In this document: in pieces, positions 1 through 64,000 of the stretch
Layout: every line of letters starts with the position of its first letter
How positions within the stretch are numbered: position 1 is the first letter of the stretch
Sequence record: OQ718158.1
Strand: one strand, 5' to 3'
DNA: 64,000 bases
Source of the DNA: Escherichia phage vB_Ec-M-J
Program-made: the position numbers and the translations under genes
The notes under the pieces: model-generated
What the model saw: the letters and a program-made list of their open reading frames with translations, nothing else
What the model was told of the DNA's origin: nothing
Database searches by the model: none

Positions 1-1
1 A

Positions 2-280
2 GTGTTTGAGATTTCTGCTACGGCCTCTAAAACTGGTACTAAAGGTATCATCTATAATATCTTTATGGATATGGTTTCTCATGGTATTAAAGTACTAAGT
101 GACAGTCTTCACACAGATGATGCAATTAAATTCTGGACCCGATTGATTGGTTCACACCAAGTCTACATTGTGGGTGGTGGTGAAGTATTGGCTAAGGCTA
201 GTCCAGAGAAGGTTCACAAGTACTGGAGTGATGATGAATTTAGTCCTAGTGCTGAATTACAATTACTTCTGGTAAAATAA
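2..280 (+). CDS. 3' end of a gene entering from upstream (92 codons); product unknown
   Basis: Open frame from window edge to TAA at 278-280, followed by terminator. Confidence 0.5.
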   Translation: MFEISATASKTGTKGIIYNIFMDMVSHGIKVLSDSLHTDDAIKFWTRLIGSHQVYIVGGGEVLAKASPEKVHKYWSDDEFSPSAELQLLLVK

Positions 281-286
281 TAATTG

Positions 287-316
287 TCGGGGCATTTAAT
301 GTCCCGATATTTTTTT
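287..316 (+). terminator. Rho-independent terminator
   Basis: 7-bp GC-rich stem (tcggggc/gtcccga) followed by T7 run. Confidence 0.7.
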
Positions 317-379
317 GAGACAAACAAAGCATTGATGATACAATGTTGCATGACAAAGAGACATTAAAAAGGAATTCAA

Positions 380-2344
380 ATGGCTAAGAAAGAAAGTGCT
401 GTTCTTCAGGAACATGATGTACAACGTCTAAACGATTATCAACATGCTCGCTTACGTACTGAGATGTATCTGGGTTCACGTTCTGTTCACGAAAGTCAAG
501 TACTGATCTTTGGTGAGTCTGGATATGAAGTTAAAAACGTTGAGTGGGTTCCTGCAATTCTAACTGCTACTCGTGAAATTATCGATAACAGCTTAGATGA
601 ATTTAAAAAAGCTGGAACAAAAGAGCCAGTACTCAAAGTTGATTTCAATGAAGAAGAGTTATCCTTTGAGATCAGTGATAATGGTCGTGGTATTCCAATT
701 GACTATGTTCCTGAGTATCAGAAAAATCTATGTACAATGGTAATGACTGAAACTAAAACTGGTCGCAACTTTGATGACTCGAAGCGTGATGAAACAATCG
801 GTCAGAATGGATTGGGTGGTTCAGTTGCAATGATTGTAAGTTCTAAAGCTGAACTTGAAATCCATCGCCAAGGTCGCCCGTATAAAACACAAAGTAGCAA
901 TGACGGATATGACGGTTTTTATAAGTTCAATCAGAAGTTCGAAGAAGGAACTATTATGTTTCCTGAACTTCATGTACATGAACCAACTATTCGTAAGGTT
1001 CAAGCAGATAAGACTGGAACAACAATTCGCTTCACTCTGAGTTCTGAGGTATTTCCGAACCGTAAACTACCAACCGAATTGCTATACAGTATTTTGAAAG
1101 AAATGTCTGCTGCTAACCCTACCTATAAGATTTTCCTTAACGGTAAGCGTATTGCAATTAAAGGAACTACTGAAAAAGCACTATTCAACGCATCTAAACT
1201 GATGCAATTGAACGTTAAAGATGAATCATTCAACTTTAACAGTACTTTCTACATTGTTCCTAATGCAGTATCGGGTATGAACACTAACTTCCATATGCAT
1301 GGTTTGGTTAACAATGCCCCAGCATTTGATGGTGGTACACATCTTGATACATTCAAGAAATTCTTCTCATTAGGAGTAGGAACTGCTCTAGAGAAAGAAT
1401 CAAAGAAACGCAAGATGAAACCTAACCGCTCTGATATTGAAGAAGGTCTGTTGATTTATAACGTAACAACGATGAAAGCACCATCATTCAACTCACAGAT
1501 TAAATCAAAACTAACTAACGAAAACGTTATTCGTCCAATTCAACAAGCGATGAATTCTGAATGGTTCGATGAATTAGTCAAGAAGAACAAAGAGTGGATT
1601 GATGAAATTTTTGAACGCTGTGCTGCTCGTACCAACAAGAAAGATGCAGAAGAAGATCGCCGTCTAGCTAAAAAACTACTGAAAGGTAAAGTTGCAAAAC
1701 TACTTGACAGTACTGGCACAGATCGTTCCACCTGCATCCTACTAATTGCTGAGGGTGATTCTGCTATTTCCAACATGGCAAGTGCTCGTGATCCTAAAGT
1801 TCATGGTATTCTACCATTGCGTGGTAAGATTATGAACGTCAGTGGTAATGAGAAAACCAAAGAATTAATGGATTCAATGGCATTGCATGATATAATGGCG
1901 AGTATCAACCTGATTCCTGGTGTAAAAGCGGAAAGAGCAGACCTTAACTATGGTAAGCTTTATATCTGTGCCGATGAAGATGAGGATGGAAAGAACATTG
2001 GTGCTTTAGTATGTAACTTCCTATACAAATTCTGGCCTGAACTATTCCAAGACCCAGAGAATCCATTTGTGTATATATTCAAAACACCATTCATCATTCT
2101 AGAGAAAGGCAAGGAATCCAAGTACTACTATGGTCATGATGTACATGAATACAACCCAGATGATTGGAAAGGTTGGAAAGCAACCCGTGCGAAAGGATTG
2201 GGTACGTTAGAAAAAGCAAACTTCCGTGATGCATTCACTAACAGTGTTGCAGTAGCGATTACTGATGATGGACGTCTTGGTGAAACACTTGATTTGATTT
2301 TCAACAAGAAACGTGCAGATGATCGTAAGAACTGGATGGAATAA
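380..2344 (+). CDS. 39: DNA topoisomerase II large subunit (GyrB/ParE-like ATPase + Toprim), T4 gp39(+gp60)-like, 654 aa
   Basis: GHKL motifs EIIDNSLDE and SDNGRGIP; Toprim LLIAEGDSA...ILPLRGKIMNV and CADEDEDG; SD aaaagga before ATG. Confidence 0.9.
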   Translation: MAKKESAVLQEHDVQRLNDYQHARLRTEMYLGSRSVHESQVLIFGESGYEVKNVEWVPAILTATREIIDNSLDEFKKAGTKEPVLKVDFNEEELSFEISDNGRGIPIDYVPEYQKNLCTMVMTETKTGRNFDDSKRDETIGQNGLGGSVAMIVSSKAELEIHRQGRPYKTQSSNDGYDGFYKFNQKFEEGTIMFPELHVHEPTIRKVQADKTGTTIRFTLSSEVFPNRKLPTELLYSILKEMSAANPTYKIFLNGKRIAIKGTTEKALFNASKLMQLNVKDESFNFNSTFYIVPNAVSGMNTNFHMHGLVNNAPAFDGGTHLDTFKKFFSLGVGTALEKESKKRKMKPNRSDIEEGLLIYNVTTMKAPSFNSQIKSKLTNENVIRPIQQAMNSEWFDELVKKNKEWIDEIFERCAARTNKKDAEEDRRLAKKLLKGKVAKLLDSTGTDRSTCILLIAEGDSAISNMASARDPKVHGILPLRGKIMNVSGNEKTKELMDSMALHDIMASINLIPGVKAERADLNYGKLYICADEDEDGKNIGALVCNFLYKFWPELFQDPENPFVYIFKTPFIILEKGKESKYYYGHDVHEYNPDDWKGWKATRAKGLGTLEKANFRDAFTNSVAVAITDDGRLGETLDLIFNKKRADDRKNWME

Positions 2345-2355
2345 TATAGATTAAT

Positions 2356-2378
2356 GGGGAACATGGTGTTCCCCTTTT
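2356..2378 (+). terminator. Rho-independent terminator
   Basis: ggggaacatggtgttcccc hairpin followed by tttt. Confidence 0.7.
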
Positions 2379-2394
2379 ACAAAGAGACAATGGA

Positions 2395-3807
2395 ATGGCT
2401 AAAAGTAAAAAAACCGAAAATCAAAGCATCGATAACCAAACACTAACTCTACTAGATTATAACAGTTCTGATTATGTGAATACCACATCACTAGAATATT
2501 CAATGTACACACTAGACCGTGCAATCCCTGGGATTGATGGCCTTAAGAGTTCACAGCGTAAAGCAATCTTCACCCTCTCAAAAGTTAGTGGTGAAATCAA
2601 AACTGTATCATGTGCTGGTAAAATGATTAGTGATGGTATCTATCTACACGGTGATACATCTGCATCTGGTACTCTTCAGAACCTAGCATCACCAGTCGTA
2701 AACAACTACCCACTCATTGGTAAACGTGGTGGTTTTGGTACACAAGTAAACAGTACTCCAGCTTCTGCTCGTTATACTTATGTTAAAAAGAATAAAAGTA
2801 CTGAAATGTTAGTACTACGTGACTCTGACATTATTCCAATGAAAGAGAACTATGATGGTACTACAATGGAACCAAGTTTCTTTTTACCTATTATCCCACT
2901 ATCTTTGTTTGGTAACGATAGTATGTCAGTAGGTTATAAGAGTACAATTCTACCACATAAGATTGAAGATGTTATTGATAACTGTATTCGTGCTATTGAT
3001 AAAAAACCATTAAAAGAAATGACTCCATACTATGTTTCATGTGGTGCAAGTGATATAGTAACTAAGCTTGATGAAAACAAATATGAGTTCTATGGTAAAG
3101 CACAAGTAATTGATGCAAGTACTGTTAAAGTAACAGGTCTACCACCTAACTACAGTATTGAGAAATTCATCGAGAAACTCATTAAGATGAGCGATGATGG
3201 TGATATTCGTGATTATGATAATGATAGTACTGATGTTATTGATATTACAATCAAATTACCACGCGGAACATCTGCTAAATGGGTGGAGAAAGATGTAATT
3301 GAATACTTTGGCATTCATAAGAAGATGACACAAATCCTAACTGTTCTAGGTGAGAATGGTAAGGTTAAAGTCTATGATAACACAATGGATTTGATTAAGG
3401 ACTTTGTTGAATTCCGTTTCAAATACTATGTGAAACGCTATGAGAAGAAACTTGATGATTGTGCTGCTGAAGTACGTTATAAGATTCTAATCAAAGAATG
3501 TTTTGATAATGATATGATTGCTAAGGTTAAGGGTTTTGCTAACCGTTCAGAAATGGTTGAGTTTGTTAAATCATTAAACACTGAAATCGAAGCAACCGAT
3601 GAGAATATTCAAAGCATCGTAAACTTCCCATCATATCGTTGGACCCAAGACAATTATCAATCAGTACTAGCTGATATTCAACATAACTTGGATTTAATGG
3701 ATGAATATAACAATCTCCTGTCGAATCATGATTTGATTTGGAACATCTATAAAGATGAGTTGAAAGAACTACGTAAGATTGACTTCACGCCAAAAACTGA
3801 AGATTGA
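2395..3807 (+). CDS. 52: DNA topoisomerase II medium subunit (GyrA-like breakage-reunion), T4 gp52-like, 470 aa
   Basis: N-terminal YSMYTLDRAIPGIDGLKSSQRKAIF resembles the GyrA N-terminal signature; directly downstream of the ATPase/Toprim subunit. Confidence 0.85.
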   Translation: MAKSKKTENQSIDNQTLTLLDYNSSDYVNTTSLEYSMYTLDRAIPGIDGLKSSQRKAIFTLSKVSGEIKTVSCAGKMISDGIYLHGDTSASGTLQNLASPVVNNYPLIGKRGGFGTQVNSTPASARYTYVKKNKSTEMLVLRDSDIIPMKENYDGTTMEPSFFLPIIPLSLFGNDSMSVGYKSTILPHKIEDVIDNCIRAIDKKPLKEMTPYYVSCGASDIVTKLDENKYEFYGKAQVIDASTVKVTGLPPNYSIEKFIEKLIKMSDDGDIRDYDNDSTDVIDITIKLPRGTSAKWVEKDVIEYFGIHKKMTQILTVLGENGKVKVYDNTMDLIKDFVEFRFKYYVKRYEKKLDDCAAEVRYKILIKECFDNDMIAKVKGFANRSEMVEFVKSLNTEIEATDENIQSIVNFPSYRWTQDNYQSVLADIQHNLDLMDEYNNLLSNHDLIWNIYKDELKELRKIDFTPKTED

Positions 3808-3817
3808 TTATAAACAG

Positions 3818-3848
3818 GGAAGACCTTTATGGGTCTTCCTTGTCCTTT
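3818..3848 (+). terminator. probable terminator hairpin
   Basis: ggaagacc / ggtcttcc stem, U-rich tail interrupted. Confidence 0.45.
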
Positions 3849-3849
3849 A

Positions 3850-3857
3850 TATAAATA
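3850..3857 (+). promoter_or_regulatory. T4-type late-promoter-like box TATAAATA
   Basis: Exact TATAAATA about 40 nt upstream of the 798-aa ORF start; no -35 element. Confidence 0.4.
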
Positions 3858-3895
3858 ATCTATAGATAATGGTAGCTTGGCTATGGAGAATTATA

Positions 3896-6292
3896 ATGAC
3901 AACTTTTACCCCTAGATGGGATATAAAAGCCGATGCTCGATATATACAAGAAGGACAAGACATTCTTGTGCGTTTGAGTATCAACAAAGAAACCACAACG
4001 GATGATAGTTATATACTTAATGAAAACGAATACTTAGAGATGATTCTAACTATTCAGGGTTTGGACAGTTCTGATGCAGTATTTCAACCAGAAGATCACT
4101 ACGCAGTGTATGTTGGTAATGATGAATCTAATCTCACACCTATATCATCAGGTATTACTGGTAACAAGTTGATTAATGGTAAGCACAAATGTAAAATTGA
4201 TAAAACTCAATTTGATCTATCGGCAAGCACTAATACCGAAGATGTTTATTTTATTAAATTGCATTGTAAAGATGATGGTACATTTAACAACTCTGAACAG
4301 ATTAACTTCTATCTTCAAGCAGTAAATGTTATGTACTATGGTAACATTTCCCCTAGTGGTGAAATTGGTTCAAATGAAGTAACAATTGAATATGATAGTC
4401 AGGAAGTGTGGGTTACTCCTGGAATCGAAATCGGTGATGATGACAAATTATATTGTATTGGTGATATTGAATACGGTTCCAACAGTACTTTATTTGTACA
4501 GGGATTTGGTCGTCGTCGTCCATTTATTTTAGGAACTGATACATCAACTGACCTATCTCCTAGAGTATTTTATCCAGCGTATCGTCTACTCGATATGACC
4601 CCAGCAGAAGTTCCTGTACGCCACATCACTGATGATTATGCAATCCTACGTCCTATTGATAATATATGGCCTGTATTTGGTATTAATAAAGAAATTAAGG
4701 TTAATATTCAAACTAGCTCTGGAGAGTTACTAGATTCAGGATTGGTTTTCAACCCAAATGGACAATTTCTGCAAACATTCCTATATGACTCTGATGCATG
4801 TGATGCATATTTCAAAGTTGAAATTGTTGATATTTTGAGTACATATAGTTATGACACTGACCGCTTCGCTATAAACCAACGTTTCAAAGCATATCAAATG
4901 TGGGTATGTCCAGACAATGTAGATGGTATATACGCTGATGGTGATAAACCTTTACCTAATCATTTGTATCAGTTGAAAGATAACGTTGTATATCCATATG
5001 TAATCTCTGGTGAATATGATCTAGGTGAAACAAAGCCAGTGTTTAAAAGTTCAGATTGGATTGATTTAGGATATTATGATTCAAGCTTAGGTGAGAATAT
5101 TATAGGTGAAGAGAAGATGTTCCGTGTTCTAGTGAACGCAGAAGAAGGAAACTCAATAGACTTCACAACTGATAGTGATTTAGGTAGTATTCATGTGGGT
5201 GAATATTTCGGTCACAGTACTTATCCACAAATACAAACTACCAGTACTAATCAGGTATCTTATGTATTAGATGGTGGACCTGATGATATTCGCAAATATG
5301 GTTTGGACCTCACCGCAGATGGGTTCTTGGTCGGGACGGCATATGCAAAAAGTTTAGATTTCAGTGCAAATGATGATATAAATTTAGAATTCAACATCAA
5401 AGCATATGACACTGAAGGTGGTGTTGCGTCCAAGTTATTTAAACTTAAAATTGTACGTGGTTTTGGACAAAACTACTTAAGTGCACATATTGTACCTTCT
5501 GTTTATTTTGAACGTGAATGGTTTAAGTGTATTAGTACACCATCATTTACAAATCAAGCTTTCCATCGCCAATCAGATGATAGATACGGGTTACAAAAAG
5601 TACCACGTATTTTATTAAAAGAAAACTTTTTGAGTCAGAACTATACTTACACTACGTTGAGTGATATTAAAAAAGTACTTAGGGAAAATATCATAAACCA
5701 AACTGGTGCAACTATACCTGATGGAAAATTTAGAATGGTAATGGGCAACTATAAAGTAATGTCAGCACTTGACAACCAAGGTAACTTGCAGTATGATATA
5801 TTATACCGTGAAGTTTTACCAGCAGGTTCATTGGTGTCAGTTTCTAAGAATCCAAGAAGTTACACGCAAATTGATAACGGAACACTCGGTGAAATATTTG
5901 GCTTGCGTCAAAATATTTTTGCAGCAATTGGCGAAGACACAACTAACCTTGTGAAAGACCCAACTGATTTACAGAACCGTGGTTTGTATGTAGATGCTAT
6001 ACCTGGAATTTCTGATGAGATGCTAGATACTGTTCCTCGCTTCATGAATCACCCATACGAAGAAGATGGAGTTAAAAAGAAATTCATGCCAATCATTCCA
6101 GTTGCATACTGTGCACCAGGAAAGGGTGAAGCATTCTTTAACACTTTACTTCAGAACAATGAACATGGTAAGATGGTTGGTGTTGAGTTTGAAATCACAG
6201 GAGTTGAATTTGGATTCTTTGCACATGAATTCGAAAACTACGTTCATGATACATTTTTGATTTCATTACAAAACAGCAATTTAGGAGGATGA
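3896..6292 (+). CDS. large hypothetical protein (798 aa), possibly a late/virion protein
   Basis: Long ORF; start moved to ATG 3896 (GGAG 8 nt upstream); late-type box upstream; no catalytic motif recognised. Confidence 0.8.
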   Translation: MTTFTPRWDIKADARYIQEGQDILVRLSINKETTTDDSYILNENEYLEMILTIQGLDSSDAVFQPEDHYAVYVGNDESNLTPISSGITGNKLINGKHKCKIDKTQFDLSASTNTEDVYFIKLHCKDDGTFNNSEQINFYLQAVNVMYYGNISPSGEIGSNEVTIEYDSQEVWVTPGIEIGDDDKLYCIGDIEYGSNSTLFVQGFGRRRPFILGTDTSTDLSPRVFYPAYRLLDMTPAEVPVRHITDDYAILRPIDNIWPVFGINKEIKVNIQTSSGELLDSGLVFNPNGQFLQTFLYDSDACDAYFKVEIVDILSTYSYDTDRFAINQRFKAYQMWVCPDNVDGIYADGDKPLPNHLYQLKDNVVYPYVISGEYDLGETKPVFKSSDWIDLGYYDSSLGENIIGEEKMFRVLVNAEEGNSIDFTTDSDLGSIHVGEYFGHSTYPQIQTTSTNQVSYVLDGGPDDIRKYGLDLTADGFLVGTAYAKSLDFSANDDINLEFNIKAYDTEGGVASKLFKLKIVRGFGQNYLSAHIVPSVYFEREWFKCISTPSFTNQAFHRQSDDRYGLQKVPRILLKENFLSQNYTYTTLSDIKKVLRENIINQTGATIPDGKFRMVMGNYKVMSALDNQGNLQYDILYREVLPAGSLVSVSKNPRSYTQIDNGTLGEIFGLRQNIFAAIGEDTTNLVKDPTDLQNRGLYVDAIPGISDEMLDTVPRFMNHPYEEDGVKKKFMPIIPVAYCAPGKGEAFFNTLLQNNEHGKMVGVEFEITGVEFGFFAHEFENYVHDTFLISLQNSNLGG

Positions 6293-6293
6293 T

Positions 6294-6605
6294 ATGTTCA
6301 ATCCATTTTTTGATCCATCAACCATGACCGAGAAAGAGTTACAATTGAAAATTAACGAACAATCGATGCGTATTACGTCTGCTCGTGCAGCAGGTATGAG
6401 TGATATGATTGTTGGTAACATGCAAACCGTTCTGAATCAGTGCTATGCTGAATTAGAGATTCGTCAGGGACAAAAAGAAAAAACCTCCTATGATGAGCAA
6501 GACCCATGTATATTTGACATGAACTCTTACTTAACGGATAACGAAGAGGATCAGAAGAAGAAAAATGAAAGTACAAGGAAACAGATTTATAAGTCCCAAT
6601 GGTGA
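6294..6605 (+). CDS. hypothetical protein (103 aa)
   Basis: ATG preceded by aggagga; starts 2 nt after upstream stop. Confidence 0.6.
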   Translation: MFNPFFDPSTMTEKELQLKINEQSMRITSARAAGMSDMIVGNMQTVLNQCYAELEIRQGQKEKTSYDEQDPCIFDMNSYLTDNEEDQKKKNESTRKQIYKSQW

Positions 6606-7083
6606 TGTAAAATGTAACCTTAATGCAGTCGTGTATGCAATCAACTGTGGTGCAGATATTCAGTACTTACAGCTACAGGAGATTGACGAACCGGAACGAT
6701 TGAAATTTAACGATAATTGTAAAAAATTTGGTTTAGAACAGCGTATGCTGGATTATACAATAGAACATGATAAAAACCATGAGCTATGGCGTTATGATCC
6801 AGTGTACGATAACATCAACTTGCGTGAGTACTTTTTACAGAAATGTACATCGGATGAAGCCCGTGAACGTGTAATGTATGAGATTGATTTGTTTGAACAT
6901 TACAACATGACTAAGCTTTTAAGATGTATGATCTGGTTAGTTGATTATATGGAAGAGCACAATATTTTTTGGGGTCTTGGGCGTGGTAGTTCAGTGGCTT
7001 CGTATTGTTTGTTCCTGATTGATTTGCATATGGTTGATTCTTTGAAGTATAAACTAGATGTAAATGAATTTTTGAAATGGTAG
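6565..7083 (+). CDS. hypothetical protein (172 aa) with a C-terminal GRGSSVAS...IDL...EFL segment reminiscent of a Pol III alpha (DnaE) motif
   Basis: ORF overlaps upstream gene by 41 nt; motif resemblance is by eye only. Confidence 0.5.
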   Translation: MKVQGNRFISPNGDVKCNLNAVVYAINCGADIQYLQLQEIDEPERLKFNDNCKKFGLEQRMLDYTIEHDKNHELWRYDPVYDNINLREYFLQKCTSDEARERVMYEIDLFEHYNMTKLLRCMIWLVDYMEEHNIFWGLGRGSSVASYCLFLIDLHMVDSLKYKLDVNEFLKW

Positions 7084-7146
7084 AAAAACATGTGATATAA
7101 TGTTGTTTGAGGCGTTATATCACTCACATAGAAAAAGGATTTTTAT

Positions 7147-7491
7147 ATGTCAAAACACACAACTTATCGTGGAACCACCATTGATATGGATATGCTAAAG
7201 TATCAAAACCAGCACCAAGTAGCACTAGGTAATGCAAACCTAAATGCTCGTGGTGATAAGATTGGTTCAGGTGGTACGGTTATTAAAACCCGTGAAGAAC
7301 TAATCCAAGAAAAAGAACGTGAAATGCAAATTCCTGATTTCATTCCTGAACACCAACTTCACAGTGCTGAATATAGTACTGAAGAAGTATGGGATGATGA
7401 AAGCTTTGAAGTTCAACCACAAGAACCAGAAGTTGAAGTATCTGAAGAGAAGAAAGCTCCACGCCGAGCAAAAACTAAAGATCAGGAGTAA
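7147..7491 (+). CDS. hypothetical acidic protein (114 aa)
   Basis: ATG with aaaaagga SD; no motif recognised. Confidence 0.7.
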   Translation: MSKHTTYRGTTIDMDMLKYQNQHQVALGNANLNARGDKIGSGGTVIKTREELIQEKEREMQIPDFIPEHQLHSAEYSTEEVWDDESFEVQPQEPEVEVSEEKKAPRRAKTKDQE

Positions 7492-7494
7492 TTC

Positions 7495-7821
7495 ATGACC
7501 AATAAAGTAATGACAGCTTGTAAAGGTAAAGTTATTGTAACTGAACTAGAACATGGTGAGCGTAAAACCGCAGGTGGTATTGTACTTACAAGTGATGATG
7601 GTAAGATTCGTGGTATTCGTTGTCGTTGGGCTAAAGTATATTCTGTTGGTGAAGACATTACCGATATCAAAGAAGGACAATGGATTCTAATTGACCACGG
7701 TCGTTGGTCGAGAACTATTGAGATTGATGGTATTAAAATGAATCTCGTGGATTATCCAGCAGCAGTAAGTTTGGTATCTGACACTGATCCACGCATCTCT
7801 GCTCAAACATTTGGTCGTTAA
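7495..7821 (+). CDS. 31: GroES-like co-chaperonin (T4 gp31-like), 108 aa
   Basis: KVIVTELEHGERKTAGGIVLT matches GroES mobile-loop region; size and position consistent with gp31; SD caggag. Confidence 0.8.
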   Translation: MTNKVMTACKGKVIVTELEHGERKTAGGIVLTSDDGKIRGIRCRWAKVYSVGEDITDIKEGQWILIDHGRWSRTIEIDGIKMNLVDYPAAVSLVSDTDPRISAQTFGR

Positions 7822-7877
7822 AACATAAATCTAAAGCTCGGATATATTATCTGGGCTTTTTATTTGGATGAAAATAC

Positions 7878-8147
7878 ATGATAACTGATGATGGAAAATA
7901 TAGTTTTTCTGACGTTACGTTAGTTTCTAAAAATGGACGATTTATGTTTGAAGATAGAACTAACACGAAGTACGTATATGAAGTTTCTCATGATATGTTT
8001 AAGTACTTACTTATCGTATCAGCCCAGGCCGAAGCAATGGGTGTGAAGAACAAAGCAAACTCATTTAATTTTTTGTTTAATCAACTTGAAATGACAGAAG
8101 ACTTATTCACTGCATTGTTGTATGATTATGCAGATTGGATTTCATAA
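7878..8147 (+). CDS. hypothetical protein (89 aa)
   Basis: ORF in tight array; no motif. Confidence 0.6.
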   Translation: MITDDGKYSFSDVTLVSKNGRFMFEDRTNTKYVYEVSHDMFKYLLIVSAQAEAMGVKNKANSFNFLFNQLEMTEDLFTALLYDYADWIS

Positions 8148-8173
8148 ACACCTAATATACAAGGAAATAAAAC

Positions 8174-9127
8174 ATGACTACATTATGGACTGAAAAATAC
8201 CGCCCACAAACTATGGAAGATTATGTATCGAAGAACGAAGCCCTACGTCAGAAGATGGAAGAATGGATTCGTACTGGTGATATCCCACATATTGGATTTT
8301 TTGGACCAGCAGGGACAGGTAAAACTTCAGCAATCAAAGTACTACTGAATGGTCTGGAAGCTAACGGACACCTTGACCCTAGTGATGTAACAACACTGAA
8401 TATGTCAGATGAAGGTATCGATGCTGTTCGTGACAAAATTGATGCAGCAGCAAAACTATCATGTTTTGGTCGTTATCGTGTATTTGTTCTGGAAGAAATG
8501 GAACAAATGAACCACAAAGCACAGGGTAGCTTGAAACGTGTCATGGAAGATTACCATGAAAATGCTCGTTTCATTCTTACCAGTAATGAACCACATAAGA
8601 TTCAGAAACCTATTATCTCTCGTGTCCAGGTCATCACCATTGAGAAGCATGATATGGAACAATTCATGTCACGCATCTACAACGTACTATTGGCAGAAGG
8701 AGTAGATCTAAGCACTGATGAAAGTATTGAACAAGTACAAAAATACATCAATGCTTCATATCCTGATTTCCGCAAAACGCTAAACGTATTGCAAAGTTCA
8801 GTAGTCGATGGTAAACTTGTAAAACTTGAAGACAGTATTGAGAACTCTGCTGGGTATCGTACTGCCATTGTTGATGCACTAAAAGCTGGTAACATTCGTC
8901 AAATGCGTGAGCAGATCGTGCAAAACATTCCTGATGATGAGATGGATGCATTCTTCTCTTATCTGTATCGTAATGCAGAAATGTTCAGTACTGATGAAAT
9001 TACTCTAATGAAAATTAAGGTTAAGATTCGTGACGCTGTTGTTAAACAAGCTACCGTGTCTGACCGTGAAATGAATCTCAGTGCATTACTGTGTGAGATT
9101 GACCTAATCTGTTCGGGGAACATGTAA
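8174..9127 (+). CDS. 44: sliding-clamp loader large subunit (AAA+ RFC-like), T4 gp44 homologue, 317 aa
   Basis: EKYRPQTMEDYV N-terminus, Walker A GPAGTGKTS, Walker B FVLEEME, SRVQVITI and YPDFRKTLNVLQ match gp44 signature blocks. Confidence 0.9.
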   Translation: MTTLWTEKYRPQTMEDYVSKNEALRQKMEEWIRTGDIPHIGFFGPAGTGKTSAIKVLLNGLEANGHLDPSDVTTLNMSDEGIDAVRDKIDAAAKLSCFGRYRVFVLEEMEQMNHKAQGSLKRVMEDYHENARFILTSNEPHKIQKPIISRVQVITIEKHDMEQFMSRIYNVLLAEGVDLSTDESIEQVQKYINASYPDFRKTLNVLQSSVVDGKLVKLEDSIENSAGYRTAIVDALKAGNIRQMREQIVQNIPDDEMDAFFSYLYRNAEMFSTDEITLMKIKVKIRDAVVKQATVSDREMNLSALLCEIDLICSGNM

Positions 9128-9753
9128 TGAAAGACCGTTGTATTGTATTCGACTGTGATGAAGTACTACTAGATCACATTGGTTCATTAGGAGAATACGC
9201 AAAACTCCAATATGATATCAACCCAACAACACCATACCCACTCGCATACGATTTATCCGAATGGTTTGGTGTTTCACGAGAAAAAGTTCAAGAGATCATT
9301 ACTGAATTCAATCAACGTTCGTATATGTTTGGATTACTAAAACCTGTAGAAACTAACACTGTAAGTATTATGCATGAACTGCGTGATCGTTTTTACAAGG
9401 AAAAATTCATAGTACTGACTAAGTGTGGTAAGAAAGGTTATAGCGAGGTACTTCGCAATACTAATCTTATGCATGTATTTGGTGAGACATGTTTTGATGA
9501 AATCATCATTGTTGAAATGAATGAATCTAAGCATGAAGCACTAGTAGAATTAAAAGAACGATATGACGTAAAACTGATGATTGATGATTATATCAATAAT
9601 ATTGAAACATCAATGGAATTGGGTATCCCATCAGTTATGATGCGAGCGTCCCACAATCATATGTATAAAAATGGTTATGGGTATGACTATGTTAACAACT
9701 GGGATGAACTACGTTTAAAAATCTATTCAGTACTGTCGAAATATTACCAATAA
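9127..9753 (+). CDS. HAD-superfamily hydrolase, possible 5'(3')-nucleotidase/phosphatase (208 aa)
   Basis: Motif I VFDCDEVLLD (DxDxV), IVLTK, motif IV KLMIDDYINN; ATGA overlap with gp44 stop. Confidence 0.6.
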   Translation: MKDRCIVFDCDEVLLDHIGSLGEYAKLQYDINPTTPYPLAYDLSEWFGVSREKVQEIITEFNQRSYMFGLLKPVETNTVSIMHELRDRFYKEKFIVLTKCGKKGYSEVLRNTNLMHVFGETCFDEIIIVEMNESKHEALVELKERYDVKLMIDDYINNIETSMELGIPSVMMRASHNHMYKNGYGYDYVNNWDELRLKIYSVLSKYYQ

Positions 9754-9768
9754 TATAGTAAAAACAAT

Positions 9769-9791
9769 GGGGATTATTTAATCCCCTTTTA
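9769..9791 (+). terminator. Rho-independent terminator
   Basis: ggggat...atcccc hairpin followed by tttt. Confidence 0.7.
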
Positions 9792-9852
9792 TTGTTTTTT
9801 AAAAGTAGTAAATAGTATTATATGTGCTAGTTTTTTAAGGATAATATAAAAC

Positions 9853-10419
9853 ATGGATGATTTAGATTATACAGATAATGCAGTCCAGCAGTTGTATGAT
9901 AACAGCGGTATGCTAGATATACTTCTGGCTGTTGAAAAATATTTTGATGATAATGATTTGTACGCATATCATGGTATCATCGAAGGTGAACTCGTTGAAG
10001 GTCCGATTGTTAGTAAGTACTGGTGTACTGTGACATTCAAATACTATCGTGAGAATTTCCCTGATCCTACTGCATTCTCAATTCTTGAGAAGCACGGGAC
10101 TAAGGTATATGTGAAAGCAGATTATGAAATTACACCTATTCAAGAACCTAACCGTCAGGCTGATATGAAGAGTGTTGCAACGCAATCTGGTTCTGTTCGT
10201 ATTCCGAAAAATGAACGAATTCCAGTTCTATTGGTTCGTGTACAAATTCCTAGAAACCTAATCAACCCTGAAAGTTTTGATGAATACAAACTAATGGCTT
10301 CCGAGTTCAATAGTAATCCTATGAATGCACAAGAACCATCAGATGAACCAATTACTGGTGAAGATGTTGATTTAGATGTAGAAGTATCTGATGATGTACA
10401 ACAAGGTGGTATGCAATGA
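9853..10419 (+). CDS. hypothetical protein with acidic C-terminus (188 aa)
   Basis: ORF; C-terminal EPSDEPITGEDVDLDVEVSDD. Confidence 0.7.
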   Translation: MDDLDYTDNAVQQLYDNSGMLDILLAVEKYFDDNDLYAYHGIIEGELVEGPIVSKYWCTVTFKYYRENFPDPTAFSILEKHGTKVYVKADYEITPIQEPNRQADMKSVATQSGSVRIPKNERIPVLLVRVQIPRNLINPESFDEYKLMASEFNSNPMNAQEPSDEPITGEDVDLDVEVSDDVQQGGMQ

Positions 10420-11096
10420 AAAAGAAACTAAATGAACAAGGTTTACGTCCACAAGTACTAAAGGATTTGATTCATCCTATTATTAGTGTAGATGAATATA
10501 CTCCTAAGATTGAAGATAGTAATATCGTTGTTATGTTTCAAGTACTAAACAACTTTGATGCTGCATATGACCTGTCATCTTTTATTGAGAAGTCACCAAT
10601 TGATGCAGTTGATACGGAAGCTGCTGAAACACCTAATCTGGATGGTCGTTATCAGGTATTCGTTGAAATGGAACGTGATGCGGAATTTCCAGAAAACCTA
10701 CTTCGTCTTATCAAAACTATTGAAAACATTTGCCCAAATCCTGGCTGGAAGATTCAGCTTTATGGTGTGAATGATCCGATTGATGTTGATTTTGATGAAA
10801 TTCAACAACGTATCGATTTGGGTATTCCTAAATCCATCAGTGAATTTTTAGACTTTGCTGGTGTATCTGTTGTTAAAGAAGGTCACATGCTTGCATTAAA
10901 CACTGCATATGGTAAACTACATTACAGTACTGGTAGTGGCTTTGTGTCAGAAGCATACGTAAAACAGCTTCTATCGAACGATACGCAGGTAGATACATCT
11001 CGTTTAAGTTCGGTACTAGGTGAAAGTTATAGCGTCCTACGAAGCGGCAATCAGTATGTAGTAGGCAAAGATGGGAAGTATTTGGTGTTACGATGA
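10416..11096 (+). CDS. hypothetical protein (226 aa)
   Basis: ATGA-coupled ORF; size similar to a sliding clamp but no convincing similarity seen by eye. Confidence 0.7.
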   Translation: MKKKLNEQGLRPQVLKDLIHPIISVDEYTPKIEDSNIVVMFQVLNNFDAAYDLSSFIEKSPIDAVDTEAAETPNLDGRYQVFVEMERDAEFPENLLRLIKTIENICPNPGWKIQLYGVNDPIDVDFDEIQQRIDLGIPKSISEFLDFAGVSVVKEGHMLALNTAYGKLHYSTGSGFVSEAYVKQLLSNDTQVDTSRLSSVLGESYSVLRSGNQYVVGKDGKYLVLR

Positions 11097-11911
11097 GAAT
11101 TTTAAACATGCTTAAATCTCTCCATGAGACTACCAAACTTCACCAAGACGACAAGTATCATCGTAGTACAACTAAAGATTTGGCATGTAGGATGTATATG
11201 AGACGATTCGAAATTTCTCGAATCGGTAAAGGATGGGACGATATCAAACGTGAAGATATCGACCCTGATGCGGTATTCAAAGCATACATGGCACGAAAAG
11301 TTTTTATCAATGAGAAAACTTTTTATATTGACAGCGATAAAGAACTTGAAGTAAAATTTACGAAAGGCTTGTGGAAGATTTGGTGCTTAGAGACGTTCGG
11401 TGAAGTTTTACCAGAGCCACCAGTACCAGAAACTTACAAAGATCTAAAAGCTATATTTGACAATGAACATATACATACAAATTACTCACTATATGAAACT
11501 GTTTCCGAAGCGGTATTTTATGGAGAGTTGAACGGTCATAACAAGTACTTTGATAGTATGGTGAGTTTTGATTTATTCTGTCATCTCCCTGGTATCTCTA
11601 GTTGGACATGTGACCAGCATCGAGCTAGTAAGGTAGACAAGCGTAAGTTCTCTGCTCAACGCTTTATGCAAGCTGCTATGGGTATGTACAAATTGGATTA
11701 TCTTGGGTGTCCAGAACCATATAAACATTTTTGGAAAGAACGTGCACAAAAGTGCATGAACTATTGTATAATTCGTTTAATGGATTCATACATTTTAAAA
11801 TTCAGAAATGCAACTGTGTATGATATGCCGGAACCACCAAAGAATGAAAAGTACCCACCAGTAAAAACATTTGTGTGGTACAAGGACAAGAGTAACAAAA
11901 GGATGCACTAA
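11093..11911 (+). CDS. hypothetical protein (272 aa)
   Basis: ATGA-coupled ORF; no motif recognised. Confidence 0.7.
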   Translation: MRILNMLKSLHETTKLHQDDKYHRSTTKDLACRMYMRRFEISRIGKGWDDIKREDIDPDAVFKAYMARKVFINEKTFYIDSDKELEVKFTKGLWKIWCLETFGEVLPEPPVPETYKDLKAIFDNEHIHTNYSLYETVSEAVFYGELNGHNKYFDSMVSFDLFCHLPGISSWTCDQHRASKVDKRKFSAQRFMQAAMGMYKLDYLGCPEPYKHFWKERAQKCMNYCIIRLMDSYILKFRNATVYDMPEPPKNEKYPPVKTFVWYKDKSNKRMH

Positions 11912-11927
11912 GGTGCGTCCTTTTTTT
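11901..11927 (+). terminator. Rho-independent terminator
   Basis: gatgcac/gtgcgtc stem overlapping stop codon, then T7. Confidence 0.6.
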
Positions 11928-11941
11928 CTTTAAAAAATGGT

Positions 11942-11970
11942 TTGACAAATACATCGTGTGTATGTAGAAT
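11942..11970 (+). promoter_or_regulatory. sigma70-type promoter (TTGACA-17-TAGAAT)
   Basis: -35 TTGACA 11942-11947, -10 TAGAAT 11965-11970, upstream of gene at 12011. Confidence 0.6.
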
Positions 11971-12010
11971 GTACGTATCGTATCAATTTTAATTAATTAA
12001 GAGGTTAGTA

Positions 12011-13138
12011 ATGAAAGGAAAATATTTTTTCATTGACAACGGAAAAGAAGTTGAAATCAAAGAATTTAACTTCAACTACGTTCTTAACTCACTGTTAAAA
12101 CAGTATGATCGTTCATCGAATCGAAAATATATGTATACCATTGTTGTGGACAGAACATACGATTCATTGGGAAATCCACATTTCGACACCCGTTCACTTT
12201 CACTCGACGAGATCTATTTTGATAATCGCCGTTTGAAGGTAATGGATTTGATGAAAGATAAAATTCATTTCTCAAATGTGAGAATCGTTCCAGATCTCCC
12301 AATTCCTCCGTTAGAGAAGGAGTACCGAGACTGGAAGGAAGGCAAACTTCGTCCAAACATGGCAGCAGTAGCTACTTCACCAGAAGTTCCGGCTCCTATT
12401 GTTCTTAAGAAGAAACCTATCGATCCTGAATGTGATATGGTTGCTGACATTGAACGTTGGATGGAATTCCCAGATACAATTAAAAAAGATTCAGTAAAAG
12501 TACTGGATTGGTATGTTAACCTCCCAGTATGTGCACAAGAAGTTGGTATGAAGATTCAGAAGATCTCTGAGCGACAATTGGATTTGAACGCAGCACTACA
12601 ACAACACAGTGATTATATCCGTTTATTAATGGGTAACCTTACAACAGCACTGGAAAAGTTATTCCCGTTGAAGCCTACCTTTGCACAGAAGTTGTTTGGG
12701 AAAGCAGATATCAAAGTTCAACCATCTGATTTACCAAAAGTAATGAAAGCATTGAATGAGGCCGTGAAGTACGATACTAACAAGTTTAGTGGTATTACGT
12801 CTTTATTCACTGAAATTCGTGAGGAAGTTCGTGAAATCAAAAATGAACTTGAGTATGGTAAGATTGGGTGTGAATATGCAATTCGTCGTTTGGAAGATCC
12901 ATTTGAATATGAACTAACGCTTGAACGTATTATGAAAATGGGTATTTCAACAGCAATGACTGAAACTAGTATTGTTGGTGTTAGTAAGCAGTATCAGATT
13001 GATATGAGCCGAATGATTGATATTCAAACTATCACTATCCCATTGATTATAGGTCGTTTACAAGCTCAAACTGGTAAAGCAGTCGATGAAGATACTGCCA
13101 ATATCATTCGCAACCTAGCGTATGGAAATAAAGAGTAA
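12011..13138 (+). CDS. hypothetical protein (375 aa)
   Basis: ATG with gaggttagta SD downstream of strong promoter. Confidence 0.75.
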   Translation: MKGKYFFIDNGKEVEIKEFNFNYVLNSLLKQYDRSSNRKYMYTIVVDRTYDSLGNPHFDTRSLSLDEIYFDNRRLKVMDLMKDKIHFSNVRIVPDLPIPPLEKEYRDWKEGKLRPNMAAVATSPEVPAPIVLKKKPIDPECDMVADIERWMEFPDTIKKDSVKVLDWYVNLPVCAQEVGMKIQKISERQLDLNAALQQHSDYIRLLMGNLTTALEKLFPLKPTFAQKLFGKADIKVQPSDLPKVMKALNEAVKYDTNKFSGITSLFTEIREEVREIKNELEYGKIGCEYAIRRLEDPFEYELTLERIMKMGISTAMTETSIVGVSKQYQIDMSRMIDIQTITIPLIIGRLQAQTGKAVDEDTANIIRNLAYGNKE

Positions 13139-13145
13139 AAAGTAG

Positions 13146-13174
13146 TTGACAGTACTGAGTGTTGCCTGTAGAAT
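13146..13174 (+). promoter_or_regulatory. sigma70-type promoter (TTGACA-17-TAGAAT)
   Basis: -35 13146-13151, -10 13169-13174; -10 flanked by inverted repeat gtgttgc/gcaacac. Confidence 0.6.
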
Positions 13175-13220
13175 GTTTATCACTGAGCAACACTATCTTA
13201 AATTAACTGAGGAATACACA

Positions 13221-14363
13221 ATGTCCGAGAAAGAAATCAATCCGAAAAAAGCAACAGTTAAACAAGCCAAAGCAACCAAAACTGCCAAACGTACTACCAA
13301 AACAGCAGCACACACAATTGACGCAACTGATATCTTCGAACAACAGTCCAAGTCACTTCCAGTACTGAAAGATACTAAAGGCAACAGTATGGCTTTAACT
13401 GTGCAGAATATTAATACCATCGGAACCACTGCTGGGGCAGGTGTAGGACGTTTGGCTGATGAAATCATGTCAAAAGTTAACGTCACTGATGATAATACCG
13501 AATTCGGTAAGTCTATTACTACTATCTTGACATTGACTCGTGCAGTTGATATTGATAGTCTACAGGATGATAAATCAATCGTAGGCTGGGTCAAAAAACT
13601 TTTTGTTAATGCTAAACAGAAAGTTGGCGATCAGTACAAAAACAGTAAAGAACAAATTGATGAAATCATGAACACTCTTCAGGTTGGTATTAACCGCCAG
13701 CATGGGGAATGTGCATGGCTAGACACTGCTTACAACGAAAACAAAAACTATCTCTTTGAACTGCGTGATACGTTAGTTGAGTTGGAAGAAGTTACCAAAG
13801 CACAAGATGCTGAATTGGTAGCAATGCAAGCGAACCCTGACGTTGATTCTTTTGCAATCCAGGAGCAAAAGATGATTTGTGAAGCTCTTTCTAAACAGGA
13901 AGATAAGATTCGTCGTCTTATCATGATGTGTGAACTGAGCGGTCCTCGCCTGATGAGTATGAAGAAAGTAAACCTCAACACTGTTTCTAAGTTTGAGGAT
14001 TTGAAATCAGTTGTTATTCCAGCATGGAAATCACAATTGGCTGAACAGTTGATTTCCGAACGTCAACGTAAAGACAATGAGTTGGGTAATCTGATTGACA
14101 ATGAAACTAACCGTTTACTCGAAGTAAACTCTAAAATGGTAGCAACTAACATGTTGGATGCTGCTAAGGCAAATAATCGTGGTATCGTGGATATTAAAAC
14201 ATTGCGTAATGTACACAAAACAATGATCGATAGCATCGAAGCAGTACTGATTGAAGAGAAGAAAGGTAAAGAAGAGCGTGAGCGAGCTAAGATTGAAATC
14301 GCAAAACTCTCTCATGAACTTGAAGATACTCTTCGTGAAATTGCTGAAAAAGCTAACAAGTAA
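13221..14363 (+). CDS. hypothetical Lys/Thr-rich N-terminus, coiled-coil-like protein (380 aa)
   Basis: ORF-track start (TTG 13146) lies in the promoter; first ATG with SD gaggaa is 13221. Confidence 0.75.
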   Translation: MSEKEINPKKATVKQAKATKTAKRTTKTAAHTIDATDIFEQQSKSLPVLKDTKGNSMALTVQNINTIGTTAGAGVGRLADEIMSKVNVTDDNTEFGKSITTILTLTRAVDIDSLQDDKSIVGWVKKLFVNAKQKVGDQYKNSKEQIDEIMNTLQVGINRQHGECAWLDTAYNENKNYLFELRDTLVELEEVTKAQDAELVAMQANPDVDSFAIQEQKMICEALSKQEDKIRRLIMMCELSGPRLMSMKKVNLNTVSKFEDLKSVVIPAWKSQLAEQLISERQRKDNELGNLIDNETNRLLEVNSKMVATNMLDAAKANNRGIVDIKTLRNVHKTMIDSIEAVLIEEKKGKEERERAKIEIAKLSHELEDTLREIAEKANK

Positions 14364-14366
14364 TAG

Positions 14367-14395
14367 TTGACACAAGAGTGCGTTTTCAATATAAT
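14367..14395 (+). promoter_or_regulatory. sigma70-type promoter embedded in terminator hairpin
   Basis: -35 TTGACA 14367-14372, -10 TATAAT 14390-14395 inside the loop of hairpin 14375-14416. Confidence 0.55.
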
Positions 14396-14422
14396 GTTCT
14401 TATTGAAACGCACTCTTTTTTT
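14375..14422 (+). terminator. Rho-independent terminator (long stem, T7 tail)
   Basis: agagtgcgttttcaa ... ttgaaacgcactct followed by ttttttt. Confidence 0.6.
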
Positions 14423-14445
14423 AATATACTGATAAGGAACGAAAT

Positions 14446-15135
14446 ATGAAACGTCGTCATGTTAGTGTTGATATTGAATCTCTCGGTACTCCTGAAAACT
14501 CTGGCTATGATATTATTATTCCAAATTATGCAGCAGTAGTTGTTCCAAGTAAACCTGAACATGATATCAGACAATTTGTATATGTTAAGTTACCATACCA
14601 AGCACAAGTCAACGCTGGGCTGAAATCAGATGCAGGTGCAATGGATTTCTGGATGAATACATGTCAGAAGGAATATCCTAATGCATATGCTGAAGTTGCC
14701 AGTACTATGGCACTTGTTGCACCAGAATTGTACGGTCCTAATGGTAAATCCAAACAAATCTTTACTTCTAATGGTATTGTCGATTTCTGGAAAGATATCC
14801 GTTTTGATTGTTATGGTAAAGAGGTTGAGCATTCAATTTGGGGAAATGGCTGCAACTTCGACTGTAGTATTTTACAAGCTAATCACTTAAAACTATTGAA
14901 TGTTGGTGATTTGTGGAAATATGATGCTCCTGAAAACGCACGAACCCTGAAGCGTTTATTGAATGAAGAAGCTCGTACTGAAATGGATGAGATTGTGTCA
15001 GTGCAGTTAGCTAAATTCGTGAAGTATGCAGAAAAATGTGGTATTAATGGTTTGGAATTACATCACCCTCTGTATGATGCAGCACGTGAAGCTATCCAAA
15101 TCTCCTATTGTCTCAATAAACTTAAACTGGACTAA
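14446..15135 (+). CDS. dexA: DEDDh-family 3'-5' exonuclease (DnaQ-like), T4 DexA-like, 229 aa
   Basis: Exo I VSVDIESLGT, Exo II NGCNFDCSIL, Exo III HHPLYDAAREA (H-x4-D). Confidence 0.75.
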   Translation: MKRRHVSVDIESLGTPENSGYDIIIPNYAAVVVPSKPEHDIRQFVYVKLPYQAQVNAGLKSDAGAMDFWMNTCQKEYPNAYAEVASTMALVAPELYGPNGKSKQIFTSNGIVDFWKDIRFDCYGKEVEHSIWGNGCNFDCSILQANHLKLLNVGDLWKYDAPENARTLKRLLNEEARTEMDEIVSVQLAKFVKYAEKCGINGLELHHPLYDAAREAIQISYCLNKLKLD

Positions 15136-15138
15136 TAC

Positions 15139-16233
15139 ATGAATTTTATTATTCTGTTGATTCCTTCACTTATCGTTGTATTTGTTATGAAATACATGTA
15201 TGATAAGCATATCAGTACTAAAGAACTGTTGATTCATATTGGTTGTTGTATAGTTGGTGCTGCTCTTGTGCTTGGTATCTCATATGCAATCAACTACAGC
15301 CAATTGTACGATGTAGAGATTCTAAATGGGCAGGTAACATCCAAATATAATCACAAGGAGTTTTGTACACAATCAAGCTCATGTAAGCATTACACGTGGC
15401 ACGAAAAATGCAGAACTCGTTATGATAGTAAGGGGAAATCCCATCGTGAATGTGAGTCCTATAAGGTATTTGATTATTCATACGAAGTTGACTGGTATGT
15501 AAAAAGTACTGTAGGGAAGTTTGAGATTGAGCGAGTAAACCGTCAGGGTACAATGACCCCTCCACGCTGGCAACAGGTTAACATTGGGGATTATGCTGCC
15601 GCAGAAAGTTCTTATATTAACTATCTGTTCGCTGATAAAAACTCATTGTTCAGTCCTGATGAATTACATGAAATGTATGATGAGAAATATCTTAGTACTT
15701 TACCAGAATACCCAAGTGTGGTAGACTATTATAAAACACACCATGTAATCAACACTACTAATTATAATGTAGATGGTTATGATGAGTATCTGCGTGAAGA
15801 ACTAAAAACTATGGGTGCACGTAAACAAGTCAACATCCAAGTTTTGGTTTATGATTATAAAAACGTAGATTTTGTTGAGGCAACACTCGCTTCGTGGCGT
15901 GGTGGTAAGAAGAATGATGTTATTATGTTCTTTGGAATTGATAATGATGGGAAGATTGTTAAATTTGATAGCACATCATTTGCACAAGGTATGAAGAATG
16001 AAGAACTACATGCTAAGATGCGAATGGATGCATTAAATGAAAAATTAACTCTTGACTTACTGACCAAAGAAGTGCATAATATTGACACAAAGTTTGAAAG
16101 ACTCTCTAACAAAGAGTTCGAGTACTTGTCTGTAAAAATGGAACCACGTAAAGATGTTCTCATCGGTGCTTCTATTTTGTTACTGATTGTATCTATTTTC
16201 ATTGGCCTTTATATGAGGGATAACAAGTTATGA
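15139..16233 (+). CDS. hypothetical membrane protein with N- and C-terminal hydrophobic segments and Cys-rich region (364 aa)
   Basis: Hydrophobic N-term IILLIPSLIVVFV and C-term ILLLIVSIFIGLY; CxxxxxC...C...C cluster. Confidence 0.7.
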   Translation: MNFIILLIPSLIVVFVMKYMYDKHISTKELLIHIGCCIVGAALVLGISYAINYSQLYDVEILNGQVTSKYNHKEFCTQSSSCKHYTWHEKCRTRYDSKGKSHRECESYKVFDYSYEVDWYVKSTVGKFEIERVNRQGTMTPPRWQQVNIGDYAAAESSYINYLFADKNSLFSPDELHEMYDEKYLSTLPEYPSVVDYYKTHHVINTTNYNVDGYDEYLREELKTMGARKQVNIQVLVYDYKNVDFVEATLASWRGGKKNDVIMFFGIDNDGKIVKFDSTSFAQGMKNEELHAKMRMDALNEKLTLDLLTKEVHNIDTKFERLSNKEFEYLSVKMEPRKDVLIGASILLLIVSIFIGLYMRDNKL

Positions 16234-16784
16234 ATGGTAAAATTATTGCATTGATTGGTGTTGTTGTTGTATTCGGTCTTATGGCAATTGGATCAGTTAG
16301 TATGTATGTAGATGCACATGACCGTGCTGTTGAATTTGAAGGTAATATTAAAAAGTACTATGATGCATCAGAAAGCCAACTAAGTAAATACACTCTTGTC
16401 ATTCAAGAAAAAGTACAAGTTTCTGATAAGTATAAGGATGCATTGAAAGAAACCATCGAAACATACTTTAAAGGTCGTGAAGGTGTTGACCAGAAGTTTG
16501 TGATGTCACAGATTCAACAACAGGTTCCAAATCTCGATCCTAAGATTTATCAAGAACTTATGGTAACTATCGAGTCAGGACGTACACAGTTCAACAATCT
16601 TCAGAAAATGAAAATTGACCAGTGTACTGATTATGCTAAGTTCCGTAAAGGTTTCTGGAACTCCAAAATTCTTGATACTAACACATTCCCAAGTGAAAAT
16701 ATTGAACATTTATGTACAGTAGTTTCTGATACACGCACTAAGAAAGCAATGGATACTGGTATCCAAGAAGTAATTAAACTATAA
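16230..16784 (+). CDS. hypothetical membrane-anchored protein (184 aa)
   Basis: N-terminal TM IIALIGVVVVFGLMAIG; ATGA overlap with upstream gene. Confidence 0.7.
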   Translation: MNGKIIALIGVVVVFGLMAIGSVSMYVDAHDRAVEFEGNIKKYYDASESQLSKYTLVIQEKVQVSDKYKDALKETIETYFKGREGVDQKFVMSQIQQQVPNLDPKIYQELMVTIESGRTQFNNLQKMKIDQCTDYAKFRKGFWNSKILDTNTFPSENIEHLCTVVSDTRTKKAMDTGIQEVIKL

Positions 16785-16793
16785 TCTAAATCT

Positions 16794-16819
16794 GGGAGTA
16801 CATTGTACTCCCATTTTCT
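16794..16819 (+). terminator. Rho-independent terminator
   Basis: gggagtac att gtactccc hairpin then attttct. Confidence 0.6.
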
Positions 16820-16831
16820 ATAGGATTTATT

Positions 16832-17419
16832 ATGTTTTTAAAAAATACTTATGAATTAATTAAAATGCTTCAAAATATGAATTTCGGTGGTCTATTCCCG
16901 TATCACTCTGAGGATAAAACTCATCGTTTAGTTTTGAAATTGGATGAAACTGGGCGTATTGCATCACTAAGAACGGCTGTTCCAAATATGGATCAAGTAA
17001 TTATGCCAACAACTCCAAATTCAGGAACTGCTGTTAATACACCACAAACATATAACTCAAACTACCAACACCCACAGATGTATACGATTAGTACTCCATC
17101 TATTACAAGAGTTGCTTGTATTGTTACTATAAAAGTATCAAAAGACTATCGTGATTTAATATCAGTTGAATGGTCAGAACTAACATCAGCATTTGCAAAC
17201 AATGGGCTTGTTGTAACAAATGCTGGTATAGCAGTCAATGCAAAAGAAGGACAACAGATAATGAGTGCGTTGTATCTTAGCAATGGTTATGTTATCATTA
17301 ATGGGAAGTTGTATTGTAACACCGAACCAGAAGCACTCACTGAAGATTTGATTAGTGAAAAAGAATATAGTCTTCTTGAAATTATGAATTTAAAAAAGGT
17401 ATATGAAAACTGTGATTAG
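16832..17419 (+). CDS. hypothetical protein (195 aa)
   Basis: ORF after terminator. Confidence 0.6.
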   Translation: MFLKNTYELIKMLQNMNFGGLFPYHSEDKTHRLVLKLDETGRIASLRTAVPNMDQVIMPTTPNSGTAVNTPQTYNSNYQHPQMYTISTPSITRVACIVTIKVSKDYRDLISVEWSELTSAFANNGLVVTNAGIAVNAKEGQQIMSALYLSNGYVIINGKLYCNTEPEALTEDLISEKEYSLLEIMNLKKVYENCD

Positions 17420-17987
17420 ATTTGATCAAGACGATTTGCCATTTATCCAAGAACTAGAAGAACTAGTTACGGTAACGATGCAAGAAATTAGTTCATGGGA
17501 TATAACAGTTTTTAGGAACGTATATGATAAAATCACAAACTTTAAAACTGTTAATATTGAGGTAAAACACAATAACTTTTACTTAACAAAAGAATTCATT
17601 CTAAAAAGACCAGGAACGATCCAACCGAAACGTAATTTGTCTTTTGCTCAAGTTCTCGGTTCTAAGACAAGGGATGATGATGATTTGAATGAATCAATAT
17701 ATTCGTATATTAAAGAGCGTTCCCCTGATGTTAAGAAGAGATATTACCTTTGTGTTACATTTGATGAACAAGGAAAACTAAATTCGTATTCCATAAATTC
17801 ATCATCACACGTTCCATTACATTCAACGTCAATTGGTGATAAACAATTACTAATCGATTCATCAACCTGGCACAATAGGGAAAGTTTCTCCACTGAAACT
17901 TTTCAGTACTCGGTATCTGAACCAAAGTCTCCATTTGATTTTGTGTTTGTTAATAACATCCTTTTACGTTTTGGTGTAGGAGTCTAA
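17403..17987 (+). CDS. hypothetical protein (194 aa), possible divergent FQxS-family member
   Basis: C-proximal STETFQYSVSEP. Confidence 0.6.
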   Translation: MKTVIRFDQDDLPFIQELEELVTVTMQEISSWDITVFRNVYDKITNFKTVNIEVKHNNFYLTKEFILKRPGTIQPKRNLSFAQVLGSKTRDDDDLNESIYSYIKERSPDVKKRYYLCVTFDEQGKLNSYSINSSSHVPLHSTSIGDKQLLIDSSTWHNRESFSTETFQYSVSEPKSPFDFVFVNNILLRFGVGV

Positions 17988-17989
17988 TT

Positions 17990-18343
17990 ATGCTAATTTA
18001 TTTGAGTGTTCTTGTTATTTCATTACTGGTATCATTAGCAGTACTGAAAGTTGTTGCCATCGGTCGTAGTAAAATGGATAGTACTGAAACCAGTTCTGTG
18101 TTGGACCTAATTATGGATCATCCAAAGATCTGTACTGGTATTGTTGTGTTTGTTCTTCTTATAGGAACATTCATTGTACGTACACATTTATACAATATGT
18201 ATGACTGTAGTGTTCGTTCAATTTCCCAGGGTGTTGAAACCGACTATAGCTGGTACTATGAGAAATGCCGATTCAAAAACCAGCATGGTATTTGGGTTGA
18301 TTTTGATAAACTACGTGGTACACCATCAGGCGAAGAAGAGTAA
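17990..18343 (+). CDS. small membrane protein (117 aa)
   Basis: Two hydrophobic segments near N-terminus. Confidence 0.6.
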   Translation: MLIYLSVLVISLLVSLAVLKVVAIGRSKMDSTETSSVLDLIMDHPKICTGIVVFVLLIGTFIVRTHLYNMYDCSVRSISQGVETDYSWYYEKCRFKNQHGIWVDFDKLRGTPSGEEE

Positions 18344-18345
18344 TT

Positions 18346-18837
18346 ATGTTTGAATTTCCTGAAGAGTCATTTAACTATATTGACCCTACTGATGACGGAT
18401 ACAGACATATTAATATCTATAGTAAAGCTAAGACTAAGTTAGGTAGGGATCTATCTAACTTTTCGTCACATAGTTTTACCTTAGAACTATACGGTTGGTT
18501 CCCATCGGTAGAAACTTTTTATTTTTGGTTTTTAACAGGCCAGAAACATGATGATCTTAGAAAAGTGTCGGGTGCTGCTGCAAAAGCAGCGGCGAACAAG
18601 TATATGCACGACCGTATTGAAATGACACCCGAATGCATTTCTTGTATCCAGGATGCAATATGTGCTAAGATATTTCAAAACCCAGAACTTGCTGAACGAT
18701 TGAGGAAAAGTAAGTTACCCTTCTATCATTACTATGTTTATGGTGGGAAGGTGGTTGATGTATCTGATGAACATGACTGGTTTGTTAAAACATTCGAAGA
18801 TATAAGAATTGTTTTGAAGGAGAACCACAATGAGTAA
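18346..18837 (+). CDS. hypothetical protein (163 aa)
   Basis: ORF in tight array. Confidence 0.65.
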   Translation: MFEFPEESFNYIDPTDDGYRHINIYSKAKTKLGRDLSNFSSHSFTLELYGWFPSVETFYFWFLTGQKHDDLRKVSGAAAKAAANKYMHDRIEMTPECISCIQDAICAKIFQNPELAERLRKSKLPFYHYYVYGGKVVDVSDEHDWFVKTFEDIRIVLKENHNE

Positions 18838-19108
18838 ATGTTGGGTATGTTGTAAGCAATTCGATGAAGATTATATTATTTCTTTGGATGTATTACCACA
18901 ACAATACATGATATCTTCAGGGAAATATAAACTAGATACAGTTCCAACACCTAAGTATATGGGGATTTGTCCATTGTGTAATGGGAATGGTGTATCGAAT
19001 GAAGTTGTTGCATTCACAAATACACAAACTACTGATTGTGTCGCCGAATATATAAGAAAGAATCTGGCTTTTTTCACTAGGAGATTATATGAACGAGAGA
19101 ATCTTTAA
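18830..19108 (+). CDS. small Cys-rich (zinc-ribbon-like) protein (92 aa)
   Basis: CWVCC ... CPLCNGNG cysteine pairs. Confidence 0.6.
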   Translation: MSKCWVCCKQFDEDYIISLDVLPQQYMISSGKYKLDTVPTPKYMGICPLCNGNGVSNEVVAFTNTQTTDCVAEYIRKNLAFFTRRLYERENL

Positions 19109-19325
19109 TTCATATGATATGGAAGATTTACTAATACCATCTGATAACAGTACTGTTAAAATGCAAATGTATTGGTTAGTAAAAGATGGCAAGGTATTCC
19201 AGCACAAAGTTACAAAAGTATGGCAATGTAATAAAAACAAATCTATAGTTGATGCACTCGCAACTGCATTTCCTGGGGTAGAGGTTGTATTTTTACCATT
19301 TGCCTACATTAAGGAAATAAAATGA
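19089..19325 (+). CDS. hypothetical protein (78 aa)
   Basis: ORF; overlaps upstream gene by 20 nt. Confidence 0.55.
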   Translation: MNERIFNSYDMEDLLIPSDNSTVKMQMYWLVKDGKVFQHKVTKVWQCNKNKSIVDALATAFPGVEVVFLPFAYIKEIK

Positions 19326-19489
19326 AAAAAACATGGACAATATTCGTAATACCTACTATAATGTTGTTATTGTCACTTACGGTCCCACAAGGGCATGTTG
19401 TGGCACTGAATGTAGTAGAAATTATTCTTCTTGTAATTCACTGCATTGTATGTTACTATTATGTAAAATCGGATGATAAAAAAATATGA
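19322..19489 (+). CDS. small hydrophobic protein (55 aa), not in ORF track
   Basis: ATGA overlaps at both ends; two hydrophobic stretches. Confidence 0.4.
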   Translation: MKKTWTIFVIPTIMLLLSLTVPQGHVVALNVVEIILLVIHCIVCYYYVKSDDKKI

Positions 19490-19908
19490 AGTACTATCGA
19501 ATTCGAGTTGGTGTAAGCTCTGGTTTTAGTAATTGGGTATATTATGATTTACCTGATAGCTATACAGTAGAAGATGTAATTGACTTATATTATGAAGAAG
19601 AGTCATGGGTATCCAGTACTGAAACGCACAGTGTTGTGTGTGAAGAACTGAGTGCAGAAGATTACAAGCACTGTACCCAAGCAATGAAGTATTACAGTAA
19701 AGATGTGAAGATGTTATCTGAAAACGTTTTTCCTGTAAAAGAATGGGCAATTTTGCTTGCAAATCCTAACAAACCTGTTAGAATAGGTTATCCAAACAAT
19801 CATATGGTTTATCGAATGAATGATAAACGTGAGCTAAGTTATCAGTATGATTACAGTGCTTCTAAGTTTGGAGTTCTAAAACAATTTATGAAGGCTTATC
19901 CAGTATGA
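19486..19908 (+). CDS. hypothetical protein (140 aa)
   Basis: ORF in coupled array. Confidence 0.65.
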   Translation: MKYYRIRVGVSSGFSNWVYYDLPDSYTVEDVIDLYYEEESWVSSTETHSVVCEELSAEDYKHCTQAMKYYSKDVKMLSENVFPVKEWAILLANPNKPVRIGYPNNHMVYRMNDKRELSYQYDYSASKFGVLKQFMKAYPV

Positions 19909-20240
19909 GCAAAGACAGCAAAGAATTTATAGTACGTTGTAGTTGTGGCGATAATACGGAACATTGTGTTCACATTTCACAATTTGACTTGACACAAGAA
20001 CATGGAGATGATAAACTTGGTCAATGTCTGGTGAGTATGCGTTTGAATCCTTTCTTAAAATGGTACAAACGTGTATGGGTTGCATTGAAGTATATTTTCG
20101 GCGTAAACGACTTTCAATACAAAGAAGCAATGATTGATGTTGACATTCTGAAAGAAGTTGTGTTACAATTAGAAGATACCCGCTCTGATGAGGTAAAGAA
20201 AGAAGAAAGAGATAAACGTAGTGATGTGAAGGTTTTATGA
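19905..20240 (+). CDS. hypothetical protein (111 aa)
   Basis: ATGA-coupled. Confidence 0.6.
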   Translation: MSKDSKEFIVRCSCGDNTEHCVHISQFDLTQEHGDDKLGQCLVSMRLNPFLKWYKRVWVALKYIFGVNDFQYKEAMIDVDILKEVVLQLEDTRSDEVKKEERDKRSDVKVL

Positions 20241-20431
20241 GTACTGAACTTTATGAAAAAAAGTACTGTACAAATTGTTCAACCGAGTATACAATACAGG
20301 GTATGTTGATTTGTACAATATGCCAATCAAAACAGTCTGCCACTTTTATCGTTGATGATAGATTTGGTGATTTAAAACAGTTTAAAGCAAACCGTAATCT
20401 TCGTAACTTTAGCAATCTATATAAGGAATAA
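20237..20431 (+). CDS. small zinc-ribbon-like protein (64 aa)
   Basis: CTNCSTEY...CTICQSKQ. Confidence 0.55.
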   Translation: MSTELYEKKYCTNCSTEYTIQGMLICTICQSKQSATFIVDDRFGDLKQFKANRNLRNFSNLYKE

Positions 20432-20434
20432 CAC

Positions 20435-20863
20435 ATGAATATCGAACAAACTATCCGTAACCACTCTTTCTTCGCTGCTGAAACTGGTCGTGTAATCGAG
20501 AGCGTCAAAATTGAAGAACTGATGATTAACGTTAAATATAAAGAACTGAATGATGAGATTAGCAGCACCATTTGTGCACTACGTGCTCCATTCCGTTCTG
20601 AAGCAGCTAAGAAACCTGCCTATGTACTGGCGATTGCATTGGGTTGTGTAGTGAAATTGGTCGTTGATGAAAATCAACTAAATATCAAAGTTGCTCCAAC
20701 CAACGATGAAGAAAACATCGACCTGAACTTTGAAGGTAATCTGGCTGAAGACGTATTCTTCCAACAATCACTGGTTTATGATTTCCGTACCGTAACTCAT
20801 GACCATATCAACTTTGTCAATGAGATGGTTGACATTGTAGCTGAATACGAAGCTTCCCTATAA
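20435..20863 (+). CDS. FQxS-motif family protein (142 aa)
   Basis: C-proximal NLAEDVFFQQSLVYD; SD aaggaa. Confidence 0.7.
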   Translation: MNIEQTIRNHSFFAAETGRVIESVKIEELMINVKYKELNDEISSTICALRAPFRSEAAKKPAYVLAIALGCVVKLVVDENQLNIKVAPTNDEENIDLNFEGNLAEDVFFQQSLVYDFRTVTHDHINFVNEMVDIVAEYEASL

Positions 20864-20875
20864 TTAGATTAACAA

Positions 20876-20899
20876 AAGCCTCCGTAATGGGGGCTTTTT
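20876..20899 (+). terminator. Rho-independent terminator
   Basis: gcctcc gtaat gggggc then ttttt. Confidence 0.6.
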
Positions 20900-20919
20900 C
20901 CAACATAAGGATATGTATA

Positions 20920-21471
20920 ATGATTGACCAAATTAAAATCCTAACTGAACAAATCACTGATTTTCTAGCAGATAAAGATGGATTCAGTACTGAAGTTAAA
21001 ATGCATGGTGTTAGTCTCGATGTAACTGCACCAAATGGCGAAACAACCAATTATGATATGTATGAAATCCTACTTTATACATTGGCTGTTCGTAAACTTG
21101 GTAGTGATATTGAACTAAACATTAACAAAACCGAGAACGGTGACCAAGTGTTTGCAATCAACACTGGTGCACAAATGGACGTAGTAGCTGAAATCAACAA
21201 GATCAACCAATCTTTTGTGGGTTTCAAGCATGATACAATCCAATCTGTGTTCCTGGGTAAACAAACCGGAAACAGCCACTGTCCTTATTGTGTAATGACA
21301 ACCTATAAGAATGGTAACTGGATGCGTCAGGATCTAGTACTTGCTGAAATGCTTTATGCAATCACACACGGCCTAGAACTTGAACTTGATGATAGCGTGT
21401 ACTGTTTCAAGAAAATCCGTAAACTTTCTGGTGATATACAAGCTCAATTAAAAGAATTAAATGATAAATAA
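20920..21471 (+). CDS. hypothetical protein (183 aa)
   Basis: ORF-track ATG 20887 lies inside terminator hairpin; ATG 20920 has SD taagga 9 nt upstream. Confidence 0.65.
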   Translation: MIDQIKILTEQITDFLADKDGFSTEVKMHGVSLDVTAPNGETTNYDMYEILLYTLAVRKLGSDIELNINKTENGDQVFAINTGAQMDVVAEINKINQSFVGFKHDTIQSVFLGKQTGNSHCPYCVMTTYKNGNWMRQDLVLAEMLYAITHGLELELDDSVYCFKKIRKLSGDIQAQLKELNDK

Positions 21472-21582
21472 TTATACCAGTAATGGTTAACATTATCATG
21501 TTACTTTCCTCCCTTACATAATAATGATGCGTTATTATTTTATTGTATTATTCCCCTTTTTGTACAAAATCTTTTTCGTACT

Positions 21583-21605
21583 GCCCCGACCTTCGGGGCA
21601 TTTTT
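21583..21605 (+). terminator. Rho-independent terminator
   Basis: gcccc...ggggc hairpin then ttttt. Confidence 0.65.
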
Positions 21606-21627
21606 CTTGTCTAAATTTTGAGGTTCT

Positions 21628-22023
21628 ATGAATAATACTATTGGTAGTACAATATCTAAACCACTCTCTTATTACCTTGAAAAATTCAGAAGTACAAATG
21701 GTAAAAAATTTAATGGTATATACCAATTCTCACATAAAGAATATATTACAGTTGATTGTTATTCAAATAAACTTATGTACGTAGATGATACTGAATACTG
21801 TATGAAATTGTCATTGGATGTAGAATTAGATAAGTTAACATTTATTGAATATACATCCAAAAGAACATCATTTCTTGGGAAATGTAATCGAAAAGTATAT
21901 AAAAATATTTCAATGTACTTAAATGAAGATTACCACTTCCAACAAACAACGATTGAAGATGTTCTATTCAGTACTGAAGAATTGAAAGAACTATATTATT
22001 GGTATAAGAAATTTACAACTTGA
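21628..22023 (+). CDS. FQxS-motif family protein (131 aa)
   Basis: NEDYHFQQTTIED. Confidence 0.7.
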   Translation: MNNTIGSTISKPLSYYLEKFRSTNGKKFNGIYQFSHKEYITVDCYSNKLMYVDDTEYCMKLSLDVELDKLTFIEYTSKRTSFLGKCNRKVYKNISMYLNEDYHFQQTTIEDVLFSTEELKELYYWYKKFTT

Positions 22024-22078
22024 CATTATCGTGGATTTATCCTACACTGTAAGATAATGATGAATAGAGGATAAATTT

Positions 22079-22489
22079 ATGAGTTTAGATTTACACAATG
22101 AACTAAAATATTATTTCGATTTGGATATATCACATTTGAACCAACACGTCAATTATATGACTAGTACTATTTGGTGGTCTGATGAGTTTGATGAACCAAA
22201 AATCCAACTTTGTGGTGATTTGTCCGTTTTGAGGTTGTATGCCCTTGATTCGGAAATGAATATCAAGATCACATACATACCATACACAAACAAACTTATT
22301 GTAAACACCCTAAACCCAGTTACAGTATTGAAAATTTCTGATTTGGACACGATACAGTCAGATGAATCACTATTCCAACGTTCTTTGATTGATGATATGG
22401 GTGGTATTTTATATGAAGATATTGTACAATTGAAGAAGATGTATAGTGAATTGTTAGAAATTAAAAACACAGTAATTGTGGGGAGTTGA
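22079..22489 (+). CDS. FQxS-motif family protein (136 aa)
   Basis: SDESLFQRSLIDD. Confidence 0.7.
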   Translation: MSLDLHNELKYYFDLDISHLNQHVNYMTSTIWWSDEFDEPKIQLCGDLSVLRLYALDSEMNIKITYIPYTNKLIVNTLNPVTVLKISDLDTIQSDESLFQRSLIDDMGGILYEDIVQLKKMYSELLEIKNTVIVGS

Positions 22490-22490
22490 T

Positions 22491-22895
22491 ATGGTAAGTT
22501 TACTTGATATTGATAATACCAGTCTAGTACTGGCAAAAAAAGGTGTAATTCCCAATTCTACAAAAATTGATTATGCAGTTATTGAAACAAATATTGGAAA
22601 TATCTGGTATGACTCCGAAAGGGATATTGTGATTAGCTGCGTAGACAGTGACCGTGCTGAGTGTTGTAGGGTTGGTCATGACGGGCAATTTATTTTCGAA
22701 TTCCGTTACTGGAAAGATGCTAAATTCCATCATGAGCATGTTTCAATTACAGGTGTGTATTGCACCGAAGAATCGTTCTTCATGGATAGTACTGTTAATG
22801 ATTTTGGTTCAGTTACATTTGAGTACTATAAAAAAGTATACAACGTATCCAGAGAAGTAATGCGAATCATCAGAAATGCTGAGGGCCAAGATTAA
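22491..22895 (+). CDS. FQxS-motif family protein, FM variant (134 aa)
   Basis: TEESFFMDSTVND; ORF-track TTG start replaced by ATG 22491 with SD ggggag. Confidence 0.7.
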   Translation: MVSLLDIDNTSLVLAKKGVIPNSTKIDYAVIETNIGNIWYDSERDIVISCVDSDRAECCRVGHDGQFIFEFRYWKDAKFHHEHVSITGVYCTEESFFMDSTVNDFGSVTFEYYKKVYNVSREVMRIIRNAEGQD

Positions 22896-22896
22896 C

Positions 22897-23271
22897 ATGA
22901 CTACTATATATGACATTCTAGGTGACTTGAATAAAAATATAGATAATGATTTTGTTATTGTTGGAACTACACAAAATATAATCCATCTTCCATTGGGTAC
23001 ACCAGATAGGTTAATTTTTAATATATACGGAAAAACACTGACATACCTACACAATGGTATGGTTATATTGGTACTTGATATTAAAGAAAATACAATACGA
23101 TATGCATATGACTTCAACGATTATTGGTCAAGAACCCATAGTATTGATATTGAGGAAGATGAACTATTTCAATTGTCGTTAATCGAGAAAAATGTAATAG
23201 GAGTTACCGAAATTGGCATTGTTAAAAAAGCATTAGAATATGTAAATAGCAAATTAAATGGTGAGCTATGA
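22897..23271 (+). CDS. FQxS-motif family protein (124 aa)
   Basis: EEDELFQLSLIEKN; start could instead be ATG 22876. Confidence 0.65.
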   Translation: MTTIYDILGDLNKNIDNDFVIVGTTQNIIHLPLGTPDRLIFNIYGKTLTYLHNGMVILVLDIKENTIRYAYDFNDYWSRTHSIDIEEDELFQLSLIEKNVIGVTEIGIVKKALEYVNSKLNGEL

Positions 23272-23723
23272 TGAAAATTGATGAAATAAAAAATCATTTT
23301 GAAATTGCATTGTCTTGTAAATTTGATGGCTCTTATGTTCCTGATCCAGAAGAGATAATTAGAATTTCCACATCGTTTTCGGAAGAGTACAATGTTCTTA
23401 TTGAGAAAACATATGACAGTACTGAACTCGCATTTTACAATAAGAATTCACGAACAACAACATTTATATTATTATATAACACAACATCGGATATAATAGA
23501 AATTATAACATGTAAAACAAGCAAAGATATACATTATGAGACTATCTCAAATGTGAGTTATTGCTCAACTGAAGAAGGATACTTTCAGGAATCTCTTATT
23601 AAAAATTTAACAGTTAGTTATTCTGATTTAAGCACTATAATCAATTGTGTTGAAAAGCTAAATGATTTCGTTCTATCTATGTTTGATATCACAGAGCAAA
23701 ACCCGAAGGTAATCAAATGCTAA
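23268..23723 (+). CDS. FQxS-motif family protein (151 aa)
   Basis: TEEGYFQESLIKN. Confidence 0.7.
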   Translation: MMKIDEIKNHFEIALSCKFDGSYVPDPEEIIRISTSFSEEYNVLIEKTYDSTELAFYNKNSRTTTFILLYNTTSDIIEIITCKTSKDIHYETISNVSYCSTEEGYFQESLIKNLTVSYSDLSTIINCVEKLNDFVLSMFDITEQNPKVIKC

Positions 23724-24172
23724 ATCCAGGACAGTTTTTTCATTTACTTGGTATTACACCTATACCGGATTTAATCAGTGAAGCGAATCAATATCGTGAT
23801 ATAGGAATTGTATCTATGGAATACGATTCACCTGACTTTAAATGTTACGTAACATATGATTTGGTAGCCTATGAGTCAGAAACTGAGATAAAAAAACCAT
23901 CATACATTTTTGTGTTCATATATAATGATTATAGTGGTGATCTACTCAATGATGTTCATATTGACACATTTGAAATATGTGATAATATTATAACAGATGA
24001 TTCATCATGTACATTTGATTTATCAGAAAACAGTACTGAAGAGGCACTTTTTCAGTTGAGTACTGTTAGTGACACTGTACTAACTCTTGATGACATTGAG
24101 AAATTTAAAGAACAGCTTGACGCAGTACGTGAGATGTTCTATAATCATTATCCAGAAATCGAGTTCAATTAA
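23717..24172 (+). CDS. FQxS-motif family protein (151 aa)
   Basis: TEEALFQLSTVSD. Confidence 0.7.
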   Translation: MLNPGQFFHLLGITPIPDLISEANQYRDIGIVSMEYDSPDFKCYVTYDLVAYESETEIKKPSYIFVFIYNDYSGDLLNDVHIDTFEICDNIITDDSSCTFDLSENSTEEALFQLSTVSDTVLTLDDIEKFKEQLDAVREMFYNHYPEIEFN

Positions 24173-24186
24173 CTAAAGGTATCAAA

Positions 24187-24447
24187 ATGACTAAAGTAGT
24201 TCGTAAACGCCACATGATGAACATGGATGAATTTCGCACCTTTGACAAATACCGTACTATGTTTCGTATGCTGTCACAGGGCCGTCCAATCGTCATTGTA
24301 ACGGAGAATTACATGTCACCTGAGATGATGTTCGGTAATTATGAAAAGGTCTTCATGTTGTACGTGAAGCGTGAATTGCTAACGATTAAGACCTTAGCTG
24401 AAGCTACAGATGAAGATATGGATGGTGATAATACATTTACCATGTGA
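24187..24447 (+). CDS. hypothetical protein (86 aa)
   Basis: ORF with SD. Confidence 0.6.
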   Translation: MTKVVRKRHMMNMDEFRTFDKYRTMFRMLSQGRPIVIVTENYMSPEMMFGNYEKVFMLYVKRELLTIKTLAEATDEDMDGDNTFTM

Positions 24448-24455
24448 GGAAATAT

Positions 24456-24533
24456 ATGGCAGAAAAACCAAAAGAACCATTGGACCGTGATGATGATTTT
24501 TACGACGAACGATATGGGGAATCAGATGAGTGA
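24456..24533 (+). CDS. very small acidic ORF (25 aa), not in ORF track
   Basis: ATG with SD tgagga 6 nt upstream; overlaps next start by 8 nt. Confidence 0.3.
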   Translation: MAEKPKEPLDRDDDFYDERYGESDE

Positions 24534-24777
24534 ACATCGTGCAGTACTTAAAAAGATTTTAAATGAACTTGGTGATGAGTTTAATGTTACTGAAGAAGAA
24601 TATCAATGTTGGAAGAAGGATTTTGAACTCCTTGCTGAGTATGATAAAGTCTTCAATATGATTGGTGTCATTAGCCAGTACTTACTTGGTGGTGGTCGAG
24701 CCAGTGCTTCAATTCTTGCATCTGCGATCATCTGTACTTCTCGATGGTGCGATGAAAAAAGTCTGGAAGATTTCTAA
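24526..24777 (+). CDS. hypothetical protein (83 aa)
   Basis: ORF-track GTG 24487 replaced by ATG 24526 (SD gggga). Confidence 0.55.
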   Translation: MSEHRAVLKKILNELGDEFNVTEEEYQCWKKDFELLAEYDKVFNMIGVISQYLLGGGRASASILASAIICTSRWCDEKSLEDF

Positions 24778-24829
24778 ATAAGATGCTATAATGTATTATA
24801 GTACCTTAACAATATAAAAAGGATTTTAT

Positions 24830-25690
24830 ATGAAACCTATCAGAGTACTGTCACTTTTTAATGGAATGAGCGTTGGATATATGGCATTGGCAGATGCAGG
24901 TATTCCAGTTGAAAAATATTACTCATCTGAAATTGACAAGTACGCAATTGCTGAATCTTCCGAGAATTTTCCTGATATTATCCAGTTAGGTGATGTGACT
25001 AAGTGGAAAGAATGGGATATTGAGTGGGATAAGATAGATTTACTCATGGGAGGATTCCCATGTCAAGCCTGGTCTGTTGCTGGTAAGCAAGGTGGCTTGA
25101 ATGATATACGTGGACAGTTATTTTTGGTTATGGTTGACATTTTTGAGCACATCAAAAGTGTAAATCCAAACTTGCAATTTCTGTTCGAGAATGTTAAAAT
25201 GAAGGAAGATTTCAAAGAATACATTAATAGTATTTTAGGAATCACACCAGTACTGATAAATTCCCAGCATTATACGCCTCACTTCAGGCAGAGATACTAC
25301 TGGTGCAGTACTGATAAGCTTTTTATACCACCTGCATTATCAAATGCCCCTAAACTTCAAGATATCATTGAAGATGGTTGGTACACTGACAGAACCGCTT
25401 CGTACTGTATAGATGCTAACTATTTTAAGGGTGGTGATTGTAACCAGTACTTTAATAAATCAAGACGACAGTTGGTGTTTCGTGACCCAACGATTAATCG
25501 TCAATATCTATTGGAGAATGGTAAAAGAAATATTGACTATAGACACTTAAGTGTAGTAGAATGTTGTAAATTACAGGGTATTCCTGTAGATTTCTTTAAA
25601 GTGTCTAGTAAGACACAAGCATACAAAATGCTTGGAAATGGATGGACTATGCCAGTTATATCACACTTACTAAGAGAGATATTCTTTTGA
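24830..25690 (+). CDS. DNA (cytosine-5) methyltransferase, 286 aa, orphan
   Basis: Motif I LFNGMSVG, motif IV GFPCQAWS, motif VI LFENVK, C-terminal KMLGNGWTMPV; no adjacent restriction gene. Confidence 0.85.
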   Translation: MKPIRVLSLFNGMSVGYMALADAGIPVEKYYSSEIDKYAIAESSENFPDIIQLGDVTKWKEWDIEWDKIDLLMGGFPCQAWSVAGKQGGLNDIRGQLFLVMVDIFEHIKSVNPNLQFLFENVKMKEDFKEYINSILGITPVLINSQHYTPHFRQRYYWCSTDKLFIPPALSNAPKLQDIIEDGWYTDRTASYCIDANYFKGGDCNQYFNKSRRQLVFRDPTINRQYLLENGKRNIDYRHLSVVECCKLQGIPVDFFKVSSKTQAYKMLGNGWTMPVISHLLREIFF

Positions 25691-25692
25691 AC

Positions 25693-26172
25693 ATGAAGAA
25701 CTACCCCACCTATACTGAACGTGTAATGAAATTTCAACGTCAGTCATCAAAGGAAGAATTAGAATTTAATTTGTACTATCCTAATATTGGTGATGAGGTA
25801 TTCTATTGTTCTCATACAAAGAATGGAACTTTACTTAAATCTGGTAAAGGTATTATTGTTGATATGATTAGCACTTTCAAAGGTAAACTTAATGTAATGT
25901 ACAAAGTACAAGATTCAAGTACTGAGTGCATTCATGAAGTGATGCATAATATACCTGCATATCCAAAGGATTTTGTTGAGCTAATATCTCGAAGGGAGAA
26001 ACCTATGTTTTATTGTGGTTATGACAAACTAACCAAACAAATTATTCCTAATACTATGGGAAAATTTAAAAGTGATGTTAAAACTGAACTTAATAAGAAA
26101 TTAGGTTCATCATGGGAAACTGAAAACGAATTCATCGAAATTCGTTTGATTGAAGTTACTATACTCGATTAA
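25693..26172 (+). CDS. hypothetical protein (159 aa)
   Basis: First ATG after MTase stop, in frame with ORF-track 25642. Confidence 0.6.
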   Translation: MKNYPTYTERVMKFQRQSSKEELEFNLYYPNIGDEVFYCSHTKNGTLLKSGKGIIVDMISTFKGKLNVMYKVQDSSTECIHEVMHNIPAYPKDFVELISRREKPMFYCGYDKLTKQIIPNTMGKFKSDVKTELNKKLGSSWETENEFIEIRLIEVTILD

Positions 26173-26178
26173 TTACAG

Positions 26179-26201
26179 ATCCACGCTATGCGTGGATTTT
26201 T
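26179..26201 (+). terminator. Rho-independent terminator
   Basis: atccacgc tat gcgtggat then tttt. Confidence 0.7.
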
Positions 26202-26216
26202 CATAGGTGCATATAT

Positions 26217-26729
26217 ATGACAGTTCCTTATGTTAAAATTATTAATAATATCCTTGATTCGTGGGAAGATGTTATTACTGGTAAAAAGAAACCAATGCCA
26301 GTATACGCACTAACCGGAAGACTACAATTCAGAATGTCAAACCAAACTGAAACTTTTAATAATCATGATGTTCACATTACTATAACACCTGTACGTATTG
26401 TAATTAAAAAAAATCAAGATGATGAATTGACATTATCTATTGGTAGTGATAAAATCATTTTAAGTAATTTATCCGAAGAAGAATTCTTTCAACGTAGTAC
26501 TATCATCGATATGAAAGATTTCACATATGAATCATTGGTTGAAGTCAATGCACGTTTCAACGATATTCAGGAACGATTGCGACCAATCCTCCGCAAAGAA
26601 GAAGAAGCATGGAATGAAAGTGTGAGAAAAATGCAAGAAATGTTGAAAGAAAATATTAACAATCTGGGTAAAGCTACAATGGAATTTGGTAAATCTTTTA
26701 AACTGAACTTTTCAAAGGATCGTAAATGA
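26217..26729 (+). CDS. FQxS-motif family protein (170 aa)
   Basis: SEEEFFQRSTIID. Confidence 0.7.
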   Translation: MTVPYVKIINNILDSWEDVITGKKKPMPVYALTGRLQFRMSNQTETFNNHDVHITITPVRIVIKKNQDDELTLSIGSDKIILSNLSEEEFFQRSTIIDMKDFTYESLVEVNARFNDIQERLRPILRKEEEAWNESVRKMQEMLKENINNLGKATMEFGKSFKLNFSKDRK

Positions 26730-27181
26730 AAATTGATAATTTGATTCATGTCTTAGGGACTTTACATAAAATATTATTACATCTTAACGAGATGAATAAA
26801 CTAGGTTATAATGTCCATAATGTATTTGAACCTACATTTAAATATAACTCAATCACTGGAGATGGTAATTACATAATCGAATATACATATGAAACCGATC
26901 CAGACTTCTATCCTCTTACGTTGCGAATTTATCCAACAAGTCCGATAGGCATTCACGATATATCATCAATTTCACTTGATCCAGATGGTGAAACGAGTAT
27001 TGAATACAATAATGATTCAAAACCAGAATTTTACATTGATGATATTAAAAAGTTGTTCAATGATGAATATGTTTTCCAACAAAGTACTGTGCATGATGTT
27101 GGTAGTACTAATGGGCAATTTTGGAATACATGTTATTATCATATGATTGAAATTTGTAAATTACTAAAAGGTGTTGAATAA
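26726..27181 (+). CDS. FQxS-motif family protein (151 aa)
   Basis: NDEYVFQQSTVHD. Confidence 0.7.
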   Translation: MKIDNLIHVLGTLHKILLHLNEMNKLGYNVHNVFEPTFKYNSITGDGNYIIEYTYETDPDFYPLTLRIYPTSPIGIHDISSISLDPDGETSIEYNNDSKPEFYIDDIKKLFNDEYVFQQSTVHDVGSTNGQFWNTCYYHMIEICKLLKGVE

Positions 27182-27564
27182 TGAAATACTGCATTGAAGT
27201 ACATTACACTACAGGTGATACTGAAAATTGTTATGACGTTCTTAATACAATTGATATTCAATGGTCTTCTAAAGAGGAAGCAGTTGCTGCTTTACAGTGC
27301 CTAAAAGAGCATTGGGTGTTTTATATGAAGCAAGATAATTGCTATACAAAAGAACACGAAACCATCGTCGAAAATGCTAAACAAAAAGAGTGGTTTGACC
27401 CAATATCACCAGCATATTCATTCTTGGTTAAAGTTGGTGATGTGACAGTTCCATTACGAACACCGTGGAACGGCTACTTTGAAACTCTTCATAATGCACG
27501 AGTTGTCGCTGTTGATAACCCTGAACAAATCGATTTCGATTCATTGGACTGGAAAAAACTATGA
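27181..27564 (+). CDS. hypothetical protein (127 aa)
   Basis: ATGA-coupled ORF; no family motif. Confidence 0.65.
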   Translation: MKYCIEVHYTTGDTENCYDVLNTIDIQWSSKEEAVAALQCLKEHWVFYMKQDNCYTKEHETIVENAKQKEWFDPISPAYSFLVKVGDVTVPLRTPWNGYFETLHNARVVAVDNPEQIDFDSLDWKKL

Positions 27565-28004
27565 CAGTACTGCACCGATTGAAGAAGGTTAAGCATCCAG
27601 TTGTATATGAGGACTGGAAACGACAGAAGTTGCTGGGTGATTTTTATTACCCAAAATCTAAAGTTCTTGCGAATTCAAGATGTACATATTGCACACATAA
27701 TCATAAAGATACAGTATTTGTTGAAATGGGTTTCCATCCATCAAACACAATGTTCACTACTAACCAAACGTTTTACAAATTTCATATACAAAAAGATTCA
27801 TTTACTGTTATGATTATAAAACATTTAGTTGAAGATCTGGCATTCAGTGAAGAACGAGTACCTTTATCATTAGTGGATATTCCTTATAATAATTTAGAGG
27901 AAATGTACTTCCAACAGTTGACAGTACAAGAAAACTTTGGTATGATAGGACTTCAAGAGTTAGAGATGATTAAGCAAATTCGTGATATCTACTTTAAGGA
28001 GTAA
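27561..28004 (+). CDS. FQxS-motif family protein (147 aa)
   Basis: LEEMYFQQLTVQE. Confidence 0.7.
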   Translation: MTVLHRLKKVKHPVVYEDWKRQKLLGDFYYPKSKVLANSRCTYCTHNHKDTVFVEMGFHPSNTMFTTNQTFYKFHIQKDSFTVMIIKHLVEDLAFSEERVPLSLVDIPYNNLEEMYFQQLTVQENFGMIGLQELEMIKQIRDIYFKE

Positions 28005-28006
28005 CT

Positions 28007-28150
28007 ATGCCAGTACGTAACAGTACTTCACGCTTTACGCTTCAACAGAAAGCAGATCTTTTGAATATGGCAAACAAAGATTCTAATTTTCACTATCTAG
28101 TACTCGGTGGTTCAGTTGAAAAGATTGACCTACGTGAGTGTATGAAATAA
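28007..28150 (+). CDS. small ORF (47 aa), not in ORF track
   Basis: ATG with strong SD aaggag 7 nt upstream. Confidence 0.45.
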   Translation: MPVRNSTSRFTLQQKADLLNMANKDSNFHYLVLGGSVEKIDLRECMK

Positions 28151-28166
28151 CAAAAAGGGGACTAAA

Positions 28167-28337
28167 ATGAGTCTACGTGAATCATGGGAACAATTTAAAG
28201 AAGAGATTGGTTATCGTGGTGTCAAAATCGAACCAATCAATCGCACCGAAAGCATCAAAGCTAGTACTAATGGCACTACCTATGATCGTTATGATGAAAA
28301 GTATGGTTTACATTCTAAACCAAAGGATACTGAGTAA
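28167..28337 (+). CDS. small ORF (56 aa), not in ORF track
   Basis: ATG with SD aagggga. Confidence 0.35.
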   Translation: MSLRESWEQFKEEIGYRGVKIEPINRTESIKASTNGTTYDRYDEKYGLHSKPKDTE

Positions 28338-28480
28338 TGGTGTATACTAATATTTTTACTGGTATTATGCGTAAGTTTGTTAATGGTATTGGATATGTAT
28401 CCAATGACAACGGTAGTACATGGGTAAAAAATAATACGTCAGAATCTTTAGTGAAAAGTCTTCCGTATTATAAAGCTTGA
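28337..28480 (+). CDS. small ORF (47 aa), not in ORF track
   Basis: Start overlaps upstream stop (TAATG). Confidence 0.3.
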   Translation: MVYTNIFTGIMRKFVNGIGYVSNDNGSTWVKNNTSESLVKSLPYYKA

Positions 28481-28505
28481 CACATGAAAATGGAGTATGT
28501 ATAAT
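28477..28505 (+). promoter_or_regulatory. sigma70-type promoter (TTGACA-17-TATAAT)
   Basis: -10 flanked by inverted repeat ggagtat/atactcc. Confidence 0.55.
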
Positions 28506-28537
28506 ACTCCTATATTAATCAAATGAGGATATACGAA

Positions 28538-29110
28538 ATGGCTGGTGTTGATAAAATTTGTGAATTCAGTGGCGATTATGAAGGTTACGAAATGTACAAG
28601 TCCAAGCGTAATCACATTCAAGTTCTGTCAAAGTACCGTAAAGAATTCCGAGGACACAAAGCAACATTGTATGTTTTTGAGAATGGATATTCTGAAGTTT
28701 TCACAAGTGGTGGGTATAGTACAGCTAACATGGCACATATCAACCCAAACCCAACTGAAGATGATTGGAATAGTGGTAACGCTTTTCGTATTTCAATTTT
28801 GAATAAAATGAATCGTTACGACCGTTATTGTACATTCTTTGAAAATATTTCAGAATACAAGCAAGCATTAAAGAAATATAATCAACGCTTACTAATGAAT
28901 TATGATTACATTCTTCATGTTCCTACTGTTCCAGGTCAGGTTAATGGTCTGTATACGAACAGTACACATGATTTAACTGCGGTGAAGCGTCGCCTCAAAC
29001 GTATGTTGGGTTGTGGTAATTTAACAATCAAGGTTATGCGTAATGAATCAATGTATAACTTTTTAAATGTACTACACTACACATTGAAGGATAATAATGG
29101 AAACGATTAA
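28538..29110 (+). CDS. hypothetical protein (190 aa)
   Basis: ATG 28538 with SD gaggat 7 nt upstream. Confidence 0.65.
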   Translation: MAGVDKICEFSGDYEGYEMYKSKRNHIQVLSKYRKEFRGHKATLYVFENGYSEVFTSGGYSTANMAHINPNPTEDDWNSGNAFRISILNKMNRYDRYCTFFENISEYKQALKKYNQRLLMNYDYILHVPTVPGQVNGLYTNSTHDLTAVKRRLKRMLGCGNLTIKVMRNESMYNFLNVLHYTLKDNNGND

Positions 29111-29294
29111 GTTTATGTTTGAGGTGTTTGTTGCATTCATCTTATGTGCTGTATCTATTGCTATTGCTTTAATCCCAGTAATCGTTTACCAAGTTAATGG
29201 TGGTACAGACCCAACAGTTGATCTGTTTCTTCGTTGCGTGGGATTCTGCATATGGTTGGCGATGTTTATGTACTATATGCATCGTGAGGATTGA
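29097..29294 (+). CDS. small membrane protein (65 aa)
   Basis: Two hydrophobic segments. Confidence 0.5.
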   Translation: METIKFMFEVFVAFILCAVSIAIALIPVIVYQVNGGTDPTVDLFLRCVGFCIWLAMFMYYMHRED

Positions 29295-29296
29295 TT

Positions 29297-30127
29297 ATGT
29301 CATTGGAAAAAGTAATTATTTCTGAATTCCGAAAGTACATCATTGATTGTGATAGAGATACCCAGCGTAAGTTCAATGAGTATCTTGACAAATATCCATA
29401 TTTGATGTTTAATCCATTTGAAACTCAATCCGATGTTAATCTTGGATTTTACATTGGGTTTACACAACGAATTCTACAACAATATGAGATGAAACAGCCA
29501 GAGGTTTGGGTAGAAACTGATTCGAATGAGACGAATGTTTTTTATCTGTACTCTTATTATGCGGAAATTGTTAGTTCAATGACGCTAGAAGGGTATCTAT
29601 TCGTCAAAACATCTGATATTGAAAAAATATACATAGAACCTGTATCTTTGGATATGGTTGCCCAGCTTCCAACAGTTCAATATTTGGATGCAAATGAGTT
29701 GACATATTCGGTGTTTGAGTACCTTAACCGAGACGATTTAACTCAAGAAATTGAGAATATGGTTTCAAAATATACCACAACTCTTATATCTAATGGTTCA
29801 CTTAGAATAGAACTGATTTACGACGATACTAGTACTAATGCAGTACGAGGAACTCGAATTGGAAAAGTTACTATACGTGTTGTCCACAATGATGTAGTAC
29901 TTGGTTATATTTCGAAACGTGGTCATGACTTGTGTTTGATTAACACATATGTTATTGAACGAAAAGAATGGAACGATTTAATGCAAAAAATCGTAGACGG
30001 AAGTGGAATTCGTGATATAATGTGTAATGAGGTAGTGACAATGAATCCTGACATTGACTGTGATGTATATTTCCCAGTTCCTGGATTTACTCTACGTAAT
30101 TTTGGTACATTAAAGGGTACAAAATGA
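29297..30127 (+). CDS. hypothetical protein (276 aa)
   Basis: ORF-track start 29291 is TTG; first ATG is 29297. Confidence 0.7.
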   Translation: MSLEKVIISEFRKYIIDCDRDTQRKFNEYLDKYPYLMFNPFETQSDVNLGFYIGFTQRILQQYEMKQPEVWVETDSNETNVFYLYSYYAEIVSSMTLEGYLFVKTSDIEKIYIEPVSLDMVAQLPTVQYLDANELTYSVFEYLNRDDLTQEIENMVSKYTTTLISNGSLRIELIYDDTSTNAVRGTRIGKVTIRVVHNDVVLGYISKRGHDLCLINTYVIERKEWNDLMQKIVDGSGIRDIMCNEVVTMNPDIDCDVYFPVPGFTLRNFGTLKGTK

Positions 30128-30414
30128 AAATTTTAGAAGTCTTACTTGAAAAGGATGCATCTGGTACACTTTATGTTGGTAATGAGTTTAGTCCTGATCC
30201 AATTGATATGATGCAGCGTATTCAAACACTGACCCAATCAATTTCAGTTAAACAACCTTTCCTAAAAGAATTGGAAATTCACTGCGATAAAGATATGGAA
30301 CAACATGATAATGTTATTTCTGATATCAAAAGTCTATTGACAAAGAATGGATATGTGGAATATAATCCTTCTATCGTAATCGTTATCCCTGACTTTATGA
30401 AAGGAACATTGTAA
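30124..30414 (+). CDS. hypothetical protein (96 aa)
   Basis: ATGA-coupled. Confidence 0.65.
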   Translation: MKILEVLLEKDASGTLYVGNEFSPDPIDMMQRIQTLTQSISVKQPFLKELEIHCDKDMEQHDNVISDIKSLLTKNGYVEYNPSIVIVIPDFMKGTL

Positions 30415-30683
30415 TGACTAAAGAAGAAATGAAATCTCGCCTAAGCGAACTTAAGAAAGAACGAAAACTAGTCCGTTTGGACTGGGACATTCTTAACAAA
30501 AAAGATGAGCAATCATATGCTAACTGGAGTTCCGATAAAGTTCGCAATGACCGTTCCAAAGAAGACGCTAAACAGTTTATGGCATTGACCAAACGTTTAT
30601 CTTCACTGAATAGTGAAATTACAGGTCTTCAAAAGGAAATTATTTCAATTCTTCAAGTGGAGATCAACTCACTGTATGAATAA
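30414..30683 (+). CDS. hypothetical coiled-coil protein (89 aa)
   Basis: ORF, charged heptad-like sequence. Confidence 0.6.
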   Translation: MTKEEMKSRLSELKKERKLVRLDWDILNKKDEQSYANWSSDKVRNDRSKEDAKQFMALTKRLSSLNSEITGLQKEIISILQVEINSLYE

Positions 30684-30972
30684 ACATGAAGTGATTCATT
30701 TTGATGGTAAGATTTATGTACCAAACAATGATAGTACTGAATCTTATTATCTAATCAATGCAATTATGTCAGAAACACAAACATGTTGCCGTCAGCGTCC
30801 AGGTGAGTATGAGTTCAGTCAGACCATTGGTTATTATCGTTATACTGAACTTGATAAATTTACAATCGATTCTAAAAAAGTTATTGACGTTCTCACGAAG
30901 AACGGATATAATGAATCCGAATCAAACGAAACAGAGTTACCAGTCGTGAAATTTGTTCTAAAAAATAATTAA
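30676..30972 (+). CDS. hypothetical protein (98 aa)
   Basis: ORF-track GTG 30613 replaced by ATG 30676. Confidence 0.55.
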   Translation: MNKHEVIHFDGKIYVPNNDSTESYYLINAIMSETQTCCRQRPGEYEFSQTIGYYRYTELDKFTIDSKKVIDVLTKNGYNESESNETELPVVKFVLKNN

Positions 30973-31089
30973 TTTTTGGGACAACGCTGAAAAGCATGAT
31001 ATAATGTATATTATCGGCAGATGTAAAAATGCAAACCATTCCTCAATGATGAGGGTTTTTCATAAAAAAGAAATAAAAGGGTATTAAAA

Positions 31090-31299
31090 ATGGCTAAAGA
31101 AACTAACGCACAAGTACTAGATATCACCGACTTCGACCGCACTGTGAACTACATTCAGTTCCAGATTCATCAAGCTGAAGAAGCTCTCGCAGTATTCCAC
31201 GGTACTGGTGCAAGGCCAATCCGTTTTGCTCATCTAATTGCATGGAAGAAAAGTCTACAAGAAGAACTTTCTGAACTGCGTAAAGCAAACCGTAAGTAA
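31090..31299 (+). CDS. hypothetical protein (69 aa)
   Basis: ATG with SD aaaaggg. Confidence 0.6.
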   Translation: MAKETNAQVLDITDFDRTVNYIQFQIHQAEEALAVFHGTGARPIRFAHLIAWKKSLQEELSELRKANRK

Positions 31300-31306
31300 T
31301 TGATTT

Positions 31307-31337
31307 CCCGCCTCATCAATGTTGATGGGGCTTTTTT
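31307..31337 (+). terminator. Rho-independent terminator
   Basis: cccgcctcatcaa tgt tgatggggc then tttttt. Confidence 0.65.
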
Positions 31338-31364
31338 AATAAAATACAAACTGAGGATATATTA

Positions 31365-31871
31365 ATGAGTGTTGAATATTGGTTTTTGTTTATATGTCTT
31401 GGTACACTAGTACTGATTACATTGGGCTTAATCTTCAATACGGTAATCAGTGGTAGTAATTACTTCAAGTCCTTTCAACTTCTAATGTCAGCTATGCAGT
31501 ACAGTGACGAGGCAGAAGAAACCACTACGTTGATTTTGAATAAACTTGAAGCTAACTTACTGGTTGCTAAAATTTCTTCGTGTAATACAAATATTGTATT
31601 TTATGCATCACCCGTGGACATTAATGGGTACGAAATGAGTTACCAACCAGCCGTTGCTGAAATTTTTATTGGTTCTAAGTATTATGCATATGGATATATC
31701 CGAAAGTATTATACTGAAGCAAAAGCCGAGCTAACAAAGAAACGACCGTCAATTAAGACATTAAAGCGTATCATCGCACTAGAAAAGAAACTACGAGGTG
31801 ATGTGACAAAAAATGATTCACCCACTGTAGTAAATACAAAGAAAAAAAATAACGTAGTGGAGTTGGATTAA
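31365..31871 (+). CDS. membrane-anchored protein (168 aa)
   Basis: N-terminal TM WFLFICLGTLVLITLGLIF. Confidence 0.65.
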   Translation: MSVEYWFLFICLGTLVLITLGLIFNTVISGSNYFKSFQLLMSAMQYSDEAEETTTLILNKLEANLLVAKISSCNTNIVFYASPVDINGYEMSYQPAVAEIFIGSKYYAYGYIRKYYTEAKAELTKKRPSIKTLKRIIALEKKLRGDVTKNDSPTVVNTKKKNNVVELD

Positions 31872-32176
31872 TGGACGCAGATAAATCAAACAGTATTCTT
31901 ATTGATGTACAAACGAAGTTATTAGATGTTATGGAAATCATCAAAGATTTACCACAAGGATATCAGTTTAAAGTTCGTGAAATGTTATCTTGTGCAGAAA
32001 CGGTTGTGTCTATGTACAATGATGTGCAGCATGGAATTATCCCTGAAATTCTTCAAGATGGTCTAAATATTAACACAAAGATTCCAGCACAAGAGCCTGA
32101 AGAGGTTGTTCAGCCTGAACCAGAACCTCCTATACGTAAAGTACTGGATCTGTCTGGCATCAAAATTAACATCTAA
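31871..32176 (+). CDS. hypothetical protein (101 aa)
   Basis: ATGA-type coupling. Confidence 0.6.
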   Translation: MDADKSNSILIDVQTKLLDVMEIIKDLPQGYQFKVREMLSCAETVVSMYNDVQHGIIPEILQDGLNINTKIPAQEPEEVVQPEPEPPIRKVLDLSGIKINI

Positions 32177-32198
32177 AATACATTCAATAGGAGAAGTA

Positions 32199-32348
32199 AT
32201 GAGTAATCAAAAAATCGACTTAGTAGTAAAACTTCAAGAGATTCAAGCACTAGCTAAAGAACTTGATGAAAAACGTGCAGCAGCAGTTGATTCACTGTGT
32301 GCAACAATTCTGACTGTTTTTGCAGATTACGAAAAGAAATCTGATTAA
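32199..32348 (+). CDS. small coiled-coil protein (49 aa)
   Basis: ORF-track TTG 32106 overlaps upstream gene; ATG 32199 has SD aggaga. Confidence 0.4.
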   Translation: MSNQKIDLVVKLQEIQALAKELDEKRAAAVDSLCATILTVFADYEKKSD

Positions 32349-32360
32349 ACATTACTTTAT

Positions 32361-32387
32361 ACCCAGTCTAGTACTGGGTATTTTTTT
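32361..32387 (+). terminator. Rho-independent terminator
   Basis: acccagt ctagt actgggt then ttttttt. Confidence 0.7.
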
Positions 32388-32398
32388 AAGGAAATAAA

Positions 32399-32791
32399 AT
32401 GACTGAATCAGAACTACATGAAATGATAGATTTCATTTATGAAATGATACAAGATAAAAATAACATCAATACAATTATTTCTGGTCCAAGACAAATTGGT
32501 AATCAAATGACATATTCTTTATCTTTATGGATAAAACAGAACTACAAAGTTGATTGTTTGTATTTCCGTCCTGATATTGATGCTTATTATTTTGTCAATC
32601 ATGATGCATTAATGAAACCAAATAAGCGTCCAGTTGATGATACCTTTGTGACACACCCATTTTACCTGGCTGATTCCGAAGAAGATGAGTTTCAAAAGAA
32701 CACAACGTTAAGCCCAGGTGAAATTTGCATCCCTTACACACTAAAAGATAAAATGATTTACATCACAGAAGTTATGAAAACATGCTGGTAA
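32399..32791 (+). CDS. FQxS-like family protein (130 aa), divergent
   Basis: SEEDEFQKNTTLS. Confidence 0.65.
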   Translation: MTESELHEMIDFIYEMIQDKNNINTIISGPRQIGNQMTYSLSLWIKQNYKVDCLYFRPDIDAYYFVNHDALMKPNKRPVDDTFVTHPFYLADSEEDEFQKNTTLSPGEICIPYTLKDKMIYITEVMKTCW

Positions 32792-32839
32792 GTGCAATGA
32801 AACTCTGATATAATACAAATAATGATAATAGGAGGATAT

Positions 32840-33058
32840 ATGAAATTTATTAATTTTGATATTTCTAAGGTCAAAGAATTATTTGTAAGAAATGCAGTTT
32901 ATGATATCATGTTACATAACGGTACTGTACAAGAAGATGTTGTATTGTTTTCGTTTGATGGTGAAAATCTCGAAACTATATATAAATTCAGCAACTTAGA
33001 TGGTGACTTTTGGGAAACCAGTGCTGTTAAAATGTATAGAATTAAAAAGGAGCAGTAA
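32840..33058 (+). CDS. hypothetical protein (72 aa)
   Basis: ATG 32840 with SD ggagga. Confidence 0.55.
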   Translation: MKFINFDISKVKELFVRNAVYDIMLHNGTVQEDVVLFSFDGENLETIYKFSNLDGDFWETSAVKMYRIKKEQ

Positions 33059-33059
33059 T

Positions 33060-33548
33060 ATGCCAATTCGTGGTGTACCAGAACCATTAATGGAAGTTAT
33101 TAAGCATGTTCGCATTGGAGATCGAGAAGTTAATCTTCGCCGTAATAACATTTTTTACTTTAAAACTTCAGAAATGAGTTCTGTACAGATTGTCATTGGT
33201 ACATCTATTAAGATTACTCGTGTACTTGATGGTAGTACTGACTTCGTTGAATATAATGTACTTACTAATAAAGTAACGCATATATATAAATGGAGTGGGT
33301 ATAAAACTATTAAGTATGAATTTGACTTAGCTAGAACTGAAGAAGAACGATTTATGCTGAGTACTATCAATCCAGCAAACTATCCTGACCTTGATGCATT
33401 TTTGCTAATTTTAAAATTGTATAATGAAGCAAATCAGAAAGCCAAAGATTATGATAGAATCATGTATGAACGCCGAAAAGAACGTGCACAAAAAAGTTAT
33501 GATCTGTATGATAGCCCATACGTGAAATATAGTAAGGGGTCGAAATGA
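33060..33548 (+). CDS. FQxS-motif family protein, FM variant (162 aa)
   Basis: TEEERFMLSTINP; ATG 33060 with SD aaaaggag. Confidence 0.65.
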   Translation: MPIRGVPEPLMEVIKHVRIGDREVNLRRNNIFYFKTSEMSSVQIVIGTSIKITRVLDGSTDFVEYNVLTNKVTHIYKWSGYKTIKYEFDLARTEEERFMLSTINPANYPDLDAFLLILKLYNEANQKAKDYDRIMYERRKERAQKSYDLYDSPYVKYSKGSK

Positions 33549-33949
33549 ATAAAGAAGTTCAAATTATCATAACTCCACCTATACAAAGTCTGGATGTATC
33601 CATTAGTGATTTTTTGGAAAAATACTATGAATGGTTTAATGAAGATTCAGTAATTTATAACCATTCATTACCTGATGGTTTCGTTGAGCTTATTGAATTA
33701 AATGCCAAATCACTATACTTCTGTGTTGAATACAATGATTATATGACAGATGAAGCATATCGTTTTCGTTGTACATTGTATCCTAACCATTTTTCCATTG
33801 GTTATAAAGACTATCAGTACTGCACCACAAACTATAGTGTAGAGGAAGAATTTCAGTACAATTTACTTTATCCTGATTTGGATTATACGATTGCAGTACT
33901 GTTGACTAAAATCATGGATTTTTATAAAGATAAATATAATGCAGCCTAA
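33545..33949 (+). CDS. FQxS-like family protein (134 aa), divergent
   Basis: VEEEFQYNLLYPD. Confidence 0.65.
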   Translation: MNKEVQIIITPPIQSLDVSISDFLEKYYEWFNEDSVIYNHSLPDGFVELIELNAKSLYFCVEYNDYMTDEAYRFRCTLYPNHFSIGYKDYQYCTTNYSVEEEFQYNLLYPDLDYTIAVLLTKIMDFYKDKYNAA

Positions 33950-34124
33950 GACATTTGATGAGTGGTTTAATCTACACTATAATATAAATGCAGCAGATAT
34001 ATACTATTTTAAGCTTGAATTGTATATATCATTGCGTAACCCAATTGAGTACTATAACAACATTATCAATTGTGATGATTTTGGTACATATTTTAGTATA
34101 GCAGTCATGGACAAAATAAGATGA
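33939..34124 (+). CDS. hypothetical protein (61 aa)
   Basis: ORF overlapping upstream by 11 nt. Confidence 0.5.
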   Translation: MQPKTFDEWFNLHYNINAADIYYFKLELYISLRNPIEYYNNIINCDDFGTYFSIAVMDKIR

Positions 34125-34291
34125 CACACAAAGAATGGTTAGATGAACTAAAATTTAAACATAATCCTTTTGGTTTTGGTATACGCCAAGGTCATTATGA
34201 TGTGTTAAAAGATAAACAACTTTTCAAATCATTTGTACTTGATGAGGATAGTAATCACTGGTACATCTATGAGCTTGCAATTAGGAAATAG
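34121..34291 (+). CDS. small protein of the MTHxEW mini-family (56 aa), not in ORF track
   Basis: N-terminus MTHKEWLDELKF resembles the three tandem genes at 35620-36106; ATGA overlap. Confidence 0.45.
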   Translation: MTHKEWLDELKFKHNPFGFGIRQGHYDVLKDKQLFKSFVLDEDSNHWYIYELAIRK

Positions 34292-34301
34292 AAGATATAG
34301 T

Positions 34302-34651
<350 letters not shown>

Positions 34652-34664
34652 CGAGGAATCCAAA

Positions 34665-34862
34665 GTGACTAAAGCAGAACTTGTAGCATTATTGGAATCA
34701 TATCCCGATGATGCATGTATTGAAGTTGTTCATAGTGCGAGACATTTTGACATTGAAGATGTAGTACGTTATAATGATAAAGGTGTACTCATCATGGAAC
34801 TATGTATTGGTGAAATGAAAACTGTACCCGAATCAGAAAAACGTAAAAATAGTAAACCGTAA
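34665..34862 (+). CDS. hypothetical protein (65 aa), GTG start
   Basis: GTG preceded by SD acgaggaa. Confidence 0.5.
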   Translation: MTKAELVALLESYPDDACIEVVHSARHFDIEDVVRYNDKGVLIMELCIGEMKTVPESEKRKNSKP

Positions 34863-34872
34863 GGAAAATAAA

Positions 34873-35091
34873 ATGGAATCTACTCTATTAGAAGTTATTA
34901 ACTCATTAAACGCTGGCGACAATGTTCAAGTACTCCTACAGGGATACCGTGTAAAAGGTTCAGTAGTTTTAGTTAATGACACCACTGTTGTTGTAACTGA
35001 AACTAACCCGTTTGACAGTAATGAACTTGCTAATATCCATATTGATATTAAAAGTATTATTGGTGTTGGTGTAACTAAACCACAAGAATAA
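34873..35091 (+). CDS. hypothetical protein (72 aa)
   Basis: ATG with SD aaggaaaa. Confidence 0.55.
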   Translation: MESTLLEVINSLNAGDNVQVLLQGYRVKGSVVLVNDTTVVVTETNPFDSNELANIHIDIKSIIGVGVTKPQE

Positions 35092-35112
35092 CAATTGTTA
35101 TTGGGGATTACT

Positions 35113-35379
35113 ATGCATTTTGAAAAATTCAATACAAATCGTAACACACGCATTGACGTTCTTTATGAAACACAAGACTCAATAAGCATTCGTACACGTA
35201 GTGGTGATGTATATCATGACTGTACTATTGGTTGGGAACAGGGAAGAACACGTAGTGCAGAATTCGATAACTATCGCTTCTACCAAGGGGACACCACAAT
35301 CTGGCCTGAAGACGTAGAAGATATTGCGTTTGAAGATGAACATAAAGATGAATTTATAAAATTTAATCCCGAATCATAA
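35113..35379 (+). CDS. hypothetical protein (88 aa)
   Basis: ORF-track TTG 35095; first ATG 35113. Confidence 0.55.
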   Translation: MHFEKFNTNRNTRIDVLYETQDSISIRTRSGDVYHDCTIGWEQGRTRSAEFDNYRFYQGDTTIWPEDVEDIAFEDEHKDEFIKFNPES

Positions 35380-35396
35380 ATATTGGAACAGACTAT

Positions 35397-35512
<116 letters not shown>

Positions 35513-35516
35513 AAAT

Positions 35517-35602
<86 letters not shown>

Positions 35603-35619
35603 CAATTAAAGGTTAAACC

Positions 35620-35780
<161 letters not shown>

Positions 35781-35784
<4 letters not shown>

Positions 35785-35941
35785 CACATGAAGAATGGAT
35801 GAATGACATTAATTTTAGATATTCGGGTATCGGTAAATGGCTAAAGTATCATTGGGAATTCATTTCAGAGCCACATCTGTATGATAAACTTATCAACGAT
35901 CCAGCATATGAAATGTACTTAATTGAACTACTGGTACGAAT

Positions 35942-35945
<4 letters not shown>
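35781..35945 (+). CDS. small protein, MTHEEW mini-family copy 2 (54 aa)
   Basis: MTHEEWMNDINFRYSGIGKW...; near-identical 5' 50 nt to copy 1. Confidence 0.5.
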
Positions 35946-36113
<168 letters not shown>

Positions 36114-36114
36114 G

Positions 36115-36536
<422 letters not shown>

Positions 36537-36540
<4 letters not shown>

Positions 36541-36565
36541 CTAAATAGTTCAGTACTGATATAAT
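36537..36565 (+). promoter_or_regulatory. sigma70-type promoter, repeated cassette copy 2
   Basis: Identical 22-nt ttgactaaatagttcagtactg then aTATAAT; -35 overlaps stop codon. Confidence 0.6.
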
Positions 36566-36571
36566 GAATTC

Positions 36572-36912
36572 CACAATCAGACGTATATGGTGTAAGTTAC
36601 GTCGATGTAATCCAGAACAAGATCTCTGGTACTCTAGGAAGTGGTGAATGTTAACCTAGACGGGTTTGATAATTGGACGATAGGCAATTATTACTTGACT
36701 AGCAGGTTTAAACTAGAGGTGACAGTCCTTTACCAAACTGGAAAACCGGATGGACTTTTATTTAAAAGGGTAAGGCGTGGAAATATGTTTACAGTAGTTG
36801 CTTTTAGTAGCCTGTACGCCCCACGTCAAGGTAGCCGAAAGGCAAGTTAAAACGGGTGGTTATAAAGCTGAATTAACAGCGGCGTTTAAAAGCGTCACCA
36901 TCCATTTTTTTT
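36572..36912 (+). ncRNA. candidate structured non-coding RNA (~340 nt), unknown class
   Basis: No well-initiated ORF; locally elevated GC; several hairpins; bounded by promoter copy 2 and T8 run at 36905-36912. Confidence 0.3.
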
Positions 36913-36928
36913 AATTAAAGTTGGTGAT

Positions 36929-37568
<640 letters not shown>

Positions 37569-37572
37569 CAAA

Positions 37573-37730
<158 letters not shown>

Positions 37731-37755
37731 CAAAAAAAAACAATGAGAGGTATAA

Positions 37756-38253
<498 letters not shown>

Positions 38254-38254
38254 T

Positions 38255-38286
<32 letters not shown>

Positions 38287-38330
38287 GATTCCCGATTCAG
38301 TAGTTTTAAAGCAGACCCGTATGTGCCTAT

Positions 38331-38422
<92 letters not shown>

Positions 38423-38441
38423 AGAGGTACTTCGAGTATGC

Positions 38442-38493
<52 letters not shown>

Positions 38494-38582
38494 TCAGTAC
38501 TACTTTTTAATTGACATATCATTGGATGAGGTGTAATATGGTTCAAGAAGAAAACTGGGGTTTTTAACACAAAGAGGCCAAT

Positions 38583-38629
<47 letters not shown>

Positions 38630-38654
38630 TGCTGCACCTATGCCTACTCTTGGC

Positions 38655-38725
<71 letters not shown>

Positions 38726-38726
38726 A

Positions 38727-38766
<40 letters not shown>

Positions 38767-38894
38767 TCAGGTCGATTAGTTAAAAGAGTATAACACGGAC
38801 CTTGTAAGTCTGAATAATCAGTGCAATTCTGATATTGACCTCAAAAATGATATTTTTCTTACATATAAATACTCCATAATATATGGAGAACTAT

Positions 38895-39290
38895 ATGAAA
38901 GAAAAACGTTATTGTACATGTTGTAAAATTGAATTGGTTCGAAAGGGCCAAACAAAATATTGTAGTGTTGCATGTCAACAAGAGCTACAATATCAACAGA
39001 AAGTTGATAAATGGCTTAACGGTGAACATCCTGGATATAAAGGTATTACCATACAGTTATGTCCATTTGTGAGAAGATATCTACATGAAACACGCGGAAC
39101 TGCATGTGAAGAATGTGGATGGGATAAACGTCATCCAATAGATGGTGCAGTACTGACAGAAGTTGAGCACATTGATGGTGATGCTACAAATAATGACCTA
39201 CCAAATTTAAAAATCCTTTGCCCTAATTGTCATTCGATGACACCAACATTCAGAGCAAGGAACAAGAACTCCGCAAGGAATCGTAAATAA
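38895..39290 (+). CDS. HNH homing-type endonuclease (131 aa)
   Basis: N-terminal Cys-rich zinc ribbon; HNH core EVEHIDGDATNNDLPNLKILCPNCH; ATG 38895 with SD ggag. Confidence 0.8.
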   Translation: MKEKRYCTCCKIELVRKGQTKYCSVACQQELQYQQKVDKWLNGEHPGYKGITIQLCPFVRRYLHETRGTACEECGWDKRHPIDGAVLTEVEHIDGDATNNDLPNLKILCPNCHSMTPTFRARNKNSARNRK

Positions 39291-39306
39291 TTTTTTAAGG
39301 TACAAT

Positions 39307-39726
39307 ATGACATACAACATTGTTAAAATGGTGAACTACGTATTAAAAAACAACGCATGGTCACTGCATGATGTACAATTAGAAGATATTGGTGAAGTTA
39401 GAGTTTTTTGCTATGATGACGATTTGAACGAAACCACAGATTTGAGTAAATGTTTTAATATTTTTCTTGGTTATGAAATCGATAATCATTTTTATTCATT
39501 TGATGTGTATGTTGAACGAGTTAAAATCAGAATTTCTAATGTAAATAGTGATTATTTTGACACTATTATGATTGAATTGAATTTTGACGATATTGATACT
39601 GAAGAAAAATTCTTTCAGTACTGTCTCGTAAACGATCTAAATGGATTGACATTTGAGGACATTAAAGCTATACTTATAGTTCAAAGATTAATTCCAGAAG
39701 AGGTTATAAATCCCTTTAATGACTAG
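39307..39726 (+). CDS. FQxS-motif family protein (139 aa)
   Basis: TEEKFFQYCLVND. Confidence 0.7.
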   Translation: MTYNIVKMVNYVLKNNAWSLHDVQLEDIGEVRVFCYDDDLNETTDLSKCFNIFLGYEIDNHFYSFDVYVERVKIRISNVNSDYFDTIMIELNFDDIDTEEKFFQYCLVNDLNGLTFEDIKAILIVQRLIPEEVINPFND

Positions 39727-40078
39727 TTTAATAACTCGTATAATGCAAGATGTTCGTAAGAATCTTCATACTGGTAATTTTGATGATCCTAACATAAAAA
39801 TATTATGTTATGATGTATTCACACTGGTACACCCATCTGAATCTAATAATATATACATAGCATATACTTCTCCTAATATTTTGTATCAATTTGACTTATA
39901 TAGTACAATGGCTAAGATAACATTAGATGTTTCTAAGGAGCCATTTTTTATAGCAGTACGTGATTTTGAGTACACAGAAGAGTCATTATTCCAGTACTCA
40001 ATGATAAATGACATTGGTGACTTGACATTAGAAGAGATAAATGTTATAGTTGGTATGTGTCGTTTGATTAATCCATAA
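39719..40078 (+). CDS. FQxS-motif family protein (119 aa)
   Basis: TEESLFQYSMIND. Confidence 0.7.
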   Translation: MTSLITRIMQDVRKNLHTGNFDDPNIKILCYDVFTLVHPSESNNIYIAYTSPNILYQFDLYSTMAKITLDVSKEPFFIAVRDFEYTEESLFQYSMINDIGDLTLEEINVIVGMCRLINP

Positions 40079-40091
40079 CTCGGAGCTTAAT

Positions 40092-40283
40092 ATGTTTTTG
40101 AATTTGTTATGCTTATTTGGTCGTACATTGGTTCTTGCTATTATTCATACACCTGGTATTCGTAATTATGTTTCTTATGAATTTAAGAAAAATTACCACA
40201 ACAATACTGAAGTTCGTGCAACTAAGATGTGCAAAGACTTCAATGGAGATGTTCCACCATTCAAGAAGTACGAGGATGAATAA
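40092..40283 (+). CDS. small hydrophobic protein (63 aa)
   Basis: ATG with SD cggagc; N-terminal hydrophobic segment. Confidence 0.45.
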   Translation: MFLNLLCLFGRTLVLAIIHTPGIRNYVSYEFKKNYHNNTEVRATKMCKDFNGDVPPFKKYEDE

Positions 40284-40567
40284 TGGAATTTATTGTTGCA
40301 CCTGATGAACTAAAAACATTCACGTTCCGAGACAATAACAATTATCCTTATACAAATCATTCATTGAATTCATTGCATGTTATTTCAATCATTGCATCTG
40401 AATACAGAGACAATCCATGTATTGATTTTAAAACCACTGATGGTGAATATACATGGGTAGTTCCGAACGATAAATACAGTTATCAGGGTGCAGTAGAGAT
40501 CCGCGACTCGATTCTAAAGCAAATCGAAGATGGACATACTCATCCTAAACTAAACATTCAGTACTGA
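40283..40567 (+). CDS. hypothetical protein (94 aa)
   Basis: Start overlaps upstream stop. Confidence 0.6.
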   Translation: MEFIVAPDELKTFTFRDNNNYPYTNHSLNSLHVISIIASEYRDNPCIDFKTTDGEYTWVVPNDKYSYQGAVEIRDSILKQIEDGHTHPKLNIQY

Positions 40568-40758
40568 AATCGTTTAACCGGATAGCTTCTAGTCGGTACT
40601 GAATTCCTCCTTTTGTCTAGAAGCTATCACTCTTTTAAAGTATAATGATATCACCCTCATGGTTCATTATATTCGTTACCCTCTAACAGTATCTTTTTAT
40701 TCCTCTTTGATACTGTATTTTAGAAGTTGACATTTTTACTTCTACTGTGTTATACTTA

Positions 40759-40789
40759 AGGCTGATTCATTATGAATCGGCCTTTTTTC
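40759..40789 (+). terminator. Rho-independent terminator / leader hairpin
   Basis: aggctgattcat t atgaatcggcct then tttttt; a TTGACA-18-TATACT promoter-like pair (40727-40756) sits immediately upstream. Confidence 0.55.
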
Positions 40790-40806
40790 TTGTGGGGATT
40801 AATGTA

Positions 40807-41223
40807 ATGAATAAAGAAGTTATTAGTTTAATGGATGAGTATATCAACCAAACATATCGTTTTATATTTTTTAATGCATTTGAGTCCAGGACAACGTATC
40901 ATTCTGGTGAATATGAGATAATAACTGGATCATTTCTTAACGGATACATGGAGTTTTTAGAACAAAGCGATAATGTTTTCATTTCCATATCTGAAAAACA
41001 TGGTGATGATTATGTTATTGATGTATGGCCTAATAAAGTAGAGATTGACACTACAAAGAAAATTGTAATTGATGTGGACGAATCATTGTATGATTTAACT
41101 GAAGATATGTATATGCAACTAAATTTCGTATACGATCTAACTAACATAAGTTATTCTAATCTAAGTAAATTATTTTATATTTGTGGTGTACTACATAAAA
41201 ACGTACAACAAAATAAAGGATAA
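40807..41223 (+). CDS. FQxS-like family protein, divergent (138 aa)
   Basis: TEDMYMQLNFVYD; ORF-track GTG 40747 runs through the terminator hairpin; first ATG is 40807. Confidence 0.6.
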   Translation: MNKEVISLMDEYINQTYRFIFFNAFESRTTYHSGEYEIITGSFLNGYMEFLEQSDNVFISISEKHGDDYVIDVWPNKVEIDTTKKIVIDVDESLYDLTEDMYMQLNFVYDLTNISYSNLSKLFYICGVLHKNVQQNKG

Positions 41224-41295
41224 ACATTTAAATGTTGACAATTGACAACATAAATGGTATCTTTGAAATTGCCAGAAACCTACGAGGAATATGAT

Positions 41296-41703
41296 ATGGT
41301 CAAAATTTTAAGTGACAATGCGGTTGATATTGTCATTGATGTACTTGAAAACAGTAATACATTTGAGAAGAAACACAGTACTGTATACTTCGGTAAAGAT
41401 TGTTGGCTGAACTATACATCTGATAGTTCATTTATAATTCGTGTTGAGAAGGGTGATATTGGATTAACGATACATGCTTCCTATACTAAAACAATCACTG
41501 TTATTGCCAACAAGCCAAGTACTTCTGATTTCTGGGATAGAATTGATGATTGTGACCATTTCATGTCAACATTCTATAAAACAGAAGAAGAACATTTCAT
41601 GGATAGTACTGTCAAAGAATTAGCTATTCCATTTAAACTTATGAAAGCAGCAAGAGATTTTATTTTAAAATACAAAAAAATAGGAGTTGATGATGCAATT
41701 TAA
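41296..41703 (+). CDS. FQxS-motif family protein, FM variant (135 aa)
   Basis: TEEEHFMDSTVKE; ATG 41296 with SD cgaggaa (alternative ATG 41254). Confidence 0.65.
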   Translation: MVKILSDNAVDIVIDVLENSNTFEKKHSTVYFGKDCWLNYTSDSSFIIRVEKGDIGLTIHASYTKTITVIANKPSTSDFWDRIDDCDHFMSTFYKTEEEHFMDSTVKELAIPFKLMKAARDFILKYKKIGVDDAI

Positions 41704-42139
41704 TGGTAAGGTTTCTAAAGTAGGTTTAGTTTTTGAAAATTGTGAGTTCATTGAGATTGATGTAAAGAATGTTTTATGGATGCATATTGCTGACGTGAAA
41801 ACTCTTTGTAGTCGTTTTTCCAACGGTCTAACTATTAGTACTGGTATTGGTGAGTTCGGTATTGCATTGCGTAGTGATACTCCATCGGATTTCATGGATA
41901 ACTCTACACTGTTAGACCGTTTAAAAATGCGTGATGTTACACACGTTTATCTTTATGATACTAATGGTGTTGAACAGCGTTATGTAGTTGAATGGGCTAA
42001 TTATAACCTTAGTGATCAATATTCAGTAAACCAGCGTGTTCAACTCACCCCTGGTGGTAATATTGTGTTTGTTAGTTCAACTGGTAAATTAATCAGTGTA
42101 GATGATGAAAGTATTGATCTATTCACTTCATATAACTAA
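41687..42139 (+). CDS. hypothetical protein (150 aa)
   Basis: ATG with SD taggag; overlaps upstream gene by 17 nt. Confidence 0.6.
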   Translation: MMMQFNGKVSKVGLVFENCEFIEIDVKNVLWMHIADVKTLCSRFSNGLTISTGIGEFGIALRSDTPSDFMDNSTLLDRLKMRDVTHVYLYDTNGVEQRYVVEWANYNLSDQYSVNQRVQLTPGGNIVFVSSTGKLISVDDESIDLFTSYN

Positions 42140-42150
42140 TACGAGATAAT

Positions 42151-42570
42151 ATGAAAACAATCAAAACACATTTCAAAGATACATGGACAGAAGTAAGTAC
42201 TGGTAATATTCAAGATATTTTATACAGTACTGAAACTATTCATGTATATGATGAAGAGACAGCAGCCGAGCAGTTAAAGGTATTGCATCGTAGTGTAGGT
42301 GAACACACCGAGTACGGTGTCAAACATACTCGTGAATTGGTAAGTACTGATCATATTGACACCCGCACTGTAAATCTATCAAAAGAAGAAATGTTTGATT
42401 TTATTCTAAACAATACTTTAGCAATTCAACCAGATGGTTCACTATACAGTAAAACAGATGGTACACAAGTTCGTAAAAAGTACAATGTGACCATCAATGA
42501 TACGGTGATGTCTGGATATGATTTAGTTGATGCAATCAACGAGTACGTTTCTATGCAGAGGTTGAAATGA
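42151..42570 (+). CDS. hypothetical protein (139 aa)
   Basis: ORF in array. Confidence 0.65.
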   Translation: MKTIKTHFKDTWTEVSTGNIQDILYSTETIHVYDEETAAEQLKVLHRSVGEHTEYGVKHTRELVSTDHIDTRTVNLSKEEMFDFILNNTLAIQPDGSLYSKTDGTQVRKKYNVTINDTVMSGYDLVDAINEYVSMQRLK

Positions 42571-42932
42571 TTAATCTGATATATTTTACAATTATTTGTT
42601 GCATTACTATTGTACTTTGTCGTCTAATTCATGTATACTCATATCATAAAGCGTTGAGAATCGAACAAGAGATTTACAACGAAAACCGTGAGCCAGAGCC
42701 AGAGAAGCTACCCCGCTCACCATATGCATTGAAGCGTGAGATGCATTCGGAGAGTAAGAAGTGGGGTTATGCAATAACCAAGCATGGTTATATCTACACT
42801 GCTGCAAATGGCTATTTTCAAATTCACCATGATCTTTCAGTTGCGATTGGAATTTTATGGGAAATGGAGGATATAGGTGGTTATGAGCGTACTAAATTCC
42901 CAAACTTACAAAATGATCCAGGAACTTCATGA
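42567..42932 (+). CDS. membrane-anchored protein (121 aa)
   Basis: N-terminal hydrophobic segment; ATGA coupling. Confidence 0.6.
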   Translation: MINLIYFTIICCITIVLCRLIHVYSYHKALRIEQEIYNENREPEPEKLPRSPYALKREMHSESKKWGYAITKHGYIYTAANGYFQIHHDLSVAIGILWEMEDIGGYERTKFPNLQNDPGTS

Positions 42933-43086
42933 AGAACATGATATAATTGTAGATGTAGAAAAGAAGGAAGTTGTTATGAAGAAGCAAGCATACCGCATCT
43001 TAGACAACTTCTATCTTAAGGCATTTATAATGAAGTTCTGTGCAGACGAGCACTTAACAGGACGTGTTATACGCAAGGAGTCGTAG
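42877..43086 (+). CDS. hypothetical protein (about 69 aa), start uncertain
   Basis: GTG 42877 or ATG 42883 after SD ggagg; overlaps upstream gene by about 50 nt. Confidence 0.4.
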   Translation: MVMSVLNSQTYKMIQELHEEHDIIVDVEKKEVVMKKQAYRILDNFYLKAFIMKFCADEHLTGRVIRKES

Positions 43087-43428
43087 ATGGACATGAGTTC
43101 AACAATTCAGTACTTGAGCGAGAATTTTGTCAAAATCATTTCACGTGGTGGTATGATTGTGCATCCTGAAACTGAAGATATGTATATCATTCGTTTTGAT
43201 GCAAATTCTTATGATCAAGTACTTGTTGTTTCGAAATTAGTAGGTTATAATGAAGTCGTTCAGTTCTGCTGTACCGAGTTCGGTATCTATATTAAAGATG
43301 CAGAAACCAATGAGATTTCACATTATTTTTATCACACACTGATGGGTACTAAAGATTTTGGATTGAAATTCAATGATTTAGTACAATGTCACTATATGTT
43401 TAAAACATACCCAGCATCTGGGAAATAA
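43087..43428 (+). CDS. hypothetical protein (113 aa)
   Basis: ORF in array. Confidence 0.6.
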   Translation: MDMSSTIQYLSENFVKIISRGGMIVHPETEDMYIIRFDANSYDQVLVVSKLVGYNEVVQFCCTEFGIYIKDAETNEISHYFYHTLMGTKDFGLKFNDLVQCHYMFKTYPASGK

Positions 43429-43439
43429 GGAGTAACAAT

Positions 43440-44255
43440 ATGAGCAACATTTTCTTCAAAACCATTTCCTTCAAAAAAGAATCTTACTCTTACGCTTATG
43501 TAGATGGTAAAGTACTCAATATCGTTCTAGATGGTGTTGATGTGCCTGTTCAATTTACCAGTCATCAAGAAGCGATTGAGGGTGCTCAAGAGCTTAACAG
43601 CTTACTAAATGGTATTGAGAAGAAACCTGAAGTTAAATCTGACCTTGATTTATTGGTTGACAAAATTAAAAGTGGTGAACTATTATCAATTCTAGACCAG
43701 TGTAATGAAAAATTACGTGGTGTTGTTGGTGATGTACGTACTACAGTTCAAGATCGTCTACTTGAGCAAGCATTCAAAGAAGTTACTAAGAAAACTGAAG
43801 AACGTGTTGAAGGTATGATTAAAAACATTGATGACGTTCTCACTCATATGTTCACCAAGCCATACGAATCAAGTACTGATTCTGAAGAGAAACAAGAAGA
43901 ACCAGTAGAACGCACCAAGCCATCTATTGTTACTAAAGTTAAACATAGTTTTGGTTCACTGGATGATGTATTTGGCTTTACAAATGTACGTGTTAGTACT
44001 GATGAAAAACCAGAAGTTGATGAAATGCTAATTGGTGACATGACAACTGGACAACTCAAAAAAGAGATTGATACCTTTGTTAATGAACTAATTAGTTCTG
44101 AACGTGCTGAAAATATGTTTAGCAGTATTTCAGCAAACTTCGGTAAAGAAGCAACTGAGCAAGCAGTACAGGCATTCAAAGATTTGATTTACACTGTTGC
44201 AATTGCTAATCCAGAACAAACACTGGAAGAAGTTCTACGTAAAAACTTCAAATAA
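43440..44255 (+). CDS. hypothetical acidic protein (271 aa)
   Basis: ATG with SD aaggag. Confidence 0.7.
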   Translation: MSNIFFKTISFKKESYSYAYVDGKVLNIVLDGVDVPVQFTSHQEAIEGAQELNSLLNGIEKKPEVKSDLDLLVDKIKSGELLSILDQCNEKLRGVVGDVRTTVQDRLLEQAFKEVTKKTEERVEGMIKNIDDVLTHMFTKPYESSTDSEEKQEEPVERTKPSIVTKVKHSFGSLDDVFGFTNVRVSTDEKPEVDEMLIGDMTTGQLKKEIDTFVNELISSERAENMFSSISANFGKEATEQAVQAFKDLIYTVAIANPEQTLEEVLRKNFK

Positions 44256-44269
44256 GATATAGATAAAAG

Positions 44270-44296
44270 AAAAGCCACTACAATGTAGTGGCTTTT
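44270..44296. terminator. bidirectional Rho-independent terminator
   Basis: aaaagccactacaatgtagtggctttt: A-run before and T-run after the hairpin, between convergent genes. Confidence 0.75.
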
Positions 44297-44299
44297 TTG

Positions 44300-45457
44300 T
44301 TATGCGTTATAACCAACAATGACTACAGTACAGCCAAATGGTTCAACAACTTTTAATACAACATTATCATCTGCATCGAGTTCAACTTCACTTAGAACAA
44401 CATGATTGTCTTCAGCATATACTTGAACTTGTGGGAGGATTTTACCATGTTCACTGACAGGAATGGACAGTGTGTACATAGAATCACCATCAACTACCCA
44501 ATCACTATCGGTATACGTGTTGTGATATGGAGTGGTGTGTAAGGTTTTACCAATAATACTCAATGAGATTGGAGCGTCATCAGTTTGGTACACAGTAATA
44601 TTACCGCTAGGATCTACAATGAGGTCTACTCCAATTTGGAATAAATCACCACTGTATGCTTGTAGAGCAAGATACTCACCACGCTCATGCACAGTAGCTG
44701 GTACAGTTGCCATGTACATACCATCGGACGTGTACTCAAACTGAGATAGAAGTACTGAAGTAACGAAGTCAATATCTTCGCCGCTTTCTAGTATATCAAA
44801 TTCAATAGTTTTGGTATTATATATGTCAGAAGTGAGTATGATGGTTCCTTTACCGGATTGAGTAATTGGATCAACTGGAATACTAAAAACATCATCAATT
44901 ATTTCAGTTGTGAAGTACTCGGTTCCGTCAGGAAGTATAACGGTAATACGCATTCCAGTTGTATCAATGGCTGAACCTGCGTTGAATAGGCGACCACCTA
45001 CCAAATCATCACCTACGAACGTTGGGAACATAAGGATGTTGTCTATATCTCTATCTATAATCCCGCATTCAGGGGTGTACATATTATATAGTGTTTGTGA
45101 ACTACCTAGAATTGTTTTGTGCAAAAGAAACTTATAAACAAACCCAGTAGGATCTGATTCAAGTTTAGCATCTGAGTATCCTCTTACGAAAAAAGAGTTC
45201 TTTCTTATTTCACTTAGGATTTGGTCATTAGTTTTGTTGTAGTTTAATTGATATCCTTGTATATCCTTTGTTGTAATTTGTACTTTACGATAAATTACAT
45301 TACTTACAGGATCAAGTAAATCATATAATCTATGGCTTCTCTGACGATAGATTCGAACATTTTTGAGTTTAGTCCCATCGTTGAGAATTGCACCATCGAC
45401 TACATATCCACATTCACCGAACTTATATCGTCCAGCAGCAGCAATCGATCTTGACAT
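44300..45457 (-). CDS. hypothetical protein (385 aa), only clear minus-strand gene
   Basis: Long ORF; SD ggaggg 5 nt upstream of ATG on minus strand; late-box-like AATAAATA upstream; function not recognisable. Confidence 0.8.
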   Translation of the reverse strand: MSRSIAAAGRYKFGECGYVVDGAILNDGTKLKNVRIYRQRSHRLYDLLDPVSNVIYRKVQITTKDIQGYQLNYNKTNDQILSEIRKNSFFVRGYSDAKLESDPTGFVYKFLLHKTILGSSQTLYNMYTPECGIIDRDIDNILMFPTFVGDDLVGGRLFNAGSAIDTTGMRITVILPDGTEYFTTEIIDDVFSIPVDPITQSGKGTIILTSDIYNTKTIEFDILESGEDIDFVTSVLLSQFEYTSDGMYMATVPATVHERGEYLALQAYSGDLFQIGVDLIVDPSGNITVYQTDDAPISLSIIGKTLHTTPYHNTYTDSDWVVDGDSMYTLSIPVSEHGKILPQVQVYAEDNHVVLSEVELDADDNVVLKVVEPFGCTVVIVGYNA

Positions 45458-45517
45458 TCATCCCTCCATTGGTATAATTATTATAACGTATTTATTCTAG
45501 ATAGGTAAAAAAGCACC

Positions 45518-45546
45518 TTGACTGAGTTGTGTTTTTGACGTATACT
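45518..45546 (+). promoter_or_regulatory. sigma70-type promoter (TTGACT-17-TATACT)
   Basis: Upstream of gene at 45574, divergent from the minus-strand gene. Confidence 0.45.
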
Positions 45547-45573
45547 TAAATGGAATATCAATAAGGGGATTTT

Positions 45574-46158
45574 ATGAGTGTTGTAGAAAAACGTTTAGTA
45601 CTGAAAAATGGTAAAATGACTGTTAAGCTATACAAAGATGAAGCTGATTCTTTTATGGCTAAAGCAATTGAGAAATCCGAACGATATAAAATTCTTGCAC
45701 CTGCAAGTAAATCGCCGTATGGGTTTAATCACGCTCACAGTCATTTTGTTGGTATGGTATGTGAACATGCTTCATTTGTACTTTTTAATGAAATTGAAAA
45801 CTATTCAGGTATTGCACTTAACATCGATCCAGCGTTCCAAAGTGATGGACGTGATGGGGAATGTGATATCAAAGTAAACAACTTAAGAATTGAAGTGAAA
45901 GGTATCAAGTACAAATCGTGGACCGACTTTGGACCATGTGTTAGTACTCGACAGTTAAAAAATATACAGAAAAAAGCTGACGTTATTCTGTGGGTATTGT
46001 ATAATGAGAAAAAGCAAGAATTCACATTTGAGGGATTCAACTATGTAAAAGACATTAGTTCGATTCCAGTTGTGCTAACAGGTGTACCAGGGCGACCAAT
46101 GATTGAAAATCACCCAGTACTGAGTATTATTAAACCACTTCAGGAGTTACCATTATGA
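45574..46158 (+). CDS. hypothetical protein (194 aa)
   Basis: ATG with SD aagggga. Confidence 0.7.
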   Translation: MSVVEKRLVLKNGKMTVKLYKDEADSFMAKAIEKSERYKILAPASKSPYGFNHAHSHFVGMVCEHASFVLFNEIENYSGIALNIDPAFQSDGRDGECDIKVNNLRIEVKGIKYKSWTDFGPCVSTRQLKNIQKKADVILWVLYNEKKQEFTFEGFNYVKDISSIPVVLTGVPGRPMIENHPVLSIIKPLQELPL

Positions 46159-46382
46159 TTACTGCCACTGTATATCAAGATATTAATGAAGAATTTAATT
46201 CTAAAATTGCATTTTTATCCTTTCCCGTATTGCCAGCTATTGGTGCTACGTTGAATCTTACAATCTGTGGCTTTGAAAAATACTATGAAGTACTAGATAT
46301 TGAGTACTGTGCAGATGTTTATTCATGCAACAGTGAGATTGCTATTCCTGTGCAAATCGACATTATTGTAAAAGAGGTTTGA
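46155..46382 (+). CDS. hypothetical protein (75 aa)
   Basis: ATGA-coupled. Confidence 0.55.
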   Translation: MITATVYQDINEEFNSKIAFLSFPVLPAIGATLNLTICGFEKYYEVLDIEYCADVYSCNSEIAIPVQIDIIVKEV

Positions 46383-46843
46383 TTATGTTTAAACACTTTC
46401 TAGTAATCACTGCTGTTGTATTCAGTACTTCCTGCTTTGTTGCACCAGTACATGCGGAAGACCAGCGTCAAACAATCAAGACGATTGGAACAGGGAAAGC
46501 CCAACCAAAACGTACTGCTGAAGAATACATGCCTGAGATGCGTGAACGTTACCGCCAGCAATACCGTGAAAAACATGCTAATGATAAGCCTATCAAAAAG
46601 CATAAATGGAATGTAGTCAAATCGCCATCGTTTTGTGCTGGGTATGCTAAGGTTAAGGATGAACAGCACAACAAACAGTACTATAAAGATATGTACACAT
46701 TCTATGATTCGAGGATCTCGGATGATGACATGATGGCTGCTAAGGTTGATAAAGAAGAATTTCTTCAGGGTTATGACATGACCGATGATGACAAGATCAT
46801 GGAATGTGTTGAAGTATATGAAAAATACAGAGGTTTTGAATGA
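46379..46843 (+). CDS. secreted/periplasmic protein with signal peptide (154 aa)
   Basis: N-terminus MIMFKHFLVITAVVFSTSCFVAPVHA looks like a cleavable signal peptide. Confidence 0.65.
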   Translation: MIMFKHFLVITAVVFSTSCFVAPVHAEDQRQTIKTIGTGKAQPKRTAEEYMPEMRERYRQQYREKHANDKPIKKHKWNVVKSPSFCAGYAKVKDEQHNKQYYKDMYTFYDSRISDDDMMAAKVDKEEFLQGYDMTDDDKIMECVEVYEKYRGFE

Positions 46844-47283
46844 CACTTTTGCTGATTCTAGGTTTATTAGTGTCATATTTCATTTTTCTTAACATCTTCT
46901 CTGATGCATCACATTTTGCATATGCTTCAGCTATTGCAAAACACGAAGGGATAAAGAAGTATATTCCTGCATTGTTATTCTCATATATGTACCATCCAAG
47001 GTACTTTACACTAGGTGTGTTTGACAAGTATGTATACGACGAAAAAGCACTCAATGAAATTGAATACTTTGTAAGAACTCATGCTAATAACAATCCAAAA
47101 TCATTAATTAACTTTACTGATAATCGCAAACGTGTTAGTATTAGAAGTGACTTGTATCCTACCAGTCACTTTCATCTAGGCGATTGTAGTGTGTACAGGG
47201 TTAGATACGAAAACTTACTGTTACCACCATCACATATAAGATACATAGAAAAATACTTGTTGAAATGTGTTGACTCCAAATAG
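46840..47283 (+). CDS. membrane-anchored protein (147 aa)
   Basis: N-terminal TM LLLILGLLVSYFIFL. Confidence 0.6.
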   Translation: MTLLLILGLLVSYFIFLNIFSDASHFAYASAIAKHEGIKKYIPALLFSYMYHPRYFTLGVFDKYVYDEKALNEIEYFVRTHANNNPKSLINFTDNRKRVSIRSDLYPTSHFHLGDCSVYRVRYENLLLPPSHIRYIEKYLLKCVDSK

Positions 47284-47336
47284 TAAATGGCAGTATAATA
47301 GCTTCGTACCGCAATAACTGACAAGAGGATTTAACG

Positions 47337-47795
47337 ATGGACGTATTAGCTACTCAATTCAAACGCAACGCAGAAGAACGTGAAGGTTACCTAAGTATCA
47401 GTGAAGTGGTTGAAGATGGATTCAAGCAGTACATTTTCAACAGTGCAATTAAACTGAAGCCAACAAAAGATTCACCGGACCGCAGCTTCACCAAGTGGAT
47501 TGCATTCTGGGAAGAGTCACCAATTGCAATCGAAATGACTGTCATCACTACAGTACTGGAAACTGGTTACATCAAAGCAATTGTAGTTGATAAGAAAGTT
47601 CGTACTCTTGATGAAATCGGGACATACCCAGCACGTAACTCTAAAGTATTTGGGTGTTTAGTTGATGGTAAGTTTATGATTGAAAAAGATGCTAAGAACT
47701 ATGTAATTGATAAACTACAAACCAGTGCTACTAAACAGGAAGTCGTAGACCAGAACGCAGTGGATGCTATTAAAAAGGCATGGGGTCTGAAATAA
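47337..47795 (+). CDS. hypothetical protein (152 aa)
   Basis: ATG with SD agagga. Confidence 0.65.
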   Translation: MDVLATQFKRNAEEREGYLSISEVVEDGFKQYIFNSAIKLKPTKDSPDRSFTKWIAFWEESPIAIEMTVITTVLETGYIKAIVVDKKVRTLDEIGTYPARNSKVFGCLVDGKFMIEKDAKNYVIDKLQTSATKQEVVDQNAVDAIKKAWGLK

Positions 47796-48217
47796 TGTTC
47801 ACACTTAGCAATGCAAAGTATCTATTTCTTATTGCTATTATTGGTTGGGTGATGGCTCCAGTGCTTAATGCACTGGGGTTTCCAGACGGACATAAACTTG
47901 TAAATGTTTCAGGTGTAATCCAGGGCATTTCATGGTATTCATTGATTATATTTTCTATATGTATTCATACATTTGCACGTGATCACCGCCGTCTGCTTTT
48001 TGTTAAAGTATTCGGTACTAAGAGATATAGTTTTGTGTTTACATTTATTTTAATACCATGTATTATCTATGCTTTTGTATTTGATTACTATACTTATCTG
48101 TGGGTGTGTGGTTCTATGTTTGTTATGTTGGAATATACAAGAACTGTTCAAAACTCATATGCTGATGAGTATTATGATCTTGAAGTTAAACGAAAATTAA
48201 CGGAGCTAAACAAATGA
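47780..48217 (+). CDS. polytopic membrane protein (145 aa)
   Basis: At least three hydrophobic segments. Confidence 0.6.
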   Translation: MGSEIMFTLSNAKYLFLIAIIGWVMAPVLNALGFPDGHKLVNVSGVIQGISWYSLIIFSICIHTFARDHRRLLFVKVFGTKRYSFVFTFILIPCIIYAFVFDYYTYLWVCGSMFVMLEYTRTVQNSYADEYYDLEVKRKLTELNK

Positions 48218-48639
48218 GGGGATACAATAAGATTTGTATTTTTGTATTTTTAGTTTGTGCAATCAATACATTTGGATATTACTGTACTGAAAACAACATT
48301 TCATATGGTTTAAATCCTTTGTGGTTTACAATTGCCAATGTAGCACAAATTGGTATTGCTGTTATGTCTGCACTTATGTTCTGTCCAATTGTCACTATGG
48401 ATACTGATCATGAAAGGCTTGGATTTATCCGTGATACTGGAGACGAACCTTACAGTAGATTGATTGTGTTGTATCCATTTATTGTTATTTTAGGTACTAA
48501 CATCCAACTTGGGTCTTTATCTAATAGTGTTACTTCAGCAGCCATTACAGTCTTTGCATTCACATTTTTTATGGTACACAAATCAGTACTCAAATGGCAC
48601 ATCACCAAAATGGCAGAGAAAGGTACGGAAAACAGTTGA
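48214..48639 (+). CDS. polytopic membrane protein (141 aa)
   Basis: Several hydrophobic segments; ATGA coupling. Confidence 0.6.
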   Translation: MRGYNKICIFVFLVCAINTFGYYCTENNISYGLNPLWFTIANVAQIGIAVMSALMFCPIVTMDTDHERLGFIRDTGDEPYSRLIVLYPFIVILGTNIQLGSLSNSVTSAAITVFAFTFFMVHKSVLKWHITKMAEKGTENS

Positions 48640-48698
48640 CGTGAGTTATTGAGAGATATATAATTATTACATCAAAACTGGGAAATGGTAAGGAACTT

Positions 48699-48950
48699 AT
48701 GAACATCGATAAGGTCAAAGAACTTAGTGAAGCACTAATTAAGAACGAAGAAGCTTGTGAAGAACTTCGCAGTACTATCAAAGTTGAGTACGCACGTCTT
48801 CAAGCTATGCTTCAGGAATCCGAATGGGTTGTAACTAAATCTATCGAAGCAATCTATAAGGATATCGAATCCCTTTTCAACAAGAAAAGTAAGATTGAAT
48901 CTGATTCATATAACAAACGTAAAGAGTTATCTACTGCACTTGGTATCTAA
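48699..48950 (+). CDS. hypothetical protein (83 aa)
   Basis: ORF with SD. Confidence 0.55.
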   Translation: MNIDKVKELSEALIKNEEACEELRSTIKVEYARLQAMLQESEWVVTKSIEAIYKDIESLFNKKSKIESDSYNKRKELSTALGI

Positions 48951-48956
48951 AAGTAT

Positions 48957-48985
48957 TTGACTTAACCAATAACATGGAGTACAAT
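48957..48985 (+). promoter_or_regulatory. sigma70-type promoter (TTGACT-17-TACAAT)
   Basis: Upstream of gene at 49025. Confidence 0.5.
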
Positions 48986-49024
48986 GTGCTCCTAATTTAA
49001 TTATCAGCTAAAAAGGAAAACATT

Positions 49025-49285
49025 ATGAAATCTATTCTCGTTGCAGTTAACCTGGTTGCTTCCCCATCTTTTAACTTCAAACAAGTTGTTGCTGATAATC
49101 TGAAGAAGATCTGTCCAAACGCTGAATTGACTTTCTGTGTGTTTGATTCAGAAAAAGTAACTAAAGTTGATCTAAACTATCTTTTGAACGAAGTACAAAG
49201 TATTTCTGGTGAAAGTAGTTTGGAAGTACTGAATACGGTTGCTGATGACTATGATGATACACTGGTAATTTCGGAGAAATTCTAA
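49025..49285 (+). CDS. hypothetical protein (86 aa)
   Basis: ATG with SD aaaagga. Confidence 0.6.
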   Translation: MKSILVAVNLVASPSFNFKQVVADNLKKICPNAELTFCVFDSEKVTKVDLNYLLNEVQSISGESSLEVLNTVADDYDDTLVISEKF

Positions 49286-49290
49286 ATCCA

Positions 49291-49710
49291 ATGCTTAGAT
49301 TTATACATTACTTAATCAGTAAGTTCTTTGGTTATTATACTATTGAAGGTAAAGCTACGCTTGCACATAAAATCTTTGTAGCATTATGTGTGGGTGATTA
49401 TGACGTATTGAATAAGCACTGTAAATCTAAAGCATGTATTGACATAATGGCACTTCGTATCTATGAGTGTCAGTTCAATAGATATAATTTTTACCAGTAC
49501 AGATATGATAAAGATGATTTTGATAGCATTAAAATGCTAAAGAATTTATGTAATAATAAAAAGAATATGCATATATCTGAATTTGTTGCATTGTATTTTT
49601 ATTTAAAAAGTTCATTATACATGAATACACTACAACGCTTCGATACTAGAATTAATGTATTCAACGATAAAGAATTTTATATCTATGATAAATTTTTAGA
49701 TAAGGTTTAA
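49291..49710 (+). CDS. hypothetical protein (139 aa)
   Basis: ORF in array. Confidence 0.6.
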   Translation: MLRFIHYLISKFFGYYTIEGKATLAHKIFVALCVGDYDVLNKHCKSKACIDIMALRIYECQFNRYNFYQYRYDKDDFDSIKMLKNLCNNKKNMHISEFVALYFYLKSSLYMNTLQRFDTRINVFNDKEFYIYDKFLDKV

Positions 49711-49711
49711 T

Positions 49712-50209
49712 ATGACAACTGTTTATATTGATAAACGCTTGGGAGTATTACTTACTGATTCAAAAGTGACATCAACTGAGCAACGTTCATTTTTGAACCT
49801 ATTCCCGTTGAAGCCAAAACTTAGTTATGGTGTAGTTTCACAAAAAACATTGTATGTACACGACCGACTGTTTAGTGCTTGCGGTGAGGTTAGTGAAATT
49901 AACAAAGTACTGAGATACTTGATTTCACAAGAGACTGTGATACCAGACCGCAAGGCGAGTTGTCACTGTGTTCTTGTGTCAAAAGATTACATCATTCACT
50001 TAATCGTTAATAAGGGTAAGTTTACCAAGAAGATTGATTATCTCCATAATGATTATACATTCTTTATGGGTAGTGGTGGTGAATACATGCTTGATGCAGC
50101 AGTACATGAAGAGTATAATACTCTTCTTGATAAGGTATTTGATACCTTCATGGATGTTCATAACCATGATATCTATACCGATGATAATATTAATGTATAC
50201 CGTTTTTGA
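49712..50209 (+). CDS. hypothetical protein (165 aa)
   Basis: ORF in array. Confidence 0.65.
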   Translation: MTTVYIDKRLGVLLTDSKVTSTEQRSFLNLFPLKPKLSYGVVSQKTLYVHDRLFSACGEVSEINKVLRYLISQETVIPDRKASCHCVLVSKDYIIHLIVNKGKFTKKIDYLHNDYTFFMGSGGEYMLDAAVHEEYNTLLDKVFDTFMDVHNHDIYTDDNINVYRF

Positions 50210-50231
50210 TTTCATTCATTAGGAGAAGTAA

Positions 50232-51200
50232 GTGAAAAAGCTTGATTTAAATGCAATTTCTGAAGAAGTACTGGATGAGTGTTTTGCTAGTGAAGAAGTC
50301 AACGTATTAGAGGCTCTTGATTCCGTAGAAGAAGAAGAAGAACATGACGGTCACAAGTTTGAGAAACCAAAAACAGGTATCAGCTTAACTCGCCCTAAAG
50401 GGATAACGAATGAAATGCTCATCCAAGCAGTGCGTGATGGCATAGACGTTAAAAAGAACATTGACCTTTTGGTTCGCTACAACTATCCAATGGTAGTAAG
50501 TGTTGCACGTAAGTGTACATGTTTTATCCCATTTGAAGATAAGATTTCTTATGGTGTTGAAGGTTTAATGCGAGCAATTCATACGTTCGACACTACCAAA
50601 AATGTTAAGTTCATTACATATGCAACAACAACTGTGTACATGACAATCTATAACGAAAGTGCAGATGCTAATTATCTAGTGCATTTCCCACGTTATATGA
50701 GTGTTAATAACATTTATGTGAAACGTTGTGTTGAAGAGTATCAAAGGAAACATGGTAAATACCCAACTCCTGAGATGGTGTCAAAAGAGACTGGTATTGA
50801 GATTCAACACGTTAAGAATTGTCTAACTTACAATAACACTTATGTAGCATTGAATATGAAAATGAGTAATGATTCAGAAAGTACATTATCTGACATTGTT
50901 ACTTCAGTTGAACCTGATTACAACTTAGGTGTAGAAACTGTCAGTACCCCACTGGTACAAAGTATTGCAGAAATGATGAGTAACCTATCTACCAAAGACC
51001 GTGAATTGATTGAACGTGTACATGGTATTGGTTCTTATTCTGAACCAGAAACGCTACGAGAAATCATTGAGAGTGGTTTTGAAGATGAGAAGGGTAAGGT
51101 CATGACTGCTCGTTCTTCATTGCACCGTAAGTACTCTGAAGCAATGGAACGACTGCGTAAGATGGTTAAGACAAAAGGTTATGAGTTCGAAGATTTTTAA
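50232..51200 (+). CDS. sigma-70 family RNA polymerase sigma factor (322 aa), GTG start
   Basis: Region 2 ISYGVEGLMRAIHTFDTTKNVKFITYATTTVYMTIYNE, linker KYPTPEMVSKETG, region 4 HTH at C-terminus; GTG after SD aggaga. Confidence 0.85.
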   Translation: MKKLDLNAISEEVLDECFASEEVNVLEALDSVEEEEEHDGHKFEKPKTGISLTRPKGITNEMLIQAVRDGIDVKKNIDLLVRYNYPMVVSVARKCTCFIPFEDKISYGVEGLMRAIHTFDTTKNVKFITYATTTVYMTIYNESADANYLVHFPRYMSVNNIYVKRCVEEYQRKHGKYPTPEMVSKETGIEIQHVKNCLTYNNTYVALNMKMSNDSESTLSDIVTSVEPDYNLGVETVSTPLVQSIAEMMSNLSTKDRELIERVHGIGSYSEPETLREIIESGFEDEKGKVMTARSSLHRKYSEAMERLRKMVKTKGYEFEDF

Positions 51201-51206
51201 GATTAA

Positions 51207-51234
51207 AGGGTTGACTTCGGTCAGCCCTTTTTTT
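51207..51234 (+). terminator. Rho-independent terminator with UUCG loop
   Basis: agggttgac ttcg gtcagccct then ttttttt. Confidence 0.75.
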
Positions 51235-51239
51235 ATGGG

Positions 51240-51770
51240 ACAAATTTATTAATGGTGATACAATGATCTATGTACAATCACAATGACAGTACTGGTACTG
51301 ACAATCTTCCCCTACTTCACTTGAAAATGTAAAGGATAGATGAGCTTTTCATTGTAGCGAACAGCAAAAGAAACCCGTTAGATGTGGGCATAGTTTGAAC
51401 CCCTCACGGCAATGCGGCTGTATAAAGAACCACGTTAGGATAGCTGGTGGTTCCTCGATAGACATATAAGGATAACACCTTACGAATTATCTAAGGGAGA
51501 GTTATCGAATTTTGTACAGGAAAGTTGCGTCCAAAATTTGAGTACTCACATTAAGTATTTGATTGCATAGATACTTAATGAAGATACACTATGTTTAAAA
51601 GTGTAGACCGTCATATGAAACTGAAGTAGAGAGAAACAGGATGACCCGCTTTCGCACTCGTTATGAGTAATCTTCAATGCAATAGCTCTGATACCATTAG
51701 CGTCAAATTTCCCTCCGTGCGGGGGGGAAGAAAAATCCCTTCCTCAAATCCCGTCAATATTAAAAGTCCT
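51240..51770 (+). other. ~530-nt ORF-free region, candidate structured RNA or regulatory region
   Basis: No ORF of 60 aa or more in the six-frame track on either strand, and none found by eye in the + strand reading; nested inverted repeats; locally GC-richer. Confidence 0.3.
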
Positions 51771-51798
51771 TGACAGTTATGATTCATTCGCGTAGAAT
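51770..51798 (+). promoter_or_regulatory. sigma70-type promoter (TTGACA-17-TAGAAT)
   Basis: Upstream of gene at 51863. Confidence 0.55.
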
Positions 51799-51862
51799 AC
51801 GTAGTATTAGAAGCGAACAGACATCTCGAAGAGATGGATGATTAACCACTAAGGAATATCTA

Positions 51863-52072
51863 ATGAATTCAGTAATCTTTTTAATTATTGCTCTTTCACC
51901 ACAATCTGGTGTACAAATCACCCCAATGAATTCAATGAATCAATGCATTGCAGTACGTGACAGTACGTATGAACAAGTAAACAGCGTTTCACTTAGAACA
52001 GTTGGTGAAGAATTAATGTGGTGTTACAATAGTAATACTAAAGAAAAACTAATTGTTGGACAAACAGAATGA
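51863..52072 (+). CDS. small protein with N-terminal hydrophobic segment (69 aa)
   Basis: ATG with SD aaggaa. Confidence 0.5.
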   Translation: MNSVIFLIIALSPQSGVQITPMNSMNQCIAVRDSTYEQVNSVSLRTVGEELMWCYNSNTKEKLIVGQTE

Positions 52073-52296
52073 GTTATGGTGTTCGTTTTGAGATTCGTTC
52101 TATTGTTATCAATGACGAGAAACAAGCATCGTTGGATGACGATATACGAGAACTATATCTATCATGTATCCGTGCAAAATCTGAAGCAGATGCATTATCA
52201 CAAATGATTGGTTTTAATTTCTTTCATGGATACTATTTGGTACGAGTTATCGAAGTTAAAAAAGTCACTTTTGAGTGTCTTGCTGGAGAAATATAA
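52069..52296 (+). CDS. hypothetical protein (75 aa)
   Basis: ATGA-coupled. Confidence 0.5.
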   Translation: MSYGVRFEIRSIVINDEKQASLDDDIRELYLSCIRAKSEADALSQMIGFNFFHGYYLVRVIEVKKVTFECLAGEI

Positions 52297-52297
52297 A

Positions 52298-53092
52298 ATG
52301 AGCACTATAGATGAATTGATTCGCCGGAATTCAAAATACTACGAACCATCAGAAATTGTCGGCAACATTACTAAATCTGAGTTCGGACCAAATACTCGAA
52401 AACTCATTCATGTAATGTCACGTGATGGCTTTAAATGTGATTGTTGTGGTGAATCCAATGTGGTATTCACTTTACATAAGCACAGTACTAAAGACCGTTA
52501 TAAATTCAGACCTTATGTACTTAAAGGGAAACGCCTTGTACGCATGACGTTAGACCATAATGTACTAGACTGTCTTCAGGGCGGTAATGATAAAGAGAAC
52601 ATGACTGCATTGTGTGAGGATTGTAACGCATTACGCCAGCATAAGTTTGCTGAGTACAGTGAGTTTAAGTACTGGTATCATAACGCAGATCGTTCCATCG
52701 AGCCTGACGTTAACTACTGCTTCATTGAGTACATTAAGAATGCAAAAGATACATACATTCTAAAATCAATGTCACCTATTACAGTGTTCCCTGAGAATCT
52801 ATTCAGTACTATGCAGCGTGATTTTAAACGTGGTATCATTAATGCATTCAAACACTTAGACAAAGGTATCAAGCACTTTGAGGTGCAATGCTTAAATGAA
52901 GGAATGAATCGTTTAGTACAAATTTACATGAAATCATTTATAGGTGTTGACACCGCACGTCTACCAGTATATAATTACTTTATTGAAAGCGAAGAAGGTG
53001 AATCACTTCGTGATTATGGTGAAAGATTTAATAATAAAGTTTTCACTGCAATCGCAAACGAGATTCATTACTATAAACCATATGTAATTTAA
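52298..53092 (+). CDS. HNH-motif nuclease-like protein (264 aa)
   Basis: CDCCGES ... MTLDHNVLDCLQGGNDKENMTALCEDCNALRQ; ATG 52298 with SD ggagaa (ORF-track TTG 52208). Confidence 0.65.
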   Translation: MSTIDELIRRNSKYYEPSEIVGNITKSEFGPNTRKLIHVMSRDGFKCDCCGESNVVFTLHKHSTKDRYKFRPYVLKGKRLVRMTLDHNVLDCLQGGNDKENMTALCEDCNALRQHKFAEYSEFKYWYHNADRSIEPDVNYCFIEYIKNAKDTYILKSMSPITVFPENLFSTMQRDFKRGIINAFKHLDKGIKHFEVQCLNEGMNRLVQIYMKSFIGVDTARLPVYNYFIESEEGESLRDYGERFNNKVFTAIANEIHYYKPYVI

Positions 53093-53106
53093 TTAGAGGA
53101 TATATC

Positions 53107-53289
53107 ATGCAAATCATCATTCTTATCGTAGGTATCATTCTTGGTGTATATGGTCACTCCTGGATGAACGAGAAGTTCCCTAATACCCGTCCTGAGTATT
53201 GCAGTACTAATGTATTCCAGAATAGTGATAAACCAAAGGATAGTATTGGTAAGAAACTGGACAAAGTACTTGACGTAATCAACGAATAA
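53107..53289 (+). CDS. small membrane protein (60 aa)
   Basis: N-terminal TM; SD agagga. Confidence 0.45.
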   Translation: MQIIILIVGIILGVYGHSWMNEKFPNTRPEYCSTNVFQNSDKPKDSIGKKLDKVLDVINE

Positions 53290-53298
53290 GGGTAAAGT

Positions 53299-53499
53299 AT
53301 GTTTAAATCAAATACAAATGTTGGTAAGAAGGTTCAATTACTTGAGGATGTATCCACTATGAGTGGAACCTTCACTAAAGGTCACATCATGACTATTATT
53401 GCCGAAACATCCCGTGGGTGGGATTTGGAAGATGCTGATGGTAATCGCATCCTTGAGGCTGGATTCTATGGTCATCGTGAATATAAAATCATTGATTAA
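53299..53499 (+). CDS. hypothetical protein (66 aa)
   Basis: ORF with SD. Confidence 0.5.
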   Translation: MFKSNTNVGKKVQLLEDVSTMSGTFTKGHIMTIIAETSRGWDLEDADGNRILEAGFYGHREYKIID

Positions 53500-53595
53500 G
53501 GATGCAACATGACTTTAGAGATTGTCTTTGGTATTGTTAGCTTAGTCGTCTGTGTGGGTTGGTTTGGGTATCTGATGATTTTTGGTGATTAATAC

Positions 53596-53623
53596 TTGAC
53601 ATAAGATATCAGTACTGTATAAT
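53596..53623 (+). promoter_or_regulatory. sigma70-type promoter (TTGACA-16-TATAAT)
   Basis: cagtactgTATAATgtttatatcaaa block shared with the promoter at 53944. Confidence 0.6.
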
Positions 53624-53668
53624 GTTTATATCAAACGACACCCACTTTAACAAATAATAGGAAATATT

Positions 53669-53947
53669 ATGTCTTTTACCAAAGAAGAACGTGACCTTAT
53701 TAAAAAAGCAATCTGGTTTTATGCTAATGAAGGGGAGTGCGATGAAGAAAAAGCACGTGAACTGTGTAATATCCTTGAGCAGAAACAAGAACTGAAAGTT
53801 TATCGTATCCGTGTTTTGGATGACGGGGATCGTATTGTCCTAGCTGAAACAAAAGAAGAAGCAGAACAAATCTTCACTGATAAAAACGAAAATCCACATT
53901 GGATGGAAGAAGTCTGTGAAGTAAAAAAAGGTACTTATATCGATTGA
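53669..53947 (+). CDS. hypothetical protein (92 aa)
   Basis: ATG with SD aataggaaa. Confidence 0.6.
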   Translation: MSFTKEERDLIKKAIWFYANEGECDEEKARELCNILEQKQELKVYRIRVLDDGDRIVLAETKEEAEQIFTDKNENPHWMEEVCEVKKGTYID

Positions 53948-53972
53948 CTGTACTGAATAATAGCAGTATAAT
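53944..53972 (+). promoter_or_regulatory. sigma70-type promoter (TTGACT-17-TATAAT)
   Basis: -35 overlaps stop codon of upstream gene. Confidence 0.6.
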
Positions 53973-54065
53973 GTTTATATCAAAGGGAATGCAGTGAAAG
54001 GAAAGACAGCATAATCGTACTCGTCACTGCGTTTCCACCCTTTTAAATTAAATGAGGAATTAACT

Positions 54066-54374
54066 ATGTTTCAAACTAACACTCAAGGTTTTGTAATCAT
54101 CGATTTGAATCAAAACAGCGGTTATTGGATGAAACCTACTGACGCATGTATGCAGTTTGATTTTTTAGGTTACAGGATTAGTGTAAGTACTGGTGCTTCT
54201 GTACTGCGTGGTGGTTGTATCGTTGAACATCTGGTAACTGATCCAGAAGGTCGTGAGTATGAAATCGCAGGTTCAGTACAAGATGCCATTATGTTTGTAT
54301 GTCAGCGTGAAATGAATAGTTCGAATTCAAATGCACTGACTCATGCTCTTTCTCAAGAAGTGGAGGTTCGTTAA
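54066..54374 (+). CDS. hypothetical protein (102 aa)
   Basis: ATG with SD gaggaa. Confidence 0.6.
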   Translation: MFQTNTQGFVIIDLNQNSGYWMKPTDACMQFDFLGYRISVSTGASVLRGGCIVEHLVTDPEGREYEIAGSVQDAIMFVCQREMNSSNSNALTHALSQEVEVR

Positions 54375-54625
54375 TGAAATATATCGTAGCAGTACTCGTT
54401 GCATTTTTACTCACTGCATGTGACGCTTCAACCAAAGAACGCACAAGTGATTTTATTCTCCCTATTGAATTACAAGAAGCAGGATGTAAGATTTATCGTA
54501 TGCAAAAGGATGGTGCTGGCGTAACCTTGTATACAGTTTATTGCCCTAATGCAAATACCAGTACTGGATACAGCAGCGGTAAAACACGAATCAATACTTC
54601 AGTGATTAATGGAGTACAACAATGA
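54374..54625 (+). CDS. putative lipoprotein (83 aa)
   Basis: Signal peptide ending in lipobox-like LLTAC. Confidence 0.6.
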   Translation: MKYIVAVLVAFLLTACDASTKERTSDFILPIELQEAGCKIYRMQKDGAGVTLYTVYCPNANTSTGYSSGKTRINTSVINGVQQ

Positions 54626-54990
54626 GCCTTGATACAACCCGTGCAACAGATTTATTAACTCGTATGAATAATGAAGAATTTCTTGCTGAAATAAAGTACA
54701 AGCTTGAAAAACTGGCACGAAGTGCTGAAGTAATTGAAGTTGAAGGTCACTTACCAATGGACCAATTCCATACGTTCAACGAAGATATGGTTTATTATCC
54801 AAATGAAATTTGGATTGAGTGGGAGTCATGGACTAACAAAACTCTACGCATTGAAGGTTATTGTGTGAATTATGAATCTGAACCTGGTGATGTTACAAAA
54901 ACTCTCTCCATTTGGTGTACAAAAACACATGAACTCGTTGAGGTGAATTTGAATTATATGAAAGGTTTCCGTTGGGGTGATGTTCAATGA
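54622..54990 (+). CDS. hypothetical protein (122 aa)
   Basis: ATGA-coupled. Confidence 0.6.
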   Translation: MSLDTTRATDLLTRMNNEEFLAEIKYKLEKLARSAEVIEVEGHLPMDQFHTFNEDMVYYPNEIWIEWESWTNKTLRIEGYCVNYESEPGDVTKTLSIWCTKTHELVEVNLNYMKGFRWGDVQ

Positions 54991-55262
54991 TTAAAAAACT
55001 ATTGACAGTTGTCTTTGTATTCTGTACAATGTTTCTTACAGCATGTAATGATGACGGCAGGTTTAGTGCAAAAGACTTAGTTCGTCAGGATTGTACATTC
55101 ACAGGTAAGTCTTTTATTAACGAGTATGAAATATGTACACAATCAGGTCGTATCTGTGGTGGTTGGGAAAAACGTCAGGAGCGATTGTATGTATATGAAT
55201 GCCCTGGTCATCTCAACAAAGTACTAAGCACACACAAACTTGTTTATGATAAGGTTGAATAA
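54987..55262 (+). CDS. putative lipoprotein (91 aa)
   Basis: Signal peptide ending in lipobox-like FLTAC. Confidence 0.6.
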   Translation: MIKKLLTVVFVFCTMFLTACNDDGRFSAKDLVRQDCTFTGKSFINEYEICTQSGRICGGWEKRQERLYVYECPGHLNKVLSTHKLVYDKVE

Positions 55263-55477
55263 TGACTACCAATGAAATGATGCAGGTTATTTGGGATAAA
55301 GGTTGCGATCTTAAAATCACCAGTACTGATGTTCGTGTATTCAAAACTGAATATATGGAGTACTTGGACCTTGATACTTATAATAATATTGTATCAATTG
55401 AACACAAAGGTGCAGTACTGGAAACAATTGACGTAGTACTGAAGAAAGCTACCGACCTATTAGGAGCGGCAGTGTGA
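55262..55477 (+). CDS. hypothetical protein (71 aa)
   Basis: Coupled ORF. Confidence 0.55.
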   Translation: MTTNEMMQVIWDKGCDLKITSTDVRVFKTEYMEYLDLDTYNNIVSIEHKGAVLETIDVVLKKATDLLGAAV

Positions 55478-55620
55478 ATAACAAAGAGTGGGAAGAGTAC
55501 CGTAAGAAGTGCAGGGAGTTTGATAAAGAACTAACTGGTACAGTGAATGCAGTAATGTGGGTATCTGTAATTATTGCAGTTCTTGCGTTGGGTGCTATTA
55601 TTATTAATAAATTATTCTAA
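55474..55620 (+). CDS. small membrane protein (48 aa), GTG start, not in ORF track
   Basis: GTG 7 nt after SD aggag; C-terminal TM WVSVIIAVLALGAIII. Confidence 0.4.
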   Translation: MNNKEWEEYRKKCREFDKELTGTVNAVMWVSVIIAVLALGAIIINKLF

Positions 55621-55630
55621 GGCGAATATC

Positions 55631-55831
55631 ATGTTTACTTTATATCTCGCAGTAGTTCTCACCAATGGTGAAATCACTCGTACTATTGGTGAAGGTGTAT
55701 ATAAAACACCAGACCAGTGCTACTCTGCTACTCATTGGCCTCGCGATAGTGGGGATGAAACTCGCACTGAATTCAAATGCATGAAAGTAAAAGGTGATTT
55801 TGTTAACCTTAAGGTTATCGAGGCGAAATAA
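55631..55831 (+). CDS. small secreted/membrane protein (66 aa)
   Basis: ORF-track TTG 55574 overlaps upstream small ORF; ATG 55631; N-terminal hydrophobic segment. Confidence 0.5.
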   Translation: MFTLYLAVVLTNGEITRTIGEGVYKTPDQCYSATHWPRDSGDETRTEFKCMKVKGDFVNLKVIEAK

Positions 55832-56346
55832 TGGATATTAATGAGTTGTTGATCTTATTGTTTAATCGTGGAAATGATGTAAGACGTTCTGAATATCAAG
55901 ACAAAATTCACATTGAAACTGATAAATGTTATGGTAAAACAACTCATGAGATTTTGAAGCCAAATGGCAAACGATATGCCGATGTATGTTTTCATGAACG
56001 AAGTGATGGTAGTGAAATAATCAGTACTGAAATTGTGTTTTATGATAGATCCTCGGAAGGTTCGTATGAAATAGAACTTATATATTGTCCTGGTTCAGAA
56101 ACACACAATAAACGTCAGATATTATATGATGTTTATTCACCTCCAGGTGTAGCTGAATATTTTGTTATTGATTACAGTACTGAAGAAAGTGTGTTTCAAC
56201 AGAGCTTGATTCATAACTTCCAGTTGAATGATCCAAATGTACCAAAGTTGTTCAAACTACTCGATACTATCGATGTTGATTTTGAATTTGTTATGTGCAT
56301 TAGAACTTCCTTGATCGATGAATTTATGGAACTACTTAATATATGA
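55831..56346 (+). CDS. FQxS-motif family protein (171 aa)
   Basis: TEESVFQQSLIHN. Confidence 0.7.
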   Translation: MDINELLILLFNRGNDVRRSEYQDKIHIETDKCYGKTTHEILKPNGKRYADVCFHERSDGSEIISTEIVFYDRSSEGSYEIELIYCPGSETHNKRQILYDVYSPPGVAEYFVIDYSTEESVFQQSLIHNFQLNDPNVPKLFKLLDTIDVDFEFVMCIRTSLIDEFMELLNI

Positions 56347-56564
56347 ATCGTTACTACATTGTGTATGAGCATGTATCTGAGTTTAATAATGTACGTGGTT
56401 ATAAGAAAGAAGTACAGAAGATTGATGTATTTGTTCGTGCATTAAGTCCAACACATGCACTATTTAAATTGTTTGATGAAGTAACTAAGTACAACACACC
56501 AAAAACACAACGCTATATTGAAACAGTACATAGTGTAATACTCACTGAATATGATGGAGAATGA
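56343..56564 (+). CDS. hypothetical protein (73 aa)
   Basis: ATGA-coupled. Confidence 0.55.
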   Translation: MNRYYIVYEHVSEFNNVRGYKKEVQKIDVFVRALSPTHALFKLFDEVTKYNTPKTQRYIETVHSVILTEYDGE

Positions 56565-56567
56565 CAA

Positions 56568-56786
56568 ATGAATTTATATCTAGTTGAAGGGTCAGTACAA
56601 GTATCCAAGCAAGACGGAGAAGGGTATCGTTTTTCACATGTAGAATATTTTAAGTACGTAGTAAAGGCCGATGGTCAGTACGACGCAGAAATTCAGGTTG
56701 AAGAATCATTCCGTAAGAAGAATGATATTGGTAAATTTGAATACCAAGACTTACAATTCACTGTATGGCCTAGCATTAATGACTAA
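56568..56786 (+). CDS. hypothetical protein (72 aa)
   Basis: ORF with SD. Confidence 0.55.
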   Translation: MNLYLVEGSVQVSKQDGEGYRFSHVEYFKYVVKADGQYDAEIQVEESFRKKNDIGKFEYQDLQFTVWPSIND

Positions 56787-56991
56787 GATGTGGTGGTGTC
56801 ATGGTGTCTACAATGTCTATGAATATGGTAGATTCAAAATGAGCAGCACCTATGCCAGACGTGTTAATGCGAAAAACCAAGTTGATGCTGCTTGTGAGAT
56901 TGTAGAGTGGTATGCAGAGTTCAATGCAATTGATTTTATGTACGAAATAGTTACAATAAATGTTGTACAAATTGACACGTCTTTGATATAA
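56779..56991 (+). CDS. hypothetical protein (70 aa)
   Basis: ORF-track ATG 56671 lies deep inside upstream gene; ATG 56779 overlaps upstream stop by 8 nt. Confidence 0.45.
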   Translation: MTKMWWCHGVYNVYEYGRFKMSSTYARRVNAKNQVDAACEIVEWYAEFNAIDFMYEIVTINVVQIDTSLI

Positions 56992-57025
56992 TAACTGTAT
57001 CAAAACAACCGCAACTGAGGATACT

Positions 57026-57688
57026 ATGTTAGTTAATCTTAATTTCATCACTTCTCCTGATTGGGCATTGCGTGGTGTTTCTTTGAACTTTAAAGAAACT
57101 AATTTCGACTACATTGGTGATTGTACTTTAGTTAATGCTAAATTTGATCCTCATCATCCTTTTTGGGCTGAAATTCATGATCCTAATGTAAACAATAGTA
57201 CATCTGTTATGACTATTGTACAGACGAAACATACAGGTATCCTCGCAGGTTACAGACCAGGACATGCGATTGAACACTTCACTGATTATGATGTAGTAGA
57301 TGAGTATCCAATGATCCATGAAGATGGAAGTTTATACACGTCAGAAGACTTCCGTGCTATCTTTAATAGTACTGATGACATTCTACCAAGTGGTCGTCCA
57401 CGTCCTGAGTCTTATCTTATGCACTCGTCTTATGGTGTAGCAGATACGCTTGAACAGATTTTGACGAAGTACAAGAACCTTATTGAAGGTCCAGAAGAAA
57501 TTGTCATGTGCTATCATCCAGTACTGAAGTCTGACCAACCAGAGAGTGGTGGGTGGCGTTGGCATAAGAATGGTGAGTACATCGGTACTAAGCGTAGTAA
57601 AGAACGCTTTGAGTACTTGTATGATGAGCCAGATGTTGAGGTTGTTTTATGTTATAATTTTCTTAAGGTGAAAAAGAAATGTATCTAG
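57026..57688 (+). CDS. hypothetical protein (220 aa)
   Basis: ATG with SD gaggat. Confidence 0.7.
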   Translation: MLVNLNFITSPDWALRGVSLNFKETNFDYIGDCTLVNAKFDPHHPFWAEIHDPNVNNSTSVMTIVQTKHTGILAGYRPGHAIEHFTDYDVVDEYPMIHEDGSLYTSEDFRAIFNSTDDILPSGRPRPESYLMHSSYGVADTLEQILTKYKNLIEGPEEIVMCYHPVLKSDQPESGGWRWHKNGEYIGTKRSKERFEYLYDEPDVEVVLCYNFLKVKKKCI

Positions 57689-57921
57689 TATTGAGTTTTG
57701 TAGTTGCATTATTGTTTATGTTCTACCCTACACTAGTAGCAGTAGCCACTAAACGAAAGCTGGTGGATATCACTACTGTATTCTTGCTAAACGTGGCACT
57801 CGTTCTAGTGTCTATTATAATTCCCGTGAGCTTTACGGTTATTGATATGGCATCTGTATTACTATTCGTCTTCAGTTATCTTATGCTTATTGAAGAAAAA
57901 CCTGTTGACAAACGTTTGTAG
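57679..57921 (+). CDS. small two-TM membrane protein (80 aa)
   Basis: Two hydrophobic segments. Confidence 0.55.
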   Translation: MYLVLSFVVALLFMFYPTLVAVATKRKLVDITTVFLLNVALVLVSIIIPVSFTVIDMASVLLFVFSYLMLIEEKPVDKRL

Positions 57922-57932
57922 TACTGTATAAT
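57905..57932 (+). promoter_or_regulatory. sigma70-type promoter (TTGACA-16-TATAAT)
   Basis: -35 overlaps the last codons of the upstream gene; gtagtactgTATAAT block. Confidence 0.6.
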
Positions 57933-57979
57933 GGTTCTTGTAGTCTGAAACTTAACACTTAAACTTGAGGATATAAAAC

Positions 57980-58306
57980 ATGTTATCAGTTCTAATTTCA
58001 ATTCCTGCTCTAATTCTGTTATGGGTTATGGTTTTCGAATTCTTCATTAAAGACGAAACCGAGCGTGATGAGTTTCGTGAGTTGTTTATGTTAGACTCAC
58101 CCATTGTACGAATCTTCTTCGTTGTAGTACTTATTTCAGTACTGTCATGGTTAGTAAATTTTGTATTACCAATTGGACCATTTGTTTCAATTATGAATTT
58201 AGTTGAGAACATTGTTGGTATTGTGTGGTTTACTAATGCATTGTTTGCTGGTAAAGTTTCCATTTGGTTTGATATCTTGAAAGATAAACTAACTAGTAAG
58301 AAGTAA
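57980..58306 (+). CDS. membrane protein (108 aa)
   Basis: Multiple hydrophobic segments; SD gaggat. Confidence 0.6.
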   Translation: MLSVLISIPALILLWVMVFEFFIKDETERDEFRELFMLDSPIVRIFFVVVLISVLSWLVNFVLPIGPFVSIMNLVENIVGIVWFTNALFAGKVSIWFDILKDKLTSKK

Positions 58307-58384
58307 CGTTCAAAAAGTCTCTAATAGTATTAAATACTTCTGTACAAATAATATGTGCAGAAGTATTGCTCGTTAGAGGTTATA

Positions 58385-58750
58385 ATGAAAAAATATATAA
58401 GAATGATAATGGTGTTTGTAGTATTCATGCTTTATTCAAGGTTCAGTACAGCCGTACCTGCTTACCTTGATTGTATGGGAAACGATGGAACATGGCATGT
58501 ACTTTCTAATGACCCACAAAATGGAAACAATATTGTCGTAGATAATGAGGTTTACCGTTTCAGGGCCGAGAGTTTGATTGGGAATAAAAAGGTATCGACA
58601 TATAAATCAGATGCTGGTATAATAGCAAATGTAATATTGATAGTGGACCCCAAGACAAAGGATGGGGATATTTACATAGTCATTTATCAAGATTCGTCGA
58701 ACAAACGCGATCAGGATATTGATAAATTGAATATTCATTGTGAACTGTAA
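58385..58750 (+). CDS. secreted protein with signal peptide (121 aa)
   Basis: ORF-track GTG 58355; ATG 58385 with SD agagg; signal peptide-like N-terminus. Confidence 0.6.
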   Translation: MKKYIRMIMVFVVFMLYSRFSTAVPAYLDCMGNDGTWHVLSNDPQNGNNIVVDNEVYRFRAESLIGNKKVSTYKSDAGIIANVILIVDPKTKDGDIYIVIYQDSSNKRDQDIDKLNIHCEL

Positions 58751-58760
58751 GGTATAACAA

Positions 58761-59144
58761 ATGATAAACGATGTAATGCTTTATGTATTAATTACTCCGA
58801 TTCTTATTAACTCAGTAATAACTATTTCAATGGCATTATTTGGTATAGTAGCAATTGTTTATGCGGTTAGTACTGGAAAGTATACTTTAATTAGTAAGGT
58901 TGATTCATGGTTCGCATCTGATAGTGTACCATATTCAGCTAGTATGATTACGATTGGTATTCTAATCGTTGCATTTACACTGCACTGTATTGGTTTTATT
59001 AATACAAGTATTTTTTCAGTTTTTATTGGTCTATCATTATATCCATCACTTTGGTACTTGATTTATGTAATCGATGTTTGGTATAATAACTACAAGCAGT
59101 ACAAAGTGAAGAAATCCATTTTATCCAAAGGAAACAAATCATGA
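58761..59144 (+). CDS. polytopic membrane protein (127 aa)
   Basis: Four hydrophobic segments. Confidence 0.6.
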   Translation: MINDVMLYVLITPILINSVITISMALFGIVAIVYAVSTGKYTLISKVDSWFASDSVPYSASMITIGILIVAFTLHCIGFINTSIFSVFIGLSLYPSLWYLIYVIDVWYNNYKQYKVKKSILSKGNKS

Positions 59145-59491
59145 AAGTAATTTTGTTTTTTGTTTGTATGATTATATGTGGTATGTCTTATGCAGAACCA
59201 TTACCTGGACTAGTCTGTACTGAAGGTGATATTAAACACATTTACCAAGGTGATAGCGATGACCATACTATCGTTTATATCGATGGTGAAGTGTATAATT
59301 TTGTTAAAGAACATACTGTAGGTGACATTAGTTTTACGCAGTACTCGAATGATACTGATCCCAATATGCTTGCATTTCTTCAAGTTGATGTATATGAAGA
59401 AAGTAATGGTGAACAGTATGTTAAACTTGTGATGATGCGTAAGGCAGCAAAACAGGCAACATTCGGTGGCTTGTGTAAATATGAGGACTAA
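59141..59491 (+). CDS. secreted protein with signal peptide (116 aa)
   Basis: N-terminus MKVILFFVCMIICGMSYA. Confidence 0.6.
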   Translation: MKVILFFVCMIICGMSYAEPLPGLVCTEGDIKHIYQGDSDDHTIVYIDGEVYNFVKEHTVGDISFTQYSNDTDPNMLAFLQVDVYEESNGEQYVKLVMMRKAAKQATFGGLCKYED

Positions 59492-59495
59492 ACAT

Positions 59496-59687
59496 ATGTT
59501 GATTTATCAATGTGATAACATTCGTGTTATGCAGCATCCCTACTTACAAATCTTTGATGTGCAGCAGTATATGGAAGGTGATGACCCAAGAACCTATGGT
59601 CGTAAGTATGATTACTTCACTGTAAAGCAGTGTCATAACATCAAAGAAGTACGACAATTAGTTCAAGAACTTCAAAATAAAGGTTGA
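59496..59687 (+). CDS. hypothetical protein (63 aa)
   Basis: ORF-track GTG 59466 overlaps upstream gene; ATG 59496 with SD gagga. Confidence 0.5.
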   Translation: MLIYQCDNIRVMQHPYLQIFDVQQYMEGDDPRTYGRKYDYFTVKQCHNIKEVRQLVQELQNKG

Positions 59688-59706
59688 CTTCGGTCAACCT
59701 TTTTTG
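59681..59706 (+). terminator. Rho-independent terminator with UUCG loop, doubling as -35 of a promoter
   Basis: aggttgac ttcg gtcaacct then tttttt; TTGACT in the stem is 18 nt upstream of TATAAT at 59708-59713. Confidence 0.7.
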
Positions 59707-59742
59707 TTATAATTACTTCATCAACTACTGGGGATTTTAATT

Positions 59743-60183
59743 ATGTACGTATATCGTTTTGAACTTAAATTCAGTTATATTGAACCTAACTTAGATCCAG
59801 CAAAAACAGTAGGGCCGTTCGCACGGTACTCTTCACGATACAGTACTAAAAATGGATTTGACCGTTTGTGCATGACCACGCCTTCGCAATTCCAACCAGA
59901 ACCAACTGAAGATGGAATCTATTCAATCAAACGTGGCTGGGCATTTGGCTGTCAGAGTTTGAATGATTTGTTTAAGTTCTTTACTATGGACTTGGGTAAA
60001 TTACATCGTGCAGGGTTTGCTGTATCAGTATATGAAGTTCCTGATAATCATGTTGACATTGGTCGTAGTCAGGTTCAGTACTATTGTGGTAGTGCCAATC
60101 TGGTTCGTATTATGTCAGTGAGAGAAGCAAAGGATGAGTACCGCCAAAGTAAAAGAGTAATACATGAGGCTGTATATGGATAA
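59743..60183 (+). CDS. hypothetical protein (146 aa)
   Basis: ATG with SD ggggat. Confidence 0.65.
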   Translation: MYVYRFELKFSYIEPNLDPAKTVGPFARYSSRYSTKNGFDRLCMTTPSQFQPEPTEDGIYSIKRGWAFGCQSLNDLFKFFTMDLGKLHRAGFAVSVYEVPDNHVDIGRSQVQYYCGSANLVRIMSVREAKDEYRQSKRVIHEAVYG

Positions 60184-60520
60184 GACTCAAATAGAATTAA
60201 AAAAATTTGTATCGTTTTATCTACCCAATGACCCACGTTGTACACAATATGATGTTGCATATTACAATGCATTGACTACACAGTTAATGAAGAAATTCAA
60301 ACAGTGTTTGACTGTATTCAATGATGATGGTAGACGTAGATATAGAATCATTCCAATGAATGATGAAAACGATAACTACTTTGACTTTGATGTTGTTTTT
60401 CGAGCATATAATGATGATAGAATAAAATTAAATTATGAGCAAATAATGCTTGACCTCAGTGTTATCTGTGTTATAATTACTCACATAGCCGAACTTGATG
60501 GTTTAAAAGAATGGTATTAA
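60176..60520 (+). CDS. hypothetical protein (114 aa)
   Basis: ATG 60176 with SD gagg (ORF-track ATG 60164 lacks SD). Confidence 0.55.
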   Translation: MDKTQIELKKFVSFYLPNDPRCTQYDVAYYNALTTQLMKKFKQCLTVFNDDGRRRYRIIPMNDENDNYFDFDVVFRAYNDDRIKLNYEQIMLDLSVICVIITHIAELDGLKEWY

Positions 60521-60534
60521 CTTAGAGGATAATC

Positions 60535-60801
60535 ATGAAGCTTAAATTACAATACAATGGTTTTACTTTGCGTAACGACACTGAGTTTGTCAATCGTTCA
60601 CCAGGTGCTGAGTTGTTTTTGCGAGAGATGAACATTCCTTTCGTCATCACTACTGTTGGTGACCGTGAAGTGCTACAATACGCAGAGCATCCAGTTATTG
60701 ATGTTCCGTGGTATTCTGAGCATATGTATATGGATATGGCCCGTCGCTACGACTGTAAGTTCGTAGTTGAAGGTGATAAAATTACAGTCCAATTCAAATA
60801 A
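60535..60801 (+). CDS. hypothetical protein (88 aa)
   Basis: ATG with SD agaggat. Confidence 0.6.
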   Translation: MKLKLQYNGFTLRNDTEFVNRSPGAELFLREMNIPFVITTVGDREVLQYAEHPVIDVPWYSEHMYMDMARRYDCKFVVEGDKITVQFK

Positions 60802-60812
60802 GGTAACTTAAA

Positions 60813-61106
60813 ATGATCAGTACTTCAGTAAATGCAAGCATCGTGGCAGACGTAGAAATGGTTAAAGAATGTACAGACGAAACCCTTCGCAACATGTACA
60901 TCAATGATTTGATTTCAGAGTACGGAAGTCGTGGTGTTCATGAGTTTGTTCGCCTAAGCGGTGAATTGATGAAGAATCGCATTCGTATGAAGCTTAATGT
61001 GCATCCAAAAGCATGGGCGTTTACAATGAAGTACGCTGAAGATATTGTTGAGTTGCGTCGCAATGATGTGTATAATCGTTTACACAATGGTACATTAAAG
61101 GACTAA
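60813..61106 (+). CDS. hypothetical protein (97 aa)
   Basis: ATG with SD aaggtaa. Confidence 0.6.
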   Translation: MISTSVNASIVADVEMVKECTDETLRNMYINDLISEYGSRGVHEFVRLSGELMKNRIRMKLNVHPKAWAFTMKYAEDIVELRRNDVYNRLHNGTLKD

Positions 61107-61156
61107 ATTATAGGAATCCGTAAAAGGATTCCTGTTCTTGTTTATAAGGTAATAAA

Positions 61157-61381
61157 ATGAAATATCTAGTACTAGTACTGCTATTCTTGAGTACTGTTGT
61201 ATGTGCTAAACCAAAGTATCATGTAGTGTGTATCAACGAGATGGAAGGATATACTGAAACATATAAGAACCATATTGTTGAAGTTGCAGCCCAAGGTTCC
61301 TATGGGACCATCATCTTCCTTAAGAACAATGTGATTGTTCAGTACAAAAAAGATTCAAATTGTAAAGTGACTAAAAAATGA
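61157..61381 (+). CDS. secreted protein with signal peptide (74 aa)
   Basis: N-terminus MKYLVLVLLFLSTVVCA. Confidence 0.55.
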   Translation: MKYLVLVLLFLSTVVCAKPKYHVVCINEMEGYTETYKNHIVEVAAQGSYGTIIFLKNNVIVQYKKDSNCKVTKK

Positions 61382-61451
61382 TCTAGATCAATTTTTCAGA
61401 TATTCTCTGTAAATAATAGCAGTACAGAACATTATTTTACGGAGGTGTAAT

Positions 61452-61688
61452 ATGGAAACTATAATCATCATATGTGCGTTGTTTGCATTTTTGGTAATGT
61501 GGTCACCAACATTCATTGCATATAAAATGAAAAATAAAAATGCAGAAGCAATTATGTACGTAAACTTATGTTGCATACTAACTTATGGAATACTTTTATT
61601 CTTTACTGAATTTACATTAATCCCAGTAGTAGTTTGTTCATCAATGTTTATTTGGTTGTTTCTGCTTTATGAATCTATTAAAAAATAA
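61452..61688 (+). CDS. small membrane protein (78 aa)
   Basis: Three hydrophobic segments; SD ggaggtg. Confidence 0.55.
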   Translation: METIIIICALFAFLVMWSPTFIAYKMKNKNAEAIMYVNLCCILTYGILLFFTEFTLIPVVVCSSMFIWLFLLYESIKK

Positions 61689-61742
61689 AAGATATAGGGT
61701 TGGTAATATGCCATCCCTTTTACTTTATGTGGGGTTTAATTA

Positions 61743-62315
61743 ATGAATAGAAAAGGTAAGTTCAAAGTATCAAAGAAGAACAAAAGTTCTAGATTTAGAC
61801 CTATAACTTTAACTTTTAAGGCTAAAGAAGAATTAACTGCACTTAGTAAAAAGATAATTTCATCTAAGATTAAAGTATCATACGTAAATTCGGTAAAATT
61901 TCAGAAGGTTAAACCACAAGACAAACTCATTTCACTTATATTTAAACGTAATGATTTTGAGATATTAGTAGATGATTATAGAGCCTATAATGCTGGATTC
62001 ATTCATGTCACTTGTAATACCGAACTAACTGAGTTGGAACATTTGACATGTATCATAAGTGTAGATAACGGTGTGGTGAAGTACAATTTTTTACATTTTA
62101 CCAATATCAATAATGGAATGGGTGTACAATCCAGACCTATAGTACCTACATGTGATGTGACTAATTTAGCAAAGCTCAATGAAGAAGAATATTTTCAAGA
62201 AAGCATTGTAACTGAGCATTTAGATGCTATAATAGCAACTTACAAAGAATGCATATGGGTTTTGAATGCGATAAAGCCCAAATTGTGTTTAATGAATGTC
62301 GTTCGTGATTTATAA
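61743..62315 (+). CDS. FQxS-motif family protein (190 aa)
   Basis: NEEEYFQESIVTE. Confidence 0.65.
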   Translation: MNRKGKFKVSKKNKSSRFRPITLTFKAKEELTALSKKIISSKIKVSYVNSVKFQKVKPQDKLISLIFKRNDFEILVDDYRAYNAGFIHVTCNTELTELEHLTCIISVDNGVVKYNFLHFTNINNGMGVQSRPIVPTCDVTNLAKLNEEEYFQESIVTEHLDAIIATYKECIWVLNAIKPKLCLMNVVRDL

Positions 62316-62328
62316 CTGGAGATGTAGT

Positions 62329-62772
62329 ATGGGTTGGATTAACGTTAATAGCATTGAACTAAATGAGCAAGACATATTTGCCTTTGTTAATTTGGTAGAG
62401 AACATTGCTATTAAAGGTCGTCTGTTTAGTTCATCGGACGGTAAAAAATGGATCTCTCTTATGAACGACAATGGCGAGATTTATGACGTTATGCAACTAC
62501 CTCATTGGGCTTATAAGAATACATCTGATGATGTGATGGCTGCTGTTATGCGTGAGTTTGAGAAGCTGCCAGGTGGTGATATTAAGAACATCGTATTCAA
62601 TGCAGAACGCATGAACTACACACCAGAGCAGCTTCAACAGTTGGCAATTGCTGCCTATCAAGCTGCCATTAAGAAACCTGAATGTGTGATATTAAAGTAC
62701 ACACCGAACTTGAAGTTAACACTAGAAGATATGGATTCCTTTATCTTCAGTTCAGAACTTAAACAGTACTGA
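62329..62772 (+). CDS. hypothetical protein (147 aa)
   Basis: ATG 62329 with SD ggag (ORF-track ATG 62296 overlaps upstream gene). Confidence 0.55.
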   Translation: MGWINVNSIELNEQDIFAFVNLVENIAIKGRLFSSSDGKKWISLMNDNGEIYDVMQLPHWAYKNTSDDVMAAVMREFEKLPGGDIKNIVFNAERMNYTPEQLQQLAIAAYQAAIKKPECVILKYTPNLKLTLEDMDSFIFSSELKQY

Positions 62773-62883
62773 TTTGACTTTGGAACAACCATTTCATATG
62801 TGATATAATCTTAAGTGTCTGTTGAAATAAACAGCACATGAAGTATAAATATTAAAGTAATTTATCTCTTTAAGGAGTATGAA

Positions 62884-63267
62884 ATGGTTGATAAATGGAA
62901 TAAGAAAGATCCATCGCATGATGTGGATATTTCTGGAATTGATAATGCACATAAGCATAAGTATCTTGATTCACTAGGTCTACTAAAGCCTGACCAAAGT
63001 CTTGCACATGATCGTCCTTCACGCGAAAAAGCTTTCAGTTTAGAATCACTAGGCCATGAATTGAATCGTGTATTTGAAGATCATCCAATTTATGTACGTG
63101 ATATCATTGAGAAACTTAAAGTGACTCCTAAAGAGCACTTCAAGGCAACAGTACACGCAGCATTCCGTGCACTACATGAAGCACTAAAGAAAACTCATAA
63201 CCTTCGTAAGATTCATGATGATATCGTGAACTCTATTGAAGGCGAAAAACATAAGTTTAAAAAATAA
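62884..63267 (+). CDS. hypothetical basic protein (127 aa)
   Basis: ATG with SD aaggag. Confidence 0.65.
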   Translation: MVDKWNKKDPSHDVDISGIDNAHKHKYLDSLGLLKPDQSLAHDRPSREKAFSLESLGHELNRVFEDHPIYVRDIIEKLKVTPKEHFKATVHAAFRALHEALKKTHNLRKIHDDIVNSIEGEKHKFKK

Positions 63268-63273
63268 TTAAAA

Positions 63274-63297
63274 GGGGTTGACTTCAGTCAGCCCTTT
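63274..63297 (+). terminator. terminator-like hairpin, TTGACT in stem and TATAAT 19 nt downstream
   Basis: ggggttgac ttca gtcagccc then tttg; weak U-tail. Confidence 0.45.
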
Positions 63298-63354
63298 GTC
63301 GTATAATATTTTCATCAAGTGATACAAAATACAAACAACGTGAGGTATTAAATT

Positions 63355-63468
63355 ATGCAAGGTACTAAATTCATCATCGCTGCCCTAATCGCTGCTGTTG
63401 TAGTGGGTACAGTATGTTATTCAATTGACACCTATATCAATACACCTAGTGTTGAACAAACCAAATAA
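63355..63468 (+). CDS. small membrane protein (37 aa), not in ORF track
   Basis: ATG with SD gtgagg; hydrophobic core FIIAALIAAVVVGTV. Confidence 0.4.
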   Translation: MQGTKFIIAALIAAVVVGTVCYSIDTYINTPSVEQTK

Positions 63469-63476
63469 GGGATATC

Positions 63477-63740
63477 ATGGCTGAAACATTATCACTATAT
63501 GCGTTAGTACTGTTATTTGTCGGATTTCTTCCCGCACTCATTACAGCCATTCGTGTTGTTAAACATGAAGCTGCATTGATTGTATGTAGTATTGGGTCGA
63601 ACATTCTATTGTATTTCTTTTTGACAAACACTATTGTACTGTTCGCTTTCTTTATCATGATTCTGTGGGTACTTGTAATTCTCGGATTCTTCATTTGGTC
63701 ATTGGTTGATCCTAAGAAAAAAACAGGAGAAGTGAAATGA
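63477..63740 (+). CDS. polytopic small membrane protein (87 aa)
   Basis: Three hydrophobic segments. Confidence 0.6.
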   Translation: MAETLSLYALVLLFVGFLPALITAIRVVKHEAALIVCSIGSNILLYFFLTNTIVLFAFFIMILWVLVILGFFIWSLVDPKKKTGEVK

Positions 63741-64000
63741 AATTAATTATTGTAATGATGATGTTTTTGGCTTTCCCAGTACTGGCTACTCCTAATCTGG
63801 ACTGCACACTGTTGCGTTCAGATGGTGACACACTTGAAATCAACACATATGAACTCTTTGGTCCAAGTGTAGTGGAGAATGAAACCACCTACAATTTCAA
63901 AGCTATTGACTTTGAAGGTAATGTTCCAGTACTAACTACAATGACTATTGACAAAACTACTTTACTCGGACGAATCACCACACAACGCGGAGAAAGTAAA
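63737..64000 (+). CDS. 5' part of a secreted protein gene running off the window end
   Basis: ATGA overlap with upstream stop; signal-peptide-like N-terminus; no stop before window end. Confidence 0.5.
   Translation, partial: MKLIIVMMMFLAFPVLATPNLDCTLLRSDGDTLEINTYELFGPSVVENETTYNFKAIDFEGNVPVLTTMTIDKTTLLGRITTQRGESK

Follow-up and report, generated by a model that had tools for sequence, protein, structure and literature searches.

Overlapping promoters and terminator hairpins in the early region of a Rak2-like jumbo coliphage: probable cassettes of the PeSL type

Introduction

The closest described relatives of the elements considered here are the promoter-early stem-loops (PeSLs), in which a strong sigma-70 promoter is fused to a terminator stem-loop. 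They have been reported from the T4-type phages RB49/phi1, PST/T4, and nt-1/KVP40 (Arbiol et al. 2010, PMC2839356; Comeau et al. 2014, PMC4122927). For the PeSLs of RB49 and phi1, a terminator activity comparable to that of rrnB T1 was measured together with strong promoter activity, and the stem-loop can take any of five positions: between the two promoter boxes, over either box, upstream of them, or just after the -10 (PMC2839356). PeSLs are concentrated in hyperplastic regions, at the joints where genes are shuffled (PMC2839356, PMC4122927), and in the RB49 PeSL mini-circles crossovers were mapped in the loop (PMC2839356). The same paper also discusses the morons of lambdoid phages, in which a gene carries its own promoter and terminator and is gained or lost with them as a unit. 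In bacteria, Song et al. (2024, PMC11347151) described "recycling termination," in which the polymerase is proposed to stay on the DNA after the transcript is released and to re-initiate at the nearest promoter. PA5oct, a jumbo phage related to the one treated here, has TTGAC/TATAATA promoters at start sites found by RNA-seq (PMC7318152).

We have analysed a window of 64,000 nucleotides of Escherichia phage vB_Ec-M-J (OQ718158.1). A sequence-only reading of this DNA had proposed four places at which a promoter is embedded in, or abuts, a terminator hairpin, and had suggested that each such module would end the upstream transcript and start the next one. We find it likely that the modules are composite cassettes, early promoter and intrinsic terminator in one, of the PeSL type. 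That a single module may do both is supported by the strength of its two halves, by conservation, and by the RB49/phi1 precedent, with the caveat that "re-initiate" need not imply the same polymerase molecule. The literature that we searched yielded no transcript mapping for this phage or any other Asteriusvirus; the papers on fEgEco12 and phAPEC6 do not mention promoters or terminators, and the promoter in the N1M2 paper is phiKZ-like and irrelevant here.

Results

The window covers the early/tRNA region of a 121Q-like jumbo coliphage of the genus Asteriusvirus. A 3-kb probe is 99.5% identical to EC.P1, WPEC3, and fEgEco12 and about 82% identical to 121Q, PBECO4, and phAPEC6, and its collinear counterparts are fEgEco12 255-319 kb and 121Q 37.7-102 kb. 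Its A+T content is 64-67%, and it holds five tRNA genes and about 130 short genes, all except one of which lie on the + strand. A search of Rfam over the window returned tRNAs only, with no match for an ORF-free, multi-copy, highly conserved element at 51231-51862. The word AGTACT is in extreme excess.

A consensus scan of the window found 35 promoters matching the consensus at 11 or more of 12 positions on the + strand and none on the - strand, with 2.7 expected (a 13-fold excess). The four sites score 12/12 (site 1) or 11/12 (sites 2-4) with spacers of 17-18 nt. Their hairpins have z scores of -5.1 to -5.9, the full set of hairpins scored ranging from -4.6 to -5.9, and none of 200 shuffled sequences folded as well. 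The hairpins stand directly 3′ of stop codons, with their T-runs on the coding strand, and a good T-run follows the hairpin at three of the four. Upstream stop codons lie 0-11 nt before the -35 or within it (the TGA at 59685-59687), the preceding 25 nt are 68-80% A+T (65% for the window), and the downstream ATG is found 30-51 nt 3′ of the -10. As a separate observation, -35 hexamers containing stop codons were noted. Our description of an intrinsic terminator calls for a G+C-rich stem, a loop of 3-8 nt, and a run of at least 4-5 U in the 8 nt after the stem; all three features are present at sites 2 and 3.

Module 1 (14367-14422, + strand) follows directly on a TelA-like gene (stop at 14361-14366), and the next gene starts at 14446. 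The promoter is a perfect match, with TTGACA at 14367-14372, TATAAT at 14390-14395, and a 17-nt spacer; a hairpin at 14374-14417 runs into T7 at 14416-14422. The two hexamers and the T7 are as the earlier reading had them, but in place of the 14-bp stem that it described the structure (-19.9 to -21.4 kcal/mol, z = -5.9) has 17 pairs and one bulged T. Of the six bases of TATAAT, two at the 5′ end are paired and the other four lie in a 9-nt loop. The stem and the U7 are those of an intrinsic terminator, and the loop (9-13 nt) exceeds that of typical terminators. With starts predicted throughout at 7 ± 1 nt after the -10, a purine being preferred, the new RNA would begin at about A14402, the 5′ edge of the 3′ arm. 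The module is kept in G17, ph0011, UE-S1, JNE01, and A4: TTGACA and TATAAT are invariant, and in all six lineages a hairpin of -15 to -22 kcal/mol encloses the -10 and is followed by a T-run. A4 reaches this arrangement with an unrelated stem (ATGTGCCCATT/AATGGGCACAT) at the same position.

Module 2 (40727-40791, + strand) had been read, at 40727-40789, as a promoter-like pair followed immediately by a terminator hairpin, and direct reading, the consensus scan, and folding all bear this out. The -35 TTGACA (40727-40732) and an extended -10, TGtTATACT (hexamer 40751-40756), match at 11 of 12 positions across an 18-nt spacer. A 12-bp hairpin at 40758-40784 (-16.2 kcal/mol, z = -5.75) begins 2 nt past the -10 and is followed by TTTTCTT, the T-rich tail extending to 40791. 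The gap between genes is 239 nt, and the elements overlap nonetheless. The arrangement, GTTATACT plus the hairpin, is kept in 121Q, A4, JNE01, ph0011, and UE-S1, making six lineages with our own, and the changes among them amount to one compensatory pair and one U.G pair turned to U.A. Homology breaks had led us to consider a replacement of the gene after site 2; this was rejected, since the downstream proteins are diverged orthologs, with identities down to 38% and 28%.

Covariation adds little at either site. In the small alignments available, 93-97% of positions remain paired at sites 1 and 2; site 1 has two compensatory pairs, carried by JNE01, and site 2 has one, all three coming from a single phage, and these counts do not exceed those of shuffles and are too small to reach significance. 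The stems at both sites are mostly conserved in sequence. The case from conservation at sites 1 and 2 is one of kept geometry and not of covariation.

At site 2 alone, the hairpin could conceivably belong to the RNA that starts at this promoter, where it would stabilise the 5′ end or form a leader attenuator yielding an RNA of about 30 nt, instead of terminating an upstream transcript. The answer depends on the start site. Given a hairpin only 2 nt from the -10, a start at G40760 or G40761 would include 10 of the 12 pairs and so place nearly the whole hairpin in the promoter's own RNA; in addition, the 160 nt upstream are non-coding and hold other conserved hairpins, so that there would be little coding transcript to stop. 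The usual spacing, on the other hand, gives T40763 or G40764, the latter being our predicted start within the 5′ arm, and leaves a 6-bp A/U-rich stem apart from the U-run. We therefore regard a leader function as improbable and read site 2, like the others, as a terminator for the RNA arriving from upstream.

Sites 3 and 4 share a different design, here called class A, in which the -35 is part of the stem. At module 3 (59679-59713, + strand) the hairpin AAAGGTTGAC-TTCG-GTCAACCTTT (as RNA, AAAGGTTGAC-UUCG-GUCAACCUUU) occupies 59679-59702 (z = -5.1). TTGACT (59684-59689) lies in its 5′ arm, T6 (59700-59705) lies in the promoter spacer, and TGtTATAAT (hexamer 59708-59713) follows at a spacing of 18 nt, in agreement with the earlier claim, made for 59681-59713, of TTGACT in a UUCG-looped stem with TATAAT 18-19 nt downstream. 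Here the TGA stop of the upstream gene falls within the -35 hexamer itself. The predicted start is A59720, and 121Q has an ortholog of the module. Module 4 (63272-63307, + strand) is a class A variant with a hairpin at 63272-63297 (-16.0 kcal/mol, z = -5.4), TTGACT at 63278-63283, and TATAAT at 63302-63307, again across 18 nt. The placement of TTGACT in the stem and of TATAAT downstream, claimed earlier for 63274-63308, stands; the loop was misread and is UUCA, not UUCG. Its T-run is just TTT followed by GTCG (UUUGUCG in the RNA, short of the U-run described above), and the terminator is thus weak. The predicted start, A63314, would have this promoter drive a 37-aa membrane-type ORF at 63355-63468. 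At both sites, the predicted start is about 14 nt past the predicted point of release.

Other parts of the window carry related arrangements, all on the + strand. At 285-344, upstream of the gene for the large subunit of topoisomerase II, a hairpin (285-309) is followed by T7 (310-316), the last two T of which are the first bases of the -35 TTGAGA (315-320), with TGaTACAAT (hexamer 339-344) beyond it. A weaker module of the site 1 type at 13146-13194 combines TTGACA-17-TAGAAT with a hairpin (13158-13194, -10.8 kcal/mol) whose loop takes in the -10 and whose T-tail is poor. At 7072-7123, the promoter TTGAAA-18-TATAAT (with TG) has its -10 in the 5′ arm of a hairpin (7092-7123, -13.7 kcal/mol) that is followed by no T-tail. 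At 11897-11970 the elements stand in series without overlap, a terminator hairpin (11897-11924) being separated by 17 nt from TTGACA-17-TAGAAT (11942-11970). A third class A hairpin, at 51205-51230 (GGTTGACTTCGGTCAGCC, with a T7 tail), lies directly 3′ of a sigma-70-like gene and folds better than its shuffles; with TATGGG at the right distance in place of a usable -10, it would be a terminator only, or a decayed module.

Modules 1 and 2 are single-copy and belong to no repeated family. Class A, by contrast in copy number, occurs three times in the window and 7-8 times per genome. The 18-mer GGTTGACTTCGGTCARCC, from the -35-in-stem hairpin of sites 3 and 4, has 61 exact copies in 42 IMG/VR loci, and the 49-nt class A consensus was found at 453 places in 154 phage records. 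The records are of Rak2-like jumbo phages of Escherichia, Klebsiella, Salmonella, Erwinia, Pectobacterium, Cronobacter, Yersinia, and Serratia, as well as KVP40-like Vibrio phages, Aeromonas 65-like phages, CR3-like phages, and Brochothrix phage A9. The layout is an A-run, a G clamp, TTGAC, UUCG, GUCAR, a C clamp, a U-run, and TGnTATAAT; the lengths of the G and C clamps covary, and the T-run is mostly 4-5 nt long. Independent annotators have entered these hairpins as terminators in the records of G17, UE-S1, GAP32, and Muenster, and the supplement of the CBB paper lists the class A hairpin as a terminator only. Sites 2 and 3 have the extended -10 (TGn), as does the class A consensus (TTTTTGcTATAAT); sites 1 and 4 lack it.

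Could the hexamers be unused look-alikes within ordinary terminators of an A+T-rich genome? DNA of such composition does yield many weak promoter-like matches, and a -10 is missing from one class A copy in the window and from several in relatives. Yet the matches at 11 or more of 12 positions exceed expectation 13-fold and all lie on the coding strand, and among 58 distinct class A copies, 43 (74%) have a -10 hexamer matching at 5 or more of 6 positions 16-19 nt past the in-stem TTGACT, against a background of 5.6%; the binomial P of about 1e-41 is inflated by shared descent, the copies not being independent. TG precedes most of these -10 hexamers, and most copies have an ATG preceded by a Shine-Dalgarno sequence 53-70 nt after the -35. 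Chance resemblance is, in our judgment, extremely improbable.

The same set of copies bears on whether the inverted repeats are sites on DNA. A dimeric regulator encoded by the phage might bind them over the -35 or the -10 and silence the early promoters later in infection, the RNA hairpin being incidental. The repeats are positioned on the promoter core, conservation of the stem sequences exceeds covariation, the core of class A hardly varies from genus to genus, and the phage encodes its own sigma-like factor beside one class A copy, all of which would fit such a regulator. In 53 of the 58 copies, however, the DNA palindrome is broken by a T/G combination that makes a workable U.G pair only in the + strand RNA, which argues for an RNA hairpin over a symmetric protein site. 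The + strand RNA folds are also more stable than those of the - strand at sites 2 and 4, because of G.U pairs, and the T-run always follows on the coding strand. Since site 1, site 2, and class A have no repeat sequence in common, three different regulators would be needed; the stem of A4 at site 1 differs in sequence as well, and the same element recurs in phages that are unrelated and infect Vibrio, Aeromonas, or Brochothrix. An operator role is accordingly very unlikely, and we continue to treat the hairpins as terminators formed in RNA. The idea that the U.G position might exist to abolish a -35 on the antisense strand was set aside as speculation, inspection by eye having found no convincing antisense -10.

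How common is the composite arrangement, and does it exceed what short gaps would produce? A permissive terminator scan (156 matches on the + strand, 177 on the - strand) was uninformative and was replaced by a filter for compact hairpins with a T-tail, which left 20 terminators on the + strand and 14 on the - strand; nearly all of the roughly 20 on the + strand adjoin upstream stop codons. The window has 51 gaps of at least 35 nt, of which 19 hold a terminator and 17 a strong promoter. Both occur in 6, with 6.3 expected (Fisher P = 1). Nor are promoter regions in the window richer in hairpins than random 119-nt windows (median -9.1 and -10.7 kcal/mol, respectively; Mann-Whitney P = 0.94), by a folding metric that is swamped by the long irregular hairpins of coding DNA. 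Among the 35 strong promoters, at least 27 lack a notable hairpin, and about 18 lie, without a hairpin, within the 3′ ends of upstream genes. With co-location at the level of chance and most promoters hairpin-free, the modules are a minority arrangement. The feature that goes beyond chance is that the composite is conserved from phage to phage.

These figures invite the view that the overlap is a by-product of packing, independent elements having run together in short gaps with no function attached to the overlap itself. Chance-level co-occurrence and the lack of a hairpin at most promoters fit such a view. So do the gap lengths: those at sites 1 and 3 (82 and 55 nt) are too tight for terminator, promoter, and leader to follow one another, so that overlap is forced, and the roomy gap at 11912-12010 (99 nt) has both elements one after the other. 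Against this, site 2 overlaps in spite of its 239 nt, the composite as a whole survives in as many as six Asteriusvirus lineages and in different phage families, the -10 being retained in 43 of 58 class A copies, and A4 has swapped its stem sequence at site 1 while retaining the geometry. Packing addresses the reason for the overlap and leaves the presence of both functions undisputed; as a full account of the overlap we think it unlikely, and we return to the composite cassette as the preferred reading.

Comparison of close relatives associates the class A copies with the gain and loss of genes. Flanks are syntenic in relatives at sites 1-3. At site 4, homology to most relatives stops at or just past the module; the identity of TH47 upstream of it is 97.6%, and its divergence sets in precisely where the hairpin ends on the 3′ side. 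In JNE01 a separate promoter comes after the hairpin. The order gp199-hairpin-gp201 in ph0011 corresponds to gp199-hairpin-gp200-hairpin-gp201 in 121Q. In the 13 kb downstream, fEgEco12 has seven class A copies and 121Q has eight, and the gene content of the segment between the copies at window positions 63276 and about 64056 differs between the two. A two-gene insert in 121Q (about 700 nt) has its left junction inside the loop, between GGTTGACTTCGGT and TACAC, and a full copy as its right end. Over these 13 kb of one genome pair, four of nine ends of homology blocks fall within 15 nt of a class A copy, as compared with about 1.9 expected near copies under a null of gene junctions, a result suggestive of a link between class A copies and the ends of indels. 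The genome comparisons thus show the repeated, -35-in-stem version in what appears to be the role of a homology patch for the gain and loss of gene cassettes.

Discussion

It seems likely that the early region is organised as follows. Host RNA polymerase with sigma-70 would transcribe it in one direction from many near-consensus promoters. RNA arriving from upstream would fold the hairpin of a module and be released at the U-run, and a new transcript would start from the -35 and -10 on the same DNA, as consensus matches and conservation lead us to infer. The form of the overlap varies: sites 3 and 4 have the -35 in the 5′ arm, with the U-run doubling as promoter spacer, site 1 has the -10 in its loop, and at site 2 the hairpin begins right after the -10. 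At sites 3 and 4 the new start would lie past the hairpin, and at sites 1 and 2 within its 5′ arm or after that arm; the promoter's own RNA would then be without a complete terminator and would not be stopped, keeping just the 3′ arm at site 1 or, at site 2, a truncated 6-bp stem detached from the U-run. Escape of the promoter's own transcript, as predicted for every site, is the geometry required of a dual-function element. At sites 1 and 2, the predicted new 5′ end is some 20-26 nt upstream of the predicted 3′ end of the incoming RNA, so that the two RNAs would overlap rather than run consecutively. The presumed effect is that each downstream gene or group of genes becomes an insulated early transcription unit, within a gap of 55-90 nt.

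We also entertain, as a long shot, a stronger version for class A: that it is one regulatory part shared by otherwise unrelated phage groups (Rak2-like jumbo phages, T4 relatives of the KVP40 and Aeromonas 65 types, CR3-like phages, and a Brochothrix phage), through transfer of small cassettes or strong convergence, and that the overlap might serve to relay the terminating host polymerase to the next promoter, as in recycling termination. If such a relay were true, a class A element would be a relay as well as an insulator. The -35-in-stem version offers a clean test object for polymerase recycling, in that its stem, its -35, and its combined U-run and spacer can be mutated or compensated separately.

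The analysis would carry over to the Rak2-like jumbo phages of 350 kb a concept developed for T4-type phages, in which fused cassettes structure early transcription and also mark where genes are shuffled. The early regions of these jumbo phages consist almost entirely of genes of unassigned function, and their published annotations list these hairpins only as terminators. For annotation, the modules supply precise predicted boundaries of early units, and for engineering they are candidate insulating parts as compact as 35-65 nt.

How, then, do the modules compare with systems already described? They resemble the intrinsic terminators of E. coli in their G+C-clamped stems, in the short loop (UUCG at site 3), in the U-run, and in their position after stop codons on the coding strand, and differ from them in that the stem or loop encodes promoter hexamers, in the 9-13-nt loop of site 1, and in the three-U tract of site 4. 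Recycling termination likewise places a terminator within a few nucleotides of the next promoter, although it concerns adjacent elements in bacterial genomes and not bases shared by both elements in a phage, where a hand-over is hypothetical; it is a possible reason for the tight coupling. As with morons, single accessory genes are bracketed here by their own transcription signals, but the signal is a single fused one that stands between co-oriented genes and recurs as a repeat.

The likeness to PeSLs is the closest. In both, a promoter and a stem-loop lie between an upstream stop codon and a downstream Shine-Dalgarno sequence and ATG, with an A/T-rich upstream flank, and PeSL positions of the stem-loop recur in our window: over the -35 (sites 3 and 4), from the spacer over the -10 (site 1), directly behind the -10 (site 2), and upstream (285-344). 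Each arrangement in the earlier reading belongs to one of the PeSL subclasses. There are differences. The nt-1 consensus for the -35, TTGYVH, literally mismatches TTGACT; the host of the elements is here a Rak2-like jumbo phage (Asteriusvirus) of about 350 kb, in which dual activity and mini-circles are putative; modules 1 and 2 are single-copy; and stem-loops accompany a minority of promoters. PeSL-type cassettes were already known from T4-like phages, and our comparison supports their apparent occurrence in Rak2-like jumbo phages, of which we found no description in the literature searched and which seems not to have been pointed out there before. The class A element itself is present in KVP40-like Vibrio phages, and its form (A3-4 G3 ... 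C3 T4-5, with a -10 of TATTAT or TATAAT) fits the nt-1 consensus as written (A3-4G3-loop-C3T3-4, TAWWAT). Class A copies at and downstream of site 4, moreover, edge gene indels between close relatives, and the one junction that lies inside a loop, in 121Q, resembles the crossovers reported for the RB49 mini-circles (PMC2839356).

Gene Boundaries and Promoters

Five of the 35 strong promoters in the window (plus-strand matches scoring at least 11 of 12 to the sigma-70 consensus) share their -35 hexamer, TTGACx, with the gene upstream, the TGA within the hexamer being that gene's stop codon; these hexamers lie on the plus strand at 28477-28482, 36537-36542, 48636-48641, 53944-53949, and 59684-59689. 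The window also carries a set of near-identical promoters with the consensus cTTGACTaaatagttcAGTACTG(a)TATAATg, whose copies at 36115-36152, 36528-36570, 37288-37333, 53595-53632, and 57905-57936 fall in repeat families D10, D11, and D16. Two copies bracket the gene at 36175-36540, one precedes tRNA-Ser, and the register of the homology blocks shared with 121Q, a collinear Asteriusvirus relative, shifts exactly at the promoter copy at 36536-36559. At 35601-36106, a 161-nt unit is repeated three times in tandem (76-81% identity among the three), each unit encoding one 54-aa protein (ORFs at 35620-35784, 35781-35945, and 35942-36106).

In the relatives, genes have been inserted at copies of class A, the repeated hairpin that holds a -35 TTGACT in its 5′ arm. 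A two-gene insert in 121Q (12459-13175 of locus L038, vs. 13025-13060 of the fEgEco12 locus L061; ORFs of 64 and 119 aa) starts within a class A hairpin loop, leaving half an element, and ends with a complete class A copy. The relative fEgEco12 has an HNH endonuclease gene (L061, 12034-12447), about 9 kb past the window end, that is absent from 121Q; its insertion point has a stop codon on one side and, on the other, the A-rich 5′ flank of a class A module.

The sole convergent gene pair of the window, 43440-44255 (plus strand) and 44300-45457 (minus strand), encloses a symmetric 12-bp hairpin at 44270-44296 that has T-runs on both strands and looks like a bidirectional terminator.

Candidate Non-coding Elements

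Upstream of module 2, a promoter with an overlapping hairpin, the non-coding stretch at 40568-40726 holds additional conserved structures and may be a small RNA locus. A 12-bp stem, GATAGCTTCTAG...CTAGAAGCTATC, at 40581-40628 (-18.1 kcal/mol) is retained in 121Q, A4, and JNE01, and another hairpin lies at about 40686-40718. The 121Q annotation places a 35-aa ORF at the counterpart of this stretch.

An ORF-free stretch, 51231-51862, lies 3′ of the sigma-70-like gene. Its 51318-51860 portion is 95.8% identical to 121Q, as against 67.6% for the sigma-like gene and 84.4% for the downstream genes. Its largest ORF does not exceed 45 aa, an Rfam search gave no match, and its fold z is only -1.8. The family to which it belongs has about four copies in each Asteriusvirus genome; CBB, GAP32, and jumbo phages of Erwinia, Yersinia, Salmonella, and Klebsiella carry copies that are about 70% identical (220 places in 60 records). 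We consider the stretch a candidate element, acting either as non-coding RNA or as DNA.

The AGTACT Hexamer

The commonest of all hexamers in the window (1-64000) is AGTACT, with 171 copies; dinucleotide frequencies predict 18, and an order-3 model predicts 63. Since the copies are spread evenly along the window, use all three reading frames (67/54/31), and include 19 that are intergenic, AGTACT is a signal at the level of DNA. It is frequently lengthened to CAGTACTG (43 copies). Our literature search found no report of an AGTACT excess. The window also contains a DNA (cytosine) methyltransferase gene, at 24830-25690.

The T4-like and CR3-like loci that were examined contain few or no copies of AGTACT. 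As in the window, it is the top hexamer of 121Q, and it stands among the eight commonest, mostly first, in loci ascribed to RaK2, CBB, GAP32, and an Eneladusvirus (fHe-Yen9-04).

What the first reader, a model, noticed from the sequence alone, without database searches (positions are those of the whole stretch)
20435..41703. Expanded paralogous family of small proteins sharing a C-proximal [ED]-E-x-x-F-[QM]-x-S-[TL]-[VI] motif
At least 21 ORFs of ~125-195 aa carry the same motif about 30-45 residues from the C-terminus, followed by a predicted amphipathic stretch, while the N-terminal two thirds are highly divergent. Examples: EDVFFQQSLVYD (20435), EEALFQLSTVSD (23717), EEEFFQRSTIID (26217), EEEYFQTSTVQE (36175), EESLFQYSMIND (39719), EESVFQQSLIHN (55831), EEEYFQESIVTE (61743). 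They sit in clusters at 20.4-24.2, 26.2-28.0, 32.4-33.9, 36.2-37.3 and 39.3-41.7 kb, with outliers at 17.4, 55.8 and 61.7 kb. Codons under the motif differ between copies, so the conservation is at protein level. I know of no described family with this signature. The architecture (variable domain plus conserved tail) would fit diversified effectors sharing one partner, but the function is unknown.
Basis: seen in the sequence. Interest (0 to 1): 0.85.

Follow-up and report, generated by a model that had tools for sequence, protein, structure and literature searches.

The report
Giant undescribed early-protein family in jumbo phages
The window comes from a 121Q/RaK2-type jumbo phage, and the motif marks a real, undescribed family of small acidic proteins: 19-21 copies here, about 59 in the half of a sister genome that I scanned, and none outside this phage clade; what they do is unknown.

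Summary
An iterative HMM converges on 19 + strand ORFs, with a clean gap to the next hit (E 7e-16 versus 0.04). Two more ORFs are degenerate members. The 17.4 kb outlier is not supported.

The consensus is [TS]-E-E-x-[YFL]-F-[QM]-x-S-[TL]-[VI]-x-[DNE]. The strict motif occurs in 13 ORFs against 0.02 expected by shuffling, and its codons vary between copies.

The window is an Asteriusvirus, 99% identical to phage BF17 over 16.5 kb. About half of BF17 was scanned and holds about 59 members, including a denser second cluster outside the window.

A DNA pattern for the motif hit only 345-378 kb contigs in IMG/VR. It hit one fragment among 100,044 bacterial genomes. Pfam, NCBIfam, PDB sequences and the papers checked give no name; PHROGs lists members only as unknown.

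Members are mostly acidic and under purifying selection. They sit in a region of consensus σ70-type promoters. By my mapping, none is in the phAPEC6 virion proteome.

Best reading, inferred: a conserved scaffold carrying a variable surface, giving a repertoire of early host- or defence-binding proteins.

The parts
20435..20863 (+). family member, 142 aa, motif AEDVFFQQSLVYD
   Evidence: HMM E 6e-25. Has a full-length ortholog (43% over 145 aa) on the 345,809-bp contig, RaK2 by size. dN/dS 0.08 against ELP-22.
21628..22023 (+). family member, 131 aa, motif NEDYHFQQTTIED
   Evidence: HMM E 3e-26; dN/dS 0.16.
22079..22489 (+). family member, 136 aa, motif SDESLFQRSLIDD
   Evidence: HMM E 4e-22. 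A σ70-like site (10/12) lies at 22020-22048, just upstream.
22476..22895 (+). family member, motif TEESFFMDSTVND; ORF from TTG 22476, with ATG 22491 annotated in BF17
   Evidence: HMM E 5e-22; BF17 annotation.
22876..23271 (+). family member, motif EEDELFQLSLIEK; ATG 22897 annotated in BF17
   Evidence: HMM E 4e-22 after iteration.
23268..23723 (+). family member, 151 aa, motif TEEGYFQESLIKN
   Evidence: HMM E 3e-27.
23717..24172 (+). family member, 151 aa, motif TEEALFQLSTVSD, net charge -24; first member modelled
   Evidence: AlphaFold pLDDT 80.5, pTM 0.74; the motif forms helix 108-117. pI 4.05.
26217..26729 (+). family member, 170 aa, motif SEEEFFQRSTIID, with a long charged C-terminal extension
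   Evidence: HMM E 8e-26.
26726..27181 (+). family member, 151 aa, motif NDEYVFQQSTVHD
   Evidence: HMM E 4e-27.
27561..28004 (+). family member, 147 aa, motif LEEMYFQQLTVQE
   Evidence: HMM E 3e-27 after iteration.
32399..32791 (+). possible degenerate member, 130 aa, SEEDEFQKNTTLSP
   Evidence: HMM E 0.02-0.06 only; alignment shown.
33000..33548 (+). family member, basic (pI 9.4), motif TEEERFMLSTINP; ATG 33060 likely the true start
   Evidence: HMM E 2e-23; pI.
33545..33949 (+). probable degenerate member, 134 aa, SVEEEFQYNLLYP
   Evidence: HMM E 3-5e-4, aligned over the full length.
36175..36540 (+). family member, 121 aa, motif TEEEYFQTSTVQE
   Evidence: HMM E 4e-22. A σ70-like site (11/12) at 36116-36143 ends 32 nt upstream.
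36929..37300 (+). family member, 123 aa, motif DAEDEFQKSTVYE (weakest firm member)
   Evidence: HMM E 7e-16.
39307..39726 (+). family member, 139 aa, motif TEEKFFQYCLVND
   Evidence: HMM E 6e-30; 32% identical over the full length to 39719.
39719..40078 (+). family member, 119 aa, motif TEESLFQYSMIND; second member modelled
   Evidence: AlphaFold pLDDT 77, pTM 0.74, same topology; the motif forms helix 87-96.
40747..41223 (+). family member, motif TEDMYMQLNFVYD; ATG 40807 annotated in BF17
   Evidence: HMM E 5e-24 after iteration.
41254..41703 (+). family member, 149 aa, motif TEEEHFMDSTVKE
   Evidence: HMM E 2e-22.
55831..56346 (+). family member, 171 aa, motif TEESVFQQSLIHN
   Evidence: HMM E 1e-20.
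61743..62315 (+). family member, 190 aa, basic (pI 9.3), motif NEEEYFQESIVTE
   Evidence: HMM E 3e-25. It is the closest window member to the Pantoea chromosomal fragment.
28477..28505 (+). perfect σ70 consensus (TTGACA-17-TATAAT); one of four on the + strand, with 30337-30366, 34602-34630 and 34747-34775
   Evidence: Promoter function and early timing are inferred, not measured.

Best explanation
This is a clade-specific multigene family of small (about 120-190 aa), soluble, mostly acidic cytoplasmic proteins of RaK2/121Q-type jumbo phages.

Each member is predicted to be one α+β domain: an N-terminal helix, an antiparallel β-meander of 5-7 strands, a short helix that is the motif (T as N-cap, then EExxFQxS[TL][VI]), a loop (xD[FLM]G), and a long C-terminal helix. 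The helix-loop-helix is the invariant core, or an oligomer interface, of the scaffold. The N-terminal helix and β-sheet region has diverged almost beyond recognition between paralogs.

I propose that the genes are transcribed early by host σ70 RNA polymerase. Each paralog would use its own variable surface to bind and neutralise or redirect a different component of the infected cell, such as a host protein, a nucleic-acid-binding protein or a defence factor. On this view the family is a repertoire of stoichiometric binders built on one scaffold, in the manner of acidic multi-ligand binders such as p32/MAM33 or DNA-mimic anti-restriction proteins.

Shown here: the family, the motif, the predicted fold, the clade restriction, purifying selection and absence from one virion proteome. 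Inferred: early timing, binding function and diversity of targets.
For: Family and motif.

Charge and solubility: 80% of 59 BF17 members have pI below 5.5, against 48% of other small ORFs (Mann-Whitney p 1e-5). Only 2 of the 59 have a hydrophobic window that could be a membrane segment.

Real genes with distinct, retained roles: every ortholog pair against phage ELP-22 has dN/dS of 0.08-0.57. Pooled ω is 0.35 for the N-terminal part, 0.095 for the motif and 0.26 for the tail, against 0.165 for neighbouring genes. All 17 members between 20 and 42 kb have an ortholog in ELP-22. Several also have full-length orthologs on the RaK2-sized contig that are closer than any within-genome paralog. The expansion is therefore old and each copy has been kept.

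Context: four perfect and eight 11/12 σ70 consensus sites lie between 19 and 39 kb, all on the coding strand, some directly upstream of members. The second cluster shows similar sites. The authors of the phage CBB paper suspect that its RpoD-promoter-rich region is the early, host-takeover region (PMC5259590). The phage carries its own σ factor at 50232-51200.

Not structural: I mapped the phAPEC6 virion proteome by gene order and protein size. It has no entry among gp079-148, which covers window 11.1-43.4 kb, nor among gp348-548.
Against: There are no expression, interaction or phenotype data for any member. The papers I could search contain no transcriptome for this clade.

About 12% of BF17 members are basic, which does not fit a simple acidic-mimic model.

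The near-invariance of polar residues (E 92%, E 89%, Q 88%, S 90%) across paralogs with a mean column identity of about 9% is more than a structural core usually needs. That points to a shared function of the motif itself, which this explanation leaves open.

No positive selection was detected; pairwise ω is below 1 everywhere.

The promoter scan found no overall excess over shuffled sequence. Only the top-scoring sites stand out, and my chance estimate for them is a rough hand calculation.
Confidence: 0.4

Rival explanations
1. Adaptor family with one shared partner. The conserved helix-loop-helix would dock to a single conserved machine: host RNA polymerase, the ribosome, a chaperone or an AAA+ protease such as ClpXP or Lon, or a phage protein. 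The variable part would select different cargo. This resembles F-box or PRANC adaptors of eukaryotes and poxviruses.
For: Conserved polar residues lie on more than one face of the motif helix (E, E, Q, S, D). My helical-wheel reasoning on the column counts leaves only a narrow variable stripe. The motif is unchanged in phages of Escherichia, Klebsiella, Cronobacter, Erwinia and Pectobacterium hosts. ω of the motif is 0.095. The phage encodes a ClpP homologue outside the window (BF17 80975-81670, Pfam E 4e-41).
Against: Both models integrate the motif helix into the domain rather than presenting it as a separate module. No fusion of the module to any other domain was found among 104 representatives. 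No candidate partner has been identified.
Confidence: 0.2
2. Self-assembling or hetero-oligomerising intracellular proteins. The conserved helices would form a common oligomer interface, as in the p32 trimer. Paralogs could then mix into combinatorial assemblies that serve a structural or sequestering role in the infected cell.
For: The closest fold, p32/MAM33, is an obligate homotrimer (established knowledge). The helix is conserved on nearly all sides. Many paralogs appear to be co-expressed from the same operons, judging from gene overlaps and shared promoters.
Against: The fold similarity is weak. Nothing indicates an assembly.
Confidence: 0.1
3. Small enzymes in which E-E...Q..S...D is a catalytic or metal-binding centre and the variable part selects the substrate.
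For: Polar residues are conserved much more strongly than anything else in the protein.
Confidence: 0.05
4. Virion-packaged internal or ejected proteins, like the T4 internal proteins, with the motif acting as a capsid-targeting or protease-processing signal. The motif resembles TEV and 3C protease sites (ExxYxQ|S/G, LFQ|); for example, EEGYFQGS occurs in cluster 2.
For: There is sequence resemblance to TEV/3C sites in some copies. phAPEC6 capsids contain an inner body (PMC7247149).
Against: No member maps to any of the 62 phAPEC6 virion proteins. The motif is predicted helical and packed, not extended. Residues after the would-be scissile bond are as conserved as those before it. The only proteases seen are ClpP and a T4-type prohead protease; the 'peptidase' at 14446-15135 is an Rv2179c-like exoribonuclease by Pfam.
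Confidence: 0.04

Closest known systems
MAM33 / p32 (gC1qBP) / T. brucei p22 family (Pfam PF02330)
Lineage-specific expansions in other jumbo phages, e.g. the ~35-copy zinc-ribbon family of Bacillus phage G (Iyer et al. 2021, PMC7824862)
   Same: Dozens of paralogs of one small domain occur within one jumbo-phage lineage, with unknown roles.
   Different: The fold is different, with no zinc ribbon. The copy number here is larger (about 59 or more in BF17). That survey does not mention this family.
Multigene families of large eukaryotic DNA viruses (poxvirus ankyrin/PRANC, ASFV MGF360/505)
   Same: These are also large sets of divergent paralogs, clustered in the genome, that share a short conserved C-proximal element and act on the host (from my own knowledge).
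   Different: There is no homology. In those families the conserved element is a separable adaptor module with a known partner (Skp1). Here it is part of the domain core and no partner is known.
Acidic DNA-mimic / anti-restriction phage proteins (Ocr, ArdA, Arn)
   Same: They are small, very acidic proteins that act early against host factors (from my own knowledge). For comparison, member 23717 has net charge -24 and pI 4.05.
   Different: There is no sequence or fold match. About 12% of members are basic. Those proteins are single genes, not families of about 60.
PHROG groups phrog_30548, 24027, 24941, 17453, 38573, 33518, 28118, 22160, 23322, 34619
   Same: Each of the ten window members scanned is the full-length match of one of these groups (E 1e-51 to 1e-111).
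   Different: All are labelled 'unknown function'. PHROGs splits the family into separate groups and does not recognise it as one family. Only weak cross-hits link the groups.

Membership tests
MAM33/p32 (PF02330) | Match to the Pfam MAM33 profile or other sequence-profile similarity | tested here: not met
   Pfam scans of 10 and then 128 members found no MAM33 hit.
MAM33/p32 (PF02330) | αA-β1..β7-αB-αC fold | tested here: inconclusive
MAM33/p32 (PF02330) | Doughnut-shaped homotrimer | not testable with these tools
   Only single-chain prediction was available.
MAM33/p32 (PF02330) | Strongly acidic protein | tested here: met
   Median pI is 4.6 for window members and 4.9 for 59 BF17 members; 80% are below 5.5.
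TEV/3C-type protease substrate site | Consensus ExxYxQ|(S/G) or LFQ| in an extended, accessible segment | tested here: not met
   The sequence resembles the consensus in some copies. The segment is predicted as a packed helix at pLDDT 82-90, and conservation continues six residues past the Q.
TEV/3C-type protease substrate site | A cognate chymotrypsin-like (3C/NIa) protease encoded by the phage | tested here: inconclusive
   None was seen in the window or in annotated BF17 regions. The only proteases are ClpP and a prohead protease. The 'peptidase' at 14446-15135 is an exoribonuclease-like domain. About 183 kb of BF17 was not examined.
T4-type internal (capsid-targeted) proteins | Presence in the virion | tested here: not met
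   The phAPEC6 virion proteome of 62 proteins has no entry in gp079-148 or gp348-548, which cover both clusters. The mapping is by gene order and molecular weight.
T4-type internal (capsid-targeted) proteins | N-terminal capsid-targeting sequence removed by the prohead protease | tested here: not met
   The only shared element lies toward the C-terminal end. The N-termini are not conserved.
Adaptor families with a separable docking module (F-box/PRANC-like) | The conserved module is an independent unit that also occurs fused to other domains | tested here: not met
   All 104 representatives are 62-217 aa single-domain proteins. No recurrent Pfam domain was found in the 128 sequences. The models integrate the module into the fold.
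Adaptor families with a separable docking module (F-box/PRANC-like) | A common binding partner | not testable with these tools
   This needs interaction experiments.

The most novel reading that the evidence does not exclude
The invariant T-EE-x-x-FQ-x-S helix-loop-helix is a docking element for one conserved cellular or phage machine, for example an AAA+ protease working with the phage's own ClpP, or RNA polymerase. The roughly 60 paralogs would then be a phage-encoded library of substrate adaptors that reroutes many different host proteins to that machine. That would be a bacterial-virus counterpart of the F-box/PRANC adaptor repertoires of eukaryotes and poxviruses.
Probability: 0.15. Interest if true: 0.9.

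Novelty: new variant of a known kind. Interest (0 to 1): 0.68.

Why it matters
About 59 of BF17's 663 annotated genes belong to one family that nobody has named. It has no relatives outside this jumbo-phage clade. Its 13-residue signature is kept almost letter for letter while the rest of the protein has diverged almost beyond recognition.

[quoted passage not shown] This family may account for much of that figure, but a full RaK2 census was not done.

The family offers a defined handle on the 'dark matter' of jumbo phage genomes. It provides one scaffold, many natural variants and a clear set of point mutants (EE, F, Q, S) to test.

If the copies are diversified binders or adaptors, they would be a catalogue of host or defence targets, and also a natural binder scaffold. 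If the motif docks to one machine, it would reveal a new host-takeover hub in Enterobacterales.

Tried and rejected
- **Protease-site idea (TEV/3C-like).** Rejected because the segment is predicted helical, conservation continues past the Q, and the annotated 'peptidase' at 14446-15135 is an Rv2179c-like exoribonuclease.
- **Virion or internal-protein idea.** Rejected on the phAPEC6 proteome mapping. The 'virion structural protein' label in ELP-22 belongs to 19905-20240, which is not a member.
- **tblastn with the HMM consensus peptide, to count copies per phage.** Too insensitive: only 19 records, all with E of 0.1 or higher.
- **Word-indexed profile search with A2.** Returned only 10 proteins.
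- **afdb50 fold library.** Not available.
- **BFVD search.** Returned only uncharacterised paralogs from GAP32, RaK2 and fHe-Yen9-03, plus low-TM matches to ssRNA-phage coat proteins.
- **Profile against PDB sequences.** Nothing found.
- **Literature.** No description in the Iyer et al. jumbo-phage survey or in the RaK2, CBB and phAPEC6 papers. I found no transcriptome for the clade and no paper linking MAM33 to phages.
- **Bacterial genome scan.** Of 26 pattern hits, 25 are unrelated proteins, including a roughly 1137-aa Bacteroidota protein and a roughly 293-aa Lentisphaerae protein. Only the Pantoea fragment scores as family.
- **RecQ-1-like_HTH hit.** One of the 128 aligned sequences hits this domain (E 3.7e-12). 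I could not find which one among ten of the longer or motif-less sequences.
- **Link between 44300-45457(-) and the RCC1-like paralog array.** Not supported; it matches a different BF17 structural protein.

Full report
**Where the window comes from.** The 20-42 kb stretch matches 68 phage records. All of the best matches are 347-386 kb Escherichia jumbo phages of the genus Asteriusvirus (121Q, SP27, slurp01). Phage BF17 is 99.4% identical over 16.5 kb. In BF17 every ORF of the family is annotated 'hypothetical protein'. The window is gene-dense and almost entirely on the + strand, with 35% G+C.

- The strict pattern E..[FY][QM].S[TLMIV][VI] occurs in 13 + strand ORFs and in none of 92 - strand ORFs. 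Residue shuffling gives a mean of 0.024.
- An HMM seeded on the 13 converges in three rounds on 19 ORFs. The weakest member scores E 7e-16 and the next ORF 0.037.
- Wider profiles add 33545-33949 (E about 3e-4) and, marginally, 32399-32791.
- Codons under the motif vary. Ser uses both AGY (10) and TCN (5), so conservation is at the protein level.
- Outside the motif region only the adjacent pair 39307/39719 aligns over its full length (32% identity).

**How far does the family reach?**
- A profile of the 19 was scored against 1.84 billion representative proteins. It found only 104 hits at E of 0.001 or better, all 62-217 aa.
- Almost all of these carry [TS]EEx[YFL]F[QM]xS[TL][VI]x[DNE][FLM] at the same place. 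In the 128-sequence alignment the counts are F 126, E 118, E 114, Q 112 (+16 M) and S 115, while mean column identity is 9%.
- A degenerate DNA pattern for TEExxFQxS(AGY)T[VI] hit 21 stretches in the 2.9 million IMG/VR contigs. All lie on nine contigs of 345-378 kb. The contig lengths are those of 121Q, RaK2, GAP32 and CBB.
- The fetched fragments of the RaK2-sized contig alone hold at least 25 members.
- The same pattern in 100,044 bacterial and archaeal genomes gave 26 hits, and 25 of them are unrelated proteins. One is a family fragment of 61-81 aa in Pantoea rwandensis. It lies beside an HNH endonuclease and an IS3-type transposase.
- Inside the phage genome the family is far larger than the window shows. 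I scanned BF17 1-100 kb and 260.5-360 kb with an iterated HMM and found 59 members. Of these, 39 lie in a second, denser cluster at 27-68 kb, with variants such as WDSEEYYFQQSTVYDD and STEEGYFQGSTVYEQ. That is about 9% of BF17's 663 annotated genes.
- Some of the 59 lack a recognisable motif, so the count carries some risk of iterative drift. About 45 have a clear motif.

**Is it a described family?** I found no sign that it is.
- Pfam on 128 members and NCBIfam on 19 gave nothing recurrent.
- PHROGs places each member in its own 'unknown function' group.
- A profile search of PDB sequences found nothing.
- The Iyer et al. survey of 224 jumbo phages calls a ~35-copy zinc ribbon in phage G an 'unprecedented' expansion and does not mention this family.
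- The RaK2 paper says only that nearly 10% of its gene products are paralogues. The CBB paper lists 22 paralogous ORFs.

**Structure.**
- AlphaFold2 was run on the 128-sequence alignment for two members that are 20% identical. Member 23717 gave pLDDT 80.5 and member 39719 gave 77.4; both gave pTM 0.74.
- Both models have the same single domain: N-terminal helix, β-meander of 5-6 strands, a 10-residue helix that is exactly EExxFQxS[TL][VI], a loop, and a long C-terminal helix.
- The conserved T is placed to cap the motif helix. The segment after the loop ([TS]-h-x-[ED]) looks like the cap of the last helix. Both readings are inferences from the sequence.
- On a helical wheel only positions 3, 7 and 11 of the motif are variable. 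The helix therefore appears buried or at an interface (inference).
- The N-terminal part is weakly but collectively homologous. In leave-one-out tests a profile of the N-terminal part alone ranks the left-out member first of 53 in 8 of 19 cases.
- The p32-like topology is a lead, not a demonstration of membership.

**Evolution.**
- Against phage ELP-22 (about 88% DNA identity) all 17 members between 20 and 42 kb have an ortholog, with dN/dS of 0.08-0.57.
- Pooled ω is 0.35 for the N-terminal part, 0.095 for the motif and 0.26 for the tail. Neighbouring non-members give 0.165.
- Several members have full-length orthologs on the RaK2-sized contig, for example 20435 at 43% over 145 aa. These are closer than any paralog in the same genome.
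- The expansion therefore predates the split of these genera. The copies are individually maintained but evolve about twice as fast as their neighbours.

**Context and likely timing.**
- Four perfect σ70 consensus sites and eight 11/12 sites lie between 19 and 39 kb, all on the coding strand. Some sit directly upstream of members, such as 36116-36143 before 36175. My rough estimate is that far fewer than one perfect site would be expected by chance.
- The second cluster shows the same pattern, including a perfect site just upstream of a member at 44909.
- The phage has its own σ factor at 50232-51200.
- The CBB authors suspect that CBB's RpoD-promoter-rich region is the early, host-takeover region. 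That this region corresponds to the window is my inference.
- Members have no convincing membrane segments, and 80% are acidic.
- I mapped the phAPEC6 virion proteome onto the window by gene order and size. gp158c-160c correspond to 380-6292, gp149c/150c to 9853-11096, and gp078c/gp077 to 43440-45457. No virion protein falls in gp079-148 or gp348-548, so no member of either cluster was detected in particles.

**Interpretation.**
- The best-supported reading is a conserved α-β-α-α scaffold whose variable surface gives each paralog its own target in the infected cell. That would make the family an early repertoire of binders aimed at host or defence components.
The unusually strict conservation of polar residues favours that rival. 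The integrated fold and the absence of any domain fusions count against it.
- The virion-protein and protease-site readings are disfavoured by the proteome mapping and by the helical prediction.
- Function remains inferred throughout.

Noticed in passing
BF17 (MW822008.1) 27-68 kb = L025 27145-50000 and L026 1-18395; 121Q 165-175 kb (L005): A second, denser cluster of the same family (39 members by iterated HMM) lies about 90 kb beyond the window. Its motif sub-type is WDSEEYYFQQSTVYDD and its tails after the motif are longer.
   Followed up: partly
L050 2806-3054 (Pantoea rwandensis LMG 26275, NZ_MLFR01000023.1): This is the only family-like sequence found in 100,044 bacterial genomes. It is a 61-81 aa fragment (TEEMYFQLSTITEHIDVII, HMM E 9e-9) most like window member 61743. 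It lies beside an HNH endonuclease, an IS3-type transposase and a RelA/SpoT-domain gene, between arsC and an acrB-like gene.
   Followed up: partly
window 28477-28505, 30337-30366, 34602-34630, 34747-34775: Four perfect TTGACA-N17/18-TATAAT sites, all on the + strand, plus eight 11/12 sites. This suggests that the host σ70 polymerase transcribes the region.
   Followed up: partly
window 14446-15135: The gene is annotated 'peptidase' in BF17, but Pfam matches an Rv2179c-like 3'-5' exoribonuclease domain (E 7e-9). This is probably a mis-annotation.
   Followed up: partly
window 50232-51200: A phage-encoded σ70-family factor (regions 2 and 3), downstream of the family clusters.
   Followed up: no
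window 13146-14363 and 24830-25690: A TelA-like protein (E 2e-37), and a C5 cytosine DNA methyltransferase that lies between two of the family clusters.
   Followed up: no
window 38883-39290: An HNH endonuclease ORF next to tRNA-Thr with no ortholog in ELP-22, so it is probably mobile. The tRNA complement of this region also differs between the window (5 tRNAs), BF17 and ELP-22 (7, including two tRNA-Gly).
   Followed up: partly
window 44300-45457 (-) and 43440-44255 (+): The only long - strand gene in the window. By size and order it maps to phAPEC6 virion protein gp077, and its neighbour maps to gp078c. It is 33% identical over 123 aa to another BF17 'structural protein' (84349-84726) and is not related to the RCC1-like array.
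   Followed up: partly
window 35620-35784 / 35781-35945, and 34121-34291 / 35942-36106: Tandem mini-ORFs of about 54 aa that are 70% identical to each other, with a weaker related pair. They form a separate small paralog set near the tRNA genes.
   Followed up: no
BF17 80975-81670 (L026 30975-31670): A phage-encoded ClpP protease homologue (Pfam E 4e-41). It is outside the window but relevant to the adaptor hypothesis.
   Followed up: no
BF17 338-357 kb (L002 28289-47513, - strand): An array of about 17 paralogous genes of about 380 aa, some annotated as RCC1-like. These appear to be the 'DNA condensation' virion proteins of phAPEC6 (gp003-010, gp549, gp551), judging from annotation and position.
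   Followed up: no
BF17 1.7-27 kb (L025): More than 80 consecutive very small ORFs (about 40-120 aa) on one strand. Those before about 21 kb are separated by spacers of roughly 50-100 bp, and later ones abut or overlap. I did not test them for paralogy.
   Followed up: no
alignment A2 (one unidentified member): One of the 128 aligned sequences matches Pfam RecQ-1-like_HTH at E 3.7e-12. It was not among ten of the longer or motif-less sequences that I rescanned, so a possible domain fusion remains unresolved.
   Followed up: partly

Follow-up and report, generated by a model that had tools for sequence, protein, structure and literature searches.

What does the reading frame that opens at position 24,830 of a stretch of coliphage DNA encode, where would its product act, and what could the phage gain from it? 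The stretch, 64,000 nucleotides of Escherichia phage vB_Ec-M-J (record OQ718158.1), is called the window below. A previous sequence-only reading had assigned to this locus an orphan C5-cytosine DNA methyltransferase that lacks an adjacent restriction endonuclease gene, and had suggested that it serves self-protection or epigenetic marking by 5-methylcytosine (5mC) rather than, or in addition to, hypermodified cytosine. In this analysis the product of the gene is predicted to be an intact stand-alone C5-cytosine DNA methyltransferase (MTase) of an Asteriusvirus jumbo coliphage (121Q/PBECO4-type), whereas the part of that reading which concerns hypermodified cytosine finds no support.

Identity, relatives and neighbours of the gene

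The protein matches the Pfam profile PF00145 (C-5 cytosine DNA methylase) with E = 4.7e-37 and 128.6 bits (cutoff 22 bits) and TIGR00675 (dcm) with 117.2 bits (curated cutoff 100.65 bits), and both scores thus exceed the curated cutoffs of the C5-MTase profiles. It also matches phrog_116, 'DNA methyltransferase' (E = 1.2e-58), and the Type II and orphan MTase models of PADLOC, the best of which is MTase_II (E = 9.6e-38). The G+C content of the gene is 36.4%, that of the whole window 34.9%. The presence of all hallmark motifs in a protein of 286 residues is confirmed by these profiles, by motif reading (Table 1) and by an alignment of the MTase with 44 homologues of 48-96% identity. Throughout these 45 sequences F10, G12, E34, P77, C78, E120, N121, V122, R153, R155, R238, L240, E244, G269, N270 and G271 are invariant; E34 constitutes motif II, and G54-D55-V56 motif III. 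Conservation of the catalytic cysteine of the PCQ motif had been named beforehand as a point at which the assignment could fail, and with C78 invariant in the 45 sequences the claim stands. Motif I, FNGMSVG, is a variant of FxGxGG, and the same variant is found in the 'FDGIATG' of DNMT3 (the FxGxSxG form). Asn270 of motif X is kept, which, in the light of the work on M.MpeI N374K, fits ordinary use of SAM and not of carboxy-SAM.

Table 1. Positions, in the window, of the MTase gene, its motifs and adjoining features.
Feature	Position	Strand	Remarks
C5-cytosine DNA methyltransferase gene (predicted)	24830..25690	+	ORF, ATG start, 286 aa plus stop
Shine-Dalgarno-like AAGGA	24819..24823	+	6 nt 5' of the MTase ATG; direct sequence reading
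Motif I, F10-N-G12-M-S-V-G16	24857..24877	+	SAM-binding loop, DNMT3-like variant; F10, G12 invariant; aligned to DNMT3B 'FDGIATG'
Motif IV, G74-G-F-P77-C78-Q79-A-W-S82	25049..25075	+	P77, C78 invariant; aligned to DNMT3B PC(N)
Catalytic Cys78 codon	25061..25063	+	within motif IV
Motif VI, E120-N121-V122	25187..25195	+	invariant, 45 sequences
Motif VIII, R153-Q-R155	25286..25294	+	R153, R155 invariant; aligned to DNMT3B 'RARYFW'
Short target-recognition region, ~aa 160-237	25307..25540	+	between motifs VIII and IX; sequence reading
Motifs IX-X (R238..E244; G269-N270-G271-W272) and C-terminal helix	25541..25687	+	R238, L240, E244, G269, N270, G271 invariant
Downstream ORF, function unknown	25642..26172	+	phrog_28599; overlaps MTase 3' end; no Pfam/PADLOC match

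The AlphaFold model of the protein (pLDDT 90.4, pTM 0.89) has the two-domain MTase fold, with the target-recognition domain (TRD) placed between motifs VIII and IX. The TRD, in which the 45-sequence alignment reveals a conserved block from D187 to Q214 (SYCIDANYFKGG...KSRRQ), is the lower-confidence part of the model (pLDDT of the block 66-86).

Over the 5 kb around the gene, identity is 99.5% with Escherichia phage EC.P1 and 99.2% with fEgEco12; with 121Q, 81% of this stretch aligns, at about 91% identity. All three are jumbo phages of the genus Asteriusvirus, with genomes near 350 kb. The gene call is already known, as it is annotated in many GenBank records: an identical MTase is named 'DNA methyltransferase' in fEgEco12 (g455, 100% identical), EC.P1 and WPEC3, and the 96% identical orthologue gp91 of 121Q 'DNA-cytosine-methyltransferase'. 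The gene is also mentioned, from annotation only, in the papers on Sharanji (as 'modification methylase HaeIII'), UE-S1, CBB and RaK2. These phage orphan C5-MTases (PHROG 116; gp91, g455 and those of the RaK2-like phages) are the same gene, of the same length and with the same motifs, and gp91 and g455 lie among small hypothetical genes just as the MTase in the window does, so that nothing differs. A tblastn search with the protein returned 252 phage records, with at least 80% identity in 33. Identity is 74-76% in EJP2 and XbC2 (Mimasvirus; 76% in XbC2); it drops to 63% in K64-1/RaK2-like Klebsiella phages and to about 50% in coliphages of the phi92 type. Orthologues occur across the RaK2-like phages, and a large protein collection holds more than 8000 homologues.

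Alleles interrupted by an intein are found within this lineage. The UE-S1 orthologue (UES1_076) has 626 codons, including a 340-aa intein (Hint plus LAGLIDADG) between P77 and the catalytic Cys, which forms its +1 residue. TH47 (95.7% identical, 350 kb) carries a 1027-bp intein insertion at the same codon, and its alignment with the window breaks exactly at 25061/25062. In both alleles, with inteins of 340-342 aa, the extein is an orthologous MTase and the intein directly precedes the catalytic Cys, whereas the window allele is intein-free. In ph0011 the 5-kb region around the gene, taken as a whole, is about 1 kb longer. Inteins typically occupy conserved active sites of proteins that need to stay functional, and their placement here fits a site that matters for catalysis, in a gene under selection.

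MTases of lytic phages usually have no partner endonuclease. The ten ORFs flanking the gene (23268..29110) have no Pfam match above cutoff, no PADLOC match and only PHROGs of 'unknown function', and as far as similarity goes the earlier statement that no restriction endonuclease is adjacent was right; the cognate endonuclease of a Type II restriction-modification system is not seen among them. The orphan label holds as a prediction from absent recognisable similarity, not as proof. The neighbours of the gene in 121Q, fEgEco12 and UE-S1 likewise carry hypothetical annotation. The ORF immediately downstream, which has an alternative ATG at 25687 overlapping the MTase stop, has no similarity to nucleases, and a scan for (consensus) promoters and terminators around the gene gave nothing above shuffled or chance expectation. 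Several of the neighbours make up a divergent paralogous family with the common C-terminal block '[ED]E..F[QM].[ST][TL][IV].[DN]'.

Likeness to DNMT3 and to other methyltransferases

The closest solved structures are, unexpectedly, the catalytic domains of animal DNMT3A/B/C and not bacterial enzymes. In a Foldseek search with the model the top 50 hits are all DNMT3 (3B, 3A and 3C catalytic domains, TM about 0.8), with bacterial MTases absent from these 50. Sequence comparison gives the same order, with E about 1e-23 and an end-to-end alignment for DNMT3, 7e-17 for M.HhaI and 1e-15 for M.HaeIII. The phage MTase and DNMT3 have in common a compact domain of about 285 aa with a short TRD, and the forms of motif I (SLF(D/N)G(I/M)(A/S)xGY), motif VIII (HR/FRxRY(F/Y)W) and motif X (LG(R/N)(S/G)W(S/T)xPVIxHL). 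However, motif IV is PCQ in the phage enzyme and PCN in DNMT3, the phage protein consists of the catalytic domain only, lacking PWWP and ADD, and neither the CpG-reading TRD residues of DNMT3 nor its R882-region loop are conserved. The similarity is therefore one of fold and core, not of family membership. A literature search, which did not cover Iyer et al. 2011, found no earlier recognition of a DNMT3-like phage clade; what emerges is a clade of compact phage MTases that resemble the catalytic domains of animal DNMT3 more closely, in sequence and fold, than they do the classical enzymes of bacteria.

M.HhaI and M.HaeIII differ from the phage MTase in that the latter has no cognate endonuclease and a shorter, unrelated TRD. 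The specificities of both are unsupported by the phage genome, which is without GCGC and purged of GGCC-containing hexamers (see below), and where the Sharanji and slurp01 records say 'M.HaeIII', they give only the name of the best hit.

The gene product could also be thought of as an RNA methyltransferase (tRNA C38-type) like DNMT2, acting on the phage's own tRNAs. This is highly improbable, as the matches to DNMT2 (E about 1e-9) are much weaker than those to DNA MTases (1e-23 to 1e-15), and the CFT motif, which is specific to DNMT2, is absent from the TRD (residues 160-237). The DNA of RaK2, moreover, is reported to contain 5mC.

Cytosine modification and the target site

Pathways that combine a phage C5-MTase with TET are known, and the MTase could by that model make 5mC as a first step of hypermodification (TET/JBP-type oxidation, then glycosylation), or could coexist with hmC-type DNA. 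The probability of this is minute. The ten neighbouring ORFs have no similarity to TET/JBP, glycosyltransferases or hydroxymethylases. With E. coli ThyA as the probe, a single gene of the ThyA family is found in TH47. Its product shares 45% identity with the probe and has retained, in 'GVPFNISSY', the Asn that specifies dUMP rather than dCMP. The check for a dCMP hydroxymethylase which the sequence-only reading had proposed came out negative as far as this one probe in TH47 reaches. T-even-type hmC, glucosyl-hmC or full substitution by 5mC would block many restriction enzymes of the kind listed below; ClaI (ATCGAT) and NruI (TCGCGA) are blocked by CpG methylation, HindIII by AAGm5CTT and SexAI by Dcm-type methylation. 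Virion DNA of fEgEco12 was cut by EcoRI, NsiI, SpeI, SexAI, PshAI, ClaI, AflII/AflIII, NruI and HindIII, and according to its authors every digest pattern was equal to the in-silico prediction (SmaI is also in the methods list, which makes nine or ten enzymes, and the supplement says AflIII, not AflII). As the enzyme of fEgEco12 is identical and its virion DNA is digested normally, hypermodified cytosine is unsupported. In the papers on RaK2 and CBB, too, genes for hydroxymethylase or glucosyltransferase were not found. Of the marks of an hmC pathway, an Asp-type ThyA paralogue is thus missing from TH47, glucosyltransferases from what the RaK2 and CBB papers describe, and restriction-resistant DNA from fEgEco12. 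The phage DNA is without bulk cytosine hypermodification, and the hypermodification reading is largely refuted; of the earlier interpretation there remains the intact C5-MTase with no recognisable partner endonuclease, while 5mC 'in addition to' hypermodified cytosine is unsupported.

The same digests restrict the target site. As they ran as predicted, methylation must lie outside the tested contexts or be incomplete; general CpG, AGCT, inner CCWGG, TCGA and CGCG look excluded as targets, provided that the virion DNA was fully methylated. This conflicts with the paper on RaK2, whose orthologue is 63% identical: it reports 5mC by bisulfite sequencing, with CpG methylated, and digestion only by methylation-tolerant enzymes, in both cases as data not shown there. 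A flank-restricted CpG, such as ACGT, would reconcile the two. No Asteriusvirus methylomes were found in a literature search.

That the MTase is a CpG methyltransferase, general or flank-restricted (e.g. ACGT), like DNMT3A/B and as claimed for RaK2, is unlikely, even though several observations favour it. Besides the RaK2 report and the CpG specificity of the nearest solved structures, CpG is under-represented (rho 0.76) and TpG/CpA over-represented (rho 1.24), and synonymous third-position C has a frequency of 0.167 when G follows and of 0.28-0.32 when it does not, throughout the 16 codon families. ACGT and the hexamers CACGTG, TACGTA and AACGTT are not purged. However, ClaI and NruI cut the DNA of fEgEco12, which speaks against general CpG specificity of the identical enzyme, in contrast to DNMT3, and the aligned TRD does not keep the residues with which DNMT3 reads CpG. 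In 40 kb of a Kuravirus, where no homologue was found, CpG is depleted just as strongly, and two homologue-bearing contigs lack the depletion; it is therefore not diagnostic, and I dropped it as proof of CpG methylation. Nor did a scan of the substitutions between the window and TH47 show an excess at CpG over GpC. A related scan for hypermutability of 5mC, by C/T differences between the same two sequences, had TGGc and GGcA as its top contexts, which reflect turnover of the rare codons GGC/GGT and not a methylation motif.

Site avoidance, AGTACT and the proposed role

The main visible anti-restriction strategy of the phage is the avoidance of sites, on an unusual scale, as counts in TH47 show and a null of synonymous codon shuffling confirms. 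Many 6-mer palindromes occur 0 or 1 times where 10-53 are expected: CTGCAG is absent (53 expected), as are CAGCTG (36) and GGTACC (31), and CCATGG (43) and GGATCC (26) are each found once. Also absent are GGTCTC (32 expected), GRGCYC (31) and CYCGRG (23), and GGYRCC is seen 3 times (70 expected). GGCC itself is present in the window at 27 copies against 24 expected. In TH47, however, every GGCC-containing palindromic hexamer and YGGCCR are purged, which makes protection of GGCC, as implied by the 'M.HaeIII' label, doubtful, and a HaeIII-like specificity was dropped.

The most extreme case is GCGC, with 0 copies in the window (25 expected) and 0 in TH47 (172 expected, or 196 by codon shuffle with z = -17), whereas the 4-mer that comes second in depletion still reaches 0.46 of expectation. 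It is also missing from a K64-1-like phage (34 expected) and from XbC2 (44.5 expected), despite their different hosts, and a purge so complete, whatever the host, suggests a cause within the phage itself; phi92-like, T-even, T7-like and Kuravirus coliphages have GCGC at normal frequency. These counts could mean that the MTase targets GCGC, eliminated from the phage lineage, and acts on host DNA only, for example by marking the chromosome for Type IV (McrBC-like) or phage nucleases. I consider this very unlikely. The evidence is circumstantial, as a phage-encoded or widespread host nuclease for GCGC would explain the purge without any MTase; the TRD has no similarity to M.HhaI beyond the catalytic core, and GCGC is retained in phages that bear a homologue.

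The opposite is seen for AGTACT, by a wide margin the most over-represented hexamer, with a 4-5-fold excess in the lineage. The window has 171 copies and the 350 kb of TH47 have 909. In coding sequence the count of 764 is 3.6 times the mean of synonymous codon shuffles (214; z = 41), and the excess holds in each of the three codon phases; CAGTACTG is observed 203 times against 26 expected. The enrichment is common to the K64-1-like Klebsiella phage and to the Mimasvirus XbC2, and hence to three RaK2-like genera. In five other coliphage sequences AGTACT is scarce (observed/expected 0/26 by an order-2 model, or 0/15.4 at maximum order; 0/5.4; 4/7.6; 3/11.9; 1/11.2), which suggests ScaI-type restriction pressure, and hence that abundant sites would need protection. 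The MTase may thus methylate the C of (A)GTAC(T), the excess being a dense self-mark or some 900 otherwise dangerous sites being protected. Along the same lines, GTAC lies outside the contexts covered by the published digests, C/T differences at its C are few when the window is compared with TH47 (a rate of 0.35 times the average), and only two DNA MTases are annotated in fEgEco12, the identical copy of the window MTase and a 174-aa PF05869 Dam-type enzyme, one of which might protect or mark AGTACT. However, there is no direct tie between motif and MTase, the motif could just as well be due to the Dam-type enzyme or to a DNA-binding protein, phages with homologues of about 50% identity are not enriched in it, and enriching a methylation target is without established precedent. 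On balance I hold AGTACT to be an unlikely target. An attempt to tie AGTACT or GCGC to the gene through unrelated homologue-bearing phages (the phi92-like VEcB and the contigs of P0032, P0052 and P0045) was abandoned, no association being seen at about 50% identity.

More broadly, the DNMT3-like MTase could be one arm of a system of self-marking in the RaK2-like lineage, in which it would methylate (C)AGTACT(G), a palindrome found about once per 385 bp and, by this reading, kept by selection in all codon phases and in three genera. Together with the purge of GCGC in the same lineage, such marking would let the phage tell its own DNA from that of the host. This is quite improbable. If true, AGTACT marking and the GCGC purge could serve a phage nuclease that destroys the host chromosome. 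In the RaK2-like jumbo phages the MTase stands alongside an extreme, host-independent grammar (no GCGC, AGTACT at 4-5-fold, dozens of purged 6-mers), and its target would tell whether methylation simply covers the sites that avoidance has left exposed or is linked to the grammar itself. Experimental follow-up is worthwhile for the core with its likeness to DNMT3, for the alleles with an intein, and for the anomalies of GCGC and AGTACT across the lineage.

Phage orphan MTases as a rule protect the phage against restriction by the host, and by this analogy such a role is plausible here. The most likely reading, which I hold to be probable, is an active orphan C5-MTase, predicted from the sequence, that is made early and confers protective methylation on phage DNA; activity, timing and role are what I infer. 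Cys78 of PCQ would attack C6 of the flipped-out target cytosine, with E120 of ENV and R153/R155 holding the base, SAM would be bound by motifs I-III and X, and the methyl group would go to C5. Judged from the position of its gene in a block of small genes, the MTase would be made early in infection and methylate replicating phage DNA at a short sequence motif, by which progeny DNA would withstand those restriction enzymes of the host for which the genome could not lose every site. Early expression is suggested by the block around the gene and the sigma-70-like factor in the window (50232..51200), which match the predicted early region of CBB, where the small ORFs CBB_390-546 take in both the sigma factor CBB_513 and the position of the MTase CBB_399.

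Two considerations qualify the protective role. McrBC is specific for 5mC in purine-C context, and such 5mC would make the phage a target of this enzyme in K-12 hosts, which counts against protection; Sharanji, a relative, grows on K-12. As site avoidance and not site tolerance dominates the genome and is its dominant anti-restriction signature, methylation may be a minor layer or one with a different purpose. Apart from the MTase and the sigma-70-like factor, a clamp-loader-like ATPase and five tRNA genes lie in the window.

Absence of GCGC and avoidance of restriction sites

In the window, the tetranucleotide GCGC is completely absent (0 observed vs. 25 expected over positions 1-64000), and the same holds for 350 kb of the related phage TH47 (0 vs. 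172), for a K64-1-like Klebsiella phage (0 vs. 34) and for the Mimasvirus XbC2 (0 vs. 44.5). Among the remaining 4-mers the lowest ratio is 0.46 of expectation, leaving GCGC alone below that value, and in other coliphages GCGC occurs at normal frequency. The purge of GCGC spans the lineage irrespective of the host and so suggests a cause intrinsic to the phages, for instance a GCGC-specific nuclease.

Many 6-bp restriction sites are purged as well, in TH47 and in the window. Examples, with observed/expected counts for TH47, are CTGCAG (0/53), CCATGG (1/43), CAGCTG (0/36), GGTACC (0/31), GGATCC (1/26), TCCGGA (0/22), GGTCTC (0/32), GGYRCC (3/70), GRGCYC (0/31) and CYCGRG (0/23), and the longer motif CCTNAGG (0/17). 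By contrast, no avoidance is observed of GAATTC, GATATC, GTGCAC, CACGTG, CCTAGG, ACGCGT or TCGCGA.

AGTACT excess and CpG depletion

By far the most over-represented hexamer is AGTACT, with 171 copies in the whole window and 909 in TH47. Within coding sequences it reaches 3.6 times the mean of synonymous codon shuffles (z = 41), the excess being present in all three codon phases, and the 8-mer CAGTACTG is observed 203 times vs. 26 expected. This enrichment is common to three RaK2-like genera (represented by TH47, the K64-1-like phage and XbC2), whereas the hexamer is under-represented in other coliphages.

The window also shows depletion of CpG (rho 0.77) with an excess of TpG/CpA (1.26), and in each of the 16 codon families, third positions with a synonymous C/T choice carry C about half as often when the next base is G. 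As phi92-like and Kuravirus coliphages show a like depletion and third-position bias, this pattern is not specific to the phage studied here.

The methyltransferase gene, an intein in its orthologues, and its neighbours

The orthologues of the C5-cytosine DNA methyltransferase in phage UE-S1 and in TH47 carry an intein of about 340 aa, consisting of Hint plus LAGLIDADG, with its insertion point immediately ahead of the catalytic Cys in the PCQ motif (GGFP/C...VVHN/CQAWS, with slashes at the junctions). The same intein is probably present in phage ph0011, as its methyltransferase region is about 1 kb longer; the allele in the window is without intein. The sole further DNA methyltransferase found is a 174-aa Dam-type N6-adenine enzyme (PF05869, NPPY motif), and despite its presence GATC is under-represented in the genome, at 0.46 of expectation.

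The methyltransferase is flanked by at least nine small open reading frames (131-170 aa) that form a very divergent paralogous family with the common C-terminal block [ED]E..F[QM].[ST][TL][IV].[DN]. Two starts are annotated in related phages for the downstream open reading frame: position 25642 in fEgEco12, resulting in a 49-nt overlap with the methyltransferase (25642-25690), and 25687 in 121Q, resulting in an ATGA-type overlap. Elsewhere, the window encodes five tRNAs (Ser-tga, Ser-gct, Met, Asn and Thr).

Coordinates of features in the window and in related phages
Feature	Sequence	Position	Remark
Clamp-loader-like AAA ATPase	window	8174-9127	
TelA-like protein	window	13146-14363	
Paralogous small-ORF family	window	21628-24172 and 26217-28004	common C-terminal block
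AGTACT, examples	window	24032, 24059, 24543, 24677, 24844, 25249, 25307, 25446	
tRNA genes	window	35423-38842	
Sigma-70-like factor	window	50232-51200	regions 2 and 3
Intein-bearing orthologue	UE-S1	L003:1501-3381	
Intein insertion	TH47		matches window 25061/25062
Dam-type N6-adenine enzyme	TH47	L004:48196-48720 (-)	fEgEco12 counterpart Gp162
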